Positions 1 through 64,000 of a stretch of 64,000 nt of DNA are shown here, one piece after another; within the stretch, counting starts at the first letter, position 1, and each line of letters starts with the position of its first letter. The translations under genes were made by a program, and so were the position numbers. The DNA is from a virus (taxonomy: Duplodnaviria; Heunggongvirae; Uroviricota; Caudoviricetes), in IMG/VR virus record IMGVR_UViG_2029527006_000005. One strand, written 5' to 3'. The notes under the pieces are model-generated. The model searched no databases. It saw only the letters and a list, made by a program, of their open reading frames with translations, and had not been told where the DNA came from.

Positions 1-1
1 T

Positions 2-2590
2 GCGACAAATCCAAGTACTCTACCAGTACTAAACAGTACATCTCTAACTGCAACTAATGCAGATATCACAGACCTAACCGTAACTGGAAAATCTGTTGTT
101 GGTGCTGTAACTTCTAGTGGTAAAGTAACTGCTGTTTCTGTTGAAACTGCAACAATCGCAAATGCTGCTGGTATTACACTAGCTAACGATGCAACTGCTG
201 CTGGTGACCTAACAGTTCAAGGAACACTTGTTCTAGCTGGTGGTTTAGACCTATCCGATGTTGATATTACTTCTAAGTCTATTACGACTACTGAAGGTGC
301 AACAATCGGTGGTAACCTATCTGTTGCTGGTACAGTTGACCTAAGTGGTGCTGATGTTACTGCTCTAAGTTTTGTAAGTACTGATGCTGATAAAACTAAC
401 ACATTCCCTAAACTACAATCTTCTGATTCTACTTTGGGTGCTGCGAAATCAACAACTCTAAACGTAACTGGTGTAAGTACCCTAGCTGGTGTTACTGCAA
501 CTACTCTAGATGTTACTGGTGCAAGTACATTTGCTGGCGTAACCGCAAGTGATGTAGCTACCACTACACTAGATGTTTCTGGTTCTGCTGCGTTTGATGG
601 TGGTATTACTTCTGGTAATTCTCAAGTTGAAATCCTTAAAAATACTTCTGTAACTGGTGATCTAAGCGTTTCTGGAACACTAACTGCTGGTGTTATCGAC
701 CTAAGTACTACTGACGTAACTGTTAAGTCTCTTAACTCACTTGGTAATGCTCACGTTGTTGGTGACCTAACTGTTGATGGTCAATTTGACCTAAGCTCTA
801 CTAACCTAGCTGCTCTATCTCTAGCGAGTTCTGGTAACACAACTGTTGGTGCTGACCTAGTTCTAACCACAGGTAACATTACTGGTTCACCAAAAGTTTC
901 TGGTACACTAAACGTAACAGGTGCGACAACCCTAGCTGGTGTTACAACTGGTGCGGCTACACTAAACTCTGCTACAGTAACATCTACTTTAGGTGTAACA
1001 GGTGCGACAACTCTAGCTGGTCTAACCGCTGGTGCTACTGGTGTAACAACCCTAGCAAGTTCAGGTAAAGCAACTCTTAACTCACTAGAAGTAACAAATG
1101 CTTCAGTAATGAAAGGTGACCTAACTGTTGAAGGCACTCTATTACCACAAGGTGGTCTAGATTTATCTGGTGCAGACATTTCTGCAAATAGTCTAGAACT
1201 AGCTGCTGGTGCTACTGTTGGTACTACTCTAGCTGTAACTACTGATGCAACTGTTGGTGGAACTCTAACTGTAACTGGTGCAAGTACTTTAGCTGCTGTA
1301 ACAGCAACTTCCGTAACTGGCTCTGGTGCTGGTAAGTTCGATACCGTAACCTCTGATAATGGTCTAACCGTTACTGCTGGTGGTGCAACTGTAACTGCTG
1401 GTGACCTAACCGTGACTGCTGGGAACATTGTTCAAAGTGGTGCGGCGAGTGCAACTGCTTCATTCAAGAAAACTGCTACTACAAACCTACATGTAGGTTC
1501 ACTAGTATGGGATGAAAGTAAGTACATTGCTGAAGTTGGTGGTGCTGTTCATATTAGTGGTGATCTAGACGTTGATGGTACTATTAACGCTGCGATTAAC
1601 TTAACTGGTCGTGATATTGCTCCACGTAGTATTGCAACTTCACAAGATATTACAGTTGGTACTACACTAGATGTAACTGGTCAGGCAACAATGGCATCTG
1701 CTATTATCGGTGAAGATGGTTCCCCTAACAACAACCTACAAGTTAACGGAAACGTTGTTTGTACTGGAAACTTTACTGTTCAGGGTCTAATCATTGGTAC
1801 ACTAGATCAGTCTACTTCTGATATTACAGTTAAGTCTGTAACAGCGACTACTTTCGTTAAAGGGGCAACTCTAGAAAGTACTGGTATCGCTACTATCGGT
1901 GGTAAACTAACCGTTAGTGCTGGTGGTGCTGCTGTAACTGGTGGAACTACATCTGATACACTAACTACTACTGGTATCGCAACTATTGGTGGTAAGTTGA
2001 CTGTTAGTGCTGGTGGTGCTGCTGTAACTGGTGGTCTAGCTTCTGATACTCTAACTGTAACTGGTCTAAGTACTCTAGCTGCTGTTAACGCAACTAACGT
2101 ATCTGCAAGTGGAACTCTAGCTGTAACCGGAACTTCTGCCTTTACTGGTAAAGTAACTGCTGCTGACCTAGAAAGTACTGGCACAATCACTGCTAATAAC
2201 TTAACTGTTACTGGTACATTGACTACTGATATTGCTGACCTAGTAACTGAATCTGTAACTACCAATCGTTATGCTGTTAAAGCTAAAGCAATGGAAAGTG
2301 TTGGTGCAACTTGGACTCCAGATGGTTCTAGTAACGTTTATAACATTACTCTAACTGCTGCATCCTTGACTATCCCATCATTCCCATACACTGTTGGTGA
2401 AGCTGGTTCTTGGTTCATCTATGTTACACAAGATGCTACTGGTGGTCGTACTATTAACTGGAACGCACCATTCGGTGTTGTTGGTGATAGTGAAATTAAC
2501 GGTACTGAAAACTCTGTATCCATCTGTCAAGTTGTTTACAGCGGTGTTGGTGACCGTCTAGATGTGTTCATTGCACAACGTAACCTATAA
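2..2590 (+). CDS. Long tail-fibre/virion fibre protein, 5'-truncated by window edge
   Basis: Frame is open from base 2 (ATNPSTLPVL...), so the track's TTG start at 434 is not the true start. T/G/A/V-rich beta-strand repeats; C-terminal QDATGGRTINW-type phage fibre tip. Confidence 0.75.
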   Translation, partial: ATNPSTLPVLNSTSLTATNADITDLTVTGKSVVGAVTSSGKVTAVSVETATIANAAGITLANDATAAGDLTVQGTLVLAGGLDLSDVDITSKSITTTEGATIGGNLSVAGTVDLSGADVTALSFVSTDADKTNTFPKLQSSDSTLGAAKSTTLNVTGVSTLAGVTATTLDVTGASTFAGVTASDVATTTLDVSGSAAFDGGITSGNSQVEILKNTSVTGDLSVSGTLTAGVIDLSTTDVTVKSLNSLGNAHVVGDLTVDGQFDLSSTNLAALSLASSGNTTVGADLVLTTGNITGSPKVSGTLNVTGATTLAGVTTGAATLNSATVTSTLGVTGATTLAGLTAGATGVTTLASSGKATLNSLEVTNASVMKGDLTVEGTLLPQGGLDLSGADISANSLELAAGATVGTTLAVTTDATVGGTLTVTGASTLAAVTATSVTGSGAGKFDTVTSDNGLTVTAGGATVTAGDLTVTAGNIVQSGAASATASFKKTATTNLHVGSLVWDESKYIAEVGGAVHISGDLDVDGTINAAINLTGRDIAPRSIATSQDITVGTTLDVTGQATMASAIIGEDGSPNNNLQVNGNVVCTGNFTVQGLIIGTLDQSTSDITVKSVTATTFVKGATLESTGIATIGGKLTVSAGGAAVTGGTTSDTLTTTGIATIGGKLTVSAGGAAVTGGLASDTLTVTGLSTLAAVNATNVSASGTLAVTGTSAFTGKVTAADLESTGTITANNLTVTGTLTTDIADLVTESVTTNRYAVKAKAMESVGATWTPDGSSNVYNITLTAASLTIPSFPYTVGEAGSWFIYVTQDATGGRTINWNAPFGVVGDSEINGTENSVSICQVVYSGVGDRLDVFIAQRNL
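1879..2035 (+). repeat. 90-bp-period intragenic duplication (TGIATIGGKLTVSAGGAAVTGG x2)
   Basis: Two near-identical DNA units 90 bp apart with synonymous differences. Confidence 0.85.
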
Positions 2591-2614
2591 TAGTAAACTA
2601 AGGAGAATAAATCA

Positions 2615-3247
2615 ATGATTTATGTAGCAGTAACTAAAAACGAATCAGGTGAATATGAAATTCTTAAAACCCTAACAAGCGTTATCAACCAACGTAGCCA
2701 TATTACTGGCACTACAATTGGTAACGTAACCTACCTAGACGCCGCAGGGCGTCTAGAACATGGCTTCTGGGAACAGGAAGATTTATACATCGATACTGGT
2801 GAATTCAAAGAATTTGATCGTAAAGAAGTTGAGTTTGATGATGTTGACGCTCGTGTAACCAATTCATATTTCTATAAACTAATGGATCTAGCTATAATTC
2901 GTGATGAAATGAAAAATCGTGTTCGTTCTTACCGTTCACAATTATCAACAAGTCAATACACTAAAGATGACAAAGTTTATGACATTTCTTCAGAAGGTCG
3001 TTTGGAACTACAAGGTCTAGTACTAGAATCTTTACTTGATTCTACTATTCAAAGTGTTTCAATGCGTTTACCAAGTGGTGAAGATGTAGAATTAACTGTA
3101 GCAGATCTTAAAGCTCTCTACCTTGAAATTGCATTATACCGCGATGGCTTGTTTGATACCGAAGCCCAACTTATGAGTGCAATTGATGCAGCGGCTGACT
3201 ACGAAGCAATTCGTGCAGCAGCAGTATGGGGCGACCAACCTCTCTAA
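2615..3247 (+). CDS. Tail-fibre-associated protein (DUF4376-like C-terminus)
   Basis: AGGAG RBS; follows fibre gene; helical C-terminus ending ...AIDAAADYEAIRAAAVW. Confidence 0.6.
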   Translation: MIYVAVTKNESGEYEILKTLTSVINQRSHITGTTIGNVTYLDAAGRLEHGFWEQEDLYIDTGEFKEFDRKEVEFDDVDARVTNSYFYKLMDLAIIRDEMKNRVRSYRSQLSTSQYTKDDKVYDISSEGRLELQGLVLESLLDSTIQSVSMRLPSGEDVELTVADLKALYLEIALYRDGLFDTEAQLMSAIDAAADYEAIRAAAVWGDQPL

Positions 3248-3250
3248 AAC

Positions 3251-3278
3251 AAAAAAGACCGCTTAAGCGGTCTTTTTT
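3251..3278 (+). terminator. Intrinsic terminator
   Basis: AAAAAAGACCGC-TTAA-GCGGTCTTTTTT. Confidence 0.85.
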
Positions 3279-3346
3279 ATTACCTACAACAAATGAGCTA
3301 TTATAGGGTAAATAATGATATATGAGCATATTCTGAGGAATTTTTA

Positions 3347-5296
3347 ATGACAAGTATACAAACAATTAAAGGTGCTAATGGCGTTATTATTAGTAGTAAT
3401 GCATTTTTAGAAATGCCAAAAGCTCCAACAAAAGTAACACAAGATCCTATCCGTAAAGGTATGTTTCGATATAACTTAGCATGGAAAGCGTTCGAAGGTG
3501 TTATAGATTTCGATGATGGTACTGTAGCTTATAGACGTTTTGCACAACTGGATTCAAATGGACGATTACTTACTTCACAACTACCAGATAACGTAACAAG
3601 TGGGATGGTTTATGCAGGTACTTATGATGCATATCAAGATGATATCGATCCTCCATTTACATATGCAGCACTACCAGCACCATCAACTACAATGAGTGGT
3701 AATTATTACATCTCTCGTGGTATTATGGACCAAGCAACCAAACACTTGGCAGCTAACCCAACATCAAGTGCTTTTGTTATCTTTACACCAACTAATGCGA
3801 TGGGTAACTGGACACAAATAAAATATTATGTTGGTAAAGATCCAAGTACTGGTACAAATACAATAGTAACTTATGCATTTGCACGTATCATCGTTGGTAG
3901 TATTCCAACAACTGGTCACGCTGGCCTAATTGCATTAGCTAATGGTAACGCAGAACTAACCGCAGCTTTTACTAACGTAAACAACCCTTCAATTGAATTG
4001 GGTTTGTGTGATTCGGATTGGATTATTTTCTCCAATACTAGTGTTCAACGTTTACGTCAAAACCGTGTCAGTATTATGGCATCTTCTGTGTCATATGACA
4101 ATACCATTATCGCTTCAGTTAAACGTCAGTTCGTTACTAGCAACAGTACAGCACAAGGTGTCATAGATAACCTCGCTATATACGGCCTACGACGCACAGG
4201 CGACTCCATGACGAACGATGGGACTGCTGGTGCAGGTCGCCTAGGGGTAACGTATGGTACTGCCACAGCCCCTTCTATCGCGTTTAATGACGGTAACAGC
4301 GATCCTGATTTGAATAGTGGTATGATTCCGAGTCAATGGACTGATACCAGTACTGGTATTTTCCGTCAAGCCGCTGGTAGTATAGGTTTTTCTAGTACAG
4401 GTGTTGAAAAGGTTCGTATTAATAGTATTGGTATGATTCTTTTACAGGCAGGTAACGTAAACGTTGCTACTAATCCTGCATTCCAATTCCAAGGTGCAGG
4501 TAACACAGTAAACTCTGGTATTTCTGGAATAAACAACACCATCACATTTAGTGTAAATGGAAAGAATCAAGTTGAGATTAAAGATGCGTCATCATTATTC
4601 CACGGTTCAGTTACAATCGATACTAATTTATTAGTGAGTGGTAATGCTACAGTAAATGGTAATGGTTCTATTTTAGGAAATACAATTTTAGGTGATGCAT
4701 CTAGTGATACACTAACCGTAAATGCTACTAGTACATTCCAAGCTAATACCGTGTTCAATGGAACATCGAATAGATTCAAGAATATTAATATGATGCCTAG
4801 TGGTGTCTTTACATTTGAAGGTACTAACCCTACTGCCATTGTACAAGAAGCTACTAACTTAAGATTGAATATGTCTGCATTTTCTGATGTAACAATCAAC
4901 GATGGTTCAACTGTTCGTACTAAAGTAAACCGTTATGGTGTTAAACTTCCAGTACTAAATCCTATTGACAACGCAGTTGGTGAGGATGGTATGATTGCAT
5001 ACAGTTCTCAACGTAATACCGTTATGCAAAAAGCAAATGGTCAATGGACCACCGTTTCAGGTGGTGGCGTTGAGCAAGCCTTTACTACTTCTTCATGGGT
5101 ATTGAGTGGTTCATTCTACACTTATACAATTACTGGTACAAATATTCAAAGTGTTGAAGTACAAGAACAAATAGGTTCAAACTTTAATATCGTTGAGGTT
5201 GACAGTGTTGTAATTTCACCAACAAACGCAGTTCTTTCGATTCCATCTTCACCAGATGTTCGATTTGCTGGTCGAGCTATTATAACATATAGATAA
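3347..5296 (+). CDS. Virion structural/tail fibre protein
   Basis: GTATAPSIAF and DTSTGIFRQAAGSIGFS fibre-type motifs; TAAATA late-type box at 3309-3314. Confidence 0.65.
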   Translation: MTSIQTIKGANGVIISSNAFLEMPKAPTKVTQDPIRKGMFRYNLAWKAFEGVIDFDDGTVAYRRFAQLDSNGRLLTSQLPDNVTSGMVYAGTYDAYQDDIDPPFTYAALPAPSTTMSGNYYISRGIMDQATKHLAANPTSSAFVIFTPTNAMGNWTQIKYYVGKDPSTGTNTIVTYAFARIIVGSIPTTGHAGLIALANGNAELTAAFTNVNNPSIELGLCDSDWIIFSNTSVQRLRQNRVSIMASSVSYDNTIIASVKRQFVTSNSTAQGVIDNLAIYGLRRTGDSMTNDGTAGAGRLGVTYGTATAPSIAFNDGNSDPDLNSGMIPSQWTDTSTGIFRQAAGSIGFSSTGVEKVRINSIGMILLQAGNVNVATNPAFQFQGAGNTVNSGISGINNTITFSVNGKNQVEIKDASSLFHGSVTIDTNLLVSGNATVNGNGSILGNTILGDASSDTLTVNATSTFQANTVFNGTSNRFKNINMMPSGVFTFEGTNPTAIVQEATNLRLNMSAFSDVTINDGSTVRTKVNRYGVKLPVLNPIDNAVGEDGMIAYSSQRNTVMQKANGQWTTVSGGGVEQAFTTSSWVLSGSFYTYTITGTNIQSVEVQEQIGSNFNIVEVDSVVISPTNAVLSIPSSPDVRFAGRAIITYR

Positions 5297-5297
5297 T

Positions 5298-5329
5298 AAA
5301 AAAAGGAGCCTTTCGGCTCCTTTCTTTTT
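5298..5329. terminator. Bidirectional terminator between convergent genes
   Basis: A7-GGAGCC-TTTC-GGCTCC-T-rich. Confidence 0.85.
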
Positions 5330-6260
5330 AAATTGCCATTGGTGCTTTGATAGTTGCATCTGGATTATAATTTTCAAGTTTGAAAGAATCCATAGTAAAG
5401 CAGTCAATGTCGGTGATGGTTTTATCAATCCATAATGTAGGTAGTTCTTTTGGTTCACGCTGTAGTTGTTCTTTAACTGCGTCCAAATGGTTTGCATAAA
5501 TGTGGCAATCACCACCAATCCAAATAAACTCACCAACCTCTAGACCACAAACTTGTGCTAGCATATGAGTTAGTAGAGAATAACTTGCAATGTTAAATGG
5601 TACACCCAAGAATAAATCCGCACTGCGTTGATATAGAGTACAAGATAGCTTTCCATCAACTACAAAGAACTGAGAGAATGAGTGACATGGTGGTAGTGCC
5701 ATTTTATCCAAATCACCAACATTCCATGCGGATAGAATGTGACGGCGACCGTATGGATCATTCTGTAGACCATCGATTAGTACTGCAATTTGGTCAATAA
5801 CACGTTTCATTACATATAAACCACTAACAGTTTGCTCAACCATATTGTATCCTAGTTCAGTGTGTTTTACCACTTCACCATAGATAGAAGGTAGAATAAC
5901 TACATCTTCCCATTCACGCCATTGCTTGCCATATACTGGCCCTAGTTTACCATTATTGTATCCTAGTGCACGACCTTGATTTTCATAGTTGTCAGTCCAG
6001 ATTGTACGTTTAGCTTCATCACGAGTACCGTAAAGAATTTCACAAAGGCGGCGTTCATCTTGTGAACCTTCAAGGAACCATAGTAGTTCTGAAGACATTG
6101 CTTTCCACGCTAAACGTTTGGTAGTTGTTGCTGGAAAACCTTTTTGGAGATCAAAACGCATTTGTTGACCAATTAGTTTATAGGTTCCTGTGCCAGTACG
6201 GTCAGCACTGTATTTCCCTTCTTCAAGTACTTTCTTGTATAGTTCGTGTAATTGTTGCAT
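5328..6260 (-). CDS. thyA: Thymidylate synthase
   Basis: DRTGTGT, ELLWFL, MALPPCH, YQRSADLFLGVPFNIASY, HIY motifs; uninterrupted. Confidence 0.98.
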   Translation of the reverse strand: MQQLHELYKKVLEEGKYSADRTGTGTYKLIGQQMRFDLQKGFPATTTKRLAWKAMSSELLWFLEGSQDERRLCEILYGTRDEAKRTIWTDNYENQGRALGYNNGKLGPVYGKQWREWEDVVILPSIYGEVVKHTELGYNMVEQTVSGLYVMKRVIDQIAVLIDGLQNDPYGRRHILSAWNVGDLDKMALPPCHSFSQFFVVDGKLSCTLYQRSADLFLGVPFNIASYSLLTHMLAQVCGLEVGEFIWIGGDCHIYANHLDAVKEQLQREPKELPTLWIDKTITDIDCFTMDSFKLENYNPDATIKAPMAI

Positions 6261-6549
6261 TTTCTTTCCTTAGTTTATAAATCTCTTCCTTGAGACATTT
6301 GATAGTATAATGACTATCTTCAAGTTGTTGTTTGAAATTGTACCGAATATCGGACATTTCAGCTTCCATTCTTTGGTTTTCTGCATCAGTACCATCAACT
6401 GTGCCTTTCTCGTAACCTTCTTCTAGGCCACGCTCGTAACCTTCTTTTTCTGCTGCTTCTGAACCGTCTTTATGACCATCAGCATATCCTTCATTGAATC
6501 CATCGTGTTTACCAGATTCATATCCAGCATCCCAATTTTCATCTTGCAT
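6223..6549 (-). CDS. Hypothetical protein with GxxxG (Yae1/FliH-like) repeats
   Basis: GYESG/GFNEG/GYERG/GYEKG repeats; ATG with GAGG RBS at 6549. Confidence 0.6.
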   Translation of the reverse strand: MQDENWDAGYESGKHDGFNEGYADGHKDGSEAAEKEGYERGLEEGYEKGTVDGTDAENQRMEAEMSDIRYNFKQQLEDSHYTIKCLKEEIYKLRKENATITRTIQEST

Positions 6550-6556
6550 AATTACC

Positions 6557-7147
6557 TCATTTGAAATAAGTACAGAAACTATCCATATCAATTTTGGTTG
6601 CAGACCTAGAACCAATACCTGTCCATCTACCATGTGGTTCAGGCACTTCCTTAACTTCTACGAAAGTTTTAGTACTGCAATCGTAAATGTAAGGTTTGTT
6701 ATCTAGTAGGTTGTAGATATAGATTTCTGGGTTTTCGCACGAGTCGATGTACATTTGAACAGCCCAAGCCGTTCCACCATCAACTTCATCAGGTGCAGTA
6801 ATTTTAGCTAATGCGTAGATTCTTTCTGATACTGCGATCTGGAAAGAGTTACGAGCTAAAAGGTTATAAACGTATGAGTTCTTTGGTGGAACTTTACGTC
6901 TTAGTTTTACATTTGCCATGCATAGTTTTGAGAATACTACATCATCTGATAGTATTTCGTTAGGTAGTTCCACAACTGTTGCTTCGTCTACGTGGTACTT
7001 GTGTCCTTTGAAGGAGAAGTGAATTTCTTCATGACCTTTCCAAGAAGCCCACAAACCAAAAAGGCGGTCAGCTCCCGCTGCACCGCCGCTATAACAAACG
7101 TTTTGGAACTCTAACAAACAGTTAGTGAGTTCGGTTATCGTCATCAT
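6557..7147 (-). CDS. SLOG-superfamily (YspA/DprA-like Rossmannoid) protein
   Basis: CYSGGAAGAD, ARN and GGTAWAV motifs. Confidence 0.55.
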   Translation of the reverse strand: MMTITELTNCLLEFQNVCYSGGAAGADRLFGLWASWKGHEEIHFSFKGHKYHVDEATVVELPNEILSDDVVFSKLCMANVKLRRKVPPKNSYVYNLLARNSFQIAVSERIYALAKITAPDEVDGGTAWAVQMYIDSCENPEIYIYNLLDNKPYIYDCSTKTFVEVKEVPEPHGRWTGIGSRSATKIDMDSFCTYFK

Positions 7148-7439
7148 TTGAATCCAATTTGTTAAGTAAATCTTTAAGTTTATCATCTTCCAACGAGAAA
7201 CTAGTTTCTAGTGCAGCTAGTAGAACAGCAGATACTTTAATAAGGGATTCTCTGAATTCTTCAAAAGAAACGTGTTTATCTGGTCGAGAGGCAGATTCAA
7301 AAAGATAGTATCCAGCAAGTGCTGTCCAATCATTTTTGGTCTTTAGAGTATCAGATAGAGTCGTTGGTGACTCTATCTGTCTTTGTCTCTCTTCGATAAT
7401 CAAGTTAATGATATCTTCGCGAGTAATCTTATTTTTCAC
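7122..7439 (-). CDS. Hypothetical protein (possibly MazG-like helical)
   Basis: IEERQRQ N-terminal motif; LIKVSAVLLAALE. Confidence 0.5.
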   Translation of the reverse strand: MKNKITREDIINLIIEERQRQIESPTTLSDTLKTKNDWTALAGYYLFESASRPDKHVSFEEFRESLIKVSAVLLAALETSFSLEDDKLKDLLNKLDSNDDDNRTH

Positions 7440-8073
7440 TACGTTCTTTTAGTGCTTTCTTTAGAATTTCGATTGCTTTAGTCTGAGAAGTACCATCAGG
7501 AATGGTGATGGTTAGTGGCTGATTAGGATCAGCTTCAATCACTTGTACTTGAGGACGAAGTGAAGGTTCTAGGCTATAAGCACGTTCGAAAGTTTCTTTA
7601 GCTAGTTGTTCATACTGTGCTGCATCGGCAAGTAGTTTACCAACAATACCACCAGTTTCGGTGAATTGGGTTTCTGATTTATCCCAAGGGTTAAAATCTT
7701 TTACTTTACCATCAGTATAAGTGGATTGTGCTACTAACTGATCATTTAGTACATCAAGTGCAATTTTAGCACCATTGCCGATGTGCATATCAATATCAGT
7801 AGTTTTTAGTTTACGTAGGTAACCTAGATTATGTAGAACGTCTAGCATTTTACGACCATCTAGTACTCCAACTTTGTCCATAACGTCCCATAGTTCTAGG
7901 GATGCTTGACCGCGACCCATTACTAGGTCAACAACAAAGTTCGCATATTGTTCTGGTAGAGAATCTTGATAAATTACCAAGCAATCATTTACTGAATCAG
8001 GTAGTTGTCTCCAAACAATGAAAACACGTGAGCCAGTGGAACGGACAACACCGCAGTGACGAGTAACAGCCAT
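7429..8073 (-). CDS. Hypothetical phage protein
   Basis: Long ORF, AGGGG RBS, phage-typical codon usage. Confidence 0.7.
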   Translation of the reverse strand: MAVTRHCGVVRSTGSRVFIVWRQLPDSVNDCLVIYQDSLPEQYANFVVDLVMGRGQASLELWDVMDKVGVLDGRKMLDVLHNLGYLRKLKTTDIDMHIGNGAKIALDVLNDQLVAQSTYTDGKVKDFNPWDKSETQFTETGGIVGKLLADAAQYEQLAKETFERAYSLEPSLRPQVQVIEADPNQPLTITIPDGTSQTKAIEILKKALKERSEK

Positions 8074-8074
8074 A

Positions 8075-8332
8075 TTATTCCCCTTTATTATCTGCGGCGG
8101 TATCTTGTGCTTCAACTTCTTTGTCAGCAGCTTCAGCAGCTTCAACTTGAGCGTTATGCTGTTCGATTAGCTGGTTAGCAACTGTGATGAAACGAGCAAC
8201 AACAGGGGTTACTTCTACTAGGTCTTCTACGGAGAAAGCATTAGCTTTAACTGCTTGTTCCATGATTTTTGCAGCGTTGATGATATCAACGATATCAATG
8301 GAAATTCCGGTTGGTTGATTTTCAGTACTCAT
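8075..8332 (-). CDS. Hypothetical protein
   Basis: First gene downstream of a GGGACA promoter; GGAG RBS. Confidence 0.65.
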   Translation of the reverse strand: MSTENQPTGISIDIVDIINAAKIMEQAVKANAFSVEDLVEVTPVVARFITVANQLIEQHNAQVEAAEAADKEVEAQDTAADNKGE

Positions 8333-8371
8333 AATTTTATACACTCCATGTATTATTTTGTCTTACAACTT

Positions 8372-8400
8372 ATTATATCACATTTTTCTTGCTTTGTCCC
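8372..8400 (-). promoter_or_regulatory. GGGACA-N17-TATAAT promoter (copy 1)
   Basis: GGGACA aagcaagaaaaaTGTGa TATAAT. Confidence 0.8.
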
Positions 8401-8445
8401 AAGAAAAACGCAAAAGGCACAATCAATGTGCCTTTTATTTACTTC

Positions 8446-9873
8446 TTAACGAGTTTTAGCTTTTTCGGCTTCCCACTCGTAGTGTACAGTTTCACCAAAT
8501 GGTGCTTCTTTCTTAGGGTTAGAGTGAATCACAAAAAGAGTTTTGCAATAATCAGGGTCACCCCAAGAGTTCCAAGGTTCACCATCAGTAAACATGATTA
8601 GCTGTTTAGGCTTATAATCATCTTGCTTCATGTGTTCCCAAACTGCTTGGAAATCAGTACCACCACCACCATGAATTGGGTATTCTAGAATCTTCTTCTC
8701 GTCACCAGTTTTATAGTCTTTTACGGTGTATACTGCTGTATCAAATGTCATGATACGGATTTTGAATTGTTTGAATTGCTTAGTGATACCTAGTACTTCA
8801 CCAATGAAGTCTTTTAGCATTTCAGTACTAATAGACCCAGAGGCATCTAGTGCAATTGCAATATCAATATCTTCGTCAGGCTTTAGGCCGGGGAAGATAG
8901 GACAACCATAGAACGAACCCGATGTACCGAAACCAGTACTCCAAGAACGGCGGCTAGGTGTCATAAAGGATGCATCACTCTTCATCCACGACCGTAGTGT
9001 ACGAGCTAGTTTAGCTCTCCAGTCGATTTTAGGCTCTTGGAAGTCTTTAATCATACGCTGAATCTCAGCAGGTGCATTACCAGCACGTGCAGCATTCATC
9101 ATTGCGGTTTTAAAGTCTTCCATATATTCTTTGCGTTTGTCGCCGTCGATTGGATTACCTTCAGCATCTTTTGCTTTCCCCTCGTCAGGGATATCATGCT
9201 GGTCTACAGTACCCCCGCCGCCAAATGTACCACGGAACTTGCCTTGACCTTTGCCGCTTCCACCTTGGCCTTGTCCATCACCTTCACCGTCGCCATCACC
9301 TTCCCCATCGCCTTCGCCTTGGTTCTGCTGTGCTTCTTCTAGGATGATAGTGTAAATTTCTTCAGCCGTTTTACCATCATATTTTTTGTCAAATAGCCAA
9401 GTATCTTGGATTTGACCAATTTTTTCACGGACTAGAATCTGGTTAATTGCGTAGTCTGCTGCTACGTTCCATGCTTTAGGATCACGGTTACCACGGCGTA
9501 GGAAGTGGTCATAAGCACAGTGTAGGATTTCATGGCAAATTACAGCAATTAGGTTCTGGTCCGATAGACCATTCATTGAACTCGCTACTTGCTCATCCGT
9601 GATATCTGGAATTGCATCGCGAAGTTTCTTTTCGTACTCAGCACGTTTGGATTCATCCTGTAGACCCATAACGAATTCTACGTTATAGAACAAGTGACGA
9701 CCATCAACTGCCATTGTACGACACCAAGTATTATTCGGTACTGGACGTAGACGTGAAGCTAGTACACCAAAGAATGGATTACCAAGCATCAAAGAAGTAC
9801 GAGCAAGAATCATACGGTTGATACATTCTTTTAGTACTTCAGGAGCTACATCAAGATTATTAGTAGTGGACAT
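8446..9873 (-). CDS. DUF2201-type metallopeptidase + vWA domain protein
   Basis: TMAVDG, HEILH (HExxH), WNVAADYAIN, DASGS MIDAS, GGGGTDF, FTDG. Confidence 0.88.
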   Translation of the reverse strand: MSTTNNLDVAPEVLKECINRMILARTSLMLGNPFFGVLASRLRPVPNNTWCRTMAVDGRHLFYNVEFVMGLQDESKRAEYEKKLRDAIPDITDEQVASSMNGLSDQNLIAVICHEILHCAYDHFLRRGNRDPKAWNVAADYAINQILVREKIGQIQDTWLFDKKYDGKTAEEIYTIILEEAQQNQGEGDGEGDGDGEGDGQGQGGSGKGQGKFRGTFGGGGTVDQHDIPDEGKAKDAEGNPIDGDKRKEYMEDFKTAMMNAARAGNAPAEIQRMIKDFQEPKIDWRAKLARTLRSWMKSDASFMTPSRRSWSTGFGTSGSFYGCPIFPGLKPDEDIDIAIALDASGSISTEMLKDFIGEVLGITKQFKQFKIRIMTFDTAVYTVKDYKTGDEKKILEYPIHGGGGTDFQAVWEHMKQDDYKPKQLIMFTDGEPWNSWGDPDYCKTLFVIHSNPKKEAPFGETVHYEWEAEKAKTR

Positions 9874-9896
9874 ATCAAAATTCCTCTTGTTGGATT

Positions 9897-9922
9897 AAAA
9901 GAGGATGGCAACTGCCATCCTC
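9897..9922 (-). terminator. Hairpin/terminator between ATPase and vWA genes
   Basis: GAGGATGGCA-GT-TGCCATCCTC-TTTT on minus strand. Confidence 0.65.
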
Positions 9923-9929
9923 ATACTTC

Positions 9930-11258
9930 TTAGTTTAGAGTACGTGCACGACGTACTAGGTCTTGGTAGCGTTTTACGAACTCTTGGAACGCTGGTACTT
10001 CTTTGTAAGATAGTTGAACACGTGCTTGGGTTAGTGTACGGATTGCTAGTACAGCTAGTTCAGCAGAGTATTCAGAGAAGTTCTTCTCTAGGAAGATGAT
10101 GAAGTTGTTCGCTAGGCGAGACCACTCTTCAACTTCGATTTTCTTCTCTTGTTTTTGCTCGTACAAATCAATGATTTTGTACACTAGGTTTAGGGAGATG
10201 AAGTAGTTAGAAGAAATATCTAGCCCTTCTGGTAGTACTTTAATCTCACCGTTTAGGATTTTCATGGTATCTGGTAGTTTAGATACGTTTTCCACATACT
10301 CGATGTAGGAGATAGCAACACCTTCACCAACACGCCCTGCAATCATAGCACGATATACAGCTTTGTCAATGGAACCATCGTTGCAATCTTCGAAGTCTGC
10401 TACACGTTCCCAAGAGCGTGGAGAAGTACCACCAGAGTGAGATGGATCAGTTGGGCTTAGGGTGTTGAAGTTCTTGCTACCAGTGTTGCTGATAAACGCT
10501 ACAGTTGCTGCGTTTAGGCGGTTTGGAATTGCGTAATCGTCAATCCAATCCTGATGGTTAGGTTCCATCTCAATGTGAGTCATACGGTCACGTAGTGGAG
10601 TTGCTAGGGTAAAGGTTACACCACCATCGTTCTCACGGTTACCCGCTGCTAGGATTAGACAGGTCTTAGGTAGCTTCATTTCCCCAACACAGCGGTCTAG
10701 GATTAGCTGGTAAGATGCTGCCTGTACAATTGGCATTGCGGAGTTGATTTCATCAAATAGAATCACACCTTTCCAATCAGCAGATAGTTTTAGTACTTTT
10801 GGTGCAGCCCACACAACCGCAGTTTCAGCGATGTAATCTTGTACATCTTTTAGCTGAGATTCGATTAGGTTCACACCGTCCATGCCAACAAACACTTTCT
10901 CTGGTACTGGAATACCACGTAGGTCAGTTGGGTCAATCTGAGATAGACGGAAGTCGATGAAGTTACTATCTTGGTCGATTAGTTTAGCATCGAATGCACG
11001 TAGTTCACGCTCGAACTGTGCTTTTTGTGCAGCATCAGTTTCTTGCTCAATTTGAGCTTTCATGAACTCTAGTTTAGCTAGATTGTCTTTACGTAGTGGA
11101 TAGTTTTCATCTGCATATTGACGAGCAATTGCGGATTTACCAATACCGGGTGCACCCCAAATCATTAGACTATCTGTAGTTTTATCAGCAAGTGCCATTG
11201 CTTTCTTGGTTTGCTTAGGAGATAGGGTAATGTTTAGGATATCGTTAGTTTTGCTCAT
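9930..11258 (-). CDS. MoxR/dynein-related AAA+ ATPase
   Basis: GAPGIGKS Walker A, LFDE Walker B, AAGN, LRDR, SPRSWE. Confidence 0.9.
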   Translation of the reverse strand: MSKTNDILNITLSPKQTKKAMALADKTTDSLMIWGAPGIGKSAIARQYADENYPLRKDNLAKLEFMKAQIEQETDAAQKAQFERELRAFDAKLIDQDSNFIDFRLSQIDPTDLRGIPVPEKVFVGMDGVNLIESQLKDVQDYIAETAVVWAAPKVLKLSADWKGVILFDEINSAMPIVQAASYQLILDRCVGEMKLPKTCLILAAGNRENDGGVTFTLATPLRDRMTHIEMEPNHQDWIDDYAIPNRLNAATVAFISNTGSKNFNTLSPTDPSHSGGTSPRSWERVADFEDCNDGSIDKAVYRAMIAGRVGEGVAISYIEYVENVSKLPDTMKILNGEIKVLPEGLDISSNYFISLNLVYKIIDLYEQKQEKKIEVEEWSRLANNFIIFLEKNFSEYSAELAVLAIRTLTQARVQLSYKEVPAFQEFVKRYQDLVRRARTLN

Positions 11259-11404
11259 ATGTTATTTCCTCATTTGGATTATAAAAAAGTACTTCATCGT
11301 TTAAGTTACGTTTGACGCTTATCCATAAGCAAAAGAGAAGGCACTGCGTTACTCATAACTTAGTGCCTTGTTAGTATTCCGTACTGTTCTCTTAATATGC
11401 GTTT

Positions 11405-11433
11405 ATTATATCACATAATGTTTCGTTTGTCCC
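11405..11433 (-). promoter_or_regulatory. GGGACA-N17-TATAAT promoter (copy 2)
   Basis: GGGACA aacgaaacattaTGTGa TATAAT. Confidence 0.8.
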
Positions 11434-11451
11434 AAGATTTTTTAAATCTTT

Positions 11452-11826
11452 TTACATGTAAACCGCAAAGAGTTTTTGAAAGTCGTCGCAGCAGAATGTT
11501 AACTGCGTTACAACCATCATGTCCGAGATGTATATGTCATAACCATTGACATAATACGGACTAGTGCAAATGCGATCCATTGATGTATACACAACCGAAT
11601 TTCTATCTTCCCGTTTTAAAGGGACTTTCACAAATTCGTACAGTTCCTTACCGTTACAGATATCAAACCCGAATTTGCTTAATCTTAGACCGCCACCAGT
11701 CCTGAAGTTCTCAAAAATTGACATAAGGAGCATTCGATCAGTAATTTCAGCTTCGCTTTCATATACATCTCTTACCTTCTCCAGTACTTCATTTTGATAT
11801 TCAGTGCTGTTGGTCTTTGGGATCAT
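11452..11826 (-). CDS. Hypothetical protein
   Basis: ORF in operon; GLRLSKFG...PYY pattern. Confidence 0.65.
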   Translation of the reverse strand: MIPKTNSTEYQNEVLEKVRDVYESEAEITDRMLLMSIFENFRTGGGLRLSKFGFDICNGKELYEFVKVPLKREDRNSVVYTSMDRICTSPYYVNGYDIYISDMMVVTQLTFCCDDFQKLFAVYM

Positions 11827-11827
11827 T

Positions 11828-12256
11828 TTAAATCCCTACAAAACCATGTCTAGCTGCATATGACTGACCTTTGGGGTTATCATAGTTCTGCTTTCCATCT
11901 TTATCAATTTTCGGACCCATACCCTGAGTGCCATATTCGTCACCCGGAATGTTCGGGAACGGGCTATCTTCTTCGACAACTTCTTCATCGCCTAGTTGAT
12001 GTTCATCAGTATACTCGTCTTCGTGTAGAATGTCACGCACTTTTTTCAATTTATCTAAAAATTTATCGTAGTCTTCAACTTCTTCACCAGCCATCGAATC
12101 GATGCAGTGGCGTAGACAACCTACGATATCTTTTAAAAGTTCTTGTGGGGAAAGGGATTCTTCCCCTTCCACCTCAACTTCTTCTTCGGACTCTACTTCT
12201 TCATTATCTAATATTTCGTCGATACTTTCAAGTAGTTCTCTGTAATTATTTGTCAC
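11828..12256 (-). CDS. Acidic putative internal head protein
   Basis: GTG start with GGAGG RBS; very acidic; in structural block. Confidence 0.55.
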   Translation of the reverse strand: MTNNYRELLESIDEILDNEEVESEEEVEVEGEESLSPQELLKDIVGCLRHCIDSMAGEEVEDYDKFLDKLKKVRDILHEDEYTDEHQLGDEEVVEEDSPFPNIPGDEYGTQGMGPKIDKDGKQNYDNPKGQSYAARHGFVGI

Positions 12257-13292
12257 TGAGACCTCCAAGGAAGCGTTCGTACTTAGCTGCAATGCTTTCG
12301 TAGATATCTTCAGCGGTTTCTTCATCTTCTGGGTCGTCGTTATCAGCATCAACTTCTTCTGATTCACGAACGTTGTTTAGAAGTGGGTTATCACCTAGAG
12401 CAGTTCGCTTGTGACGATAGTTATGGCGAGAGTTCTCAATGCCATCATTATCGAATGCATGTGGATCTGGCTCATTTTGTAGTTCTTCTTGCATTGTACG
12501 CTTCCAGTAGTACTGGTTTCCTGAAGGAACAACAATGAAGTGATCTCCTTCAACGCCGTTAGTACGCTGGGATGCATCTTGCACTGCGTCACGTTCAGTA
12601 GCGAATGGACCAAATTTGTTACCTTCAACAGATTGGTTATTATCTTCTTCTAATGATAGATCAGGTAGAATCTGAGCACTTTCACCTAGTTCTGAAGCAG
12701 CAGCTTCTTCTTCGGCATCATCAAGATCTGTATCTTCTTTAGCTTCAGCATTAACAAAATCTTCAGCAGCAGAATCATCTTCAAGTACTAGAGATTCACC
12801 GATACCAGCAAGTTCAGACATACGACCCATGTCAAACATATCGTCGCCGTCATCGTCAAGTTCCATGCTCACGTCATCAAAACCGACTTCATCACCTAAT
12901 TCTACTTCATCTTCAAACTCTGAGGATGATTCTACGCTAGGTTGTCCCGTCATGTCAAGCGACATTTCACTTTCTTCATCATCTGCACCGAAATCAGATA
13001 CAGTACCAGCAAGATCATCAATCGCTGCACTTAGATCACCAGCACCATCAGCCGGGGAAGCAGGTGACATTGCATCTTCAGGATTCATAATAGGCTGAGT
13101 CTCTTCACCACCAATACTATCAAAGTCCATTGGTTTAAGTGGAGCAAGACCACCACCCATACCACCAACTGAACCAGTATTGGTTTCTGCTTGCCCTGCT
13201 AAGGCAAGCATACGTGATAGAGTTTCGAAATCTTCTGATTCTAGTCCGTTAACATCAAGTTTAATTGATGCTTCATTAATTTTTTTAGTCAT
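12246..13292 (-). CDS. Highly acidic putative prohead core/scaffold-like protein
   Basis: D/E-rich; INE, IGE, LGE, IYE candidate prohead-protease sites. Confidence 0.55.
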   Translation of the reverse strand: MTKKINEASIKLDVNGLESEDFETLSRMLALAGQAETNTGSVGGMGGGLAPLKPMDFDSIGGEETQPIMNPEDAMSPASPADGAGDLSAAIDDLAGTVSDFGADDEESEMSLDMTGQPSVESSSEFEDEVELGDEVGFDDVSMELDDDGDDMFDMGRMSELAGIGESLVLEDDSAAEDFVNAEAKEDTDLDDAEEEAAASELGESAQILPDLSLEEDNNQSVEGNKFGPFATERDAVQDASQRTNGVEGDHFIVVPSGNQYYWKRTMQEELQNEPDPHAFDNDGIENSRHNYRHKRTALGDNPLLNNVRESEEVDADNDDPEDEETAEDIYESIAAKYERFLGGLSDK

Positions 13293-13309
13293 TTTTTTAA
13301 TCCTTGTGA

Positions 13310-14305
13310 TTACTCATCTCTATTATTTAATGATTGTATAATCTGCTTAACTTTATCTGCATCACCAGATAGCATAATGTCAGCAGCCATAAGTGAAAGT
13401 TTGTCAGCCCGACTAAGCAACATCATAATCTTACGTGCTTGTGGATGTGCTTTGATTTTATCCGCTAAACCTTTGAGTTTATCACCTTCTTTTCGGTCAT
13501 CCTCTTTAGCATCGTTATCATCAACCGCCTTTTCCTGATCTACTTTTTCTTCTTCATGACGATCTTCAGGATTAGCAGTACTGGTATCATCTACCTCAGA
13601 ATCTACGTCATCGCGAATTTTATCATTTTCTTCTTTATGATCATCTTTCTTAGCTACGATATCATCTTTTGCTTTTGATGCCATACCTTTAGGTAACATT
13701 TTACCATCAGCACTAATGAAACGATCATCACCAACATAGGTATATTCTTTACCTTTACTGGAGGTCCAAGTACTTTTACCAATTTTTAGTTCGCTTGAAC
13801 TATTTTCGTCTTCAATTTTACGAATAGCTGCTTGTTCTAATGGACGAGCAGCCGAAATATTAACTTTAAGTCTAGGTTGGGAACCACTAATATACCATTC
13901 CCCACCTTTCTTGTAATATGATTTACCTTTACCAGATACGTATACATAACCGTCTGGAACAGAAGCTAGTGGTTCATCACCATCTGCTTCCATTATAGAA
14001 TGACTAATGCTAAGGCTTTCAGCGATAACATTACCGTTTTGAGTAAATTTACCTTCACCGATAAAAGTATAATCCGCACCTTTATGCTTATATACGTTAC
14101 CAATTTTCATACTAGAAGATGAATTATGTTCAACAATTTGTTTTTGAGCACTTACATACATATTTGAGTACTTTGAAGGGTCAATCATTTGCATAGAAGA
14201 GTTATTAAACCATAACCCTTCAACAAACACATATTTTGAACCAGTATGCGACGTGTAAACATAGCCATTCGGAACCAATGAGTTGTTACCGAAAAAATTT
14301 AGCAT
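13310..14305 (-). CDS. Putative virion protein with duplicated beta module
   Basis: VPNGYVYTS..G.KY / VPDGYVYVS..G.SY and KIG...YTF/YTY repeats. Confidence 0.55.
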   Translation of the reverse strand: MLNFFGNNSLVPNGYVYTSHTGSKYVFVEGLWFNNSSMQMIDPSKYSNMYVSAQKQIVEHNSSSSMKIGNVYKHKGADYTFIGEGKFTQNGNVIAESLSISHSIMEADGDEPLASVPDGYVYVSGKGKSYYKKGGEWYISGSQPRLKVNISAARPLEQAAIRKIEDENSSSELKIGKSTWTSSKGKEYTYVGDDRFISADGKMLPKGMASKAKDDIVAKKDDHKEENDKIRDDVDSEVDDTSTANPEDRHEEEKVDQEKAVDDNDAKEDDRKEGDKLKGLADKIKAHPQARKIMMLLSRADKLSLMAADIMLSGDADKVKQIIQSLNNRDE

Positions 14306-14318
14306 TATATATCTCCTA

Positions 14319-14864
14319 TTAACTTAGTAGACGTAGAAGTTGTTCACGTTCAGCAGAACTAAGTCCAGAAAGAATACCTTCTAAACCACCAGCTTGTGGT
14401 TGAGGTTGACCTTGCGGCTGTCCCTGTGGTTCACTTTGAGGTTGTCCTTGAGGCTGACCTTGGGGTTGTTCCTGTGGTTGTTCTTCAGGTTGGAATTCGT
14501 TCATATATTCACGAACCGCTGATAATAGAGCTTGACCAACATCTTTAGGAGAAAAACTTCTACGTTCATTATTACCCAAGAATTTTGGGTCTAATTTATT
14601 TCCTTTGAAAAAGGCAACAACATCACCATATGGTACAGATTGTTGTGCTTTACCATATTTACGCCCAATGTAACGCTTGAAATCCATCCATAGTTTATTA
14701 GCTTCTGCCCCAACTTCAGCAGCACCCTGTTCAATTTGACCTGAACCAAAAGCACCTTTTACTTTACCCTTCGCAGAGTCAATCGCTGATTGTGTTCTTG
14801 AATAAGGACGTTCATTAATTGTTTGACGGTCACTACCATCAAACATCTCTTCTAACATGCTCAT
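14319..14864 (-). CDS. Putative virion protein with QPQG repeats
   Basis: ORF in structural block; Q/P linker at about 14395-14490. Confidence 0.6.
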   Translation of the reverse strand: MSMLEEMFDGSDRQTINERPYSRTQSAIDSAKGKVKGAFGSGQIEQGAAEVGAEANKLWMDFKRYIGRKYGKAQQSVPYGDVVAFFKGNKLDPKFLGNNERRSFSPKDVGQALLSAVREYMNEFQPEEQPQEQPQGQPQGQPQSEPQGQPQGQPQPQAGGLEGILSGLSSAEREQLLRLLS

Positions 14865-14866
14865 TA

Positions 14867-15409
14867 TTAATCCTTCTTACCGTTAAAGCCAGCAGCAAAG
14901 TACTTGGCAAAGTTATCACTCTTTTTAGCTAGATTTTCTAAAGCATCTTTAACAGCAGTATCAGCACGTTCTTGACCAGCTAATTCTGCACTATCGGGTT
15001 CTGGTTCACCGAATGGTTGCCCTAGAGTTGGTTCGTACTCGTCAAAGTCGATATCTTCTAGTTCTTGTTCATATTCTAATTCAATTGGTTCACCCTTACC
15101 ACGAACTTTGATATAAGCCTCAGTCCATTTTAATAGGTTGCCAATTTCATAGCGTAGTACTTCAGTTTGAACTCCACGATTACATGTAAAGTCAAACATC
15201 CAAATTTCACCACAATCTAACTCGTAAAAGTCTAGTGGTTTTTCTTGGAACATTAATTTTTTTAGGCCACCAACTTCAACCGCATCGTAGCGATCCATAA
15301 GACGAGCAGTAATCTTTGCTAGATCTTCTTTAGTTGGTTCCATTGCAAATTTCACTCTGTATTCATATTCAGGAGTGAGAGATGTTAAGATTGTCTGTAG
15401 TTTATTCAT
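14867..15409 (-). CDS. Hypothetical structural-block protein
   Basis: GGAG RBS; TAAATA box at 15439-15444. Confidence 0.65.
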   Translation of the reverse strand: MNKLQTILTSLTPEYEYRVKFAMEPTKEDLAKITARLMDRYDAVEVGGLKKLMFQEKPLDFYELDCGEIWMFDFTCNRGVQTEVLRYEIGNLLKWTEAYIKVRGKGEPIELEYEQELEDIDFDEYEPTLGQPFGEPEPDSAELAGQERADTAVKDALENLAKKSDNFAKYFAAGFNGKKD

Positions 15410-15437
15410 TATTAACTCCGGGTCACAGTAGTTTAAT

Positions 15438-17541
<2,104 letters not shown>

Positions 17542-17550
17542 AACCTCTCC

Positions 17551-18324
17551 TTATAACCCTGCTGAACCGAAAATCTTATCTAGAATATCGAGTCCTTGGT
17601 TAACGTTATCAGGTAGTAATGAATTAATTCTTGAACTATACATTTCTTCAATAGTATCGTACTGTACTACGTTATCTGGCTTAATAGTAATTTTCATCGT
17701 TACTGGTGAAGATGAACTATAATCTAGTGAGTCATAGTTAATCTCTTGAATAACACAACCGACGCATACAAAGTACTCCATGATTCCATCATTATTATAT
17801 GAAGAACCACCAATAAATTGGTCTACTGCGTTGGTTAAGCCTTGGTTGTTAGTTAATGCGGTTGCAACATCTGTAATGGTGTCACGACCTAAATTTGTTA
17901 AGGTATCTTCAGCATTTCTACCATTAAGCATTTGGATAATTACTCCGAATTTATATCCTGAATATTCTTGTTCAGAACGTGCCGTAATTCTTCGTGGGAA
18001 GTCCAATTGTTTTTGGAGTTGTCTTGATAGAGCTTTTGCGGATTCATTACCTACTGAATCTCTAATAGTGAGTACTATCGGATTCCAGTTATGCTTAGTT
18101 ACATATGACGTATTAGTGGTGAACATATGTAATTGTTGAGTGTTGAACGACACGGTTGGTCTATCTACTTGATCCACATCTAGAGCAATGTGATCACGTT
18201 CATTTATATCAGTACCGAAGTTATAAACAATCACTCTGAATTTATATTTTGCTTTTGGCTGAAGCATTGTTTTGTTTCTTCCACTTGGTAGAGGAACGCC
18301 ATATTTGTTTAGCATGTTTGCCAT
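17551..18324 (-). CDS. Tail tube protein paralog
   Basis: MANMLNKYGVPL...QPKAKYKFRVI nearly identical to neighbour; DYSSS. Confidence 0.75.
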   Translation of the reverse strand: MANMLNKYGVPLPSGRNKTMLQPKAKYKFRVIVYNFGTDINERDHIALDVDQVDRPTVSFNTQQLHMFTTNTSYVTKHNWNPIVLTIRDSVGNESAKALSRQLQKQLDFPRRITARSEQEYSGYKFGVIIQMLNGRNAEDTLTNLGRDTITDVATALTNNQGLTNAVDQFIGGSSYNNDGIMEYFVCVGCVIQEINYDSLDYSSSSPVTMKITIKPDNVVQYDTIEEMYSSRINSLLPDNVNQGLDILDKIFGSAGL

Positions 18325-18368
18325 AAAGTAACCCCTATTTAATTTTTGGATCATACATTATTTAGCAT

Positions 18369-18396
18369 AAAAAAAGCCCCAGACGAATCTAGGGCT
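18369..18396 (-). terminator. Intrinsic terminator after tube gene
   Basis: AGCCCTAGA-TTCG-TCTGGGGCT-T-run on minus strand. Confidence 0.85.
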
Positions 18397-18408
18397 ATGA
18401 TCTTTAAA

Positions 18409-19095
18409 TTAGTTATTAAAGAAGTTACTATCAGTAAGAGAAGTCGTACTGATTGCGGTTTGTGCACCAGAGATGGTACTTGCGTTAGCAGGTGTACCGT
18501 TACCAGTTACATCGTCACCTAGAGGTAGACCAGTTGGGCCAAGTAGAGCACACGCATCCGGTTGGATGGTGACAGAGATTACTTGTGGATCAGAACTTGA
18601 ATAGTCCCAATCACCAAAGTTTGTATCAGCGATGAAACAACCTTGGCATACCCATGTATTTTGCGTACCTTGATAAAGGTTAGTAGTAGTTTCACTGTTT
18701 GAACCGTCGAGTACTTGAATCCACATTTCAAACTTGAACTGTACGTCAGCAATACGAGATTCCTGTGTGTAGTAGTTAAATTCTTTACGCATTTGATTAT
18801 ACAATGCTTTTAAAGATGAGTTACCTACGGAGTCACGGAAAGCTAGTTCGATTTCACTCCAAGTGTACTTACCTTTGTAGTGTGCACTACTGTTATAACT
18901 GTGTACAGTTACGTTTTCATGCGATACGTGCGGTGAAGCTACTGTATTAGTATCGATTGTAATAAAATCACCATCTTCCGCAGCACCGAAGCCGAAGAAA
19001 ATTACACGAAACTTGTATTTCGCTTTAGGCTGTTTCATTGCAATACGACCACCACCAGCTAGTGGAACACCATATTTATCCAACATATTTGCCAT
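18409..19095 (-). CDS. Tail tube protein (gp19-like)
   Basis: Directly downstream of sheath; QPKAKYKFRV, GKYTW, WDYSSS. Confidence 0.85.
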   Translation of the reverse strand: MANMLDKYGVPLAGGGRIAMKQPKAKYKFRVIFFGFGAAEDGDFITIDTNTVASPHVSHENVTVHSYNSSAHYKGKYTWSEIELAFRDSVGNSSLKALYNQMRKEFNYYTQESRIADVQFKFEMWIQVLDGSNSETTTNLYQGTQNTWVCQGCFIADTNFGDWDYSSSDPQVISVTIQPDACALLGPTGLPLGDDVTGNGTPANASTISGAQTAISTTSLTDSNFFNN

Positions 19096-19203
19096 ATTGT
19101 TCTCCCAAAATTGGAATTATATCTTTAATATATTTATTAGAAAAGATTCCATCATCGGAGTTACAAAAAAGTAAAGGGGCTAAAAGCCCCTTTGGATGTA
19201 TTG

Positions 19204-21855
19204 TTATGCCGAAGCAGTTTTCTCAATACGGATTGGAATGTAGATAAAGTTAATACTACGTACTGGCTGGATTGCGATATCCATCCACAATTCGTTTCTA
19301 TCGATACGAGTTGGGGTGTTGTTGGATTCGTCACAAACAACTAGGAAGTCGTATAGACCGTTTAGTTGTAGAATCTCAGCTAGGAAACTGTTAACTACGC
19401 CTGTGAACTCTTGACGAGTACTTGCAGTGTTTAGACGGAACAAGAACGGATCAGCAAGAATCTCTAGTTGGCGACGGATGTAAACTACTAGACGAGCTAC
19501 GTTTACACGGCTTAGAGCACTACCTTCATCAGCAGCTAGTGTTTTATCACCAAATACTAATAGACCACGGCTTGGACGCATTGCAATCGGGTTAATCTTG
19601 TTAACGTACATAGTGTCACGTTGACCGTTGTTATATACTACTGGAGAGTATTCACCTTCGTCATTAATGTAACCTACAGAAGCAGCGTTACTTACAACAC
19701 CACGTTGAGTACCAGCAGGTGGGAACCAAACATAAGAAACAGAGTCACTATATGCATAGGTACGCATCGCGATTGTACTACCCGGTACTGCAACTTCTTC
19801 ACCATCAACGTTAGTACTTAAGCACCAACCCATGTACTGTGCAGCGTAAGCATAAGCAGTAGTACGACCAATGTCACCATTACTTGGAGCATTGTTTGCG
19901 TTGGTAGCCCATTCTTGAATGGAAGTAGCAACTGGTTTTAGACGTGCTGGAACATCAGTTACAATGAAAGCAGTTTCTTTACGATCAGTGTTTAGTGTTA
20001 CGAACTCATCAAGTAGTTCTACATAACCCGGTGAACACATTAGGTTAAAGTCAATAAACTCAGAACGAATTGCTTCGTTACCAACGATTACCGCAGCTAG
20101 TGCTTCTACAATGATTTGACGCTGTGCGTGACGACCGAATAGACCGCTACCATCAATTGCAACACCACTAACAACTTTCCATTTACCATCAACCATTTGT
20201 TTAACAACACCTTCGGTGTTACCCATGTCAACAGCGAGCATACCATTTTGATAAAGGTTTGCACTTGGAACTTCGTCGTTGAAGTCTTCGTAGATCATAC
20301 CGTTTAGAGTACTTTGATCTGCTGGATCAAGTTTAACCCACTCACCACGTACATTACGGTAGAAGTTATAACCATCAACACCTTGTGATAGCGGGAGTAC
20401 CCAGAAATCACGGTCAGCGGCAGGTTCATCAACTTGTAGATACATGTTGTTATTTTGGATTAGATCCCAATCTTCAGTACTTAGGTTAGCTACATAAAGA
20501 GTTACTTGTAGATTATCAGAGTTGCTGAAATCGTACCAGTAAGTACCATCTGCTGCTTTAGCACGTGGAGCACTTGATGCAACACGAAGAATCTGTGGGT
20601 TAACTAGAGAATAGTTACTACTATCAACGGTTAGTTTAGCAATGTTAGTTGCATCAAACGTAGATTCACCACTTTGTACAGTTTTGAAGCTATAACCAAG
20701 TTTGTTACTAATAACAACACCGTTGCTTTGTACAGAGAAAGAGAAGCCATCGTTGATTAGTTGAGCAACACGGTTAAGACTTGCAACGATAGTAGCAGAG
20801 TTCTTAATTTGTCCAGTTGGAACAACTAGCACTTTAACAGATTTGTTTAGGTAACTTAAAGTTAGGAAACAATCAGCTTGTGCAATATCTAGACTAATTT
20901 CACCAACTGGAGTAGCAGGAGCACTCGTAGTAACTAGGTTACCAGTTTTGGTGTATAGTGAGAAACTATAACTATCCCAATCGAATAGTGCAGCGAAATA
21001 AGCATTACTTGATACGCCAGTTTTAGATTCGATTTCGTAGAATGAACTACCAGTGAAGGTTTCAACTGGAACCCATACTTTAGTTAGAGAAGCATAACGC
21101 TTAACAACAAAGCGAGTACCGAAGTAGTTAGAACCATTCTTAACATAACCGTCACGAATCCAGATATCACCTACGTGAATAGCAGAACCAGTTGGCACTT
21201 TGTTAATTGGTGATAGATACGTTTCTACTTGTACTAGACCAGCACTTTCAAATTTGTATACTAGCATCTGTCCAGTACTTGGAACATGACGGATTAGTAG
21301 ATCATCGACGTTTAGACCGACAGTACTTACATCACCGATTAGTTCAGCACTAACGATGCGAACTGGTTTTAAAGTCCAGTCATAAAAACTTTGTGGGTTA
21401 GCTACATTAGCAACATATGCTTCAACTTGCGTTTCAAATGTATCTAGCCATAGAGTACCATTTGGAACATCACCAGTAGGTTCAGTGCCAGATGGTTGTA
21501 GTTGGTTAAGGTCAAGGTCAGCACGTACTACATACGCACGGTTAGCAATCCCCATATAGCTGTATAGACCGTGGAGGCCATACTCGTTTAGCTCATCACC
21601 TTGAACTACGGAACCTAAATGCTTTTGGAACACTGGTGTGCCAAACATATCTAGGGCGTTTTTTTGTGAGGTAATAAGTTGTAACTTACCTGCGTTTGCA
21701 GCTAACGTACCAGAAGCGATAGCAGAACTACCGGGAACTAGCTTGTCTTGTGCAGTTGCGATTACGAAAAGTGGCACAGTTCCGGGTGCGGATTGTGCAG
21801 AAATCGATTCGTCTGTTACGGTTACACTTACACCGGGTGATAATAAATCAGCCAT
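19204..21855 (-). CDS. Tail sheath protein (gp18-like)
   Basis: LSPGVSV, WFPPAGTQRG, KINPI, FGDKT, RVNVARL, CDESNNTP..IDRNEL, INFIYI. Confidence 0.97.
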   Translation of the reverse strand: MADLLSPGVSVTVTDESISAQSAPGTVPLFVIATAQDKLVPGSSAIASGTLAANAGKLQLITSQKNALDMFGTPVFQKHLGSVVQGDELNEYGLHGLYSYMGIANRAYVVRADLDLNQLQPSGTEPTGDVPNGTLWLDTFETQVEAYVANVANPQSFYDWTLKPVRIVSAELIGDVSTVGLNVDDLLIRHVPSTGQMLVYKFESAGLVQVETYLSPINKVPTGSAIHVGDIWIRDGYVKNGSNYFGTRFVVKRYASLTKVWVPVETFTGSSFYEIESKTGVSSNAYFAALFDWDSYSFSLYTKTGNLVTTSAPATPVGEISLDIAQADCFLTLSYLNKSVKVLVVPTGQIKNSATIVASLNRVAQLINDGFSFSVQSNGVVISNKLGYSFKTVQSGESTFDATNIAKLTVDSSNYSLVNPQILRVASSAPRAKAADGTYWYDFSNSDNLQVTLYVANLSTEDWDLIQNNNMYLQVDEPAADRDFWVLPLSQGVDGYNFYRNVRGEWVKLDPADQSTLNGMIYEDFNDEVPSANLYQNGMLAVDMGNTEGVVKQMVDGKWKVVSGVAIDGSGLFGRHAQRQIIVEALAAVIVGNEAIRSEFIDFNLMCSPGYVELLDEFVTLNTDRKETAFIVTDVPARLKPVATSIQEWATNANNAPSNGDIGRTTAYAYAAQYMGWCLSTNVDGEEVAVPGSTIAMRTYAYSDSVSYVWFPPAGTQRGVVSNAASVGYINDEGEYSPVVYNNGQRDTMYVNKINPIAMRPSRGLLVFGDKTLAADEGSALSRVNVARLVVYIRRQLEILADPFLFRLNTASTRQEFTGVVNSFLAEILQLNGLYDFLVVCDESNNTPTRIDRNELWMDIAIQPVRSINFIYIPIRIEKTASA

Positions 21856-21939
21856 TTAAAATCCTCCAAATTAATTGGTTTTCGAATATTCGTTATACCA
21901 TTATTTATTGGAGGATAGAAACTTAGGTGTAGAAAGTAG

Positions 21940-22572
21940 TTAGTTTTGGTCGTTGATGCCGTGAAGTATCCATTCGGCCTGTAATTGTAATTTTTCTAAA
22001 GTACTGTCATTTTTAACTACATAATGTGGCTTATTGATACCAATCCAAGCCCATTCGGAACTATGGATATCATTCAATGATTCAGGTTTTTCACAACCCC
22101 TTACATTGTAGGTATAAGCATCAGCATACCATGATGGCAAATCTCTCTGTACTTCGATAATAGTACCACCATTAGCACGGATCATTCGTAATTCATTGGG
22201 GAAACGACAATCAGTAATGATAATGTTACCTTCTACTTCCATCATATCTTTTTCTAGGCTGAAAACCCAGATATCATTATGGAAGTGCTTGCGAAGTACA
22301 TCAGTTCCATAATTTTGTAGTACCCAACGCGGGGATACACAATCTAATTCAAGACGTTTACACCAGAATGGGTCTGGTAGTTCTCGAATTGCTCTGGACT
22401 CATCAGTAGTACCTTCTAGCATTTCACGATCCCAACCAAAGATAGCTGCTACCGAATCTTTTAGGTTAGTTGCAAAGGACATACGTTGATATCCACCTTC
22501 GATGAAGGTTTTAGCAAAGGTATCTTTCCCAGAACCAATGCATCCATTTATTGCTACGATATTTCTTTCCAT
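21940..22572 (-). CDS. Deoxynucleoside monophosphate kinase (T4 gp1-like)
   Basis: GCIGSGKD, SFA..LK, PRWVLQ..GT, DCRFPNE, HSSE. Confidence 0.92.
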   Translation of the reverse strand: MERNIVAINGCIGSGKDTFAKTFIEGGYQRMSFATNLKDSVAAIFGWDREMLEGTTDESRAIRELPDPFWCKRLELDCVSPRWVLQNYGTDVLRKHFHNDIWVFSLEKDMMEVEGNIIITDCRFPNELRMIRANGGTIIEVQRDLPSWYADAYTYNVRGCEKPESLNDIHSSEWAWIGINKPHYVVKNDSTLEKLQLQAEWILHGINDQN

Positions 22573-22583
22573 GTTATACCTAT

Positions 22584-22613
22584 AAAAAAAGGAAGTGACC
22601 ATAAGCCACTTCC
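22584..22613 (-). terminator. Intrinsic terminator after neck gene
   Basis: GGAAGTGG...TCACTTCC-T7 on minus strand. Confidence 0.8.
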
Positions 22614-22621
22614 GTATTTGT

Positions 22622-23410
22622 TTATCCAATTATGAAACCTAATGGCATTCCACCATCTTTATAGTTACGCAATTGTTGTTCTAATTTTTCTTGTAATGCA
22701 AAACCTTCTTGACGTAAAGTGTCACCATCCATTGAGAATGTACCTTGTGGTCCGGGTAGTGTTGCAAACTTAGAACGGTTTGTACCCAACATAATCTTAG
22801 CTTCTGCTAAAGTCCAGTCACGAATCCAAGGATAGGACATTTGTTGACGGAATAGCATTTCTTCAGGAACGTTTTGGAACACATGTAGTAGTACTTCTTC
22901 TGTTCCACGAATATCACGGTCAATGATTAGTTTCTTGTTAACGGAGTTCCATTGGAAGATGATTTCACGACCAAATAGACGTGCAACCGTTTCATCAAAC
23001 TGGTGATATAGATCGTATGTTAGTAATCCACCACCTGTTGCACCACGCACAGCACTAAGCAAATAAGTATTACTATATGCTAGTGAGAATGGGTCAACTG
23101 TTGAACCTTCACCACTTACTACACCGTTACCACGGCGATAGATTCTGCGAACAATTTCAACTTCAGTAGGTAGTACATACACTGACTCAGAAGGGTATAA
23201 TTTCATATGTAAAAATGCTTCTTCTTTTGAAGCACTTGACCATGCACGATAGTTTTCTACAGCATTATCAATCGCAATTTCAAGCTGCCCGTCAGTAATT
23301 TCAACGTTTACTGCACCAGCACCTAACATTTGCGTGATTTTATCTTTTAGTTTTTCTCGGTGGTCAAACTGTGGTGATTCTGGATCACCGCCTTGATAAT
23401 CATAAGACAT
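22622..23410 (-). CDS. Neck protein (gp13-like)
   Basis: LGAGAVNVEIT, WIRDWTLAEAKIMLG..RSKF..LPGPQG, C-terminal FIIG; TATAAATA upstream. Confidence 0.88.
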   Translation of the reverse strand: MSYDYQGGDPESPQFDHREKLKDKITQMLGAGAVNVEITDGQLEIAIDNAVENYRAWSSASKEEAFLHMKLYPSESVYVLPTEVEIVRRIYRRGNGVVSGEGSTVDPFSLAYSNTYLLSAVRGATGGGLLTYDLYHQFDETVARLFGREIIFQWNSVNKKLIIDRDIRGTEEVLLHVFQNVPEEMLFRQQMSYPWIRDWTLAEAKIMLGTNRSKFATLPGPQGTFSMDGDTLRQEGFALQEKLEQQLRNYKDGGMPLGFIIG

Positions 23411-23461
23411 AAAGAACCCCTATAATTGTATTATCTACAATATTTATAGGGGTTGAGATCA

Positions 23462-23839
23462 TTACGCTTCAGTACAGTTCTGTAGATGGAAGTCTAGGCG
23501 ATCACCAGCAAAGGGACCAAGTACTAGAACGCTTTCACCATCACCATAACCACTGGCTGGAACCGTTTCTAGACTAACCGCTTGGTATTCGATACTATCT
23601 AGCTCTAGACGCTCATCGGCGTAGAATACGCGAATTACGCCATCATTCTCGGAAACCCATTTCTCATAGGTTTCTTTGAACTGCTTAGTTTCGAATGAAC
23701 CCAAGTTGTTTGCTTTACCGGGTGTATATTGTGCTAGTAGTACTTGAGTACCACGAACAAGTTCTTTTGCAACTACATCTGGGGATGTGCCTTTTAGAAT
23801 TACAATTGCTTGATAAATGCTTGGGTTAGTCTGGTTCAT
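23462..23839 (-). CDS. Peptidyl-tRNA hydrolase 2 (Pth2)-like protein, divergent
   Basis: QAIVI...W...IRVF...VLVLGP...LD pattern matches Pth2 layout; catalytic motifs not evident. Confidence 0.45.
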   Translation of the reverse strand: MNQTNPSIYQAIVILKGTSPDVVAKELVRGTQVLLAQYTPGKANNLGSFETKQFKETYEKWVSENDGVIRVFYADERLELDSIEYQAVSLETVPASGYGDGESVLVLGPFAGDRLDFHLQNCTEA

Positions 23840-23848
23840 TATTACCTC

Positions 23849-24172
23849 TTATTTGGCTACGACAATCTTGTTGTCAGGAACGAAAATCTGTGATTTAGGT
23901 TCAGCGGCAGCTTCTAGTGCAGCAATGTATGCTTGTGCTAGACCAGCTTCAGGAGTACTAATAGAAATAATGTTATATTTCATGAATACTACTTCAGAAT
24001 CTAGATCACTAATACCGCCGAGGTAGTCATTAATCGCTAGATCATGAGTTTCTGGGTCAGTACCTAGAATTGCTGGATTGGTCACGATGATTTGTTCATC
24101 ATTGTGTGCTTGCATAACTGCTAGTACTGGACCCATACCGTTGATGTTTAGTAGTTTAACATTCGTTGTCAT
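23849..24172 (-). CDS. Hypothetical protein (small beta-barrel-like)
   Basis: AAGGA RBS; operon context. Confidence 0.6.
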   Translation of the reverse strand: MTTNVKLLNINGMGPVLAVMQAHNDEQIIVTNPAILGTDPETHDLAINDYLGGISDLDSEVVFMKYNIISISTPEAGLAQAYIAALEAAAEPKSQIFVPDNKIVVAK

Positions 24173-24197
24173 TTTTGTCAATCCTTTGATTTATTTT

Positions 24198-24671
24198 TTA
24201 TTTCAATATGTATAGATGTTTAGATGCATTTGTAATGCGGTGGTCAATGATTTCCGATATCACATCCCAGCACCCGCCGCCTAAGTCTGCCCCAATTTTA
24301 GGGAAGTGGAGATTTGTGCATCTCCCCGTTTCAGCGATAAAATCATTCATGTCTTTGAAGACAGTATCAATCGCATCATAGCTAACGTATTTTTCACCGT
24401 CATAGCCATAAAATTCCTGAGTAATAGCATTCGCGATTAGTAAATTTTGATTAGCTAAGTAGTATACAGTACTTCCAAGTTTTAAACCTTCAGTTTCATG
24501 TACTTTTTTGTATTCTTCATATGCAGCAGGATAACGTTCACGAAGTTCTTTAGCAAACCCGGAACCCATACGACCTTGTGCATTACAACCATGTACTATA
24601 ATATGTAAATGGTCAGAGTTAACTGATAAACTGTACTTATCAAATAAATTACCATACGATGAATGTATCAT
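24198..24671 (-). CDS. Macro domain (ADP-ribose-processing) protein
   Basis: IVHGCNAQGRMGSGFAK, ANAITQ, PKIGADLGGGCW. Confidence 0.88.
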   Translation of the reverse strand: MIHSSYGNLFDKYSLSVNSDHLHIIVHGCNAQGRMGSGFAKELRERYPAAYEEYKKVHETEGLKLGSTVYYLANQNLLIANAITQEFYGYDGEKYVSYDAIDTVFKDMNDFIAETGRCTNLHFPKIGADLGGGCWDVISEIIDHRITNASKHLYILK

Positions 24672-24685
24672 AATATCCTCAGATG

Positions 24686-24715
24686 AAAAAAGGACTCTTG
24701 TTCAGGAGTCCTTTT
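24686..24715 (-). terminator. Intrinsic terminator
   Basis: AGGACTCCTG-AA-CAAGAGTCCT-T-run. Confidence 0.8.
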
Positions 24716-24723
24716 AATTATTA

Positions 24724-24966
24724 TTATTCAGTTCCAAAACGTAAACGTTTTAGTTCTTTGCGATGTTTTCTGGCTGTTGTACTTTTGTGGAGGCGATTAC
24801 TTTTTTCTGTTGATTTTGTTAGATACCAATCATCTTCTGGAACTTCATAGTCACAGAATCCATTCTCGGTAATAGTACCTAAAAATGCCGACTTCCGAGG
24901 AATTGCGGTTACTTTAGGTTGACTCTCAAAGATGCCTTGAGCTAATTTTTCACGAAAACTAAGCAT
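24724..24966 (-). CDS. Hypothetical basic protein
   Basis: GGGAG RBS before MLSFREK. Confidence 0.55.
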   Translation of the reverse strand: MLSFREKLAQGIFESQPKVTAIPRKSAFLGTITENGFCDYEVPEDDWYLTKSTEKSNRLHKSTTARKHRKELKRLRFGTE

Positions 24967-25012
24967 AGTGTTTCTCCCAAATTTTTTAACATGAAGGATT
25001 GTTCCTTCATAA

Positions 25013-25261
25013 TTATTTATTGTTGGTTTTTTGAAGAAAATCAACAACCTCTTGTGGGGAACATACCTTGAAAACTTCTTCTAGTAAAGCATCATACTCC
25101 GCTTTACGTTCACTGTACTTACGTAGTGCAGCCATTCTCTTACGGGTAGCTGTCTCAATACCATCTACATCAAGAGGCTGGAAATCAACCCCTAGACGCT
25201 TTGCTAGTTCTTCTGCACGAGAAGTACATTTAGTATGAAAATCACTGATCGTTTGAGTCAT
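25013..25261 (-). CDS. Hypothetical protein
   Basis: ATG overlapping end of glutaredoxin. Confidence 0.55.
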   Translation of the reverse strand: MTQTISDFHTKCTSRAEELAKRLGVDFQPLDVDGIETATRKRMAALRKYSERKAEYDALLEEVFKVCSPQEVVDFLQKTNNK

Positions 25262-25508
25262 CTTGTTTCTCACTTTTTGCTTTGAGGAATTTAATGAACT
25301 CAGTACATCCACCAACGTACTCATCATCCACAAAAATTTGTGGTACAGTACTAACTGGCTTACCAACAATTTCGATTAGATCGTCTTTTGTCATACCAGT
25401 ACTTTCCATATCGATAAATTCCATATCGAATTTGTTCTGGACGCAAATATCTTTTGCTGTGGTGCAATAAGGGCAACCAACTGAACGACCATAAATTTTT
25501 ACTTTCAT
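25242..25508 (-). CDS. Glutaredoxin (NrdC/NrdH-like)
   Basis: CPYC, TVPQIF, VGG. Confidence 0.95.
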   Translation of the reverse strand: MKVKIYGRSVGCPYCTTAKDICVQNKFDMEFIDMESTGMTKDDLIEIVGKPVSTVPQIFVDDEYVGGCTEFIKFLKAKSEKQDDSNDQ

Positions 25509-25509
25509 C

Positions 25510-25950
25510 TTATCTTCCTTTCTTCTTCTGGAACTGCTTCACAGCTTTTACAATACTGCTACACATTCGCTTGGTCAAATACAATTCACAGTCTTCTACA
25601 TCAATGTATTTGAACTTATCAAGTTCAGGCTTTGTTTGACCGTACTTATTTGTGTAAGTACTAATACATTTTAGTTCTTTCGGTTCTGGCTTATATTTAG
25701 CGGTGTAATAAAATAATATAAGACGTTTTCCTTTTCTATACGATACATCACCAATCAAAAGGAGATCTTTTTCATCAATCTTAAAACTGGTTTCTTCATA
25801 ACACTCCCGAACAGCCGCTTCTGCATAGCTTTCTTCACCTTCAGCTTTTCCTTTAGGTAAATCCCAATGCTCTTGTCCAGTAGTGTGACCTATAAGTATC
25901 TGACCATCACGATAAAAAATTATTCCGCATGTGTATCGCATATTTTTCAT
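25510..25950 (-). CDS. Nudix hydrolase (T4 NudE-like)
   Basis: WDLPKG...E...AAVRECYEET Nudix box. Confidence 0.92.
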   Translation of the reverse strand: MKNMRYTCGIIFYRDGQILIGHTTGQEHWDLPKGKAEGEESYAEAAVRECYEETSFKIDEKDLLLIGDVSYRKGKRLILFYYTAKYKPEPKELKCISTYTNKYGQTKPELDKFKYIDVEDCELYLTKRMCSSIVKAVKQFQKKKGR

Positions 25951-25975
25951 CTCAATTAAATCATCAGATACCTAT

Positions 25976-26004
25976 AGTATATCACATTTTTTTCATTTTG
26001 TCCC
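25976..26004 (-). promoter_or_regulatory. GGGACA-N17-TATACT promoter (copy 3)
   Basis: GGGACA aaatgaaaaaaaTGTGa TATACT. Confidence 0.75.
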
Positions 26005-26008
26005 GATT

Positions 26009-27133
26009 TTATGCGAACATTTTAGCGACTTCAACCGTGCGTAGGTTTGCAACGTAAGAACGGATATTCTTAGGCTCTAGCTCACCATCTTTTACCATCT
26101 GATCAATGTCGCCAATAACAGTACCTTCATACTTGTCATAAACCTTGACGATTAGTTCTTCTAGTTCACCATCAACGGTACGTTGAATGTTGAAGTATTC
26201 TAGTACTTTGTATAGGAACTCTTCACCGCCTTGGTTATGAATGTTCATTCTGGATAGTACATCTACCATTTGCTCAGGAGTCTTCTTCCTGAAGGTTTTG
26301 ATCTCATCACCGAAAGTTTCAATGAATTTGTGGAACTTCACAAAACGTGCAGGTAGTTTAATCTGACCAACAGTGTAGTCTTTCTTTACATCAGCCGTTG
26401 TACGGGATAGTAGGTAAGACCACATGAAATCCGCACTGTACGCCTCTGTGCTCATCGTAGCAAACTTATTGATAGCTTCACCGTCATCTTTATTGAAGCT
26501 CTCTAAGCCCGGTAGAATGCGTTTAATCGCACCCCATCCCTTTAGCTGAAAGATGAATGTACTTGGTAGACGCTCGGATAGTGCTTTCTCAAACTCAACG
26601 TAAACGCGTTCTGGTGTTAGAGAATCAATCTCACCTTTTTTAACCATTTCCATTACCATAGCTTCAGTACTTTCATGTACTGTAAAATCACTATAACGAG
26701 TAGCAAAACGTGCTAGACGTAGTACACGTAGTGGATCTTCAGCAAAGTGTGGGCTGACATGACGTAGTACTTTTGCTTGTAGGTCGGCTTTACCATTATA
26801 CGGGTCAACGTGTTTCTGGAATACCGGATCGTAAGCAATTGCGTTGATGGTTAGATCGCGACGGAATAGGTCTTGCTCTAGAGTAACACCTTCAGTCTCT
26901 ACAGTGAAACCTTTGTATCCAGTTCCAGATTTACGCTCAACACGAGCTAGTGCATACTCATCACCTGCTGGGGATAGGAATACCGGGAAATCTGCTCCTA
27001 CTTGTTGATATCCCTGTGAGATTAGATATTGAATATCACGCTCTTTTGCACCAACAAGTACATAATCTTTGTCTTTAGGTTTTAGGCCAAGTAGTTTGTC
27101 ACGAACGAAGCCACCTACGATATATTTTTTCAT
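26009..27133 (-). CDS. cca: tRNA nucleotidyltransferase (CCA-adding enzyme, class II)
   Basis: VGGFVRD, DKDY, EYALARVERKSG, DLFRRDLTINA, EDPLRVLRLARF. Confidence 0.95.
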   Translation of the reverse strand: MKKYIVGGFVRDKLLGLKPKDKDYVLVGAKERDIQYLISQGYQQVGADFPVFLSPAGDEYALARVERKSGTGYKGFTVETEGVTLEQDLFRRDLTINAIAYDPVFQKHVDPYNGKADLQAKVLRHVSPHFAEDPLRVLRLARFATRYSDFTVHESTEAMVMEMVKKGEIDSLTPERVYVEFEKALSERLPSTFIFQLKGWGAIKRILPGLESFNKDDGEAINKFATMSTEAYSADFMWSYLLSRTTADVKKDYTVGQIKLPARFVKFHKFIETFGDEIKTFRKKTPEQMVDVLSRMNIHNQGGEEFLYKVLEYFNIQRTVDGELEELIVKVYDKYEGTVIGDIDQMVKDGELEPKNIRSYVANLRTVEVAKMFA

Positions 27134-27360
27134 TTATCACCCCTATTCCAGAATTTGTCCCATAGCGATTGTTCTTTCTTTTCGGCTTCTTCTTTTCTGC
27201 GTTTTCCACCATTGTATGCATCAGCGATATCAGATGGTAATAACCCAGCAGGTTTCTCATCAAAATTACGCCAACCATATTTGTCTTTCGGTGGGTAATA
27301 GTCATCATATGGTGTACCATCACCGCCTAAGCCCCAATCTTCTTCTAGTACTGCAATCAT
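27130..27360 (-). CDS. Hypothetical protein
   Basis: GGAG RBS; overlaps cca start. Confidence 0.55.
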   Translation of the reverse strand: MIAVLEEDWGLGGDGTPYDDYYPPKDKYGWRNFDEKPAGLLPSDIADAYNGGKRRKEEAEKKEQSLWDKFWNRGDK

Positions 27361-27361
27361 A

Positions 27362-27787
27362 TTAGCTACTCCATAAGAAACCATCACAGGCTTCGATAAT
27401 TTCTTTCACAAGTTGATAGTTTGAGTATTCTACACTAAGAAGGTTTTCAACGCAAGACTCTTGGAAGAATTCTTCCTCTGATTCAATATCTGAACGGATC
27501 GCTGCCTCGTTTTTCGATTCACAGGTTTTCGCGAAATGGTTAATTCCAAAGAAGTGTACAAATATAAATTTATTACTATAGATATAAAATGCCAGCCCAT
27601 TCGGGTCTTTAGCGTAATCCACTTCATCTTCTACTAATGCAATATTAATAGTAATTCTGTGTGACATGGTATTGATGTAAAATTCAGTCAATTCATCAAC
27701 TCTAATCCACTCATCTGGATCGTAGTCCAATCCAACTTTCTTAATATAGTTCAGTACTGAACGTAAATTCTCATTATTGATTAGCAT
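27362..27787 (-). CDS. Hypothetical protein, FFQ-motif family
   Basis: SEEEFFQESCV. Confidence 0.65.
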   Translation of the reverse strand: MLINNENLRSVLNYIKKVGLDYDPDEWIRVDELTEFYINTMSHRITINIALVEDEVDYAKDPNGLAFYIYSNKFIFVHFFGINHFAKTCESKNEAAIRSDIESEEEFFQESCVENLLSVEYSNYQLVKEIIEACDGFLWSS

Positions 27788-27837
27788 CAGTTCTCCAATA
27801 AAAAAAGGACACTCACTTGAATGTCCTTTATTCTACT

Positions 27838-28158
27838 TTACTCTTCCGTATCTGTCAAGTCAATTTTTTCATGACGTTTGGAAAGTTCTTTTCCTTTCTG
27901 ACGTGCTAACATGGTTTCCACATTTTCAAATGCAATGGTAATACAATCATACATGTCATGACCTTGTGTACCACCTGTAATGCTTTTACCAACAACAATA
28001 ACATCAACGTCGAATTCATCATGTTTGATTACTTTTAGATTGACTTTAAGATTAAGGTCGTTCTTAGTGTTGAATTTATCCAATTTTGCCGCACAGTGCT
28101 CAACATGCTCACGTAGTGCTTCGGTTACTTCAGTATTGATACCTTGAATATTAATCAT
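27838..28158 (-). CDS. hpf: Ribosome hibernation factor (HPF/RaiA, S30AE family)
   Basis: MINIQGINTEVTEALREHV...KLDKF...DMYDCI...L.RQKGK matches short HPF. Confidence 0.85.
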   Translation of the reverse strand: MINIQGINTEVTEALREHVEHCAAKLDKFNTKNDLNLKVNLKVIKHDEFDVDVIVVGKSITGGTQGHDMYDCITIAFENVETMLARQKGKELSKRHEKIDLTDTEE

Positions 28159-28168
28159 ACACAACTCC

Positions 28169-29092
28169 TTATAGGGAACTAAGAAGGATTTCAGCACGGT
28201 TTCCAACTTGTTTGAACCATAGTGAACCTTCTATTTCTTTTTTGAACTTACGAGGGTTTTCGTTCTTTACACTATTCCACAATTTCGTGAATTTGTCAAG
28301 TTTATCGACACCCATAGTGAAAGCCATCTCGTATAAAATACGCTGTTGCTCTTTTGTGAGATTTACAGCATTTTTCCGTTGCAATAGTAAAGTGAAGTCA
28401 TTGTAAGTACGGGTCATATCTTTCTTTAGTAGCTGTTTAGCTTCATAATCAGAAATACCTTTTTTGTACTTTATTGCGTCGGAATCCTTTTTACCTAAGT
28501 AATGTCCATATCCGATGGTATAGTTGCCTTTAACATCTTTATAAGGATAGAACTTAGAATTTTTGTATGACGGACCAACTGTACCGCCAAGTAATTTGCG
28601 TTTTATCACAGCTTGAGATTCTTTCGAACCTTCAGCTTGTTTGATATAATCTACTACTTCTTTATCAAGATGATCGAAGTGAATAGTTACATCAGGTAGA
28701 ATAACAGACTTCAAATCATTCTCATTAGGTAAATGTACTGGTTTACTAACATGTAGTACTTTGATTCCCGAATTAACACGTTTAAACACGTCAATGTACG
28801 GGTACATTTCAACATTCTCTGGCTTAAACTTTTGAGCGATTACCCAAAACGTATCCTTTGACTGTACAATATACTGTTTTCTGCTTTCCGTCTTATACAC
28901 AGTTGCTTTTTGAATCGGCAATGTGGTAACGGGCGGTTGCTTTTGAATTTGAATAACTTGTGGTTTTATTTGTACACCTGAATTTGATGACGGTGTACTA
29001 TCATTGTGTTTATAACCAATATATCCAATAGCTCCAGCCACTAACAGAAAACTTATTAAAACATAAGTTTTGAGTTGTTGGAACGCTCTCAC
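28169..29092 (-). CDS. Membrane-anchored LysM + T4-type lysozyme
   Basis: N-terminal TM; YIVQSKDTFWVIA LysM; EG..., YKDVKGNYTIGYGH, SLWFKQVGNRA. Confidence 0.85.
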   Translation of the reverse strand: MRAFQQLKTYVLISFLLVAGAIGYIGYKHNDSTPSSNSGVQIKPQVIQIQKQPPVTTLPIQKATVYKTESRKQYIVQSKDTFWVIAQKFKPENVEMYPYIDVFKRVNSGIKVLHVSKPVHLPNENDLKSVILPDVTIHFDHLDKEVVDYIKQAEGSKESQAVIKRKLLGGTVGPSYKNSKFYPYKDVKGNYTIGYGHYLGKKDSDAIKYKKGISDYEAKQLLKKDMTRTYNDFTLLLQRKNAVNLTKEQQRILYEMAFTMGVDKLDKFTKLWNSVKNENPRKFKKEIEGSLWFKQVGNRAEILLSSL

Positions 29093-29189
29093 TGGTTTCT
29101 CCTATGTTATGGAAACTCCGCACATCTGGACTCAGTTGAGGCCATGTTTGCACAAAGCCTCGTTGGACTTCCTACAATAGTCTATTTGA

Positions 29190-29771
29190 CTACTTCGAAA
29201 CATTGTTTAATGAATCTATGTGAATCGCTTTAAGAAGCTCATCACTCGATGTAAGAATTATAGCACCAATCTCTTCATCAGTGCAAGTACTAATTCCTGC
29301 ATCCATGAACCGTTCGATGTTTTGTTGAACAAAAAACGGGACATTCTTTTCTAAGTGCTCGGTAAATCGAGAATCACTCAGTAAAATTGTGTGCATTTTT
29401 GGTAACACAGTTTTAAAACCACGTCGCACACATGTATGTATGATACTCTCTAATTGTGCAAGATCCATATAGGTTGCTAGAGATAATGATTGAAATGCCA
29501 TGTCAAATGGTGACATTGGGGGAGGCATTTCTCGACAAATTACTTCAATAACACCAACAGTCAAATCGTTAACATCAAACTCAGGTCTTGAAACGGTTCG
29601 TAGTGATTCTAGTACCATATAAGATATAGAGGATAATGCAGTCTCATATGAGGGAAACGACATGTCCGGTAGTGTTTTGTCATGTACTGAAAAAATAGGA
29701 TAGCCACTAGAAGAAGAAATACCTTCTATTGGCATACCCTTGTACATAACACAATAACGATATTTAGTCAT
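29190..29771 (-). CDS. Hypothetical protein
   Basis: Long ORF in operon. Confidence 0.6.
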   Translation of the reverse strand: MTKYRYCVMYKGMPIEGISSSSGYPIFSVHDKTLPDMSFPSYETALSSISYMVLESLRTVSRPEFDVNDLTVGVIEVICREMPPPMSPFDMAFQSLSLATYMDLAQLESIIHTCVRRGFKTVLPKMHTILLSDSRFTEHLEKNVPFFVQQNIERFMDAGISTCTDEEIGAIILTSSDELLKAIHIDSLNNVSK

Positions 29772-30180
29772 AGTGTGTTCTTCCAATTGTGAAGTGGAAA
29801 GTATATTTAGATTGTAATCCTAGCTCTGCTCGTATCTTCCGAAAGAACGGGACTTCAAAATCTATAAAACAGTACAATCCAGCTTTCTTTGGATCTTTCT
29901 TCACATGAATGTACGGATAGTATCGTATCTTAACAACTTTACCATCATACTTTTTCCACACATCAGCGTTTGGTGGTTTTTCACCACGAACAATACTAAC
30001 ATGTGCTCCCCAAGAAGGGTCAGCTAAAGGAATGTGTAAATCAGTTCTAACAAAGTACTGGTAGTACTTAACTAACTCTTGGGGCAATTCTAGAATACAC
30101 CAGAAATCCGTGTTCTTTTTCATACCAGAACGTGGAGGGTCGTATCTAATCACCCCTTCGATTTCAATGTATTCTTGCAT
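29764..30180 (-). CDS. 2H phosphoesterase
   Basis: Two HxS/T motifs: AHVSIV and FHFTIG. Confidence 0.75.
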   Translation of the reverse strand: MQEYIEIEGVIRYDPPRSGMKKNTDFWCILELPQELVKYYQYFVRTDLHIPLADPSWGAHVSIVRGEKPPNADVWKKYDGKVVKIRYYPYIHVKKDPKKAGLYCFIDFEVPFFRKIRAELGLQSKYTFHFTIGRTHYD

Positions 30181-30181
30181 T

Positions 30182-30322
30182 TTATAATCCGAATATCTGA
30201 AGTAGGGAATATAAGAATAGCACAGTTACCGCACCTAATGCAACTGTTAAGATTGGATTCATTTTCAACGACACTTGAAAGTTCAAGTAAGAAGCGAAAA
30301 GAAAATTACGAACATGTTTCAT
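30182..30322 (-). CDS. Small membrane protein (46 aa, not in ORF track)
   Basis: MKHVRNFLFASYLNFQVSLKMNPILTVALGAVTVLFLYSLLQIFGL; AAGGA RBS; stop abuts next ATG. Confidence 0.6.
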   Translation of the reverse strand: MKHVRNFLFASYLNFQVSLKMNPILTVALGAVTVLFLYSLLQIFGL

Positions 30323-30338
30323 ATTTAGTCCTTGAATG

Positions 30339-30363
30339 AAAAAGCCCCAATTTTCATGGGGCT
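30339..30363 (-). terminator. Intrinsic terminator after DUF2828 gene
   Basis: AGCCCCA...TGGGGCT-T-run. Confidence 0.8.
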
Positions 30364-30370
30364 ATGTTAC

Positions 30371-31894
30371 TTATCCGATGACCTTGTAGCGTGGTACATC
30401 AATCGCTGCAAGCATAATAGATACTGGATCTACTTGCTCACCTGATAGGATGGCTTTTAGAATTGCTGGACTAAAACCAGAAACCATTGCAGTTCCAGTT
30501 TCATCGAAGGTAACAGGGTTGTTACCAACACGACCATTTAGGTTCCAGAATACTACGTTAGGTAGTTTGTAACCAGCAGAAGCAAAAGCAGCTTTCGCAT
30601 ACTCATGGGCTGTTACATCCCAATTCCCTTCGTTTCCACCACCGTAAGTACAGTTGAATTCCATATCACTATAGATAATCATGTACTCAGGCATATCTTC
30701 TTGTGGTACATTTTGCTTCACAGCAACTTCTAGTACCTTTTCAAATGCCTTACCAATGTCAGTACTGCCACCCCAATATTCGTAACCTTCGTAATGACGT
30801 AGATCATAATACTTCTGATAAATGTCTTTACCTTCGAGTACAAATAGTTGTGGTTCTTCACTGAAGGTCAAGAATACATCCTTGAATGCACCCTTTTGCT
30901 TATCAGCAGTATAAAGAGATAGAGACATAGCTACATCTAAGCAGCTTAGTGATCCGGTTCCACCAGCAGAACAGCCCATAGAACCACTAGTATCACACAT
31001 TGGTAGAATACTAGCACCGTTTAGGAAATCTGGTAGTGCATCCCACTGGCCGATTAGTACATTGTCACGATTGCAATTGTTGAACTTAGTAGTAATGTCG
31101 TAAGGGAACAATGCTCCCGCATTTACCTTGACTTCACCACTTGCAACTTTCTCTCCGAACGCAGTGAAACGTTCTTCATCGTTACGCATAAATGCAGCAC
31201 GATAACGGTTCATTGCTACTGATGGTACATGTGAGTACTCAATTGATGACCAATCACGTGCACACATGTTCTGCTCTACGGTAGAACTTAGTGAGGAAAG
31301 TAGCTTGCGGTACTGTTTCTCGTTCAAGTTCATTACTTGCATTAGTTCACGTGCAATTGTATTGTTTGCAATACGGTTCTGGTTCGCTACTGTATCCTTA
31401 GATACATTACCGTTTTTGTCTTTCTTTAGCTTATAGATGCGTGGCATCCATTTAGCACAAAGAGCATTACCAGCACGAAGATGTGCTTCGATGGTACGAT
31501 ACGCATCTAGTTTTACCTGTGGGTTGGTAAAGATTAGTAGATCATCCCAACGACCATACTCTGCGAGTACTGGAATGATTTCAGAAAGATCATCTTGATG
31601 ATTTTCTTCCAAGAAACGAAGAATCTGACGAGTCGTTTCACGCTCACCTGCACCACCACGTACATCACGAACCCATAGGGTCATTTGTAGGGTTAGTTTA
31701 CGGTTAGCGGCATACGCCTTTTCAAACGCAGTTTGGAATGTGGAGAAATCCTTACCACGTACTGCACCAAGGATCGCGAAGAGATCAACCAATGGGTTCA
31801 ATGAACTCGCATGGGATACTGCACCGTTAGCGGTTACGCCTACGTTATCTTCAGCTTTGGTGTTTACATTTTGGACTGCATCTTTGAATGACAT
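30371..31894 (-). CDS. DUF2828 / Ro60-TROVE-like protein with vWA domain
   Basis: TANGA, RDVRGGAGER, YGRWDDL, AKWMPR, YSHVPSVA, DTSGSM, SDMEF, FWNL, VSGFS. Confidence 0.88.
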   Translation of the reverse strand: MSFKDAVQNVNTKAEDNVGVTANGAVSHASSLNPLVDLFAILGAVRGKDFSTFQTAFEKAYAANRKLTLQMTLWVRDVRGGAGERETTRQILRFLEENHQDDLSEIIPVLAEYGRWDDLLIFTNPQVKLDAYRTIEAHLRAGNALCAKWMPRIYKLKKDKNGNVSKDTVANQNRIANNTIARELMQVMNLNEKQYRKLLSSLSSTVEQNMCARDWSSIEYSHVPSVAMNRYRAAFMRNDEERFTAFGEKVASGEVKVNAGALFPYDITTKFNNCNRDNVLIGQWDALPDFLNGASILPMCDTSGSMGCSAGGTGSLSCLDVAMSLSLYTADKQKGAFKDVFLTFSEEPQLFVLEGKDIYQKYYDLRHYEGYEYWGGSTDIGKAFEKVLEVAVKQNVPQEDMPEYMIIYSDMEFNCTYGGGNEGNWDVTAHEYAKAAFASAGYKLPNVVFWNLNGRVGNNPVTFDETGTAMVSGFSPAILKAILSGEQVDPVSIMLAAIDVPRYKVIG

Positions 31895-31955
31895 ATATTC
31901 TTCCTCTCAGAAATGGATAATTTGTTTGAGTGTTGACTCATTTCTTAATAACTTA

Positions 31956-31984
31956 ATTATATCACATAAAAAGCGGTTTGTCCC
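31956..31984 (-). promoter_or_regulatory. GGGACA-N17-TATAAT promoter (copy 4)
   Basis: GGGACA aaccgcttttTATGTGa TATAAT, upstream of DUF2828. Confidence 0.8.
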
Positions 31985-32111
31985 AAGTTTTTGAAACAAA
32001 CCGCATATTTTTTAGTCTTGTACGTTATACGTTGCTTTTAACTCAACTTTCGTCATGCATGAAATTTCTGCTGGGGTTAAATTCATACTAGCAGGAATCC
32101 AGTACTGGTTA

Positions 32112-33398
32112 TTAATCCTCACATTTGAGAAGGAATTTATTATTAATTACTTTAAAGTGTACTGTTACACCATTAACTTTTGTAACACTTTTATATACAT
32201 CTCCTTCACAAATTTTATGTTTGATAGATGCGTGGTCAGCAGATGCTAGTGCATCTTTAATGCTTTCGTACTCATCAAAGAAATACACGATATCACCCTG
32301 TGGAACTACAGTCAATCCTAGTAGTGCACAAAATTCTTGGAATTCAGCATCGTCAAAGAAACATTTATTATCAATATCCCAAACACGGAACGCAAAGAAT
32401 GTATGTTCAGTTAGTTCTTCACGGTTACCCTGAATACCCATTCCCATACATTCGCCTTGAATGGCTAGCTGACGATCATGAGCTACACAGTACTCTTTTA
32501 GACGCTGTGGGATATCGTCTTTTAGGGCCGCTTTCCAGAAGTGAGATTCTGCATCAAATTTAAGTGCTAGGTTACGAGAACAAATTGCAATCTGACCATC
32601 TTCCCACTGGAAAGGATATGGTTTAACTTCAACGATTTCTAGTTCTTGAGTTTCCTCATTCCATGCACGTACTTCTTCATCCACTTTCTCAACAAAGAAA
32701 TCTGGGTTAGAGAAGAATGCAATAGTTTGGCTAGAGCCATCTAGCTTTAGAGACTTACGGAAACCTACACCTTTCATGGTCTGAGAGTACTTACCAAAGA
32801 TATTCTGAACACGATCTTCATCAGTCTTAGGGATGGTAATAGGGAAGTTACCTGCACTCTTACATTTCTGTGCACCAGTACCGCCATTACGCTCATCAGG
32901 ACGTTCGTACTTAGTAACGTTCAAGAATTCTTCAATACCATAACGTGATTCTTCTAGAATGGAAAGGATGAATTTTTCGTCAAGAACTGCAAATGTTGGT
33001 GCATTGATAGATAAATTTTTTCCAAATTGTTCTGTCATAAAATCAGTTTGTCCAATTTTATACAATTCATTACTAAACATAGATACCGGGAGTGCTAGCC
33101 CTTGACTGACGACACCACGAAGTTTCTTGGTACGAAGACGGAAGCGACGTACACCAGCTTCATCAATCTTATCAGAACTACCAGTAAGAAATGCGAAGGT
33201 TGGGGTTTCTACTGGTACAAAAGAATCAATCTCAAGGAATACACAGTACTGACCAACTTCAAATTCACCTTTCTTGACTACAACATCCCAACCATCAACG
33301 GTTGCTTTTACAATCATATCCGCACCTTCAATCGGCTCAATAGCATTGATTTTACGAATAGTGACCAGTTTTCTTCCTTCTTTGATAAGTTCAGCCAT
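32112..33398 (-). CDS. ATP-dependent RNA ligase, DRB0094/Rnl5 family
   Basis: N-terminal OB domain (PIEGAD..., EIDS, KLRGVVSQGL), PKTDEDRVQN, KLDGSS, SRN, QGE, EG, FKVI. Confidence 0.92.
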   Translation of the reverse strand: MAELIKEGRKLVTIRKINAIEPIEGADMIVKATVDGWDVVVKKGEFEVGQYCVFLEIDSFVPVETPTFAFLTGSSDKIDEAGVRRFRLRTKKLRGVVSQGLALPVSMFSNELYKIGQTDFMTEQFGKNLSINAPTFAVLDEKFILSILEESRYGIEEFLNVTKYERPDERNGGTGAQKCKSAGNFPITIPKTDEDRVQNIFGKYSQTMKGVGFRKSLKLDGSSQTIAFFSNPDFFVEKVDEEVRAWNEETQELEIVEVKPYPFQWEDGQIAICSRNLALKFDAESHFWKAALKDDIPQRLKEYCVAHDRQLAIQGECMGMGIQGNREELTEHTFFAFRVWDIDNKCFFDDAEFQEFCALLGLTVVPQGDIVYFFDEYESIKDALASADHASIKHKICEGDVYKSVTKVNGVTVHFKVINNKFLLKCED

Positions 33399-33651
33399 TT
33401 AGTTTTCTCCAAAAGTGTTTAATAGTTTTGAGAAGAGGGTTGTTTACCTTAATCTCGACAATTTCAATATCTGCTGGTGGTTCTTCATACTTGTAGTACT
33501 GAACACGTTGTATCTTATATGTGATGAATTCCTTCTTCTCAAAGCAGGAAGCTATCACGTATGGTTTATCGGTCCAGTACTGGATCTTTCTTAGTACTGG
33601 ATTGATAACCAATTTTAACCTAGTTTTATGTACTCGATGAATATTAGTCAT
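33391..33651 (-). CDS. Hypothetical protein
   Basis: Overlapping operon ORF. Confidence 0.55.
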   Translation of the reverse strand: MTNIHRVHKTRLKLVINPVLRKIQYWTDKPYVIASCFEKKEFITYKIQRVQYYKYEEPPADIEIVEIKVNNPLLKTIKHFWRKLNG

Positions 33652-34000
33652 CAGTACCGCGTAGGATGTAATATGCCATGTACTCTGCGTGTGTACCTTG
33701 CATTTGATCCTTACGAATCAGTCTACTACCAGAACAAAACATCTTAACACGACTTCTTTGTACTGGATTAGTACGATATATTTTAAAGCACCATCTACTC
33801 AAAAACGGTTCAGGATTTACTACATCTTCAAACGTTTTGAACTTTTTGGACATTCTCGGTTTTGTCATTTCTTTTTCAATTAACGAATAGAAATTATTTG
33901 GTTTAATCAAATGCAACAATTTCCAAGTATATCTCATGTTCAAGAAACGATTAAGATATTTTACATTTCTACGTTTTAACAAACGTCTACTTAGTGCCAT
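33644..34000 (-). CDS. Hypothetical basic protein
   Basis: Overlapping operon ORF. Confidence 0.5.
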   Translation of the reverse strand: MALSRRLLKRRNVKYLNRFLNMRYTWKLLHLIKPNNFYSLIEKEMTKPRMSKKFKTFEDVVNPEPFLSRWCFKIYRTNPVQRSRVKMFCSGSRLIRKDQMQGTHAEYMAYYILRGTDD

Positions 34001-34001
34001 A

Positions 34002-34157
34002 TCAGTCAAGCATCTTAGCGATTTGTCCAGCAGTGAGGTATGCTAATGCAGCACACAACCACCAGTACCAACCATCGGTGTTAGTAATAAACCCATAACC
34101 ACCAATCACTGATAGGAGAATGGCGAATGAGTACTTGAATGCATCTTTAGAGTTCAT
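34002..34157 (-). CDS. Small membrane protein (51 aa, not in ORF track)
   Basis: MNSKDAFKYSFAILLSVIGGYGFITNTDGWYWWLCAALAYLTAGQIAKMLD; AAGGA RBS; fills the gap exactly. Confidence 0.65.
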   Translation of the reverse strand: MNSKDAFKYSFAILLSVIGGYGFITNTDGWYWWLCAALAYLTAGQIAKMLD

Positions 34158-34656
34158 TTATTTTTCCTTTATCAGCGAAGTATATTTGCACATTATACTG
34201 GCAATCAGGGTCTCTGTCAAATGAATTTTGCCAAATATTCAATTTATGTATGAGCATTTTGAACTCATCGGAAACCAACTCGTTTACTTCGGATGAAAGA
34301 GTTGGTGAATAGTCAACTAAGGTTAATGCTTTTAATTCAACCTTACTAAAATCATATTGATTTTTGGTTTCCTGTGATGCTAAATGTGGTACTTCAATAA
34401 CATTTATAGAAAACAAATCAGTATTGAAGCTATAAATGTGTGCACATGCAACATAAGTTACCATGTGAAAAGTCTTTTTAGTACATTCAAGTTGTACCAT
34501 ATGACCATCATACCATGACCAATCTTTTACTGGAAATCCTAATTCATCAAATAGCATAGTAGCATGTTCTTGGTTCATGCCCCAGATAGAATTACTACCA
34601 ACTATAAAATTCATTAGCATATCGAACTGATCGAATACTTCATCGTAATCATTCAT
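34147..34656 (-). CDS. Hypothetical protein
   Basis: ATGA-coupled ORF. Confidence 0.6.
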   Translation of the reverse strand: MNDYDEVFDQFDMLMNFIVGSNSIWGMNQEHATMLFDELGFPVKDWSWYDGHMVQLECTKKTFHMVTYVACAHIYSFNTDLFSINVIEVPHLASQETKNQYDFSKVELKALTLVDYSPTLSSEVNELVSDEFKMLIHKLNIWQNSFDRDPDCQYNVQIYFADKGKINEL

Positions 34657-35240
34657 AGTAGACGCTCTTTTAATAGTTTTGCATGGCGGCGACGTTGATA
34701 AGCATCATGTTCGCGTTTCCACTCAGCATGTTCAGAACGCTCTTTAATGAAATCTACTAATTTCAAGAATGTGTAAGCAGAGAGTCTATAATTAGTTCCG
34801 TCAAAAACCAAATCTGGACGTTGTTTGGACATGTAAAGATTACCAAAAGAGTAATAACGGTTTGAAATCCATACTTCTTCAGTAGTATTAAAATCAAGTG
34901 TATGTGCACCAATTTTATAACTGATTATGCCACGTTCTGCATTTAGAATCAATAAGTTTATGTGCCGATCAGCATCATATGCGATTGGGCGACTGTCATA
35001 CTTACGAAATTCCTGCCATGCGTTACTGTGGATGAATTTCAAACGCGACAAGTACTCTTCTTCGGTTTCATCAGGAGTTTTGTAGTCTACTATTGTCATA
35101 CCACTTTCTGGATCTACATTAACTTCTGGATTACTAACTTTTGGAAATATCTTGTTTTTGGGCCAAAAACGTTGATACCCAATATAGGCTCCTAAAGGTA
35201 ATGAGCCACTAATGATACATGCAATAATAGTCTCTAACAT
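34653..35240 (-). CDS. Hypothetical membrane-anchored protein
   Basis: N-terminal hydrophobic segment; GAGG RBS. Confidence 0.65.
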   Translation of the reverse strand: MLETIIACIISGSLPLGAYIGYQRFWPKNKIFPKVSNPEVNVDPESGMTIVDYKTPDETEEEYLSRLKFIHSNAWQEFRKYDSRPIAYDADRHINLLILNAERGIISYKIGAHTLDFNTTEEVWISNRYYSFGNLYMSKQRPDLVFDGTNYRLSAYTFLKLVDFIKERSEHAEWKREHDAYQRRRHAKLLKERLL

Positions 35241-35248
35241 GGTTTCCT

Positions 35249-35587
35249 CTATTTGGTATGTTTTGTGCTTTCGAAGTACATTGTATCAGTACTGGTCTCT
35301 AGTGTAAAGCTCTTTTGACATAATTTTTCCGCTAGACGGAAACCAAACTGTGTACATAGCTTAGTAATTTCTTCAGGATCGCGTGGGAAACGTGGATAGT
35401 TAATTACACGAATAAGCATCCCTGATTCCTGACCACCAGTGTAGATGTACTCTACTTTAGATACTTGGAAACAAAATCCAAATTCATAAGTAATGCGATT
35501 ACATTCCTGCTGGCAAACATCGAAGTTTCCAGCAATATGTAGATTTGCGTAAAACGTTGGTACTGTATTTTTTAATTCAAAACTCAT
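35249..35587 (-). CDS. Hypothetical phage protein
   Basis: YIYTGGQESG..INYPRFP motif. Confidence 0.7.
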   Translation of the reverse strand: MSFELKNTVPTFYANLHIAGNFDVCQQECNRITYEFGFCFQVSKVEYIYTGGQESGMLIRVINYPRFPRDPEEITKLCTQFGFRLAEKLCQKSFTLETSTDTMYFESTKHTK

Positions 35588-36033
35588 TCTATTGTTACCT
35601 TCTCTTTTTTGAGGCTAAAGCCTTTTCTTGCACTACTAATATCTTTAATTCCTAGGAACTCTTCTTTGAACGATACTAAGTACTTACGAGTATCTAAAGT
35701 TAGGTCACCACGTACTACTTCCGTTTTGTAACTCTCTTTATTATTAAAGAAGGTGTACTTTACGTAGCACTGTCCAAATTTTTCAGAGTTGTAATCATCA
35801 GCGTATACTTTAAAACGGTACTGATCTGTTTCAATCTGAATCATACCTTCAGAGTTAAAGATTGCACGACCATTACCAGCTTGAACCTGTGCCATCATCA
35901 TGAGTAATTCGCGGTCGTATTGACTATTAACGTCTAACACCATTTTGGCTTGTAGTTTCTCGCCAAACCAACCACCATTAATCAAGAATGGTAGTACTAA
36001 TACAGCAGATAAAATGTTTAAAGCAATTAACAT
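35584..36033 (-). CDS. Hypothetical membrane-anchored protein
   Basis: N-terminal TM; GGAG RBS. Confidence 0.65.
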   Translation of the reverse strand: MLIALNILSAVLVLPFLINGGWFGEKLQAKMVLDVNSQYDRELLMMMAQVQAGNGRAIFNSEGMIQIETDQYRFKVYADDYNSEKFGQCYVKYTFFNNKESYKTEVVRGDLTLDTRKYLVSFKEEFLGIKDISSARKGFSLKKEKVTIE

Positions 36034-36089
36034 AATGTATTCTCCATAGGAAATAAAAAAGCCCCGGTTAAGGAGCTTTTATTATTACA

Positions 36090-36311
36090 TTATTCTTCGT
36101 CAGTGTCAAGCACTTCTTTGTACTGTGACCATACGATTCCAGCAAAGAGTGCAATAGCAGCAATCACTAGAATAAAAGTAGGAACAATACTTAGAAGAAT
36201 TGCTACTACCACTGCGATTAGTGCACCGCTTGCAGTACTGAACACGTCCTGTACGCCATCCCAAATGCTGCTGGCTACTTTACGTGCAATACTCATAATT
36301 ACATCTGTCAT
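36090..36311 (-). CDS. Small membrane protein
   Basis: Long hydrophobic hairpin. Confidence 0.65.
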   Translation of the reverse strand: MTDVIMSIARKVASSIWDGVQDVFSTASGALIAVVVAILLSIVPTFILVIAAIALFAGIVWSQYKEVLDTDEE

Positions 36312-36877
36312 TTTTGACCTCTATGTTGTTTGTGACATTTTCTACACATGCTTTTGTAGGATTCATTACCACCCATGAATACTAAGTCTGTGTTATCCAC
36401 CAGCCTAGCTGTCATGATAGCTTTGTTTCCACAATCACATATACTATTAAGATCTTCTAGGTCATCGGCAATCTCTAAGAGATGTGCTGACCCTTCGAAT
36501 AGCTTGCCAGAAAAATCAGTCCTAAGACCATAGCAATACACATCGACACCTAGATTATCCACTATTTCTGCCAATTTGTCAACCTGTTCTTTATTCAAGA
36601 ACTGACATTCATCCACAAAAACTGCTTTGTATTCATCATGGTCTTCAATCTCCATATAGAATACTTCAAGTTCTTGTAACGAATTTGGTTTTATTACAAA
36701 TGCATCTGAATCAATGCCAATTCGGGAAGTAATCTTCCCTTCACTATACCTCGTGTCCAACGATGATGTAAGATACATCACCTCAAAACCACGTTCTTTA
36801 TAGCTAAAGGCTTTCCTCAATAGATCAGTACTTTTCCCTGAGTTCATAGCTGCGAACTTATAGTATAAACTAGCCAT
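36308..36877 (-). CDS. tk: Thymidine kinase
   Basis: AMNSGKS, VDECQF, YGLRTDF, CDCG...CRKCH. Confidence 0.97.
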   Translation of the reverse strand: MASLYYKFAAMNSGKSTDLLRKAFSYKERGFEVMYLTSSLDTRYSEGKITSRIGIDSDAFVIKPNSLQELEVFYMEIEDHDEYKAVFVDECQFLNKEQVDKLAEIVDNLGVDVYCYGLRTDFSGKLFEGSAHLLEIADDLEDLNSICDCGNKAIMTARLVDNTDLVFMGGNESYKSMCRKCHKQHRGQK

Positions 36878-37055
36878 CGTTGGAAATCCTAATACTATCT
36901 CCGTAGCTGTTTATTTTTTCACCATCATATTCAATTTCAACGTTTACGTTCCAGTACTCGTTGTTAGAATAAGGTTCAGCAGTAATACTCACTTGTACTG
37001 TCATATTTTCTAATATCAATTCTTTGATATACGCTTCAATTTCTTCTTTAGTCAT
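36870..37055 (-). CDS. Hypothetical protein
   Basis: Coupled small ORF. Confidence 0.55.
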   Translation of the reverse strand: MTKEEIEAYIKELILENMTVQVSITAEPYSNNEYWNVNVEIEYDGEKINSYGDSIRISNDG

Positions 37056-37258
37056 TAACTTACCTTACTGACACGATCATGATCGCGACAATAAGTGGTT
37101 TCGACAATTTTTCCATCAACTATAGGATTCATCCAAACTTTCTTAGGTGTAACTTTGAAGATTTTTCCCATTAGAAGTGTACTACCATTGTCATGACCAA
37201 ATGCCACGATATCATCAATATTAACTTCTTTTCCGCTTACGTCTTTCGCTTCCATCAT
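37055..37258 (-). CDS. Hypothetical SH3-like small protein
   Basis: KDVSGKEVNIDDIVAF...GKI..VTPKKV. Confidence 0.55.
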   Translation of the reverse strand: MMEAKDVSGKEVNIDDIVAFGHDNGSTLLMGKIFKVTPKKVWMNPIVDGKIVETTYCRDHDRVSKVS

Positions 37259-37589
37259 TATACCTTATTATAGTTCTTTTAAATGTACGATTCCTTTCAT
37301 TGTACATTTCTATTTTTCCATCTTTAAGCAACTTCTGTAAATCGGGGTCTGCTTTCGTTTGAATGCATCCCTTCCCATTTACACGAAGTAAATAACCTGT
37401 TTGTAATAAACTGATTATAGCTTGTCTCCGTATAGAACCAAAAGGTAAATCTCTTATCTTCTGCATTGCTATAAGAGAGGTACTCGGTAGGTATATAAGA
37501 TTTCCATCTTTATCTGTTTTTGTTGTATATGCTTCTGGATTTAACCCTTTAAGAGTGTGACCCCGCTTACTCCAATAACCCCTAGCCAT
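37221..37589 (-). CDS. Hypothetical basic protein
   Basis: Operon ORF. Confidence 0.55.
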   Translation of the reverse strand: MARGYWSKRGHTLKGLNPEAYTTKTDKDGNLIYLPSTSLIAMQKIRDLPFGSIRRQAIISLLQTGYLLRVNGKGCIQTKADPDLQKLLKDGKIEMYNERNRTFKRTIIRYNDGSERRKRKRS

Positions 37590-37597
37590 TTCTTTAT

Positions 37598-38098
37598 TTA
37601 CCTCATATCAGGATATTTTGCTAAAAGTTCTTTAAGTAAAGCCCTTTCTTCTGTAGATTTTTTCGCTAGACGTATTCTTTCTTTTTCATCTTTCTTAGCT
37701 TGTGCTAAGTACTTTTCTTCGATATCTATATAGTTATTTGTAAACGTATATAGATCACCGACATATTGCACTGCCTTGTATTGAATAGAATTACAATCCA
37801 ATTCAATCTCTTCCACACTTGGCATACTACAATTATTAAATGAACCTTCAAAGTTCCAATCGTTACTGATTAGTACTCCATTTTTCAATACCGCAAAACC
37901 ATAAGTACCGTAATAGTACTTTCTATTGTTTTGGATACGATCACCACGTTGCATATGCTCCTGTTGGGAAGTTTTTAACATCACGTATCTTTCAACCTCA
38001 GATAGTGATTCAAAGTTTTCCATGCAAAACTCACCTTCGGAAGCATGATAGTTTTCGTTGTCATCACCTCTTTCACGATGAAATAGCACAGTATACAT
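37598..38098 (-). CDS. Hypothetical protein
   Basis: C-terminal ELLAKYPD helix; coupled ORF. Confidence 0.6.
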   Translation of the reverse strand: MYTVLFHRERGDDNENYHASEGEFCMENFESLSEVERYVMLKTSQQEHMQRGDRIQNNRKYYYGTYGFAVLKNGVLISNDWNFEGSFNNCSMPSVEEIELDCNSIQYKAVQYVGDLYTFTNNYIDIEEKYLAQAKKDEKERIRLAKKSTEERALLKELLAKYPDMR

Positions 38099-38376
38099 TA
38101 TAGCACCTTATTACATAGAACTAGTAATGCCGTAGCATGGGATATTTGTGGTGCAGAATTCAATTCATTCATCTGTTCTTCTACACTACTGTTATAGTCC
38201 AATTCCTGATTTTGTACAAAATAGAACTGGAATGTAATATTCATAGTATCATCACGATTATCACGAATGTAGGTATTCAACTGATCAATACTCTCAACAA
38301 TAGTAGTATCATCTACCATGTAATGATTTTGACCACTAAAGCCATTTAGGATTGAAACGATTAGTACTTTAGTCAT
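38098..38376 (-). CDS. Hypothetical protein
   Basis: GGAGG RBS before MTKVLI. Confidence 0.55.
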   Translation of the reverse strand: MTKVLIVSILNGFSGQNHYMVDDTTIVESIDQLNTYIRDNRDDTMNITFQFYFVQNQELDYNSSVEEQMNELNSAPQISHATALLVLCNKVL

Positions 38377-38713
38377 CGTAGTGACCTCCAAAATAAACTT
38401 TACCTTCAAATCCAAAACGTTCTTTGAATTCTTCTTGTACTTCCATTGTTTTCTTCATAACATCTGTGAAATTCAATTCTTCAGCACTTCCATAAACATC
38501 TAGTACTTCGAATCCAATAACAACATCTTCATCAGATTCATCATAGTGATGTGGAACAATAAAAGACATATTTTCATCATCCATTTCTAACACTTTAAAA
38601 ATGTCTTCAGATGGATAATCTTCATCTTCCCACTCGGAAACTAAAGCAGTAATATCCTTATCTCTCCACTCTTTTACAGTAAAACCTACTACAATCTTTG
38701 CTTCTACACCCAT
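38369..38713 (-). CDS. Hypothetical acidic protein
   Basis: Coupled ORF. Confidence 0.6.
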   Translation of the reverse strand: MGVEAKIVVGFTVKEWRDKDITALVSEWEDEDYPSEDIFKVLEMDDENMSFIVPHHYDESDEDVVIGFEVLDVYGSAEELNFTDVMKKTMEVQEEFKERFGFEGKVYFGGHYDD

Positions 38714-39252
38714 CAGATGATCCCCGCTTTAATAAATTCTAGTGCTTCTTCCCATTTGAATTTCTGCCAAACAGGTTTCCATGTATCATCTGGTACTTCA
38801 GTAATAATTTCAACATGGAGTACATCATCCGTCGTGTAATGAGTTGTATGCAGTTCACCAATCTTCCCATCAATATATCCACCATCGGAATATCCGGGAA
38901 CAGTCAAGATCCAAGTGCCAGAATGCCAATCTACGTAGTTACAGATGTACTCATTTTCCATAAAGTCGCGTAGGTTTGAAACATTACAACCTTGTTCACC
39001 ACAACGGAACCAAGTACCGTCAAATAGCTGAATACGTACTGCACCAACCTGTGGTTTATCTGATGGTGCTAGGGGGTCATTATTTTCAATGTATTCAGTA
39101 CTGATAAAGAACCCACTAGGAGTAGTTTGAATGCCTACTACACGTTCGGAGAAATGGAAGCTGTCTCCGAAATCTTGGGTATAATATCCTTCATGAAACA
39201 CATCTGCTTCAGGGTTTTCCAAGAGTAATGCTGCTAAGTCTTTTGCTTTCAT
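38713..39252 (-). CDS. Hypothetical protein
   Basis: Coupled ORF. Confidence 0.6.
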   Translation of the reverse strand: MKAKDLAALLLENPEADVFHEGYYTQDFGDSFHFSERVVGIQTTPSGFFISTEYIENNDPLAPSDKPQVGAVRIQLFDGTWFRCGEQGCNVSNLRDFMENEYICNYVDWHSGTWILTVPGYSDGGYIDGKIGELHTTHYTTDDVLHVEIITEVPDDTWKPVWQKFKWEEALEFIKAGII

Positions 39253-39593
39253 TATTTCCCTCTGAATTCTTTTAGTTCAAGTGTACTCATTGGTGAGTCA
39301 CATCCGTCATACCAAACTGAGTGGTAGATATCTACTGTTTCTTCTTTAACAATCATACCATGTTTGTCGCACAAGTCAATAAATTCTTGGAAATTGCCAA
39401 ATTCCCTTGTGCCATAAATGAACCCAGCTTCCCATGATTCACCTTCAAAGTTTTTATGATAAATCAAAGTTCCTTCATTGTTAATGAAAAGGTTTACTGC
39501 TTCTAGCTCGTCATAAACATCATCACGTTTATCTTGCGGTACTTCAAATTGAAGTTCTGCCATTAGGCCGTATGTTACTCGTTCAGTACTCAT
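39252..39593 (-). CDS. Hypothetical protein
   Basis: WYDGCDSP motif; coupled ORF. Confidence 0.6.
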   Translation of the reverse strand: MSTERVTYGLMAELQFEVPQDKRDDVYDELEAVNLFINNEGTLIYHKNFEGESWEAGFIYGTREFGNFQEFIDLCDKHGMIVKEETVDIYHSVWYDGCDSPMSTLELKEFRGK

Positions 39594-39793
39594 TATAGAC
39601 TCCCCTTATGTTCGTTTACAAAGTCATATACTTCATCAATACTCTTAAACCAGCCACCGTCGATTTCATCTTCAGTTTCATAGTCTAGTACATCAATTCC
39701 TATATTATCAACTGCATTATCATAGACAACAAACAAGTACTTCTGTTCGTGTTCTACTTCCTCAATTAGTTCATACAAATCATCAATAGTCAT
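39593..39793 (-). CDS. Hypothetical acidic protein
   Basis: Coupled ORF. Confidence 0.5.
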   Translation of the reverse strand: MTIDDLYELIEEVEHEQKYLFVVYDNAVDNIGIDVLDYETEDEIDGGWFKSIDEVYDFVNEHKGSL

Positions 39794-39835
39794 AATTTTA
39801 CCCAAAAGAAAAGGACGCAAAATAGCGTCCCTGTT

Positions 39836-40276
39836 TTATTGTAAATGTTTAAGTTTGTAGAGCGTCCGTTCTACAAATGAGATAATATCCTCTAGACTAT
39901 TAACTGAACCGAAATCTTCTCTGGCTTCTAATAGCTGGTGGATATACTTAGCTTGTTCTACATAAGATTCCAATGTAGGAATTGCTTGCTCAAGTGGAAG
40001 GAAACAATAATCTGTATCCATGCCAATTGGTAATGGTCCTCTTGAGTTCATTAGTCCTTCAACAAATGAATCAACGATTTCCGGTAATTCTTTATAGAAC
40101 TCATCAAGTTCCATGTGTTTTGAATACATACTGCATTGTAAATGCCAGTGATGACCTAAAGCTGGCAAAAATAAACTATTATCAACAAAAGTTAATAATG
40201 CAATATCTGAGTCATCAGTTTGTTCAGTACTATCCACGTAGTCCATCATACTACGCATATCTTCATATTCGTCCAT
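39836..40276 (-). CDS. Dps/ferritin-like protein
   Basis: HHWHL...HMELDEFY...VDSFVE, YKLKHL. Confidence 0.75.
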   Translation of the reverse strand: MDEYEDMRSMMDYVDSTEQTDDSDIALLTFVDNSLFLPALGHHWHLQCSMYSKHMELDEFYKELPEIVDSFVEGLMNSRGPLPIGMDTDYCFLPLEQAIPTLESYVEQAKYIHQLLEAREDFGSVNSLEDIISFVERTLYKLKHLQ

Positions 40277-40307
40277 ATTAATATCCTCATAGAGTTATAT
40301 GAGGTAT

Positions 40308-40709
40308 TTAGTTCTGGAAAGAAAAGTTAACTCCCGATCTAAAATGCTTATTAATATGAGTCATTGTCTCAGATAGACGTTCAAGATCATACGTATTTCT
40401 ATTTCGAATATTCACAATCATTGCATGATCTACATCGGTAACATCCATAAGTTCACACCACTTCTTCATAAAGAAGAGTGTTTTTGGTCTTTTTAGTACT
40501 TCAACTTGTCTTGGGAATCCAATTAAGTAGACATTCTCTCCACACTCTGCGTGATGTACACAGAAATCTAATATTTCATGACAATCAATTGGTTCATCTG
40601 GATTCATGAAGGTTAGATCGTTTGGATATACAGAGGATAATTGAATGTATATAGAGGTTAAATTTTGGAAGAATTCACTTTCTTTACTGAAGTCAATTAT
40701 TTTTGTCAT
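40308..40709 (-). CDS. Hypothetical protein, FFQ-motif family
   Basis: IDFSKESEFFQNLT. Confidence 0.6.
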   Translation of the reverse strand: MTKIIDFSKESEFFQNLTSIYIQLSSVYPNDLTFMNPDEPIDCHEILDFCVHHAECGENVYLIGFPRQVEVLKRPKTLFFMKKWCELMDVTDVDHAMIVNIRNRNTYDLERLSETMTHINKHFRSGVNFSFQN

Positions 40710-40886
40710 ATTATAATTCTCTTTATATTCGCTGACCAACTCATTGCATTCGTTAGTCAAGAATTCATTACTTCGTTAGCTATCGCTATCGCTCATCTAA
40801 CTTGTACTGAATTGGAATATTTCAATTGTACTTTAATTATTGACACGGTTTGTTAGCCAATTCCATCCCCCCACAAAGGAGGGACG

Positions 40887-40909
40887 AAAAAAAATCAGGA
40901 TAATCCTGA
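40887..40909 (-). terminator. Terminator of the candidate ncRNA
   Basis: TCAGGA-TTA-TCCTGA-TTTTTTTT. Confidence 0.75.
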
Positions 40910-41371
40910 CACTGGTAGTCATACCAATCTGAATTTGTAGATTTTACTCAAATTCCAGACGGATCAATCCATTTGGAATAAAAGTAATCGCTGGCGGGTT
41001 GTCCGGTTTCCAGCTACTACAGTCGCATACAACGGTCGTGTTCCTCACACGCATACAGTACTTGCTAATTCAGCAACAAATACTGCTGTCTCTCCGTAAA
41101 GAGACTCCCTTTCAACTAGGTGAGTATGCCTCATATGTCTATCTAGGGCGTTTATGTTTTCTTACACGCCTTTATTGTGCCGCATTGCCGTGTCGCGTGT
41201 GATTTACTGTCCATTGGATTGACTACACTTACGCTTTATTACTGACGGGTTTCTTTTGCACATCGTACTGAACGAACTACTCATCTGCCATCTACTTTTC
41301 GATAGGATCAGGTTTCAATCTTCATGCTTTCACATGTCATTCAGGATTGGTATGACGAGGGTATCCCTCAT
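40887..41371 (-). ncRNA. Candidate ~480-nt structured non-coding RNA
   Basis: Own promoter and U8 terminator; 17-bp 5'/3' end pairing; many hairpins; no credible ORF; GC higher than flanks. Confidence 0.75.
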
Positions 41372-41376
41372 CATAT

Positions 41377-41405
41377 ATTATATCACAAAAAAACCCTTTT
41401 GTCCC
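41377..41405 (-). promoter_or_regulatory. GGGACA-N17-TATAAT promoter (copy 5), drives ncRNA
   Basis: GGGACA aaagggttttttTGTGa TATAAT. Confidence 0.8.
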
Positions 41406-41408
41406 AAC

Positions 41409-41798
41409 TTAAAGATAGGTACGCTTCAATTCAGTAGGTGAACGATCAAAGATTGCGTCAATAAATGCAATGTCCTCAAGGAGTTCAGTACTATCCTCTT
41501 TTCTACGCGAAGTTTTTTTGTACGGATTATTTATACCTGAAAAAATCACCTTCACCGGGGAGTCGGTATCAATCTCATTATCAATGAGAGTACAAGTATA
41601 AGAGAGCTTTAAGTACTTCTTATTCTCTTCTAGTGCTAAACGAGCTACTAATTCTTCTATACCAGTTAAATGTGAAATGCTATCAGATTCTTTCAAAAAG
41701 GTAATGGTGCACATAATACTTTTAGTATCGTACATATCAGTTACGTTCTTAACAGCACTAACACATTCTAGTCCAGAAAAATCAATATCTTGAATCAT
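41409..41798 (-). CDS. Hypothetical protein
   Basis: ATGA-coupled ORF. Confidence 0.55.
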   Translation of the reverse strand: MIQDIDFSGLECVSAVKNVTDMYDTKSIMCTITFLKESDSISHLTGIEELVARLALEENKKYLKLSYTCTLIDNEIDTDSPVKVIFSGINNPYKKTSRRKEDSTELLEDIAFIDAIFDRSPTELKRTYL

Positions 41799-42148
41799 CT
41801 AGTTCCCCATTTAATTACAGTAGTAGTTACTTGTTCTTCCCAAACATCAACAATATCGCAATCCACACCCTCTTTATCATAATAGAAGGGGGTAAGCATC
41901 TGTGACTCGGTAAGCCCTTGTTCATAACGAGTATGATACCCTTCTCCGGTCTCGGTGTCAATAAAAACTAGATCGTGAACACTGTTCCAGCGGGTGGTAT
42001 CTACCTGCTCATTGTGAAGTACTTCTAGTACTAAATCATCATCAAAAGCACCCATACTCTCGTTCCATTTCTGACCATAGAATGTAACTTTACCATATGA
42101 GTGTGCAAGACGTTCCATAACGTCTTGTGGGAATCGTTTTGTCTTCAT
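41795..42148 (-). CDS. Hypothetical phage protein
   Basis: RW...Y..GLTESQ pattern; GGAG RBS. Confidence 0.65.
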   Translation of the reverse strand: MKTKRFPQDVMERLAHSYGKVTFYGQKWNESMGAFDDDLVLEVLHNEQVDTTRWNSVHDLVFIDTETGEGYHTRYEQGLTESQMLTPFYYDKEGVDCDIVDVWEEQVTTTVIKWGTR

Positions 42149-42201
42149 AATTTCTCCATAAAAAAAGGGAAACCCGTTTGGATTTCCCTTATTGTATTTT
42201 A

Positions 42202-42843
42202 TTATGCCTGTTCTGTCAACACTTTTTTCAATGCTTTGTTATGACGATTATAAGCCCCTACATGAGCCGCACAGAGGCCGCTGAGGTAATCGGCTACCTT
42301 GGCTTCACGCATCTCATTGCGGTGCTTCACGATGGCCTTGTACTCTTCCGTACCCTCTTCACGCTTACGCAAACGATAATGATGTAGAGATGTAGCACGA
42401 CTAGTAATCAAAGACTGACCATGCTCTTTGTAGCGAGCCAAGAAATCTTCAAGGTTTGGATAGCGAGATCCACGTAGCTGATTACACTTTCTGCACATAG
42501 TGTTGAAGTTTGATTCAACATCGGGACCACCTTGGGATTTAAGAATGTTGTGGTCAACGGTCATTAGTTGCCAAAATTCACCCCAAGTAGTTTCTGCACG
42601 TCCATAAACGTTTAAGTGCATCATACCAAAGATAGCATGAGTACCTTTACCTTCTTCTAAACGTACTTCATGAGATTCGATCCCGCAGCAAATACATTTA
42701 CTATTCTTCAAGAAAGTTGCAACTTTCTCTGGGAAGTAGTTAAACTTCACACCATCAACTTCTGCACTTGTCATCGGACCAGAAGTTTTTAACGTTTTCA
42801 GAACATCTAATGGTAGTACTTTATTGACTTTATAACCCAGCAT
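42202..42843 (-). CDS. HNH endonuclease-domain protein
   Basis: CICCG ... TVDHNILKSQGG..N..TMCRKCNQLRG. Confidence 0.8.
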   Translation of the reverse strand: MLGYKVNKVLPLDVLKTLKTSGPMTSAEVDGVKFNYFPEKVATFLKNSKCICCGIESHEVRLEEGKGTHAIFGMMHLNVYGRAETTWGEFWQLMTVDHNILKSQGGPDVESNFNTMCRKCNQLRGSRYPNLEDFLARYKEHGQSLITSRATSLHHYRLRKREEGTEEYKAIVKHRNEMREAKVADYLSGLCAAHVGAYNRHNKALKKVLTEQA

Positions 42844-42854
42844 AATAAAACCTC

Positions 42855-43193
42855 TTATTTGGTTTGTATTTTTTGTGTCTCTTGAAGTTTACGGATAGTG
42901 TCTACCAGTGAATCATGTGTCACTGCACAATCGGTGTAAATATCATCCCATTTGACGAGTACTCTCATCGTTTCCTTACCATCATACAACTGTTGCCCGT
43001 TTTCGTCAAGCATTATATTGCCTTTTTCGTCACGTGCTGGTACTTCTGGTAATGGCGTATCTTTCGTACATTTTTTGAGTAATGACTCCTGTACGATAAT
43101 TGGCTTAACATCACCTTTGACGGTTTTTGCACAACCTGATAGAGACAATACTATCATAACGCAGCAAGCAATTGCAAGTAAAAATTTACGCAT
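42855..43193 (-). CDS. o-spanin (Rz1-like lipoprotein)
   Basis: Lipobox LSGC, extra Cys residues, Pro-containing; coupled to i-spanin. Confidence 0.75.
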   Translation of the reverse strand: MRKFLLAIACCVMIVLSLSGCAKTVKGDVKPIIVQESLLKKCTKDTPLPEVPARDEKGNIMLDENGQQLYDGKETMRVLVKWDDIYTDCAVTHDSLVDTIRKLQETQKIQTK

Positions 43194-43546
43194 TAGTTAG
43201 TTCTCCGTTTATTAGATTCTTCCTTGAGCTTCTTAAGAGCGTCAACACCTTCTTGGTCGAGTGATGGGTTTTTGTAAACCTTCTTCTCTACAATGATGGG
43301 AATCTCTTTCTCAATAATTTGAGCCTTACTTTGTTTAATAAGTTCTTTAGTATCTTCTAAGTTCTTAGCACCTTGTGCCTGAATATCAGATAGACCCTTA
43401 TCAAACATCTTCTCAATTTTGGCTTCTAGGTTGTCTTTGTACCCATGATATACTTCATTCGATTTCCAACCACCCAAGAAAGCCCCAATAACAAAAACTA
43501 GTATTGCTAATGGCTTCCAAAATTTCTGTATGAATGCAAAATTCAT
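43193..43546 (-). CDS. i-spanin (Rz-like)
   Basis: N-terminal TM, coiled coil, IIEKEIPIIVEKKVYKN; late box upstream. Confidence 0.75.
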   Translation of the reverse strand: MNFAFIQKFWKPLAILVFVIGAFLGGWKSNEVYHGYKDNLEAKIEKMFDKGLSDIQAQGAKNLEDTKELIKQSKAQIIEKEIPIIVEKKVYKNPSLDQEGVDALKKLKEESNKRRTN

Positions 43547-43589
43547 ATATCCTCCTTTGTTTAACTACAATTATTTAGGAGGTACAAAT

Positions 43590-43613
43590 AAAAAACCCAG
43601 CACATGGCTGGGT
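43590..43613 (-). terminator. Intrinsic terminator
   Basis: ACCCAGC-CATGT-GCTGGGT-T-run. Confidence 0.8.
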
Positions 43614-43619
43614 TAATTT

Positions 43620-44042
43620 TTATTTACGATCTAGTATCTCACCAAGGGTGGTATCTGGATGTTCTTCTAAACTGATATCAACACCGATAATTTCTTCGAA
43701 GGTGATAATAATTTCAGCCATATCGAGTGAATCAATGTTTTCTAGTTCAGTGATATCATGAATGGTAAAACTGCGAGTTAGATAAATCTTACTACCGTGT
43801 GCGTTTGAAACTACCTCTGACATTTTCTCAAGATAGTACTCTTCAGGTGTAGGAGGTGGTTGTGGTGCAACCATTGGAGCTTTACTTGCAATTTCCGCAT
43901 TGGTAATTTCATTTACAGTGATTTGCTTCATGTACTGAGTAGCTTCCTGTACTTTATGAAGAATAGCATAACGTTCCGCAGTATCTTCAGTACCGAAGTA
44001 ATGCTCCATTAGTAGATCAATAATCTCATTTAGACTTGGCAT
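43620..44042 (-). CDS. Protein with C-terminal acyl-carrier-protein-like domain
   Basis: IDSLDMAEIIITFEEIIGVDI...TLGEI, with the phosphopantetheine-attachment Ser. Confidence 0.7.
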   Translation of the reverse strand: MPSLNEIIDLLMEHYFGTEDTAERYAILHKVQEATQYMKQITVNEITNAEIASKAPMVAPQPPPTPEEYYLEKMSEVVSNAHGSKIYLTRSFTIHDITELENIDSLDMAEIIITFEEIIGVDISLEEHPDTTLGEILDRK

Positions 44043-44613
44043 TTTTAATCCTATCTTTGAATCCCGCAGTTACGCGAATTAGTATTCGTTGACATTCACC
44101 TTCCATAATCGGACAGCTATGCAACACCTTGCTAGTGTACTTGTGTACCCAATTGATAGCAGCATTATACTCAACAAATTCATTCTTTGCAAGCACTTCT
44201 TGCACTGATTTACATCCAGTAATATCCATTGGCTCTAGTATGAATTTTGTACCGATAACTGTACTGTAAATGAGATGCGTTTCTGGATCGAAATCATCCC
44301 ATATGTCATTACAACAGTCAAGGTGGTATCCGTAGATACCACTACCTGAATCACCTTCATTTAATGAACGTACTTTATAATCAATTACCATTTCACGATT
44401 ATCATACTGTTTCATTGCTTTCATCATATCTTCAATTAGTGGTTTCAATGATGGATCACACATTTGAAGTACTTTTGAAGGTTTTTCATACTTGAGTACT
44501 AAATCAGGGATAGTATGTTTTGGTGGCTCATAACTAAACAAGTAACAGTCTATACTACCCACGGGGTTTAAATTAGTATCCAACTTCAAAATTCTGAATA
44601 GTAACTTGACCAT
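44026..44613 (-). CDS. 2OG-Fe(II) dioxygenase-fold protein
   Basis: YHLDC (HxD), distal H (VLHSCP), C-terminal R.LIRV; start uncertain. Confidence 0.55.
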   Translation of the reverse strand: MVKLLFRILKLDTNLNPVGSIDCYLFSYEPPKHTIPDLVLKYEKPSKVLQMCDPSLKPLIEDMMKAMKQYDNREMVIDYKVRSLNEGDSGSGIYGYHLDCCNDIWDDFDPETHLIYSTVIGTKFILEPMDITGCKSVQEVLAKNEFVEYNAAINWVHKYTSKVLHSCPIMEGECQRILIRVTAGFKDRIKNAKSK

Positions 44614-45052
44614 CTTTGGTCGCGATAACCAACCAATCAGTACCTAGTGCTTCTGACATTGAATACACTGGAACATCTAGTTCGATATCATTACATTCAC
44701 TTTTAGTTAGACCAGCATTAATTGCTGCGTACTTTTCACTAGGATTATCATTATCAATATCCCAACCTAGATAGCATTCTAGGAAATCTCCCAATTCACT
44801 CCAACCTTCTAGATCGTTGTGAATATATACTTGAGTAGTGTGAGTACATTCTTCACCATCATTCCAACCGGGAGTATAACCAGTTACATAAATGTGGGTT
44901 AGTTTGGGATACTTTGCGAATACTTCTGGGAAGTACTGTTCAAGTAGTTGAACACCTTTTTCACGTGCAGATTCTTTTAAGATCTCAATTTGTGCGTCAC
45001 GACGAACACCAATTTCTTTTAGTTCTTTATCGATATTAATAGCCACACTCAT
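44573..45052 (-). CDS. Hypothetical protein (YTPxxNDG family, copy 2)
   Basis: GYTPGWNDGEECTH; GTDW; C-terminal GY. Confidence 0.7.
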   Translation of the reverse strand: MSVAINIDKELKEIGVRRDAQIEILKESAREKGVQLLEQYFPEVFAKYPKLTHIYVTGYTPGWNDGEECTHTTQVYIHNDLEGWSELGDFLECYLGWDIDNDNPSEKYAAINAGLTKSECNDIELDVPVYSMSEALGTDWLVIATKDGQVTIQNFEVGY

Positions 45053-45479
45053 AATCTCCATCTTGGATTGAAATAGTACCGTCTACTTCACGTTTAGCAA
45101 AAACGTACCAATCAGTACCGTTTTGTTCTTCTAGTAGACCTTCAATGCCATCAATTGCATCTTCAATTTCGCGGCGTTGTTGGTTTGAGATGTTCGCGTT
45201 GATTTCACGTTCTTCAATCTCTTCTTCATCTGCATCATCTTCAAGGTATTCTTCAACGAAATCCATGATTTCACCACTTTCAATTGCTACGTGTTGAATA
45301 TGATAGCATGGATCACCGTCATTGAAACTAGGTGTATAAGCATATACAAAGACCATATCTAGGTCTTCATATTGTGCAAAGATATCTTCAAAGAAGGATT
45401 TTACCATTTCAGCCCCATGCTTCTCTACTAAATCTTTTGCTGATGCAATGTGCATACGATAATCTTGAATATAGCTCAT
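45036..45479 (-). CDS. Hypothetical protein (YTPxxNDG family, copy 1)
   Basis: AYTPSFNDGDPCYH; GTDW; C-terminal GY. Confidence 0.7.
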   Translation of the reverse strand: MSYIQDYRMHIASAKDLVEKHGAEMVKSFFEDIFAQYEDLDMVFVYAYTPSFNDGDPCYHIQHVAIESGEIMDFVEEYLEDDADEEEIEEREINANISNQQRREIEDAIDGIEGLLEEQNGTDWYVFAKREVDGTISIQDGDYECGY

Positions 45480-45487
45480 TTTAGATC

Positions 45488-46732
45488 TCACTTTTTGTTG
45501 TACCAATACATTTCATATAATTCTTCCATCACTTTTGCTGCAACCTTAATATCAGGCTTTTTGCGAAGTTGTGAGGACTTGACTAGTACTTCACGAATAT
45601 AAACCTCTTTATCGTTAAAGTACTGCATCATTTCTTCATAGGACCATGCACCATTTCGGATAGCTAATAACTCTGCTGCATCTGGTCTACGAACGTTAAC
45701 AACACCAGTAGTTAATGCTTCTTCGGCGGTGCGTAGAAGACGTACTACATGCATTGCATGTTTCGTATCATATCCATTTTTGGATTCAAGTTCCGAACGT
45801 TTTGCGTTGCGGTTCTTTTTCCAATCATGGTAGTGCTTACGGTTTTCGTTGTTCTCTTCAAACTCTTTACGATTGAATTTAACAATAAGTGCAGGAGTAA
45901 CTTTTAATTCCTCTGGAGTACGTTCTTTCTTACTATCCCATAAGAGGTTACCTAGACCCATTAGAGTCTTACTGCCTTCTTTTTCTACTACTGCAAAAAT
46001 ATCACTTCCGTAATGGATTAGTTCGTAATCATAATTGTAATGAGTAAGACTAAAATCACGATCAAGTACTTTCTCTGGTAGATAGTTGTGAACTAAACGG
46101 ACGAAGTGATGTTGTGCTAGTGGTACGGTACTGATAAGCTGCAACGAAGTATCACGCATGAATTTATCAAAATCAATGATAGTTTTGATATACATACCTT
46201 TACCTTTCGATGTATCAATACGATCAATTACGTAATCTGGGAAGTAATCATACATCCAATCAATAACTTGCTGGCAAGGATATTGGCTCCAGATTTCACG
46301 CAAACGCCGTTCTGCAATTTGCTCTTTCGCCATCCAACCGTGATGGTTTTTCATGCGAGTAGCTTGGTTGTGTGCATAGCCAGTGTAAGTATAAGCAATC
46401 TTAGTACTCAAGAGGTCATCTCGATAAGAACGTAAGTGATCGTACATTTCAGTACGTTGCACGATATCTTTATCGTCAACCCATAGAGTTTCTAGAATGT
46501 TTGGGTTAGCATCAACGCATAGTTCCATGAAGTGATTCAACTCAAAGAATTTGGTATCTTCTTCGGTTACATCATTTACTTCCCGGACGTTGAAGAAAGG
46601 GGTTAGTACAAATTTCTTTTCGGCTAGAAAGATACCTCGAAAGTCAACATCACTTTCTGGTGTACTTGTGCCATATGCATGTGAGCCAGCATAGTGCTTA
46701 ACTATCTGGCCTTTTAGGTGGTCATCGCTCAT
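45488..46732 (-). CDS. Pol-beta-superfamily nucleotidyltransferase (YcgL/RlaP-like)
   Basis: GSHAYGTSTPESDVDFRG, NPNILETL, YDTKHAMHVVRLL, LLAIRNG. Confidence 0.85.
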   Translation of the reverse strand: MSDDHLKGQIVKHYAGSHAYGTSTPESDVDFRGIFLAEKKFVLTPFFNVREVNDVTEEDTKFFELNHFMELCVDANPNILETLWVDDKDIVQRTEMYDHLRSYRDDLLSTKIAYTYTGYAHNQATRMKNHHGWMAKEQIAERRLREIWSQYPCQQVIDWMYDYFPDYVIDRIDTSKGKGMYIKTIIDFDKFMRDTSLQLISTVPLAQHHFVRLVHNYLPEKVLDRDFSLTHYNYDYELIHYGSDIFAVVEKEGSKTLMGLGNLLWDSKKERTPEELKVTPALIVKFNRKEFEENNENRKHYHDWKKNRNAKRSELESKNGYDTKHAMHVVRLLRTAEEALTTGVVNVRRPDAAELLAIRNGAWSYEEMMQYFNDKEVYIREVLVKSSQLRKKPDIKVAAKVMEELYEMYWYNKK

Positions 46733-47118
46733 AAAAATATAGTCATCCTATCTAAGAAACCGTTATAGTACTTCAAAAAATCCATCCGTAAAGCGTGGTA
46801 TTCATCATAGGTAAATCCTAAGTCCAATACTGTACTTTCTTGGAAGAAATTATCTTCAGTACTTAAATCGATTATATTGTATTGACTTCCTTTATTGGAA
46901 ATTTTGGTAAAATCTGTTCCATCTTCTGTGATTTCAACGAAGAAGAAATCCCCGTTAATATCCTTTGGACAAACGAAATTCAACGAACTGCGTTCAGTTC
47001 CACAGTACTCAAACTGTAGAATGTTATTGTCATTAAGGCTATAGAAAGTATCTTCGTCTAATATCTTATCACATTCCTTTATGGTTCTGATTAGTTTATA
47101 TACATCATTCTGAGTCAT
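46729..47118 (-). CDS. Hypothetical protein, FFQ-motif family
   Basis: IDLSTEDNFFQESTV. Confidence 0.6.
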   Translation of the reverse strand: MTQNDVYKLIRTIKECDKILDEDTFYSLNDNNILQFEYCGTERSSLNFVCPKDINGDFFFVEITEDGTDFTKISNKGSQYNIIDLSTEDNFFQESTVLDLGFTYDEYHALRMDFLKYYNGFLDRMTIFL

Positions 47119-47413
47119 TTAGCATCTCGACAATGGTATTAAAAACTTCAATTATAACATCACCGTGACAAACGAGAGGTGCACAAGAACACCCGATTCG
47201 TAAACCGGATAGTTCTAAAAAGTCTTCAATTTCGAATTCACCACTCTCTAGGCCATCGTAAAGGTACTGTCGGTACATTTCGACAACATATTGCCGGGTA
47301 TGTCCTTTAGATTTATCTTCTGGGAAAGGGTTGCCCCATTTGCTTCCCCTACCGATATAAACGTCAAACTCACCTTTATGGCGGTTGACGAGTACTGGAG
47401 TTATGTACTTCAT
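47105..47413 (-). CDS. DUF4326 family protein
   Basis: VYIGRGSKWGNPF, GCSCAPLVCHGDVI. Confidence 0.88.
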   Translation of the reverse strand: MKYITPVLVNRHKGEFDVYIGRGSKWGNPFPEDKSKGHTRQYVVEMYRQYLYDGLESGEFEIEDFLELSGLRIGCSCAPLVCHGDVIIEVFNTIVEMLNDSE

Positions 47414-47907
47414 GGGAACTCCCTTGTGTATTTTTTCTCGTATTCAGCAATTTTTGCTCTGGACTCAATATTAAAGTCAATTTGAGCAGAATTTTCTTTC
47501 TTGGTTTTAATTGCATTGTATACGCTTAGGAACACTTTAGCATTTAATTCATCACTTGTCAAGGTGTATTTTGAATCAATTTGGACTTCATCTTTGTGAT
47601 GATTCAATCTAAATTTATCAAAATTATCAGTCATAATGATAAACTCCAAACCAATAGTATCTATATTGACTAAGAATTTATTATAATCTGTTGAGTACCG
47701 TTGATAGTACTTCAAACCTCTTTTGTACATTCCGTGCAATATTGGGTGTACTTTGGCGATACCATACTTTGCTTCAATAATACGCTGACGTGCATAGTCA
47801 GAACCAGATTTGTGTTCTTGAACGTACTTATAAAGTGCTTTACTTTTAGCAATTACTAATCCGTAAAAGAACGGATCATATTCGTGCTTATGAATCTTTT
47901 TGAACAT
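47410..47907 (-). CDS. Hypothetical protein
   Basis: Coupled ORF. Confidence 0.6.
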   Translation of the reverse strand: MFKKIHKHEYDPFFYGLVIAKSKALYKYVQEHKSGSDYARQRIIEAKYGIAKVHPILHGMYKRGLKYYQRYSTDYNKFLVNIDTIGLEFIIMTDNFDKFRLNHHKDEVQIDSKYTLTSDELNAKVFLSVYNAIKTKKENSAQIDFNIESRAKIAEYEKKYTREFP

Positions 47908-48517
47908 TATAAGTCTCCCGTATTTGACGTTTGATTGCCAATTTACGTTGTGCTTCCTCCCATGCTTCTTTATTCTTTTCGATAATATCTACACCCCTAA
48001 TAGTAGTGTAAATTAATAAAGCATGTTGTGGAGCTTCGTTGAGAACCATAATAGTACTACCAGCTTCACTTATAAGAGTGATTTCTCTTGATGTTACTTT
48101 AAACACAAAGTTGTTTTTTGTGTCAATAAGAGAGTATTCCTTTCCACTAGGAGTAATTGGTGGCTTTAATTTCTTGTGTTCAAATGCTTCACTGATAGTA
48201 TTAGCAACGCCATATTCGATTGCAGTACTAGAACCACTAGAACCTATCCATCCACCATAAAGCCGATGTGGTGGGAGAATTTCGCGAACACGAAGGAATG
48301 TTCCTTGGTATAATTCAAAAACATCCCCTTTAATTAGTGAATCAAAGATGTTCTTACATTCAAGTGGCATAGAAGCATACCAGTACTTGATGTTCATTGC
48401 CATGTTACGAATGTCATCGTTGTTTTCTCTTTCCCCATCGTACTCAAAAATCTTTTTCACGATAAACGGGTTATCAGAGTACATCATATTTGGCAGTACT
48501 GATAGAACTGATTCCAT
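47888..48517 (-). CDS. Hypothetical protein
   Basis: Coupled ORF. Confidence 0.6.
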   Translation of the reverse strand: MESVLSVLPNMMYSDNPFIVKKIFEYDGERENNDDIRNMAMNIKYWYASMPLECKNIFDSLIKGDVFELYQGTFLRVREILPPHRLYGGWIGSSGSSTAIEYGVANTISEAFEHKKLKPPITPSGKEYSLIDTKNNFVFKVTSREITLISEAGSTIMVLNEAPQHALLIYTTIRGVDIIEKNKEAWEEAQRKLAIKRQIRETYNVQKDS

Positions 48518-49092
48518 TAATACATTCCTCTTAGTTTATCTGAATTTTTGATAACCAACTGTTGTCTTTTTAGTTCTTCTAAGTTCTCTAGCATTTTTTT
48601 GTGCGTAGTGACAATCTTAGCAACAATTAGGCGTTCGTTGTCATTAAACATTTCACACTGAGTGCCAAAGTACAATTTAACGTACTTAGGATCATACTTT
48701 GACCATTTTACACGTTCTTTGTCATACATAGAACCACGATCGATACCACGGCTGTGGTTGAATAGTGTGAAAGATACATCATTTTTCTTATCAATGAAAT
48801 GATAACGGCGGTCATCAAAGTTCGGGGTAAATTCCCAATTATCGGGGTTTTGTACCATATCCAAAACCATTTTGTACGTATGTGGACAGTTACTTAGCCT
48901 GTACTTTACGTGTATTAGTAACTTACGACCGCTGTCTCCCCATTCGGATACGAAGTTCTTTAATAGGAATGGGCTTTTCAAAAGCATAAGAGTGTATAGT
49001 GAGCACTCAATGCTTTCATCCACATTTTCCAATTGAATCTCTTTTCTCTTCGCCCGTTCAGGGGGAATAATATTCAAGACTGGTTCTGTCAT
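48517..49092 (-). CDS. Hypothetical early protein
   Basis: GGAGGA RBS before MTEPVL; first gene after a consensus sigma70 promoter. Confidence 0.65.
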   Translation of the reverse strand: MTEPVLNIIPPERAKRKEIQLENVDESIECSLYTLMLLKSPFLLKNFVSEWGDSGRKLLIHVKYRLSNCPHTYKMVLDMVQNPDNWEFTPNFDDRRYHFIDKKNDVSFTLFNHSRGIDRGSMYDKERVKWSKYDPKYVKLYFGTQCEMFNDNERLIVAKIVTTHKKMLENLEELKRQQLVIKNSDKLRGMY

Positions 49093-49120
49093 ACATCCTC
49101 CAAAATCAACAAGTGCAGGT

Positions 49121-49149
49121 ATTATAGATGAAAAAAAAGAGGCTGTCAA
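49121..49149 (-). promoter_or_regulatory. Consensus sigma70 (early) promoter
   Basis: TTGACA-N17-TATAAT exactly. Confidence 0.85.
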
Positions 49150-49160
49150 TAGACAACCTC
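49131..49160 (-). terminator. Terminator of fibre operon, overlapping the early promoter
   Basis: GAGGTTGTC-TATT-GACAGCCTC-T8. Confidence 0.85.
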
Positions 49161-49166
49161 AATAAA

Positions 49167-51899
49167 TTAATGCCAACGTGTTCCTGTTCCTGAAGGGACT
49201 CCAGAACTCGCAGGGATTGCTGACCCACGTTTGGTAACGCTTGGTCTGTATGTTAGGAAACGTGTAACTTTTTCCGTAGTGATGGTATCAATACTTGTTG
49301 CACCAGTTACTATAGTACCAATGAAGCAATCTGTCAAGGACTCTGTGAGAAGAGTTGTTGATATGACATATGTTGCTTTTTTAGTTACTCGGTCCATCCG
49401 TACATAAAGATAAAACGTTGTATTGGCTGGGTTAGGTTTAATCGTTGTTAGATTATACGATACCGGGGCAATCTTGTCAAATATACCACCTAAGAAAACT
49501 GGAACTTCTTGTGTTATATACACATTAAATCCTTGTGGAACTTCCTGTGCTGCAACTACAATTCTATCCGTTACCGAACCAGTGTTTGCTATCATACCAT
49601 CCATTTGTGCTTCAGATGTTCCATAAAGCCCAAATACGGATTTGGTCGCTGAATCACTCCATGAATGATCATATATACCAAACCCAACTCCCGGTAGTAC
49701 TCCCGGTTCGAACGAACCAGTTTGAACATATGATTGTTGTAATGTTCTACTACTTTGTATTGTACCACTTTTAATTTTACCAATAAAGCAATACCATGTG
49801 GTATTTGCTGGAACGTTAAAACCATGAACACTACTAACACCAATGTAATTAAAACCACTAAATTTAGCAATTGTTAATCCATTAAATCTTCGAGTAACAT
49901 CATTAGAAGTAACATCAGTTACATTACTATAACCATTAGAGACAGAAGTACTAATAACACTACCACCAGTAATTGCATTTGAACTCAAGGTCAAAGCTAC
50001 TTCTGCTGTTATGATAGATCCTACGTTTGTATTACTTCTAGATTTCACAACAGCAATTGAATTACCAAATGATGAATCTGGAACATAAAAAATAGTTATT
50101 AAACTTTTGGTTAAATTTGTTAACCCAGCATTTGATATAATAGAATTTTTTAAATTCTGCATAACGGTGTTTGTCATCGTATAACTATTATCAAAAACTC
50201 CAGTACTAGTATTATACTTCCCTTGTGCTGGCTTTGTATATCCTTCAATGAAAGAAGAAGCATATGCACTAACATCACCATTTGCTTCAATCAATGAAAT
50301 CATAGCAGTGTATTGTTCAGTACTTGCACCCGAACCAATAATAGAACGTGTTTGTGGTTCATAACCAGTAAGAGTTCCATGTAGGATTGAATTATAAGTA
50401 TAGGTTCTTGTACTTCCTAATGTGGTAGTACTGTAAGAACTGTACGATGTTGTATTACCATTTTCTGTACCAGCACATGCAAGTACTAATTTGTTTTTAG
50501 TTAAGAATCTAACACCTAATAAGTTTTCACCAATTCCTGAACCAAATATAGGGTTAATATTTGCTGATTGTCTAGATGCAGTACGGGTAACTAAATTCCA
50601 TGAATTGTATGTATCAGTTTGATTAACACTAGCAGTAGAAAGTCCATATGTCGGACCAGATGACCATCTTGATTTATTACTAACAACGAAACCATCACTA
50701 GTTTGGCAAACACTACCAGTATTACCCAATGACAAACCATAACCTGTAATATTAACGGTATCAATTTGATATGGATCGACACGTGTAAAGTTTGTTCCAC
50801 CAGCATCAGCCGAAATTGAAATCGTATTACCCACTGTTTGATCATATGTTATTGTTTTAGTACTAATATTGTAGACGAAGCTAAACCCACTACCAAGCAT
50901 ATTTGTAACAGAAGTATCTGTTAATGCACGAGTACTGAACCATATTGCAACGCGAACTGAAGTATTATCACTATTTGGAACACAATATAAATTATATCTT
51001 TCCAAATTCTGCCAGTTTTCAACATTATTAATATTATTATTGATTGTATACAACGAAGGATCTGAAGAACTAAAACTACTATACATATCCCATATTCTAA
51101 TATTTGTACTATTAGTGTATGCGGTATTTCTTACTGTTTTACCATTATATCCAGTTACACGTGTCATGGAATTGATATTTCCAGCACGAATACTTGCCAC
51201 CGGAACGGTATATAGCACTAGAGCATATCCATTGTTTGTAACAGTTGTATCTTTACCCCAAATGAATACATTCGAGCCAATAACTGACGCATTTACTGGA
51301 TCAAAGTTTGTAAAAGTACTAACCGGGAATTGTGCCGATTGGTGAGATACAATACTTAAAGTACTATTTGTTAATGCTAATATGTAGGTATCACCAGAAG
51401 TTCCACCTGTTGTTTTGTAAAATAATATATCATATGCATTTGATGCATAGAATTGGCTTATTTCTTGATTAGCTGTGAATATAGAAGGTCGATATTCGGT
51501 ATTTGTGGTAACAACATCACTTTGTTGTAATCCTGAAATAGAACGAATATTTCTAACATAAGTGTAATAATATCCATATGTACTACCATTTGTACCAGAA
51601 CGTAGATATACACATGTACCATCATCTTCAAGGATAATTGGTTGTAAGTATTTTATGTACGAATAGTTAGATGCACCAGTGAAAGAACCACTTACGTTCA
51701 CAGGTAGATAATCCATTGTACCAATACGGGATACTGGAAGCATCCCTAGTATAGTGTCAATTTCATCTTTTCGATAATATGGATAATCAACATTACCGTT
51801 TGCATCAGCACCGATTCCGTTGAATGTGCGAAATGTGTTTCTATCGTTTACTTGTAGGTTTCCTGAAACTTCAAGGTTACCATATATTTTCTTTGACAT
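49167..51899 (-). CDS. Large virion fibre-like protein (paralog A)
   Basis: S/T/N-rich; shares N- and C-terminal modules with its two neighbours. Confidence 0.7.
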   Translation of the reverse strand: MSKKIYGNLEVSGNLQVNDRNTFRTFNGIGADANGNVDYPYYRKDEIDTILGMLPVSRIGTMDYLPVNVSGSFTGASNYSYIKYLQPIILEDDGTCVYLRSGTNGSTYGYYYTYVRNIRSISGLQQSDVVTTNTEYRPSIFTANQEISQFYASNAYDILFYKTTGGTSGDTYILALTNSTLSIVSHQSAQFPVSTFTNFDPVNASVIGSNVFIWGKDTTVTNNGYALVLYTVPVASIRAGNINSMTRVTGYNGKTVRNTAYTNSTNIRIWDMYSSFSSSDPSLYTINNNINNVENWQNLERYNLYCVPNSDNTSVRVAIWFSTRALTDTSVTNMLGSGFSFVYNISTKTITYDQTVGNTISISADAGGTNFTRVDPYQIDTVNITGYGLSLGNTGSVCQTSDGFVVSNKSRWSSGPTYGLSTASVNQTDTYNSWNLVTRTASRQSANINPIFGSGIGENLLGVRFLTKNKLVLACAGTENGNTTSYSSYSTTTLGSTRTYTYNSILHGTLTGYEPQTRSIIGSGASTEQYTAMISLIEANGDVSAYASSFIEGYTKPAQGKYNTSTGVFDNSYTMTNTVMQNLKNSIISNAGLTNLTKSLITIFYVPDSSFGNSIAVVKSRSNTNVGSIITAEVALTLSSNAITGGSVISTSVSNGYSNVTDVTSNDVTRRFNGLTIAKFSGFNYIGVSSVHGFNVPANTTWYCFIGKIKSGTIQSSRTLQQSYVQTGSFEPGVLPGVGFGIYDHSWSDSATKSVFGLYGTSEAQMDGMIANTGSVTDRIVVAAQEVPQGFNVYITQEVPVFLGGIFDKIAPVSYNLTTIKPNPANTTFYLYVRMDRVTKKATYVISTTLLTESLTDCFIGTIVTGATSIDTITTEKVTRFLTYRPSVTKRGSAIPASSGVPSGTGTRWH

Positions 51900-51907
51900 A
51901 ATATTCC

Positions 51908-52498
51908 TTACCAATTAATTGAGCCAGTCTGTGCTGGGTTACCAGTACTAACAGGGAATGCCGCACCGATTTTTGTAGTACTCGGACGATATGTACCAAA
52001 TCTCGAAACTTTTGAAATTGAGTTCGATGTTACCTGAGTAGCATTAGTAGTTATCTTTCCGACAAACATACAAACTTCAGTTTCACTTTGTTCACGAATT
52101 GAGAAATCATATGTCGGTTCACCTTGTTCTAATTTGACGTAAACGCAAAACGTCTGGTTTGTTGCAGGTGTATTATATAGTGCTAAATTATATGATGCTA
52201 TCGGCATATAAGTTAAAGAACCCGCCATAAACATCGGAATAGCTTTATTGAATGTTAAAACTAAACCACTGCTTGTTATATTAAATGATGAACTGTCGTA
52301 TAAATCACCGAACTGACTTAATGGCAGTTCGCGTAAAATATAGTTAGCATCATCTTTTGTTACTAACGGGACCGAAATGGCCCCATTAGTGTTTGCATAG
52401 TAGGTTCCCGTATTTGTAGTAATGGACAACCCTGTATTTTTATTTTGTACAACAATGTTTTTTGCTGCGTTAACATGTGCCTTTATAACAAATGCCAT
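51908..52498 (-). CDS. Short virion fibre-like protein (paralog B)
   Basis: Consists mostly of the shared terminal modules. Confidence 0.65.
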   Translation of the reverse strand: MAFVIKAHVNAAKNIVVQNKNTGLSITTNTGTYYANTNGAISVPLVTKDDANYILRELPLSQFGDLYDSSSFNITSSGLVLTFNKAIPMFMAGSLTYMPIASYNLALYNTPATNQTFCVYVKLEQGEPTYDFSIREQSETEVCMFVGKITTNATQVTSNSISKVSRFGTYRPSTTKIGAAFPVSTGNPAQTGSINW

Positions 52499-52508
52499 TT
52501 TAGTCTCC

Positions 52509-55190
52509 TTACCAATTTATTGTACCATTTCCAGATGGCATACCATAACTCACAGGGAATGAAGATCCTGCGGCTTCTAACGATTCACCAAATACATCAA
52601 GTCTCGAACGCTTCTTAACATTAATACTAGATATTTGTGTACTATTAGTTTGAATTGTACCAATCCAGAAAACGTTATATGCTGAGGTTCCTGTTTCAGC
52701 AATTACATCTTCGGTTATATGATATTTTGCAATTCCTTGCTCCATTCGTACATATAAATGGAATGTTGTATTTGCTGGATTAGCTTTTACTGTTCTCAAA
52801 TCAATATTCTGTATTGGCATTGTGAATGACTTACCACTTAACATAACTGGTGTTTCTTCAGTGAAGTACACGATAAATCCTTGTGCAACATCTTGTGAAA
52901 CTACAACAATTGGGCTACCTTGAGCAGTCCAGTTTGTGTACTCAGATAATGTAGTACCAGTTTTTGTAAATACAACTTTTGTCGCAGAGTCCACACTTGA
53001 CATATATCCAAAACCAATCCCCGGTAATGCCGCTGGCATTAAACCCATTACGTTTGATGTATAAGAACCATTTGTGTTGAAATTAGTAAACTGTTGAGTA
53101 GTTTTATCGACTGTTGCTCTCCATGCAAAACTAATATCATTGCCTACTGTAACACGAATTAATGGATCAGAACCACCAATAAAATAGAATGTTCCTGCAT
53201 CATAAATTGTAATACCTGCACTTACTGATCTAGTACTCGCAGTGTTTGTTTGTGACAAATCAGTTTGCAATACACCTTCTTGTACTAAACGTTTAAAAGA
53301 TATTGATGTAATGGAAGTTCTGGAATTCACGTTAACTTCGACAACTCGGTAATAATAATCACGTGTTGTTGTACCAGCAGACAAATATAAAAATGCAGGA
53401 ATGTTAGTCTGTTGTGGAACATACAATACCGCATTTTTTGATGATGTTGTTGATAGTGCCGTTGTTACTTTTGCAAATTCAGAATTTTTAATATTATTAA
53501 ATGCTGTTGCATCAACTGAAATTGAACCAGTACTGTTCATTGAACTATCATAAGTTAATGGAGTGGTTTCTCTTACACCTTGTATAAAAATACCACCATT
53601 AGTAGTAACAGTACTACCGCTAATTGAACTAATTAAAATCATTTTGTTGGCATTGTAATTATAACTATTTCTATTCACAGTAGGTTCATAACCTTGTAGT
53701 GTACCATATGTTGTGGATTTAAATGTAAAATTAGGTGTAGCTTTATGTTCAGCAGTTGAAAATACAGAAGAACCATTCCCACTAATTGACATTTGTTTTG
53801 TAGTATTGTTTGGAAGTAATTCTACTCCAGTTGTATTTTGACCAATAGGTGAACCATAGGATTCATTCATCTGGCCTATTCTGAAATTAATATTTGGATT
53901 TGCTTTCCAGTTCAACATATTGTATGGTGTTACTTCAGTACTATAACCAGCTACTTGAACATACGGAGGTCTACCTAAGTTTGGAGTACTAACACATATT
54001 ACTTGATTTAATGAAGTGTACTCATATGTATTTCCTAAGTTAGCACCACCGTTATGATAGTAAATATCAGTATTTTTGACAACATTCCCACTTGCAACTA
54101 ACGCACTTCCTGTATTGGTTATTGTTAGAGATGCCCCTGTTACATAACCTGAATCAATAGCTACCGCTTTTGTAGTTGGGTTAATTACAAAACTCAATCC
54201 GTGCTGAGGACGAACATTATAACTTGATGTAGAAGCCCAAGCGTCACCATTTAAGCGAATACGTATGTTTCCTGATGCTTTATCCTGAATTCCATAAACG
54301 TCATATGCAACCATGAATGGTACGTTAGCATTTAGACCCGCTGGAACCAACATGTATGGTTGATTAGCCGCATCTGAATCGACTAGTTTATCACAAAGTC
54401 TGATTGTACTCGCCCCCGCTGTATTGGTATATAGTAAGTTACCATTCCATCCTGTTAATTGTGCTGAAGTAAAAGTACCTGCACTTTCATTGAATAAAAT
54501 TCTAACTATACCGAAATTCACATTAGGGGTAGTATTCAATTCTACATAGTAAATGTAGCCATCTTCGCCTAAAAATACGTTTTCGAGAGTCCCGCCATTT
54601 GGACACACTGTGGTAGCTGGTACGATAAAACCATTATGTTGTGTATCATCTAATGTTCCTTTAGTTAATGATGTGAAAAATGTACCATCATTATTTCCAG
54701 TATCTCCGGTTTGCATGGAACCGCATACAATACCACGGTTTGAACTAATAATAGACAACGCATACTTACCTGATGGGAAATATCCCGGATGATAAACTTT
54801 ATTTGTGTTTATAGAAGAAGTCAAATTTGTTGTGTTTAATACATTTGGTAGATACGAATAATAAACACCAACTGTACCACCATTCGTACCGGGACGAAGT
54901 GCTACCATAGTACCGTCATCTTCTAATAGAATCTTTATTCTACGATAGCTAGCGTTTTCAGATGCACCAACGAAGTCACCTGAAACACCAGCAGGTAGGT
55001 AGTTGTGTGTACCATAGTGTGATAATGGAAGAGTACTTATAATATCTTCTAACTCTGCACGAGTATAACCATCAAGTACCATATTACCATTGGCATCAAA
55101 CAATGTACCGTCTATACTTTGTACTGTTCTTAGGCCAGAAGCGAACGCTTGGTGTGTAACGTTATAGCCTCCATAAATTCTTTTTGTCAT
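52509..55190 (-). CDS. Large virion fibre-like protein (paralog C)
   Basis: LPLSHYG..YLP..VSG.F.GAS, LEDDGT, GTNG shared with paralog A; late box at 55223-55228. Confidence 0.7.
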   Translation of the reverse strand: MTKRIYGGYNVTHQAFASGLRTVQSIDGTLFDANGNMVLDGYTRAELEDIISTLPLSHYGTHNYLPAGVSGDFVGASENASYRRIKILLEDDGTMVALRPGTNGGTVGVYYSYLPNVLNTTNLTSSINTNKVYHPGYFPSGKYALSIISSNRGIVCGSMQTGDTGNNDGTFFTSLTKGTLDDTQHNGFIVPATTVCPNGGTLENVFLGEDGYIYYVELNTTPNVNFGIVRILFNESAGTFTSAQLTGWNGNLLYTNTAGASTIRLCDKLVDSDAANQPYMLVPAGLNANVPFMVAYDVYGIQDKASGNIRIRLNGDAWASTSSYNVRPQHGLSFVINPTTKAVAIDSGYVTGASLTITNTGSALVASGNVVKNTDIYYHNGGANLGNTYEYTSLNQVICVSTPNLGRPPYVQVAGYSTEVTPYNMLNWKANPNINFRIGQMNESYGSPIGQNTTGVELLPNNTTKQMSISGNGSSVFSTAEHKATPNFTFKSTTYGTLQGYEPTVNRNSYNYNANKMILISSISGSTVTTNGGIFIQGVRETTPLTYDSSMNSTGSISVDATAFNNIKNSEFAKVTTALSTTSSKNAVLYVPQQTNIPAFLYLSAGTTTRDYYYRVVEVNVNSRTSITSISFKRLVQEGVLQTDLSQTNTASTRSVSAGITIYDAGTFYFIGGSDPLIRVTVGNDISFAWRATVDKTTQQFTNFNTNGSYTSNVMGLMPAALPGIGFGYMSSVDSATKVVFTKTGTTLSEYTNWTAQGSPIVVVSQDVAQGFIVYFTEETPVMLSGKSFTMPIQNIDLRTVKANPANTTFHLYVRMEQGIAKYHITEDVIAETGTSAYNVFWIGTIQTNSTQISSINVKKRSRLDVFGESLEAAGSSFPVSYGMPSGNGTINW

Positions 55191-55231
55191 TTTATATCCC
55201 TTTAGTTAGATATCCATTATTATATTTATGT

Positions 55232-55263
55232 ACAAAACAAAAAAGCACCCATAGGGTGCTTTT
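55232..55263. repeat. Terminator-containing direct repeat downstream of nrdG
   Basis: acaaaacaaaaaagcacccatagggtgctttt. Confidence 0.75.
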
Positions 55264-55264
55264 G

Positions 55265-55735
55265 TTAGAAATCTGTACCTTTTCTTAGTACTCTTTGGTT
55301 ATTTGAACCTCTGAAGGGTAAATTCAAATTCTTTTCCTCTTGAATGAATTTTCCATCAATCAGTACATCAATGTACTTTAAAAGTGGTAGTGCATGGTTG
55401 TTCTGAACTTCCTCTAATGTATATCCGGTCCAGCACCAAATGTCTTTATCTGGGAATATTGTCTTTGCTTTAGCACAAAGTTGAAGTACTGTATCAATAT
55501 TCTTTTTCATTAGTGGATCACCACCAAGTAAGGACAATCCTGAAACGTAAGACTTACTTAGTTCAATTAGAATCTGGTCTTCAGTACTGGCAGTATATTC
55601 AGAACCACTCCTGTAATCCCATGCTTTTTCATTGAAACAGCCCGGACAACCATGACTGCATCCTGAAACGAAGAGAGAGCATCGAATGCCCTCTCCATTA
55701 ACTAAATCATCTTTAATGATAGTTTCGTAATTCAT
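55265..55735 (-). CDS. nrdG: Anaerobic ribonucleotide reductase activase
   Basis: NGEGIRCSLFVSGCSHGCPGCFN, LGGDPL, WTGY, DVLIDGKF, RGSNNQR. Confidence 0.97.
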   Translation of the reverse strand: MNYETIIKDDLVNGEGIRCSLFVSGCSHGCPGCFNEKAWDYRSGSEYTASTEDQILIELSKSYVSGLSLLGGDPLMKKNIDTVLQLCAKAKTIFPDKDIWCWTGYTLEEVQNNHALPLLKYIDVLIDGKFIQEEKNLNLPFRGSNNQRVLRKGTDF

Positions 55736-55742
55736 TTATACC

Positions 55743-57551
55743 TCAATTAGTATGTTTTGTACGTTCAGTACATTCTTGTTGTTTACCTTTATTAAAGCCT
55801 CTTGATGATGGATTTCCCAAATACCCTGATACTCTACGGATAACTGACATTGTTTTGTCATTTCTGTTATTACAACTTGGACAATGGAATCCATCACGAT
55901 CAACAGCAAACTCACCCTCAAAGGAACATGCATAGCACTTGTCAACTGGTTGGTTAATACCAAAGTACGGCACTCTGAAATAAGCATAGTCAACCAACGC
56001 TTCTAGTGCTTTTAGGTTGTTTTTAAGGTTAGGTGTCTCAACGTAACTAATGTTACCTCCGTTGCTCAAGTAAGCAAAATCTTCTTCGTAGTTCCACTTC
56101 TCGAATGGTGTACTCTCAACCCATACTGGTTGGTGGAATGAGTTGGTAATGTAGTCGCGTTTGAGTACTGAAGGGAATTTACCCTCAATTGCACGTGCAA
56201 ACTTGTAACAAAGGCTCTCTGCTGGTGTACCGTAAAGACTGAAAGCTAAACGGCTTTGTGTTGAGAAGTCTTTACATTTTGTCTTCATGTAACTTAGAAT
56301 AGAAGTACAGAAGGTTTTGTCAATGTTTCCTTTAAGAATCTCACTGCACTCTGCTAAACCGACATACCCAATGCTAATACTAGCATATCCATCATAGAAT
56401 AGCTGTTCGATTGTATCCTCTGGATCTAACCTTGCAAGTACTCCTTCGGTGAATAGGATTGGGTTTTGTTTTGCTTTCATACTCTTTAAACGCTCTACAC
56501 GGTTCATCTGAGCACGATACGCCATTTGCATATGTTGGTCTATCTTAGTATAGAAATCGCCGTCAGAGGCCGATTCAAGGGCTAATAATGGAAGATTAAT
56601 GCTTACAACGCCAAGGTTGAAACGTCCATTGTATTGTTCAACTTCTTCTTTGTTTTCCCAACGACTAAGGAAGGAACGACAGCCCATAGGTGTAACTGCT
56701 TCTGAAGTACTACCAGTTACTTTACGGTTCAAAGGTACGGAAACGAAGTCTGGGTAGATGCGTTTAGCTGCACATTGAAGGGCTTTCTGTTTTAAATCAT
56801 AATTCACATCAGTACTGTTCATGTTCGTTCCTTGCTCTAGGAAGAACACAACTTTAGGAAACACTGGTGTGCTTCCATCAATCCCTAAACCATTTTCGTG
56901 CACATCAAGATATGCCTCGGTAATCATTCTACCGAACTTTGTAGTACTCAAACCTAGGCTTAATGTAACAAATGGTGTTTGACCGTTGCTTGATGTTATT
57001 GTGTTCACTTGATATAGAAGTGCTTGCATTGCATCATAGACTTCTTTACGTAATGAGTACTCAACGTATTCATCGCTGAGGTTAAATTCTTTTTGTAGTT
57101 TTAGTAGTTTTTGATACGATTTCTCTACATATGGCTCTAAACCGCGATCAATGTGCGGTAGAGACTGTCCACCGTATTGACTAGCTGAAACAGCTAAAAC
57201 GATTTGTGTTAGTACTGTACTTGCTACACCAATACTATTTGGCGAACCTACTTGTGCGTTTCCTATTTTGAAACCACGTTTAAGCATGTCCTCATAATTA
57301 ACTAAACAACAGTTAGTAAGAGGGCTAATGTAGTAATCTAAGTCATGAATGTGACCATATCCATCTTTATGCCATTGCATTAAATCATCAGCAACAACAT
57401 CCTCCGCGTAGTGTTTGGAAAGGATACCTGCAAGTAAATCACGATGCGTGTTAACTATCTTGGCATCTTTATTTGCATTCTCATTTAGTAGATCTTGATT
57501 ACTTTGGTTCAAGAAATTGGTTACATCATTGTATAAATTATCATTTTTCAT
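55743..57551 (-). CDS. nrdD: Anaerobic (class III) ribonucleotide reductase, no ATP cone
   Basis: ENANKD, HIHDLD, NCCL, GQTPF, MGCRSFL, PAESL, RRVSGYL glycyl-radical site. Confidence 0.97.
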   Translation of the reverse strand: MKNDNLYNDVTNFLNQSNQDLLNENANKDAKIVNTHRDLLAGILSKHYAEDVVADDLMQWHKDGYGHIHDLDYYISPLTNCCLVNYEDMLKRGFKIGNAQVGSPNSIGVASTVLTQIVLAVSASQYGGQSLPHIDRGLEPYVEKSYQKLLKLQKEFNLSDEYVEYSLRKEVYDAMQALLYQVNTITSSNGQTPFVTLSLGLSTTKFGRMITEAYLDVHENGLGIDGSTPVFPKVVFFLEQGTNMNSTDVNYDLKQKALQCAAKRIYPDFVSVPLNRKVTGSTSEAVTPMGCRSFLSRWENKEEVEQYNGRFNLGVVSINLPLLALESASDGDFYTKIDQHMQMAYRAQMNRVERLKSMKAKQNPILFTEGVLARLDPEDTIEQLFYDGYASISIGYVGLAECSEILKGNIDKTFCTSILSYMKTKCKDFSTQSRLAFSLYGTPAESLCYKFARAIEGKFPSVLKRDYITNSFHQPVWVESTPFEKWNYEEDFAYLSNGGNISYVETPNLKNNLKALEALVDYAYFRVPYFGINQPVDKCYACSFEGEFAVDRDGFHCPSCNNRNDKTMSVIRRVSGYLGNPSSRGFNKGKQQECTERTKHTN

Positions 57552-57600
57552 TTAGACTCTCCGTGTCATATGGGTGAAATTATTTAGATAGTACCATTTT

Positions 57601-57629
57601 ATTATATCACATATAACCCGGTATGTCCC
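57601..57629 (-). promoter_or_regulatory. GGGACA-N17-TATAAT promoter (copy 6), nrdDG
   Basis: GGGACA taccgggttataTGTGa TATAAT. Confidence 0.8.
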
Positions 57630-57643
57630 TTGATCTGGATCAA
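57630..57643. promoter_or_regulatory. FNR box
   Basis: TTGAT-CTGG-ATCAA, perfect consensus, abutting the -35. Confidence 0.75.
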
Positions 57644-57670
57644 GGAAATGGCACATTGATGCTTAAGTGA

Positions 57671-57702
57671 ACAAACGAAAAAAAGCACCCTAGGGTGCTT
57701 TT
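57671..57702. repeat. Terminator-containing direct repeat upstream of nrdD
   Basis: acaaacgaaaaaaagcaccctagggtgctttt. Confidence 0.75.
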
Positions 57703-57703
57703 A

Positions 57704-58147
57704 TTACCACATTTGACAGTGTGGATGGTCATAAATTTCATCAAAGAAGTCAATAGTGTTGAGGAATTCCAATGCTGATTCTTTACTTTCGAACCGCATA
57801 AATTGATCACCATCATCACAACCTATGAACCATACACAGTACTTATGAGTACTAAAACGTTCTAGGAACTCATCTCGGTAGTATTCATGTTGAAGTGCTT
57901 GTTCTTCCCGCATACCTTTGTAAGTTGGTTTTTCATACCAACATTCCAAATCGGTCATTACCGTTTCATTGTACTCACCAAACACTGGTGATACACGTTC
58001 ACAAACTGGATTTAGAGCACTGTTAGCAACAGTATAATATCCGTGTTGGTCTGGGTCATCAACTAAAAGATATCCTAAAAAGTCTCTAGTACCCATCTTT
58101 TTATAGTATGGCTCAACCTGAATACTATTACTTTCTTGTAATAACAT
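57704..58147 (-). CDS. Hypothetical protein
   Basis: Coupled ORF; GCDD motif. Confidence 0.6.
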   Translation of the reverse strand: MLLQESNSIQVEPYYKKMGTRDFLGYLLVDDPDQHGYYTVANSALNPVCERVSPVFGEYNETVMTDLECWYEKPTYKGMREEQALQHEYYRDEFLERFSTHKYCVWFIGCDDGDQFMRFESKESALEFLNTIDFFDEIYDHPHCQMW

Positions 58148-58329
58148 TACTCGTCCTCAAATGGTGACCATTGGATAGTTACAATGAACTGACCTTCTTG
58201 GATACCATTTTCATCTTGTGGGATGTCAGCAACGAACTCATTGAAGCGTGAATCAAATGCTTCCACTACGTCACGTTGTACATCGTAGATGCTCTCACCA
58301 TCGTATTCTTTACTAAAGATTGTCTTCAT
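58147..58329 (-). CDS. Hypothetical protein
   Basis: Coupled small ORF. Confidence 0.6.
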   Translation of the reverse strand: MKTIFSKEYDGESIYDVQRDVVEAFDSRFNEFVADIPQDENGIQEGQFIVTIQWSPFEDE

Positions 58330-58883
58330 TTACGCACCTCGAATTTAAACATACTACCAAGGATTTCTAGAATCTTCTCTGGCATTTCTTCATGAGTGAA
58401 ACGAGTCATATCAAAGTAGTCAACATCTAGTTCGTGTAGCTTGTTCATAAAGATACGATCAAGATGTTTGGCTTCTTCTAGTGATTGAGTACGACCATAT
58501 TGGTCATATTGTGGTTTACGTGGTAGCAAGAACACTAGATTATCATCGTATTCATTGAAAAGATCAATTGATAGTTGAGTACTAAGATTCTTTGAATCCT
58601 TATAGAATTCATTATATACAACACCATTGAGTAATGAAGCATCACTAATAATGAAATCTACTTTACCTTGTAGGCGACGTAGACGGTGGTTCTGTTGTGC
58701 AGTAATTAGGATCTGATCGTGCATTGCACCTTTGTTTTCATCATACACATAGTCCTTAATGACTTCTGTAACGATTTCAACTTTCTGGTCAGATTTTAGT
58801 TTCATAGCTGCGAATAGTCCAGCGGCTGTAGTACTTTTACCACAGCATGGTCCACCTACTAGGTTAACAATTTTGGTTATCAT
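58326..58883 (-). CDS. P-loop kinase/ATPase (NadR-like AAA_28)
   Basis: NLVGGPCCGKST, IISDASLL, GRTQ..EA..LD. Confidence 0.8.
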   Translation of the reverse strand: MITKIVNLVGGPCCGKSTTAAGLFAAMKLKSDQKVEIVTEVIKDYVYDENKGAMHDQILITAQQNHRLRRLQGKVDFIISDASLLNGVVYNEFYKDSKNLSTQLSIDLFNEYDDNLVFLLPRKPQYDQYGRTQSLEEAKHLDRIFMNKLHELDVDYFDMTRFTHEEMPEKILEILGSMFKFEVRK

Positions 58884-59244
58884 CGATTAGGTTCTCCAAT
58901 ACTTTGTTTATTTTTGTTTGGTATACGGCAGCAATTTTCTGAACTTCTTGGTTGTACCATGACCGTGCTTCTTCTTCTGTATCGAAGACCCATACATATT
59001 CTACTGCACTAATAATTTTACCTTTCGAACTTTTAGCAACTAAGTACTGTAGATTCTTATCATTGTAGTACATTCCAGTACGGTAAGGTTTAGCTGGATC
59101 ATTGCGTTCTAAAGTGACTAAAGTTGGCTTTACATTACAAGCAGGAACAGAACGTAGTTTAGGATTGGCATAACCACTAATATAGAATGATTTGCCTAGT
59201 CCAATTTTTACTTGTACAAAATCACGAAGACATGCATATTGCAT
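58864..59244 (-). CDS. Hypothetical protein (paralog of next ORF)
   Basis: VKPT.V ... VFDTEEEA..WYNQEV. Confidence 0.6.
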   Translation of the reverse strand: MQYACLRDFVQVKIGLGKSFYISGYANPKLRSVPACNVKPTLVTLERNDPAKPYRTGMYYNDKNLQYLVAKSSKGKIISAVEYVWVFDTEEEARSWYNQEVQKIAAVYQTKINKVLENLIDDNQNC

Positions 59245-59246
59245 AA

Positions 59247-59690
59247 TTATTCCTTTGGTTTAATGGTTAGTTCGCGAATCTCTTCCATTTCATTTGATAG
59301 CCTACGCATAACGAATTGAAGTTCATATTCGTACTTCTTAAGTACTTCTAAGACTTGTTCATTGTACATGTCAATACACTCTTGTTCATTATCAAATACG
59401 CATAAACCAATACCAGCATATGAGCGGTATCCGGTATTATCAAAAGGTGGAATGAGTTGCTTGAGGTTAGGGGAACCATCTTTTTTGAGTTTAGCTAGAC
59501 CTACGTGACTGTAGTAAATTTTTGGTTCTAGATCCGCATCACAAAAATCTTTAGAACCAGCAACATACACTTCAGTTGGCTTGACGTGTCGAATAGCTTT
59601 CTTATCTAACTCTTTGCGGTAGTCACAAACCCATAGCTTCTGACCAACGTATTTTTCACTATCAGTTAAATCTGTAATATCAATTTGCAT
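59247..59690 (-). CDS. Hypothetical protein (paralog of previous ORF)
   Basis: VKPTEV ... VFDNEQEC..MYNEQV. Confidence 0.6.
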   Translation of the reverse strand: MQIDITDLTDSEKYVGQKLWVCDYRKELDKKAIRHVKPTEVYVAGSKDFCDADLEPKIYYSHVGLAKLKKDGSPNLKQLIPPFDNTGYRSYAGIGLCVFDNEQECIDMYNEQVLEVLKKYEYELQFVMRRLSNEMEEIRELTIKPKE

Positions 59691-60742
59691 TATTCAAACC
59701 TCTTGTACTGTGTAGTAACAAAATCCTTACGAGTTTCTTGACGTTGCATTCCTAATAAATCTACTAGTAAATCGTCAATTTCTGGACCCCAAGCAACACC
59801 AAGCACTGCATTACCTTCATATGTATTAATATCAGTAACTGTATTTGGGATAGCAATTTGGAGTGGATCAAATGTTGACCATTGGATTTGTGCACGTTGT
59901 TCTTGTACTTGAGCTTCTAGTTGACGTACACGAGCAGCTTCCTCAACTCGACGTTGACGCTCTTTAACTAGTTCTGATTCTAGACGATCAATCTGCTTCT
60001 GCTGTGCCTGTAGAGTACATCTCATGTTCTCCAATTGGGCACTGATGTTATCTACCTTGTTTTGAAGTGATTCAATCTGTTCAATCATGCCGATTAGCAT
60101 AGGTAGAATGATTTTAATTGAAGTGAATGCTTGGTTGATAGCAGAAGGAATGAAGAACTCATACGATAGATCTTTAGCGTGGCGTTCAATATCATAGTAC
60201 TGAATAGGACAAACCAACCATGTGTTTAGGTTGTTTTTCTTAGCTTCACTAACGAAATTGTTATAAGCGTAGTGTACATATTTCTCATAATTACCAATTA
60301 GAATTTTATCTTTCCTGACTAATTCCATTTTCACATACTGTGTTGGAATAACTAGTAGACCTAGTTTTTCAGCTACTTCTAGAATTCCGGGAACACTTGT
60401 TCGACAGGATTTAAGTACTTTATCTTTCTTTCCGTACTTTGAAAATTCAGGTCCACCATAAGAACTATATCCAATTGAAGAAATAACATCAACTGGTTTG
60501 AAGTCCAAATAGTTCACTTCTTTATCTTTGGCAGATAGTCGTTCGTTGAACTTTTCAGTCATTTCACTGATAACGTTGTTTAAATCTGATCGTTTTGTAC
60601 TACCCAATTCCTTTGCAGCATTAACTAGGGCAGAACTAACATCGATGAACTGTTGAACCTCACCCGCTACTTCTTCAGCGTATTTTACGCCTTTCTTAGA
60701 ATTGCCGTACTTTACTTCTTTTAATAGATCTGCTAGAAGCAT
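59690..60742 (-). CDS. Coiled-coil hypothetical protein
   Basis: AGGAG RBS before MLLADL; long heptad region; FDPL..., WGPE. Confidence 0.65.
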   Translation of the reverse strand: MLLADLLKEVKYGNSKKGVKYAEEVAGEVQQFIDVSSALVNAAKELGSTKRSDLNNVISEMTEKFNERLSAKDKEVNYLDFKPVDVISSIGYSSYGGPEFSKYGKKDKVLKSCRTSVPGILEVAEKLGLLVIPTQYVKMELVRKDKILIGNYEKYVHYAYNNFVSEAKKNNLNTWLVCPIQYYDIERHAKDLSYEFFIPSAINQAFTSIKIILPMLIGMIEQIESLQNKVDNISAQLENMRCTLQAQQKQIDRLESELVKERQRRVEEAARVRQLEAQVQEQRAQIQWSTFDPLQIAIPNTVTDINTYEGNAVLGVAWGPEIDDLLVDLLGMQRQETRKDFVTTQYKRFE

Positions 60743-60752
60743 AAATGCTCTC

Positions 60753-61121
60753 CTATGTATGAATAATTTCTTTAATACCAAACTTCTTAATAGCAATACT
60801 GCAAATCTCACATGGTGCAGCAGTAATAGGATTACCATTATTGTCAACACGTGCGATCAGTAATGTGTGTACTTCTTTTCCTTTAGCAGCAACTAAAGCA
60901 GCAATCTCTGCGTGAACAAAGATTGCTTCAGGACGACCAGCCATTACAGCAAAGTGCTTCTGTACTGGATGTGACAGAGTGTAGGAATTGGTCTTGGTGC
61001 TGATTACACGACCTTTTTTGTCCAGTGCACGAGCAATAACGCGAAAGCGTCTACGTTCACTGGACTGTTCCAGAGGGGGCATATTGTTCAGTACTTTAAC
61101 TAATTTCTGTATCTCTGTCAT
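60753..61121 (-). CDS. Zn-dependent cytidine/dCMP deaminase-fold protein
   Basis: HAE and PCEIC motifs. Confidence 0.8.
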   Translation of the reverse strand: MTEIQKLVKVLNNMPPLEQSSERRRFRVIARALDKKGRVISTKTNSYTLSHPVQKHFAVMAGRPEAIFVHAEIAALVAAKGKEVHTLLIARVDNNGNPITAAPCEICSIAIKKFGIKEIIHT

Positions 61122-61747
61122 TTCCTCACCAAGTCGATTCCGTATTTTAATGAAAGTTCAGCTTCGTACACTTTGAATGTCTCTTTCTCTAAGTGCTCGT
61201 CAATTTCTTCGTATTCATCAATACTACACGTTTTCCGGTGCTCTGTCAAGGCTTGGATTGTTTTTTTCATGCACTCAATATCATCAGTGTATATTTCAAT
61301 CTGTTCTTTATCTAGTACATCATTCTTCCAATCTTCAGTGAGTCTCCATGAAGTATGAAGTTTTCTCGATTTGGCAGTAATCACTGATTTAGAAATGTTG
61401 ATACTATACACTTCTTTGAATTTAGCACTAGCTTCTTCTTCTGTATAATCCCCATACTTTTTCAATACTAAATTATACATATTATCAATTGCTTCTTCAT
61501 ATGTCCAACCGCCACAATCCAATTCATAATCATGACCTGACTCATACTTCTCTTCACCTTCATGTTTGAAGGGAACCATTACTTCAATCCACAACTGTAA
61601 CTTGGTGTTTAGTGGTTTATAATCCTCAATTCGTCCAGTACTTGGACATACCATATGTGGCTCTATTTCAATATGAACCATAGCACCATCTTTATTGATA
61701 AATGCAGGATGTTCAGTAACCCACCAATATTTGTCACATGTATTCAT
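61118..61747 (-). CDS. Hypothetical protein
   Basis: GGAG RBS; HDYELDCGG.TYEEAI. Confidence 0.65.
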   Translation of the reverse strand: MNTCDKYWWVTEHPAFINKDGAMVHIEIEPHMVCPSTGRIEDYKPLNTKLQLWIEVMVPFKHEGEEKYESGHDYELDCGGWTYEEAIDNMYNLVLKKYGDYTEEEASAKFKEVYSINISKSVITAKSRKLHTSWRLTEDWKNDVLDKEQIEIYTDDIECMKKTIQALTEHRKTCSIDEYEEIDEHLEKETFKVYEAELSLKYGIDLVRK

Positions 61748-61769
61748 AAATTCTCCATTCAATTAAAGC

Positions 61770-61880
61770 GAAAGTACTATCGCCCTCTGTTTTGGTATCT
61801 TTGAGTAGGGATACAGAGTATTCGCTGTGCGGTACGGACTTATACTGGATTTTGCCAGAGGCACGGCTTATAGTACTTTC
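61770..61880. ncRNA. Candidate ~110-nt structured intergenic RNA
   Basis: Perfect 11-bp terminal inverted repeat enclosing nested stems. Confidence 0.5.
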
Positions 61881-61887
61881 TTATTTG

Positions 61888-62229
61888 TTATCCGCGACTC
61901 AAGTCACCGATTAGGAATGAACCATCTTTCATTTCAAGTACTTGTACTTCTACTTCACCATCAAATTCAGTTTCGTCATCAAAGTAGTACTCAGTGATGC
62001 TGCGAATGTCTTTAATTTGAACATCATAACATTCACCATCTAGATCATAACCGAAGTCCGGTACATCAGCGTCAGCACGACTATCTTCATCGATTTCAAT
62101 CCAAACATAGTCTTCAGTAACGTTAGCAAAGTCTGCTTCCATGATACGGTCTTCATCAAAGAGAGCTTTCATATCATCAACGCCTTGACGTGCCATGTAC
62201 TCAATCAAAAAGTCTTTAGCTTGGGACAT
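61888..62229 (-). CDS. Hypothetical acidic protein
   Basis: AAGGA RBS; coupled ORF. Confidence 0.65.
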   Translation of the reverse strand: MSQAKDFLIEYMARQGVDDMKALFDEDRIMEADFANVTEDYVWIEIDEDSRADADVPDFGYDLDGECYDVQIKDIRSITEYYFDDETEFDGEVEVQVLEMKDGSFLIGDLSRG

Positions 62230-62231
62230 AA

Positions 62232-62420
62232 TTATTCCTTATTACAAATGTACTCAAATGATGGTAGTCCATTCACGAACACAATGTTCGAATCGGCTAC
62301 TGCACAGTTATCTGGAGCATTCGCACCAAATGGATGATATTCGGTATGACCGGGATCGTGTTGGAAATTAGTAACACAACCACTTAGAAGTACTGCTAGA
62401 CTTAGAATAATAATTTTCAT
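62232..62420 (-). CDS. Small lipoprotein
   Basis: MKIIILSLAVLLSGC lipobox. Confidence 0.75.
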   Translation of the reverse strand: MKIIILSLAVLLSGCVTNFQHDPGHTEYHPFGANAPDNCAVADSNIVFVNGLPSFEYICNKE

Positions 62421-62917
62421 TAGATAGTCCTCTTGCGAATTGGTTTAGATGAATCTGGTCTGAATTTATTGGTAGAACTGAAGTAACCCTTACCTTCAGG
62501 ACATGATTTATCGGCTGCTTTGTGCAAGCTGGGACTTTTCCCGCAGTGCAAACATTCAAAACCAACAATAGGAAGTGCATCTTCTACATAGTGTGGATCT
62601 TCGAGAATCATGACTGATACATAGTCATCAAATGCTTTTAGATCAACGAATCCATCAGTAATAAAATGCACGTTGTCATATTCAAGACCGTTTAGTAGAG
62701 ACTCGACTAAACCACCACCATCACCAACATTGAAATCCCAACCAGTATTGAACTCTTCAAGAGTACAGAAGTGTAGTTTAGTAGTAACTTTAACTACTTG
62801 TACTTCAGAATTAGCAGAAAGTGCATGTACTGTTTCATTAACAATTTTCTTTGTATGTTCCCAACGGTCCATATCAGTGAAAGAACCGGACGCATCTACT
62901 GCTACTAAAATTTTCAT
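62420..62917 (-). CDS. Short vWA-like protein with C-terminal Cys/His cluster
   Basis: VAVDASGS, FITDG, CLHCG..H...C. Confidence 0.65.
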   Translation of the reverse strand: MKILVAVDASGSFTDMDRWEHTKKIVNETVHALSANSEVQVVKVTTKLHFCTLEEFNTGWDFNVGDGGGLVESLLNGLEYDNVHFITDGFVDLKAFDDYVSVMILEDPHYVEDALPIVGFECLHCGKSPSLHKAADKSCPEGKGYFSSTNKFRPDSSKPIRKRTI

Positions 62918-62945
62918 AATTAACTCCAGTTGATTTGATAGGGGA

Positions 62946-62974
62946 ATTATATCAAGACACAAATCCCCTGTCAA
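62946..62974 (-). promoter_or_regulatory. Consensus sigma70 (early) promoter with extended -10
   Basis: TTGACA-N17-TATAAT with TG at the extended position. Confidence 0.85.
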
Positions 62975-62977
62975 CCA

Positions 62978-63823
62978 TTATTTTAGGGTGTCACGCCATT
63001 TATTCAACTTCACTAGCATATACGAAAGAAATTCCCGTTCAATTTCTTCTGGAGTCATCCCCGGACATTGTAACGCAAACATATCCATTGCACAGATTGC
63101 TAAATCAACCGCTTCACCTTTAACACCATCAGTACCTGCTTCTTTGTAAGATAGACCATCAGCGATGTTCATCTCAAGAGTCATTTCACCTAGTTCTTCG
63201 TTAGCTTTGCGAAGTACATAGTTTTCAGAACGGTAAGCATCGGAATTCTTTGGACCAAGACCAACACTCATATTGAACATAGATGTTAGTACTGGTTCAT
63301 CTAAATCAATTTGTTTGATGCGGTATTTTTTATCCATACTTCTCCATTCGTCGTGTGGGACAATGTTGTATGGGCTTAGTTCTGGATCAAAAACAGTCTC
63401 TTCTACTTTTGGTTTTAGTAGTGTATCAAGGCCATCTTTCATTGCTTTCTTCTGATTTTTAGTACAGAATTGTTCGAAATAAATTGATGCCCGACCACTG
63501 ATTTCAAGTAACTGATAGAACTCTTGAATACGGCGTGTATGTTTATCTTCGCCTTGGTGATGCTTATGAGCATACGCTAAACGGTAGATAGCTAGAAGTA
63601 CTTCACCATCAGGAGTAATCTTGTACTCATGGATAGCTTGGTCGTATAAGTCTTGTTGACCACATGAATTATATTCACCCCACAAACCGCTCGTTACCCA
63701 ATTAATCATTTTGTTTTTAATTAGATAATCTAAATTTTCAGACCACTTACCTTGATATTCACATGAGCGGATAGTAAAACCACCATTGTGTTTAGCGTGA
63801 TATAGAATCTTCTCTTTATCCAT
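62978..63823 (-). CDS. Protein with C-terminal MazG-like NTP pyrophosphohydrolase domain
   Basis: KANEELGE...GEAVDLAICAMD...KLNKW. Confidence 0.7.
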   Translation of the reverse strand: MDKEKILYHAKHNGGFTIRSCEYQGKWSENLDYLIKNKMINWVTSGLWGEYNSCGQQDLYDQAIHEYKITPDGEVLLAIYRLAYAHKHHQGEDKHTRRIQEFYQLLEISGRASIYFEQFCTKNQKKAMKDGLDTLLKPKVEETVFDPELSPYNIVPHDEWRSMDKKYRIKQIDLDEPVLTSMFNMSVGLGPKNSDAYRSENYVLRKANEELGEMTLEMNIADGLSYKEAGTDGVKGEAVDLAICAMDMFALQCPGMTPEEIEREFLSYMLVKLNKWRDTLK

Positions 63824-63894
63824 GATACTTCTCCGTTAGTACTTCACGATATACTTGTTTTCTTTGCATAATCACCTCAAAAGAAAAGGGAGCA

Positions 63895-64000
63895 TTAGCT
63901 CCCTTTGTATTGTTTTTTACGTTTAGTGCAGTTCTTCCAAGAACAGCTTCTTCTTACACAGATATCGTCCCAATGGGTACGAAGTTGTTTGTGCTTACGA
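63895..64000 (-). CDS. 3' end of a basic hypothetical protein (partial)
   Basis: ...RKHKQLRTHWDDICVRRSCSWKNCTKRKKQYKGS*; terminator-like hairpin 63884-63906. Confidence 0.45.
   Translation of the reverse strand, partial: RKHKQLRTHWDDICVRRSCSWKNCTKRKKQYKGS

Follow-up and report, generated by a model that had tools for sequence, protein, structure and literature searches.

The question raised by the stretch of DNA analysed here (the window, 64,000 nucleotides of a phage genome of 359,777 bp) is why a single palindromic hexamer, AGTACT, recurs throughout it, and what, if anything, reads this word. A preliminary description, made from the letters of the window, had placed sites at positions 14, 25, 377, 704, 1283, 1877, 2069, 2174 and 3019 and a further ten in 55280-57220, all of which are indeed present. 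Its estimate of 3-4 copies per kb holds in these two sampled stretches but not across the window, where 164 sites amount to 2.56 per kb with a mean spacing of ~390 bp. Dinucleotide-preserving shuffles of the window yield 23.0 ± 4.6 copies, with a maximum of 38.

1-64000, no strand assigned: AGTACT copies of the whole window, 142 within called genes (in three frames) and 22 in the 9.1 kb outside them.

Abundance and shape of the motif

The excess of AGTACT is real and strong, and is confirmed for the genome as a whole, in which it is the top hexamer by count (1014 copies, 8.5 times the composition expectation), occurring about once every 350 bp both inside and outside coding DNA. None of the 180 hexamers of the same composition comes close (median count 122), so that equal frequency of such words, a possibility raised at the outset, does not account for it. 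When synonymous codons were shuffled in the 474 self-called genes, the codon-preserving check proposed in the preliminary description, 826 observed copies stood against 230 ± 13 (z = 44), which makes AGTACT the strongest outlier among all 4096 hexamers; the same shuffle confined to the window gave 37.8 ± 4.6 against the 142 copies observed in genes. The claim that the word occurs in different reading frames and in intergenic DNA is likewise borne out, since under this shuffle it is enriched 3.3-3.9 fold in every frame and its density is 3.4 per kb outside called genes versus 2.7 per kb inside. Nor is the excess abolished by a dicodon-chain null, which fixes frame 0 by construction and is informative for frames 1 and 2 only, where 156 copies compare with 94 and 288 with 181, respectively. 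Enrichment extends to the sub-words GTAC (2.5 fold), AGTAC (4.6 fold) and GTACT (4.2 fold), and for this reason a Markov model of maximal order already accounts for 921 of the 1014 copies; the signal is therefore a graded motif round a GTAC core rather than an all-or-none hexamer. The density in the phage (2.8 per kb) exceeds that in its host E. coli (0.086 per kb) 33-fold. Spacing fits a Poisson distribution genome-wide (CV 0.98), and close pairs are not above it, each short spacing being seen 1-7 times against ~2.9 expected; examples from the window are as follows.

14-30, no strand assigned: close AGTACT pair, 11 bp apart; further close pairs lie at 30054-30068, 42018-42032 and 57838-57853.

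The best form of the motif is CAGTACTG, lying in a weak mirror-symmetric A/T context of ~24 bp. The graded motif and its symmetric flanks were obtained from 4715 sites pooled over five genomes, and are seen in non-coding sites as well as in every frame. Next to the hexamer, G at -1 is depleted to ~10%, and of the 16 octamers GAGTACTC has the fewest copies (16). Half-sites are enriched on their own, 2-2.9 fold, the two flanks being only about two-fold synergistic, a pattern compatible both with a binding-energy matrix and with a reader working one strand at a time. GTACT (1710) and AGTAC (1648) are similarly frequent despite the location of 434 of the 474 genes (92%) on the minus strand, and one-sided half-sites (696 versus 634) are evenly distributed over the genome apart from a single desert of 3.9 kb. 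In this desert, and in others of 2.0 kb in the relative Munch and 7.5 kb in 121Q, ACT is wholly purged from one strand, GTAC-core sites persist on the opposite strand at or above genome density, and AGTACT is swapped for the next-best duplex variant, AGTACA/TGTACT. Upkeep of the word carries a measurable cost in codon, and even amino-acid, choice: Ser-Thr is encoded as AGT-ACT in 58% of cases versus 16% expected, and the dipeptides Ser-Thr (656 versus 441 expected) and Val-Leu (693 versus 538) are over-represented, while the reversed dipeptides Thr-Ser and Leu-Val show no excess.

Phyletic distribution and candidate enzymes

All nine Rak2-like enterobacterial jumbo phages counted are rich in AGTACT, with 850-1312 copies each, and in four relatives the word stands 7.2-8.4 fold over expectation. 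No excess, with counts at or below controls, is found in Vibrio phage 2.275.O (81), the sister phage of this clade, or in PA5oct (15), Atu_ph07 (25), XacN1 (0), SCTP-2 (88) and T4 (29). The conservation in related phages that the preliminary description had asked after is also apparent, the proportion of sites kept being 1.7-2.2 fold above background in four comparisons: 54% versus 31% with Munch, 38% versus 17.5% with GAP32, 30% versus 17% with 121Q and 28% versus 15% with RaK2. In the comparison with Munch, AGTACT ranks 24 of 2339 hexamers by conservation. Constraint is modest, with ~27% fewer substitutions per site than in the flanks and about half of the sites turned over at 78% identity, and lineage-specific genes carry the word at a density at least that of core genes.

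The general avoidance of six-base palindromes by phages, against which the enrichment had initially been set, proves even sharper than claimed, as the AGTACT-rich clade has few or no copies of ~25 other hexamer palindromes and of the tetramer GCGC, and the other palindromes it tolerates reach at most 1.85 fold. Purge and excess co-occur in the clade and are both missing from the Vibrio sister phage. GGTACC and CGTACG are purged to zero in the genome, and the whole GTAC core is therefore probably not protected. Separately from the palindromes, Chi (GCTGGTGG) is enriched in the phage (57 copies versus ~3 expected).

A search for a methylase or DNA-binding protein, as initially suggested, turned up a conserved orphan methyltransferase as a candidate, but no reader protein was pinned down. 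The former, an adenine methyltransferase of the PF05869/TIGR01712 family, is present in 14 of 14 clade genomes and in none of six outgroups. Its co-occurrence with AGTACT counts as one evolutionary event only, and the same phyletic pattern is shared by 35% of clade core genes; phages that carry its closest homologues from outside the clade lack an AGTACT excess. Characterised members of the family (T1, HP1 and VT2 Dam) are known to target GATC. Four AGTACT-rich genomes were found to share 65 proteins that are missing from both outgroups compared, most without a Pfam family. Among these 65 is an HNH endonuclease.

42202-42843, minus strand: gene for an HNH endonuclease of 213 aa (Pfam HNH, E = 1.2e-6; phrog_23285).

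Homologues of this endonuclease occur in Munch, RaK2, GAP32 and 121Q, and it is a candidate, no more, for an enzyme acting on AGTACT. The N4/N6 and C5 methyltransferase profiles PF01555, PF00145 and PF02086 have no match in the genome, and neither does PF00216, the profile for HU/IHF-type proteins. AGTACT in this genome does not fit a ScaI-type restriction-modification target, as a PF01555-type methyltransferase is lacking and the sole nuclease lead is a generic HNH enzyme.

Promoter copies and a putative reader

The early sigma70-type promoters of the terminal-repeat region carry AGTACT fused to the -35 or the -10 element. The pattern AAAAGTACTTGCAT-N14-GTATAATG is clustered 11 times in this genome (314,988-332,212 in genome coordinates, outside the window), 7 times in Munch, 14 times in 121Q and 7 times in GAP32, and the word holds a fixed spacer position (+15 from the start of the -35 element) in 11 of 37 promoters of RaK2 and 14 of 42 of 121Q. 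Vibrio phage 2.275.O and PA5oct have neither of these arrangements. In the other abundant promoter class of the phage, TTGGGACAAA..TGTGATATAATA, AGTACT occurs in 1 of 47 promoters versus ~10 expected, and exact placement in one class together with exclusion from the other implies selection on position. Within the window, the early-promoter pattern is matched twice.

29286-29291, minus strand: AGTACT followed by TGCA...TATAAT, an early-promoter-like regex match inside coding DNA; a second match lies at 56437-56442.

Both matches (211886 and 239037 in genome coordinates) fall inside coding DNA and are probably due to chance.

With moderate confidence, we consider AGTACT to be a word under selection that is recognised in duplex DNA by a protein specific to the clade, or serves as a methyl mark, or does both. 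According to this proposal, the enterobacterial Rak2-like jumbo phages would actively maintain AGTACT (in its extended form CAGTACTG) as a recognition word, and its putative clade-specific reader on double-stranded DNA may be a sequence-specific binding protein or the orphan N6-adenine methyltransferase, or the two may work together, one setting the mark and the other reading it. The promoter copies, once bound or methylated, may switch early transcription, while the scattered copies would densely label the whole 350 kb chromosome, host DNA being without such a label; a sequence label of this kind would be the counterpart of the modified bases of T4 or SPO1. If the sites are many, weak and redundant, with nothing but coding constraint to limit them, Poisson spacing, a turnover of about half of them and a higher density in less constrained DNA would all be explained. 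A more specific and decidedly tentative version holds that AGTACT is a 'self' label, in which a clade protein, possibly with the orphan methyltransferase, reads the ~1000 copies per chromosome to tell phage from host DNA, and the same reader at the -35 or -10 element times early shut-off.

Poisson spacing, uniform density and modest conservation would be expected, too, of a mutation bias in which the word has little or no function. It is conceivable, if unlikely, that the word is the product of molecular drive without a cellular function, whereby a clade-specific repair or recombination bias, through a mismatch endonuclease or methylation-linked repair, converts near-cognate words to AGTACT, which builds up where protein constraint permits. 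Besides the Poisson spacing (CV 0.98) and the modest per-site constraint, the uniform density over old and young genes, higher in unconstrained DNA, and the co-occurrence of the clade-specific word with clade-specific nucleases and a methyltransferase are in keeping with such drive. Vsr/Dcm of E. coli is a precedent for repair-driven over-representation, but the effect known for Vsr falls far short of the AGTACT excess. However, none of the words one mismatch away is depleted in the way expected of a source word (AGTATT 0.96 and AATACT 0.88 versus the synonymous shuffle), and most are enriched; these words thus bear no sign of biased repair, repair being one of the functions initially listed. 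The genome also has no match to the cytosine-5 methyltransferase family PF00145, the weak symmetric flanks resemble a binding footprint, and exact placement in one promoter class with exclusion from another points to selection on position.

Quite unlikely, in our view, is a primase start site, read by a T4 gp61-like primase as 5'-ACT-3' or 5'-GTACT-3' on a single-stranded template; the pentamer pppGUACU as primer, together with a single cryptic 3' base, would span exactly six template bases, and the palindrome would provide two overlapping sites, one on each strand, within six coding bases. The phage has such a primase (352 aa, genome 105,674-106,732), with 64-90% identity across the clade, compared with 43% for the Vibrio sister phage and 26-33% for the remaining outgroups, none of which has an AGTACT excess. 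T4 primers are pentamers, and the T4 primase uses GCT/GTT, one letter off ACT. The independently enriched half-sites and the one-strand purge of ACT in the three deserts, with GTAC-core sites staying on the other strand, also favour it, but the swap to AGTACA/TGTACT is predicted equally well by a duplex reader, and half-sites have no replication-linked polarity outside the desert. ACT itself is not enriched (~1.04 fold), so that trinucleotide sites are not in short supply and give no reason for an 8-fold excess of the hexamer. The fixed -35/-10 placement in early promoters and the exclusion from the other class are left unexplained, and no comparable word is over-represented in the Vibrio phage, whose primase is homologous. 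To our knowledge, no phage with a known primase site shows such word enrichment.

A host factor of Enterobacterales, such as a nucleoid-associated or division-control protein recruited or titrated by the phage, is a very unlikely reader. It is suggested by the hosts of the AGTACT-rich phages, which are all Enterobacterales (Escherichia, Salmonella, Klebsiella, Cronobacter, Pectobacterium and Serratia), while relatives on Vibrio, Pseudomonas, Agrobacterium, Xanthomonas and Salicola lack the excess; yet host range and phage clade are fully confounded among the phages compared, T4, also an E. coli phage, has no excess, and a sample of dense viral contigs yielded no independent lineage with a genome-wide one. 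The binding site of SlmA, GTGAGTACTCAC with AGTACT in its centre, is rejected as the source of the word, as this 12-mer has 0 copies and TGAGTACTCA 4, GAGTACTC is the rarest octamer and G at -1 is held to ~10%. Finally, that AGTACT is a by-product of restriction avoidance and codon usage, a safe word absorbing displaced codon pairs, would suit the joint presence of extreme purge and excess in the clade and their joint absence from the sister phage, but it is highly improbable and already contradicted by an excess as large in non-coding DNA, by its survival of shuffles preserving amino-acid sequence and codon usage and by site conservation above background, besides forbidden words that encode different dipeptides and other tolerated palindromes at no more than 1.85 fold.

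Relation to known systems and significance

The closest likeness is to cyanobacteria, in which HIP1 (GCGATCGC) and alternate highly iterated palindromes were reportedly described by Elhai in 2015. As with AGTACT, these are short palindromes, many-fold over-frequent chromosome-wide in all frames and in non-coding DNA, conserved and lineage-specific, and they co-occur with an orphan DNA methyltransferase. The HIP-like reading of the preliminary description is partly supported: it stands as a description (iterated, frame-independent, conserved and clade-specific), and the functions it listed (methylase/repair, nucleoid organisation, recombination or self-recognition) are candidates only. HIP1 proper is excluded, as the word differs and CGATCG has only 5 copies genome-wide. 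Unlike HIP1, AGTACT is an AT-rich hexamer with a GTAC core, found in virulent phages rather than cells, set against a near-complete palindrome purge and built into one class of promoters; the enzyme that accompanies it is a small PF05869 adenine methyltransferase.

Large virulent phages are known to label their own DNA, as with TF1 of SPO1 and hydroxymethylcytosine of T4; in SPO1 an abundant phage protein prefers phage DNA, including early promoters clustered in the terminal repeat. In these phages, too, a dense chromosome-wide feature sets phage apart from host DNA, but with AGTACT the label would consist of a sequence word, methylated or not, rather than of a modified base, and no HU-type protein is encoded. 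Chi, KOPS and DNA uptake sequences are likewise short words kept dense genome-wide, because a DNA-processing machine reads them; they are asymmetric and polar, whereas AGTACT is palindromic and, with half-sites even save in the 3.9 kb desert, does not belong to that class. ScaI and Eco255I (AGTACT), RsaI and CviQI (GTAC) and KpnI (GGTACC) share the word or its core, and M.CviQI and M.KpnI are known to methylate adenine within a GTAC core; phages avoid restriction targets, whereas AGTACT is enriched. DnaG-type primases such as T4 gp61 (GTT/GCT) and T7 gp4 ((G/T)(G/T)GTC) read short words on one strand, and pentamer primers would match a six-base template word, but known primase words are non-palindromic and, as far as we know, not reported as enriched.

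Phage genomes are the textbook case of palindrome avoidance and the Rak2-like clade is an extreme one, yet one palindrome is its commonest hexamer, bending codon and dipeptide usage in 350 kb genomes over at least five genera. The excess implies a genome-wide DNA-reading or DNA-marking system in well-sampled phages that are therapeutic candidates, and the literature searched yielded neither a paper describing it nor any methylome, digest or binding data. Unless AGTACT is modified, digestion of clade genomes with ScaI or RsaI should give hundreds to thousands of pieces. Lytic phages of E. coli K-12 with one candidate methyltransferase, defined promoter copies and a trait-free sister phage offer a tractable test system for highly iterated palindromes, and the word is a simple clade signature for metagenomes. 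If the 'self' label is true, it would be a label of sequence and not of modified bases, in phages whose otherwise unmodified DNA survives through restriction-site purge.

An iterated palindrome and its phylogenetic range

The window corresponds to bases 182,596-246,595 of a 359,777 bp virus genome (37.8% G+C), identified by nucleotide similarity as a Rak2-like jumbo myovirus of Enterobacterales, with the Salmonella phages Munch and 7t3 and Klebsiella phage fENko-Kae01 as its closest relatives (about 78% identity). The preliminary description reported that AGTACT, the ScaI word, is iterated far beyond what base composition predicts. All coordinates it listed were correct when checked in the window, which holds 164 copies compared to 23.0 ± 4.6 in dinucleotide-preserving shuffles. 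Genome-wide, AGTACT is the top-ranked hexamer: its 1014 copies exceed the composition expectation 8.5 fold, and it is unmatched by 180 hexamers of identical composition (median 122).

It had also been argued that no single dipeptide accounts for the word, and this view is upheld by several controls based on the 474 genes called in this analysis (85% of the genome; 434, or 92%, on the minus strand). Within-gene shuffling of synonymous codons yields 230 ± 13 copies against 826 observed (z = 44), which makes AGTACT the strongest outlier among 4096 hexamers, with 3.3-3.9 fold enrichment in every reading frame. The excess persists under a dicodon-chain null, in which in-frame hexamers are all kept by construction (frame 1, 156 versus 94 expected; frame 2, 288 versus 181). 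Furthermore, AGT-ACT spells 58% of Ser-Thr pairs compared to the 16% predicted by codon usage, and both Ser-Thr (656 versus 441 expected) and Val-Leu (693 versus 538) are over-represented while the reversed dipeptides Thr-Ser and Leu-Val show no excess in the same count, indicating that the DNA word shaped protein sequence and not the converse. These controls, together with a density of 3.4 per kb outside called genes versus 2.7 per kb within, rule out a codon or dipeptide artefact, and a general bias towards palindromes is ruled out by a runner-up that reaches just 1.85 fold.

The excess is shared by nine genomes of Rak2-like enterobacterial jumbo phages (hereafter the clade), in each of which the reversed word, used as a control, occurs 134-187 times. 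Conservation was measured in BLAST-aligned orthologous DNA, taking the AGTACT sites of the present genome as reference.

AGTACT copies and, where aligned, percentage of AGTACT sites intact versus all hexamers
Present genome: 1014 copies (reference)
Munch: 850 copies; 54% versus 31% (AGTACT ranks 24 of 2339 words)
GAP32: 1011 copies; 38% versus 17.5%
121Q: 903 copies; 30% versus 17%
RaK2: 937 copies; 28% versus 15%
CBB: 1235 copies
EJP2: 1312 copies
Serratia BF: 1072 copies
CMSTMSU: 1049 copies
Outgroup, Vibrio phage 2.275.O: 81 copies (control 98)
Outgroup, PA5oct: 15 copies
Outgroup, Atu_ph07: 25 copies
Outgroup, XacN1: 0 copies
Outgroup, SCTP-2: 88 copies
Outgroup, T4: 29 copies

Where a site has been lost, TGTACT/AGTACA or a transition product has mostly taken its place, and the picture is one of numerous, redundant sites that are each under weak constraint. 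Outside the clade, the nearest relative found was Vibrio phage 2.275.O (its primase is 43% identical). Escherichia coli K-12 carries 400 copies in 4.64 Mb, so that the phage is 33 times denser in AGTACT.

A scan of a viral collection for AGTACT triplets returned dense loci outside the clade among the matches listed; no independent AGTACT-rich lineage could be established among them, because the contigs concerned are patchy over their full length or driven by tandem coding repeats, and are 5-64% complete. Two unrelated contigs, IMGVR_UViG_3300017648_000055 and IMGVR_UViG_3300029882_000001, both encode a repeat-rich protein (71-73% identity); GTAC and AGTACT abound in its tandem coding repeats, reaching 3.5-4.6 per kb locally. 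Of the 64 hexamer palindromes, 55 are missing from the latter contig within 8.4 kb. In the Pseudomonas jumbo phage PA5oct (MK797984) the top tetramer is the palindrome TGCA (2.1 fold; CTGCAG 3.0 fold); codon usage may account for this, or it may be a weaker counterpart of AGTACT. In the searched literature no paper linking AGTACT to Rak2-like phages was found: the "SCAI" of the RaK2 paper denotes a culture medium, and the RaK2 and CBB papers mention just putative methyltransferases and unspecified methylation.

Motif symmetry, promoters and one-strand deserts

A maximal-order Markov model predicts 921 copies, close to the 1014 observed, because the excess accumulates stepwise through sub-words, from GTAC (2.5 fold) to AGTAC and GTACT (4.2-4.6 fold). 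The GTAC core is preceded by A in 54% of cases and followed by T in 56%. Words with neither of these flanks are found at 0.7-1.9 fold, those with one at 2.1-2.9 fold and those with both at 8.5 fold, the two flanks jointly lying about two-fold above additivity, while GGTACC and CGTACG, which contain the same core, have 0 copies in the genome. When 4715 AGTACT sites from five genomes are pooled, their surroundings display a weak but consistent mirror symmetry: positions -9 to -7 prefer A, -4/-3 prefer T and -1 prefers C (C 37%, G just 10%), with the complement downstream, giving CAGTACTG as the best octamer and a footprint of about 24 bp. This pattern is seen in non-coding sites and in every reading frame. 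On the plus strand GTACT (1710) and AGTAC (1648) are equally frequent despite 92% of genes lying on one strand, and the word is therefore a DNA signal, an RNA-level signal being rejected on the same grounds. Spacing is essentially Poisson genome-wide (CV 0.98), with no regularity or phasing; density does not peak at gene starts or stops but dips there, and lineage-specific genes (2.95-3.16 per kb) are at least as dense in sites as ancient core genes (2.46 per kb).

Placement of AGTACT differs between two classes of promoter. The commonest phage promoter, TTGGGACAAA-N11-TGTGATATAATA, combines a GGGACA -35-like box with an extended -10, and AGTACT falls within 1 of 47 such promoters versus about 10 expected. 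Those in the window are as follows, with about 33 more genome-wide:

about 8,372-8,405, minus strand, TTGGGACAAA-N11-TGTGATATAATA promoter
about 11,405-11,438, minus strand, same type
about 31,956-31,989, minus strand, same type
about 41,377-41,410, minus strand, same type
about 57,601-57,634, minus strand, same type

The second class comprises eleven sigma70-type promoters of the pattern AAAAGTACTTGCAT-N14-GTATAATG, clustered at genome positions 314,988-332,212, a region of high AGTACT density (45-59 sites per 10 kb). In these promoters AGTACT adjoins or overlaps the -35, and in 4 of the 11 an additional copy adjoins the -10. The clustered arrangement recurs in Munch (7), 121Q (14) and GAP32 (7), and AGTACT occupies a fixed spacer position beside the -10 in 11 of 37 RaK2 promoters and 14 of 42 in 121Q; both arrangements are absent from the two outgroup genomes examined. 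Such placement is what one would expect of an operator bound by a regulator, or of a promoter sensitive to methylation. AGTACT is a real, DNA-level, selected and clade-specific iterated palindrome, graded and symmetric as a motif and embedded in early promoters.

A further feature is a desert of 3,892 bp (genome 306,692-310,584, outside the window) over which AGT is missing from the plus strand, the second-longest AGT-free run in the genome being 477 bp. Munch (1,955 bp; 25,611-27,566) and 121Q (7,511 bp; 161,802-169,313) contain matching ACT-free runs; RaK2 and GAP32 do not. The deserts are coding DNA adjoining the putative terminal-repeat region, with an ACT observed/expected ratio of 0.01-0.03 on one strand and low CTC, TCT, CTA and CTG. 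They retain GTAC-core sites at 1.2-1.8 times genome density, nearly all of them AGTACA/TGTACT, the second-best word of the motif matrix; the GTAC function is therefore still wanted there, and one-strand removal of ACT has a separate cause. A reader of one strand and a reader of duplex DNA would predict this pattern equally.

An orphan methyltransferase and the avoidance of other palindromes

The preliminary description envisaged a phage methylase. None of the three principal families of DNA methyltransferase (PF01555, PF00145 and PF02086) has a match in the genome, which does encode a small adenine methyltransferase. It and a clade-specific nuclease are located as follows:

genome 292,353-292,880, minus strand, methyltransferase of 175 aa (PF05869/TIGR01712/phrog_111, small phage N6-adenine family)
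window 42,202-42,843, clade-specific HNH endonuclease with a Pfam family

Homologues of the methyltransferase are present in 14 of 14 clade genomes, the five newest of which contribute to this survey alone and not to the AGTACT counts, and in 0 of 6 outgroups. This co-occurrence is one evolutionary event, and the phyletic pattern is common to 65 of 184 core proteins; the methyltransferase link of the cyanobacterial HIPs rests on similar co-occurrence evidence. PF05869 enzymes are found widely (1259 phage records), the known characterised members are GATC-specific, and phages carrying the nearest homologues outside the clade have no AGTACT excess. The gene lies in a block of clade-specific genes (g373, g375, g378; genome 290,667-293,421, outside the window) that is syntenic in 5 of 5 genomes. 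The neighbouring g378 product is a predicted beta-repeat and helical protein (pLDDT 69.5), not obviously a nuclease from that structure. Most remaining clade-specific proteins are without a Pfam family; the HNH endonuclease, an Rv2179c-like exonuclease and a deaminase-like protein, which have one, show no tie to AGTACT. A protein atlas was uninformative for two small conserved clade-specific proteins, and an HU-type protein is absent from the genome. The methyltransferase gene looks fragmented by in-frame stops or truncated in CMSTMSU (MH494197), a record flagged UNVERIFIED that nonetheless has its 1049 AGTACT, and in Salmonella phage SD-15_S21 (OR699188), which may reflect either sequencing error or real loss.

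AGTACT co-occurs with this orphan methyltransferase and with an extreme purge of restriction sites. Of the 64 hexamer palindromes, 20-30 are reduced to 0-2 copies in clade genomes; the present genome has 27 at 0-5 copies in 360 kb, including CTGCAG, GGATCC, GAGCTC, GTCGAC, CCATGG, GGTACC, CGTACG and AAGCTT, while CACGTG, GTGCAC, TCGCGA and GAATTC are among those tolerated. Not one copy of the tetramer GCGC occurs in any of the five clade genomes examined. Among the genomes compared, such a purge is confined to the AGTACT-rich clade, with no avoided palindromes in Vibrio phage 2.275.O and one in PA5oct.

Other word biases accompany this purge, and its lists vary with host genus. RaK2 (JQ513383) has 49 GGTACC (KpnI) sites (O/E 1.96), versus zero in the present genome, Munch, GAP32 and 121Q, and its CTAG-containing words are purged too. 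Copies of GCTGGTGG, the Chi octamer of E. coli, number 21 on the plus and 36 on the minus strand versus about 1.5 expected per strand (18-29 copies in total in relatives). In coding DNA genome-wide, synonymous shuffling reveals avoidance of TAAATA (47 versus 181 expected), TATTTA (15 versus 159), GGAGGT and TCCAGG (1 versus 56). The TATTTA copies that remain are conserved between genomes better than any other hexamer (80% versus Munch), a pattern consistent with minus-strand late promoter cores of the T4 type (TATAAATA).

How the word may be read

Several explanations can be weighed against these observations. A functionless repair drive is unlikely, since no single-mismatch neighbour of AGTACT is depleted, which argues against biased, Vsr-like very-short-patch repair. 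Pure mutational drive is also hard to reconcile with AGTACT lying at RNA polymerase contacts in one promoter class and being excluded from the other, and the same placement poorly fits a start site for a T4 gp61-like primase, a distinctly unlikely origin. Reading by a host factor is very improbable, SlmA sites having been rejected as a source on flank and motif analysis, and a by-product of restriction avoidance is barely credible.

The preferred explanation is that a factor specific to the clade, be it a protein, a methyl mark or both, would read AGTACT in duplex DNA. Its stronger version, in which the word serves as a "self label", is doubtful. For the broader class, in which such a factor would switch early promoters and label the phage chromosome, the prospects seem about even.

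Follow-up and report, generated by a model that had tools for sequence, protein, structure and literature searches.

Plasmid ColE1 begins replication without an initiator protein. Transcription from a promoter 550 bp upstream of the origin yields the folded RNA II, whose G stretch pairs with a C stretch of the template; RNase H cleaves the hybrid, and helicase is loaded on the displaced strand (PMC5043065, PMC4412123, PMC5778457). Such a G stretch is essential in ColE1 as well as in mitochondria (PMC4412123, PMC6317783). Bacteriophage T4 possesses at least five origins, two of which consist of a phage-activated promoter and an R-loop (PMC3016281). Another set of described elements, the large, pseudoknot-rich RNAs ROOL, GOLLD and OLE, are also carried by phages and have their own promoters (PMC12286853). 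The function of most large ornate bacterial RNAs is not known, and the literature searched holds no description of the replication start of Rak2-like jumbo phages.

The stretch of DNA analysed here (the window, 64,000 nucleotides) comes from a virus record of 359,777 bp, of which it covers bases 182,596-246,595; the virus is a jumbo phage of the Rak2-like group, closely related to Salmonella phage Munch. A first-pass annotation, made from the sequence alone, had singled out positions 40887-41371 as its only long stretch free of open reading frames, and this holds: 648 nt lack any ORF of at least 70 aa, the next such stretch in the window being 343 nt long. At 94% identity, the locus is matched by Salmonella phages Munch, 7t3 and PHA46 and by Klebsiella phage Kae01, and it also has homologs among jumbo phages of the GAP32, PBECO4/121Q and RaK2 types. 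Around it lie hypothetical genes together with an HNH nuclease gene and a ferritin-like gene; no neighbouring gene is common to different paralogs of the RNA. The RNA proposed in the first pass is real, while the functional unit is larger than the interval then given and spans about 41405-40735. On sequence grounds, we consider it rather probable that each copy of this unit is a ColE1-like, cis-acting, RNA-primed replication origin that satellite-like islands have hijacked. The features of the window copy (paralog A), in the direction of transcription, are the following.

41377 to 41405, minus strand: phage-type promoter GGGACA-17-TATAAT with extended TG (sequence scan, class counts).
40906 to 41371, minus strand: structured non-coding RNA, predicted ends (folding z, covariation).
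41345 to 41369, minus strand: optional 5' hairpin (41369-41357), then the 5' arm (41356-41345) of an end helix of 12 bp, specific to this subfamily, whose other arm is 40929-40918; not conserved family-wide.
41265 to 41344, minus strand: 5' domain (helices 1-3; 90.6, 93.6 and 100% paired).
41106 to 41262, minus strand: central domain (helices 4-7, invariant columns).
40929 to 41105, minus strand: 3' domain (helices 8-15, 89-100% paired).
40906 to 40918, minus strand: repeat 1, inside the RNA, X-Y-AYC-A(bulged)-NN-GUCA (identity co-variation with repeat 2).
40887 to 40909, minus strand: optional intrinsic-terminator-like hairpin with U run.
40867 to 40883, minus strand: C-rich tract and G6 run, the latter at 40872-40867 (G run in every homolog with downstream sequence).
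40840 to 40852, minus strand: repeat 2, downstream DNA, X-AA-AYC-NN-GTCA (identity co-variation with repeat 1).
40780 to 40839, minus strand: AT-rich stretch, candidate unwinding element (GC comparison).
40736 to 40794, minus strand: cluster of DNA mini-hairpins with GNA triloops and tandem GA pairs, a possible site for loading a primosome or helicase onto the displaced strand.

The GGGACA promoter that the first reading placed on the minus strand is present as GGGACA-17-TATAAT at 41405-41377. Its class, GRRACA-17-TAYAMT, may need a phage factor; it occurs 32 times on the minus strand of the phage genome and once on the plus strand, and a related promoter lies upstream of the other copies of the RNA, those in islands included. 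The minus strand carries, beside these 32 sites, 26 sites of TTGACA type. In infected cells, the RNA would be transcribed from this promoter. In one wastewater run (X1), contig depth was 520-720 on the RNA against mostly 0-20 on its flanks, and one deep contig stopped directly after CGUCAG; the RNA nature of this run was guessed, its data are contigs and it was picked because the stretch is present in it, so that depth and contig end are hints only, and contig ends cannot map RNA ends. Coverage in the RNA runs X8, X11 and X12 was too low for use.

Pattern scans yielded 101 near-full-length homologous loci, 71 of them non-redundant. At the locus itself, the folding z score is -5.0 for the minus strand and -3.9 for the plus strand. 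In the alignment of 71 sequences, 21 column pairs exceed a tree-simulated null, all 21 of them Watson-Crick, and 90 columns are nearly invariant (at least 95%). In a second alignment of 59 sequences with less than 93% identity, the core structure (15 helices, 78 pairs) shows 95.9% pairing and two-sided changes at 64 pairs, compared with 72% pairing in shuffles and 33-43% with slid partners; since the sequences from which this structure was derived overlap with those aligned, the test on the tree gives the fairer control. At least five pseudoknots are supported in the core. Together with the lack of Rfam matches described below, this strongly supports the initial view of an undescribed large structured phage RNA with its own promoter. 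It is a real, uncatalogued family of heavily knotted RNAs of about 470 letters, and no paper describing it was found in the literature searched, which covered few subscription journals.

In the 5' domain, a pseudoknot joins 41344-41338 to the loop 41274-41268 of hairpin 41280-41265, and a second hairpin (41311-41285) has a conserved GAAA(N)GUA loop. The central domain is built on 41262-41258/41180-41176, crossed by 41185-41183/41137-41135, with further pairs at 41248-41245/41191-41188 and 41170-41166/41151-41147 and an invariant AAGGGA at 41111-41106. In the 3' domain, the loop 41073-41068 of hairpin 41086-41055 pairs with 40934-40929, and helix 41033-41029/41002-40998 is crossed both by 41014-41010/40994-40990 and by 41021-41017/40940-40936; a variable arm occupies 40987-40944.

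This fold departs from the end-paired RNA pictured at first: pseudoknots dominate, and the end helix is optional. Each stem listed in the first-pass annotation can be found in the sequence where it had been placed, and conservation separates them. Of the 17 bp of the end helix, no more than the outer 12 are plausible, and these in this subfamily only; across the family the helix is 22-64% paired, with compensation in locus L008. Its inner strands (5' CUGAAU, 3' AUUCAG) are displaced by better, strongly co-varying pseudoknot partners at 41274-41268 and 41073-41068. The GUAGAU/AUCUAC helix is not conserved, CUACA at 40940-40936 pairing instead with UGUAG at 41021-41017 (99% paired). The terminator proposed on the basis of a U run does exist as a hairpin and U run at 40909-40887, but only 28 of 59 homologs have one. 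A CCA-ended tRNA mimic, also suggested, is contradicted by the copies themselves: 37 of 73 read ATCA, and ACCA is part of the repeat motif.

Searches of Rfam at gathering score and at E <= 10 with the locus and 20 homologous loci gave only chance matches, with none to ROOL, GOLLD, OLE, tmRNA or RNase P, and ARAGORN found no tRNA or tmRNA at the locus. Resemblance to RNase P RNA is limited to the look-alike words AGUGCAGAA and UAGAUAGA, without a P4 consensus or an Rfam match; intron and tmRNA look-alike words likewise belong to no full signature. An RNA associated with a reverse transcriptase (retron, DRT2, template jumping between repeats) was rejected, as no reverse transcriptase was found in the phage genome (PF00078) or among the island proteins scanned. 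Protein coding was rejected as well, given that the length of the ATG frame is inconstant among homologs: no ORF of conserved length exists across them, the longest ATG frame on the RNA strand having a median of 36 aa (13-59). Small annotated CDS overlapping the RNA in some records look spurious, and BLAST matches to Staphylococcus and Vibrio phages are promoter-sized and due to chance.

Two features of the alignments are noted in passing. A module of about 20 nt, resembling UACAAUAUAGAUCCGUCC, is present in 29 of 59 copies at variable insertion positions (columns 580-600 and 755-775 of alignment A2; 40950-40975 in the window), sometimes twice, and is a candidate tertiary or inter-molecular contact. 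Three distant phage-like contigs (L112, L128 and L132, the last adjoining tail-fibre-like genes) keep the 3' domain, the G run and the repeats, in an ACGAAG variant, and have a different 5' domain; a scan of IMG/VR found no further member of this subfamily.

Conservation continues past the RNA. All homologs with flanking sequence have a pyrimidine tract and a G run (G5-6), with repeat 2 following 16-20 nt after the G run. The repeat motifs cover 40918-40907 (repeat 1) and 40852-40841 (repeat 2). They are coupled: 7 of 10 positions are identical between them in 73 of 73 non-redundant copies, and the positions that vary do so together. The pair 40915/40848 is TT in 31 copies and CC in 28, with six changes each on the tree and six joint; 40918/40852 is CC in 49, GG in 7 and AA in 3 (four changes each, four joint), and 40911/40845 shows three changes each, three joint. 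Rare variants, too, are changed in both repeats, namely CTTCA in RaK2, CGACA in a Serratia island and ACGAAG in three metagenome contigs. When copies were sought by the downstream motif only, one in RaK2 and one in PBECO4 came to light, and both proved to have the predicted repeat 1.

No RNA column co-varies with the repeat as its complement, and no consistent complement lies within 600 nt. The sole complement of repeat 1 is therefore predicted to be the template DNA strand at repeat 2. The base following the motif points to the same partner: RNA G is mismatched with DNA A in 9 cases and the reverse never occurs, as expected if repeat 1 pairs with the template strand of repeat 2 (a G-T wobble), and not the other way round. 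We thus infer that repeat 1 would pair with template DNA at repeat 2. Repeats that bind a protein are disfavoured, because the repeats differ between paralogs of one genome yet match within each paralog. A local hairpin that can form upstream of repeat 1 was dismissed since it occurs in some copies only, in shifting registers and without co-variation, and repeat 2, which resembles a -35 box on the other strand, lacks a suitably spaced -10 element in those sequences that were inspected. Together with the G run before it and the AT-rich stretch and hairpins beyond it, this pair of direct repeats that vary in step, with its asymmetric wobble, is the new element of the present analysis. At one RaK2 locus (L234, about 7.4 kb), identity between the two repeats runs on over about 19 bases, a hint of homogenisation or of a longer hybrid.

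In the predicted hybrid of repeat 1 and template, a fixed internal loop and an invariant bulged A (40913) recur. This raises the question of a ribozyme that uses the irregular repeat helix to dock onto the DNA downstream of it and self-cleaves, nicks or branches onto DNA, for instance at this A. The 90 nearly invariant columns, in a pseudoknotted core, and the deep wastewater contig stopping right after CGUCAG would be in keeping with such an activity; the RNA bears no known ribozyme signature, the contig end maps no RNA end, and the phage has an RNase HI of its own. We regard a ribozyme as very improbable as an explanation in its own right, while noting that catalysis may be the chemical step of a primed origin.

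The same co-variation bears on an abundant RNA acting in trans, as a cage, scaffold or protein decoy in the manner of ROOL and GOLLD, with island copies serving as decoys against the phage. Size and pseudoknot density are those of the ornate class (PMC12286853), the wastewater depth on the RNA would suit an abundant product, the module inserted in 29 of 59 copies might serve as a contact between molecules, and the islands carry defence genes. A purely trans-acting scaffold or decoy, one of the functions first offered for the locus, nevertheless leaves unexplained why the RNA co-varies with DNA 60 nt beyond its end, and equally the G run, the strand-specific hairpins and the spacing of copies; nor is there an Rfam match to ROOL or GOLLD, or a tRNA near the window copy. 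We find this reading quite unlikely. Within the list of functions first put forward, which is partly supported overall, the replication primer is the one that has gained specific support, from the co-variation in cis and from the hairpins downstream.

These hairpins follow an AT-rich stretch, for which the family mean GC is 0.27 against 0.35 for other intergenic DNA. Of 57 copies, 20 have a strict GA-stem-GNA-stem-GA hairpin on the non-template strand at a distance of 40-110 nt downstream of repeat 2, compared with 0/57 on the opposite strand, 0/53 upstream, 0/59 in the RNA and less than 1% of genome windows. A looser C-GNA-G mini-hairpin is found in 51 of 57 downstream windows (background, 11-13%). 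In the phage genome, the strict form follows repeat 2 by 35-89 nt at all four paralogs, among 16 minus-strand occurrences genome-wide. In ColE1, it occurs once in the whole plasmid, on the same strand and 157 nt after the origin G run, in a region which we take to be the primosome assembly site (n'-pas). The motif was defined after viewing the sequences, so its weight rests on the ColE1 match and the strand asymmetry.

The elements described for the ColE1 and T4 origins have counterparts or candidate counterparts in the phage unit, in the same order. Transcription from the phage-type promoter would give an RNA of about 470-600 nt whose pseudoknotted core presents its 3' segment, repeat 1. This segment would pair with the template strand at repeat 2, just past the G run, forming an anchored RNA-DNA hybrid (R-loop), and a 3'-OH primer could arise in either of two ways: RNase H might cut a transcript that has read through, or an RNA end at ...GUCA might be used directly. 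On the displaced strand, the AT-rich stretch and the mini-hairpins would be exposed for loading of helicase and primase. The phage encodes RNase HI, a 5'-3' exonuclease and a DnaB-type helicase.

Likeness to ColE1/pMB1 extends to the absence of a recognisable Rep (in the window unit, promoter 41405-41377 lies upstream of G run 40872-40867, and no Rep gene is recognised in islands), a promoter about 550 nt upstream, a long folded RNA, a G run, available RNase HI, an RNA segment repeated in downstream DNA (in ColE1, the rG stretch and the template dC stretch) and a GA/GNA mini-hairpin downstream on the strand that would be displaced. Differences are equally clear. The phage family profile has no nhmmer match to ColE1, and the RNA has no sequence similarity to RNA II or to any PLSDB plasmid, which counts against the model; at least five pseudoknots are present here, and the anchor would be a bulged repeat of 12 nt where ColE1 has a G stretch. 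At the locus, neither an antisense RNA I or Rop nor an antisense promoter inside the RNA was found. The T4 origins oriF and oriG (PMC3016281) share with the phage unit the presence of several origins, a phage promoter class, an R-loop primer and an AT-rich downstream element; they are about 100 bp long, with little homology and no need for a specific RNA sequence, whereas here a fold of 470-600 nt and a specific repeat are under selection. By this comparison, the phage unit would work like the R-loop origins of ColE1 and T4 without being a member of either group.

Several observations weigh against an origin. The terminator-like hairpin between repeat 1 and the G run, where present (28/59), would limit read-through, and the one wastewater run suggests a very abundant RNA, beyond the need for a primer. 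GC and AT skew by codon position gives no origin signature. The post hoc definition of the hairpin motif and the unannotated island proteins, any of which could hide a Rep, also detract from the case.

The phage genome contains four copies of the RNA, at 61.8, 143.2, 223.6 (the window copy) and 293.7 kb, all on the minus strand and with the same promoter class. A fifth copy, which Munch has at the matching place, was not found in this assembly between 294 kb and 62 kb (across the ends), which leaves a gap of 128 kb. The enterobacterial jumbo phages have 3-5 copies per genome, always on one strand, a weak argument when taken alone as 80% of the coding DNA is on one strand. Spacing is more even than random in seven genomes (p 0.0001-0.025), which are related, so that the tests are not independent and the evenness is partly inherited. 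With three to five co-oriented copies, initiation would be spread along the 350-kb genome; gaps of 128 kb in the phage record and 184 kb in RaK2, the inherited spacing and the strand bias weaken this argument for origins.

Evenly spaced, cis-acting copies co-oriented with transcription would also suit a nascent-RNA element that modifies RNA polymerase, such as a put-like antiterminator re-supplied along long operons. Half of the copies, however, have a terminator-like hairpin downstream, and at paralog B, as in several islands, the gene that follows is convergent. For the latter reason the RNA is not a leader, and an antiterminator is the reading to which we give least credence.

Spacing likewise bears on the idea that tethering of the RNA in cis, to the DNA that encodes it, serves packaging or concatemer processing, initiation of recombination or genome organisation, and that islands carry it so as to be packaged or mobilised by the phage. 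Satellites often share packaging signals with their helpers, and such a role would account both for the co-variation of the repeats and for the unit being the only DNA that islands share with the phage. Packaging needs one site, against the 3-5 evenly spaced ones seen, and the G run, AT-rich stretch and ColE1-like hairpin point to replication; another cis-acting DNA role is unlikely in our view.

Returning to the RNA-primed origin, its second setting is in integrative islands. Full units were found in nine GTDB genomes (eight of them Enterobacterales, the ninth a Clostridium bin), in 2 of 5,426 E. coli genomes and in eight metagenome contigs; the contig in the Clostridium bin, 98% identical to a Buttiauxella copy, is probably mis-binned. 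In a sample of 401 genomes, the known carrier was the sole positive, and no PLSDB plasmid carries the family. The islands are low in GC and 10-12 kb long, and the unit follows their integrase, which is of serine or tyrosine type; they have att repeats, for example 24-bp repeats around 10.7 kb at ffs in E. coli or 55-bp repeats around 12.3 kb. Typical island genes encode a repressor pair (CI-like and Ner-like regulators), a conserved unannotated protein and a small resolvase, and defence-like cargo includes Hachiman, DarT, AbiGi and PDC-S73; the one island helicase is cargo-like. Neither Rep or primase nor structural genes were recognised in islands, where several proteins are unannotated. With an integrase, att repeats, small size and no virion gene set, the islands resemble phage satellites. 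At 12 island loci, the Ner-like gene is followed by one for a protein with a hydrophobic N-terminus (L219:8040-8900, L220:8046-8612, L213:15297-16070), without Pfam or PHROG match, a candidate anti-phage or exclusion factor.

The only DNA common to islands and phage genome is the RNA unit with promoter-like sites. Island copies do not form one clade (AU p = 5e-6), and the unit has therefore moved between phages and islands more than once. The islands, with one copy and no Rep, have probably borrowed the unit in order to be copied by the phage: they would be excised and replicated during phage infection, as satellites. PLE and the E. coli RepA_N satellites (PMC10448857) are similar in size (10-13 kb), integrase, att sites and defence cargo, but have RepA_N and capsid or tail genes, whereas no Rep or structural gene was recognised in the present islands, which carry a helper-type RNA unit; the E. 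coli satellites of Barth 2023 are a different family. Presence in multiple copies in a lytic phage and in chromosomal islands, with absence from PLSDB plasmids, further separates the unit from ColE1/pMB1, just as the lack of Rfam matches (E <= 10, 21 loci), occurrence in enterobacterial jumbo phages and coupled downstream DNA signals separate it from ROOL, GOLLD and OLE.

If this is correct, the unit is an RNA-primed origin unrelated in sequence to that of ColE1 and far more elaborate, which explains the even multi-copy layout, and the islands are a satellite-like family for jumbo phages whose sole shared handle is an RNA gene. The unit would also provide an infection-inducible replicon and a new RNA-DNA recognition module. 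A bolder proposal, which we consider somewhat less likely than not, is a new class of origin in which an ornate RNA recognises the DNA downstream of it through a programmed bulged helix and makes or delivers the primer without initiator protein, possibly by catalysis, and which Rep-less satellite islands have captured repeatedly to parasitise jumbo phages.

The related jumbo phage PA5oct has long non-coding transcripts, ncRNA001-004, seen by RNA-seq (PMC7318152). They were rejected as homologs, as they give no profile match and PA5oct has no G-run/repeat motif. An unannotated structured gap in PA5oct (12.8-13.7 kb; L001:5810-6720) and at L232:717-1335 shares long stretches with ncRNA004, suggesting a second multi-copy RNA family in that phage.

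Elsewhere in the window, RNA-handling genes are located at 26009-27133, 30371-31894, 32112-33398 and 45488-46732; they comprise a tRNA nucleotidyltransferase, a DUF2828/DUF7788 protein, an RNA ligase and a second nucleotidyltransferase. Two large paralogous proteins (phrog_3573) are encoded at 49167-51914 and 52509-55190, near an anaerobic ribonucleotide reductase gene. Outside the window, the early region at 320-333 kb of the phage record features about 8 GGGGGA...CCCCC hairpins, followed by ATGCAAA and TATAAT.
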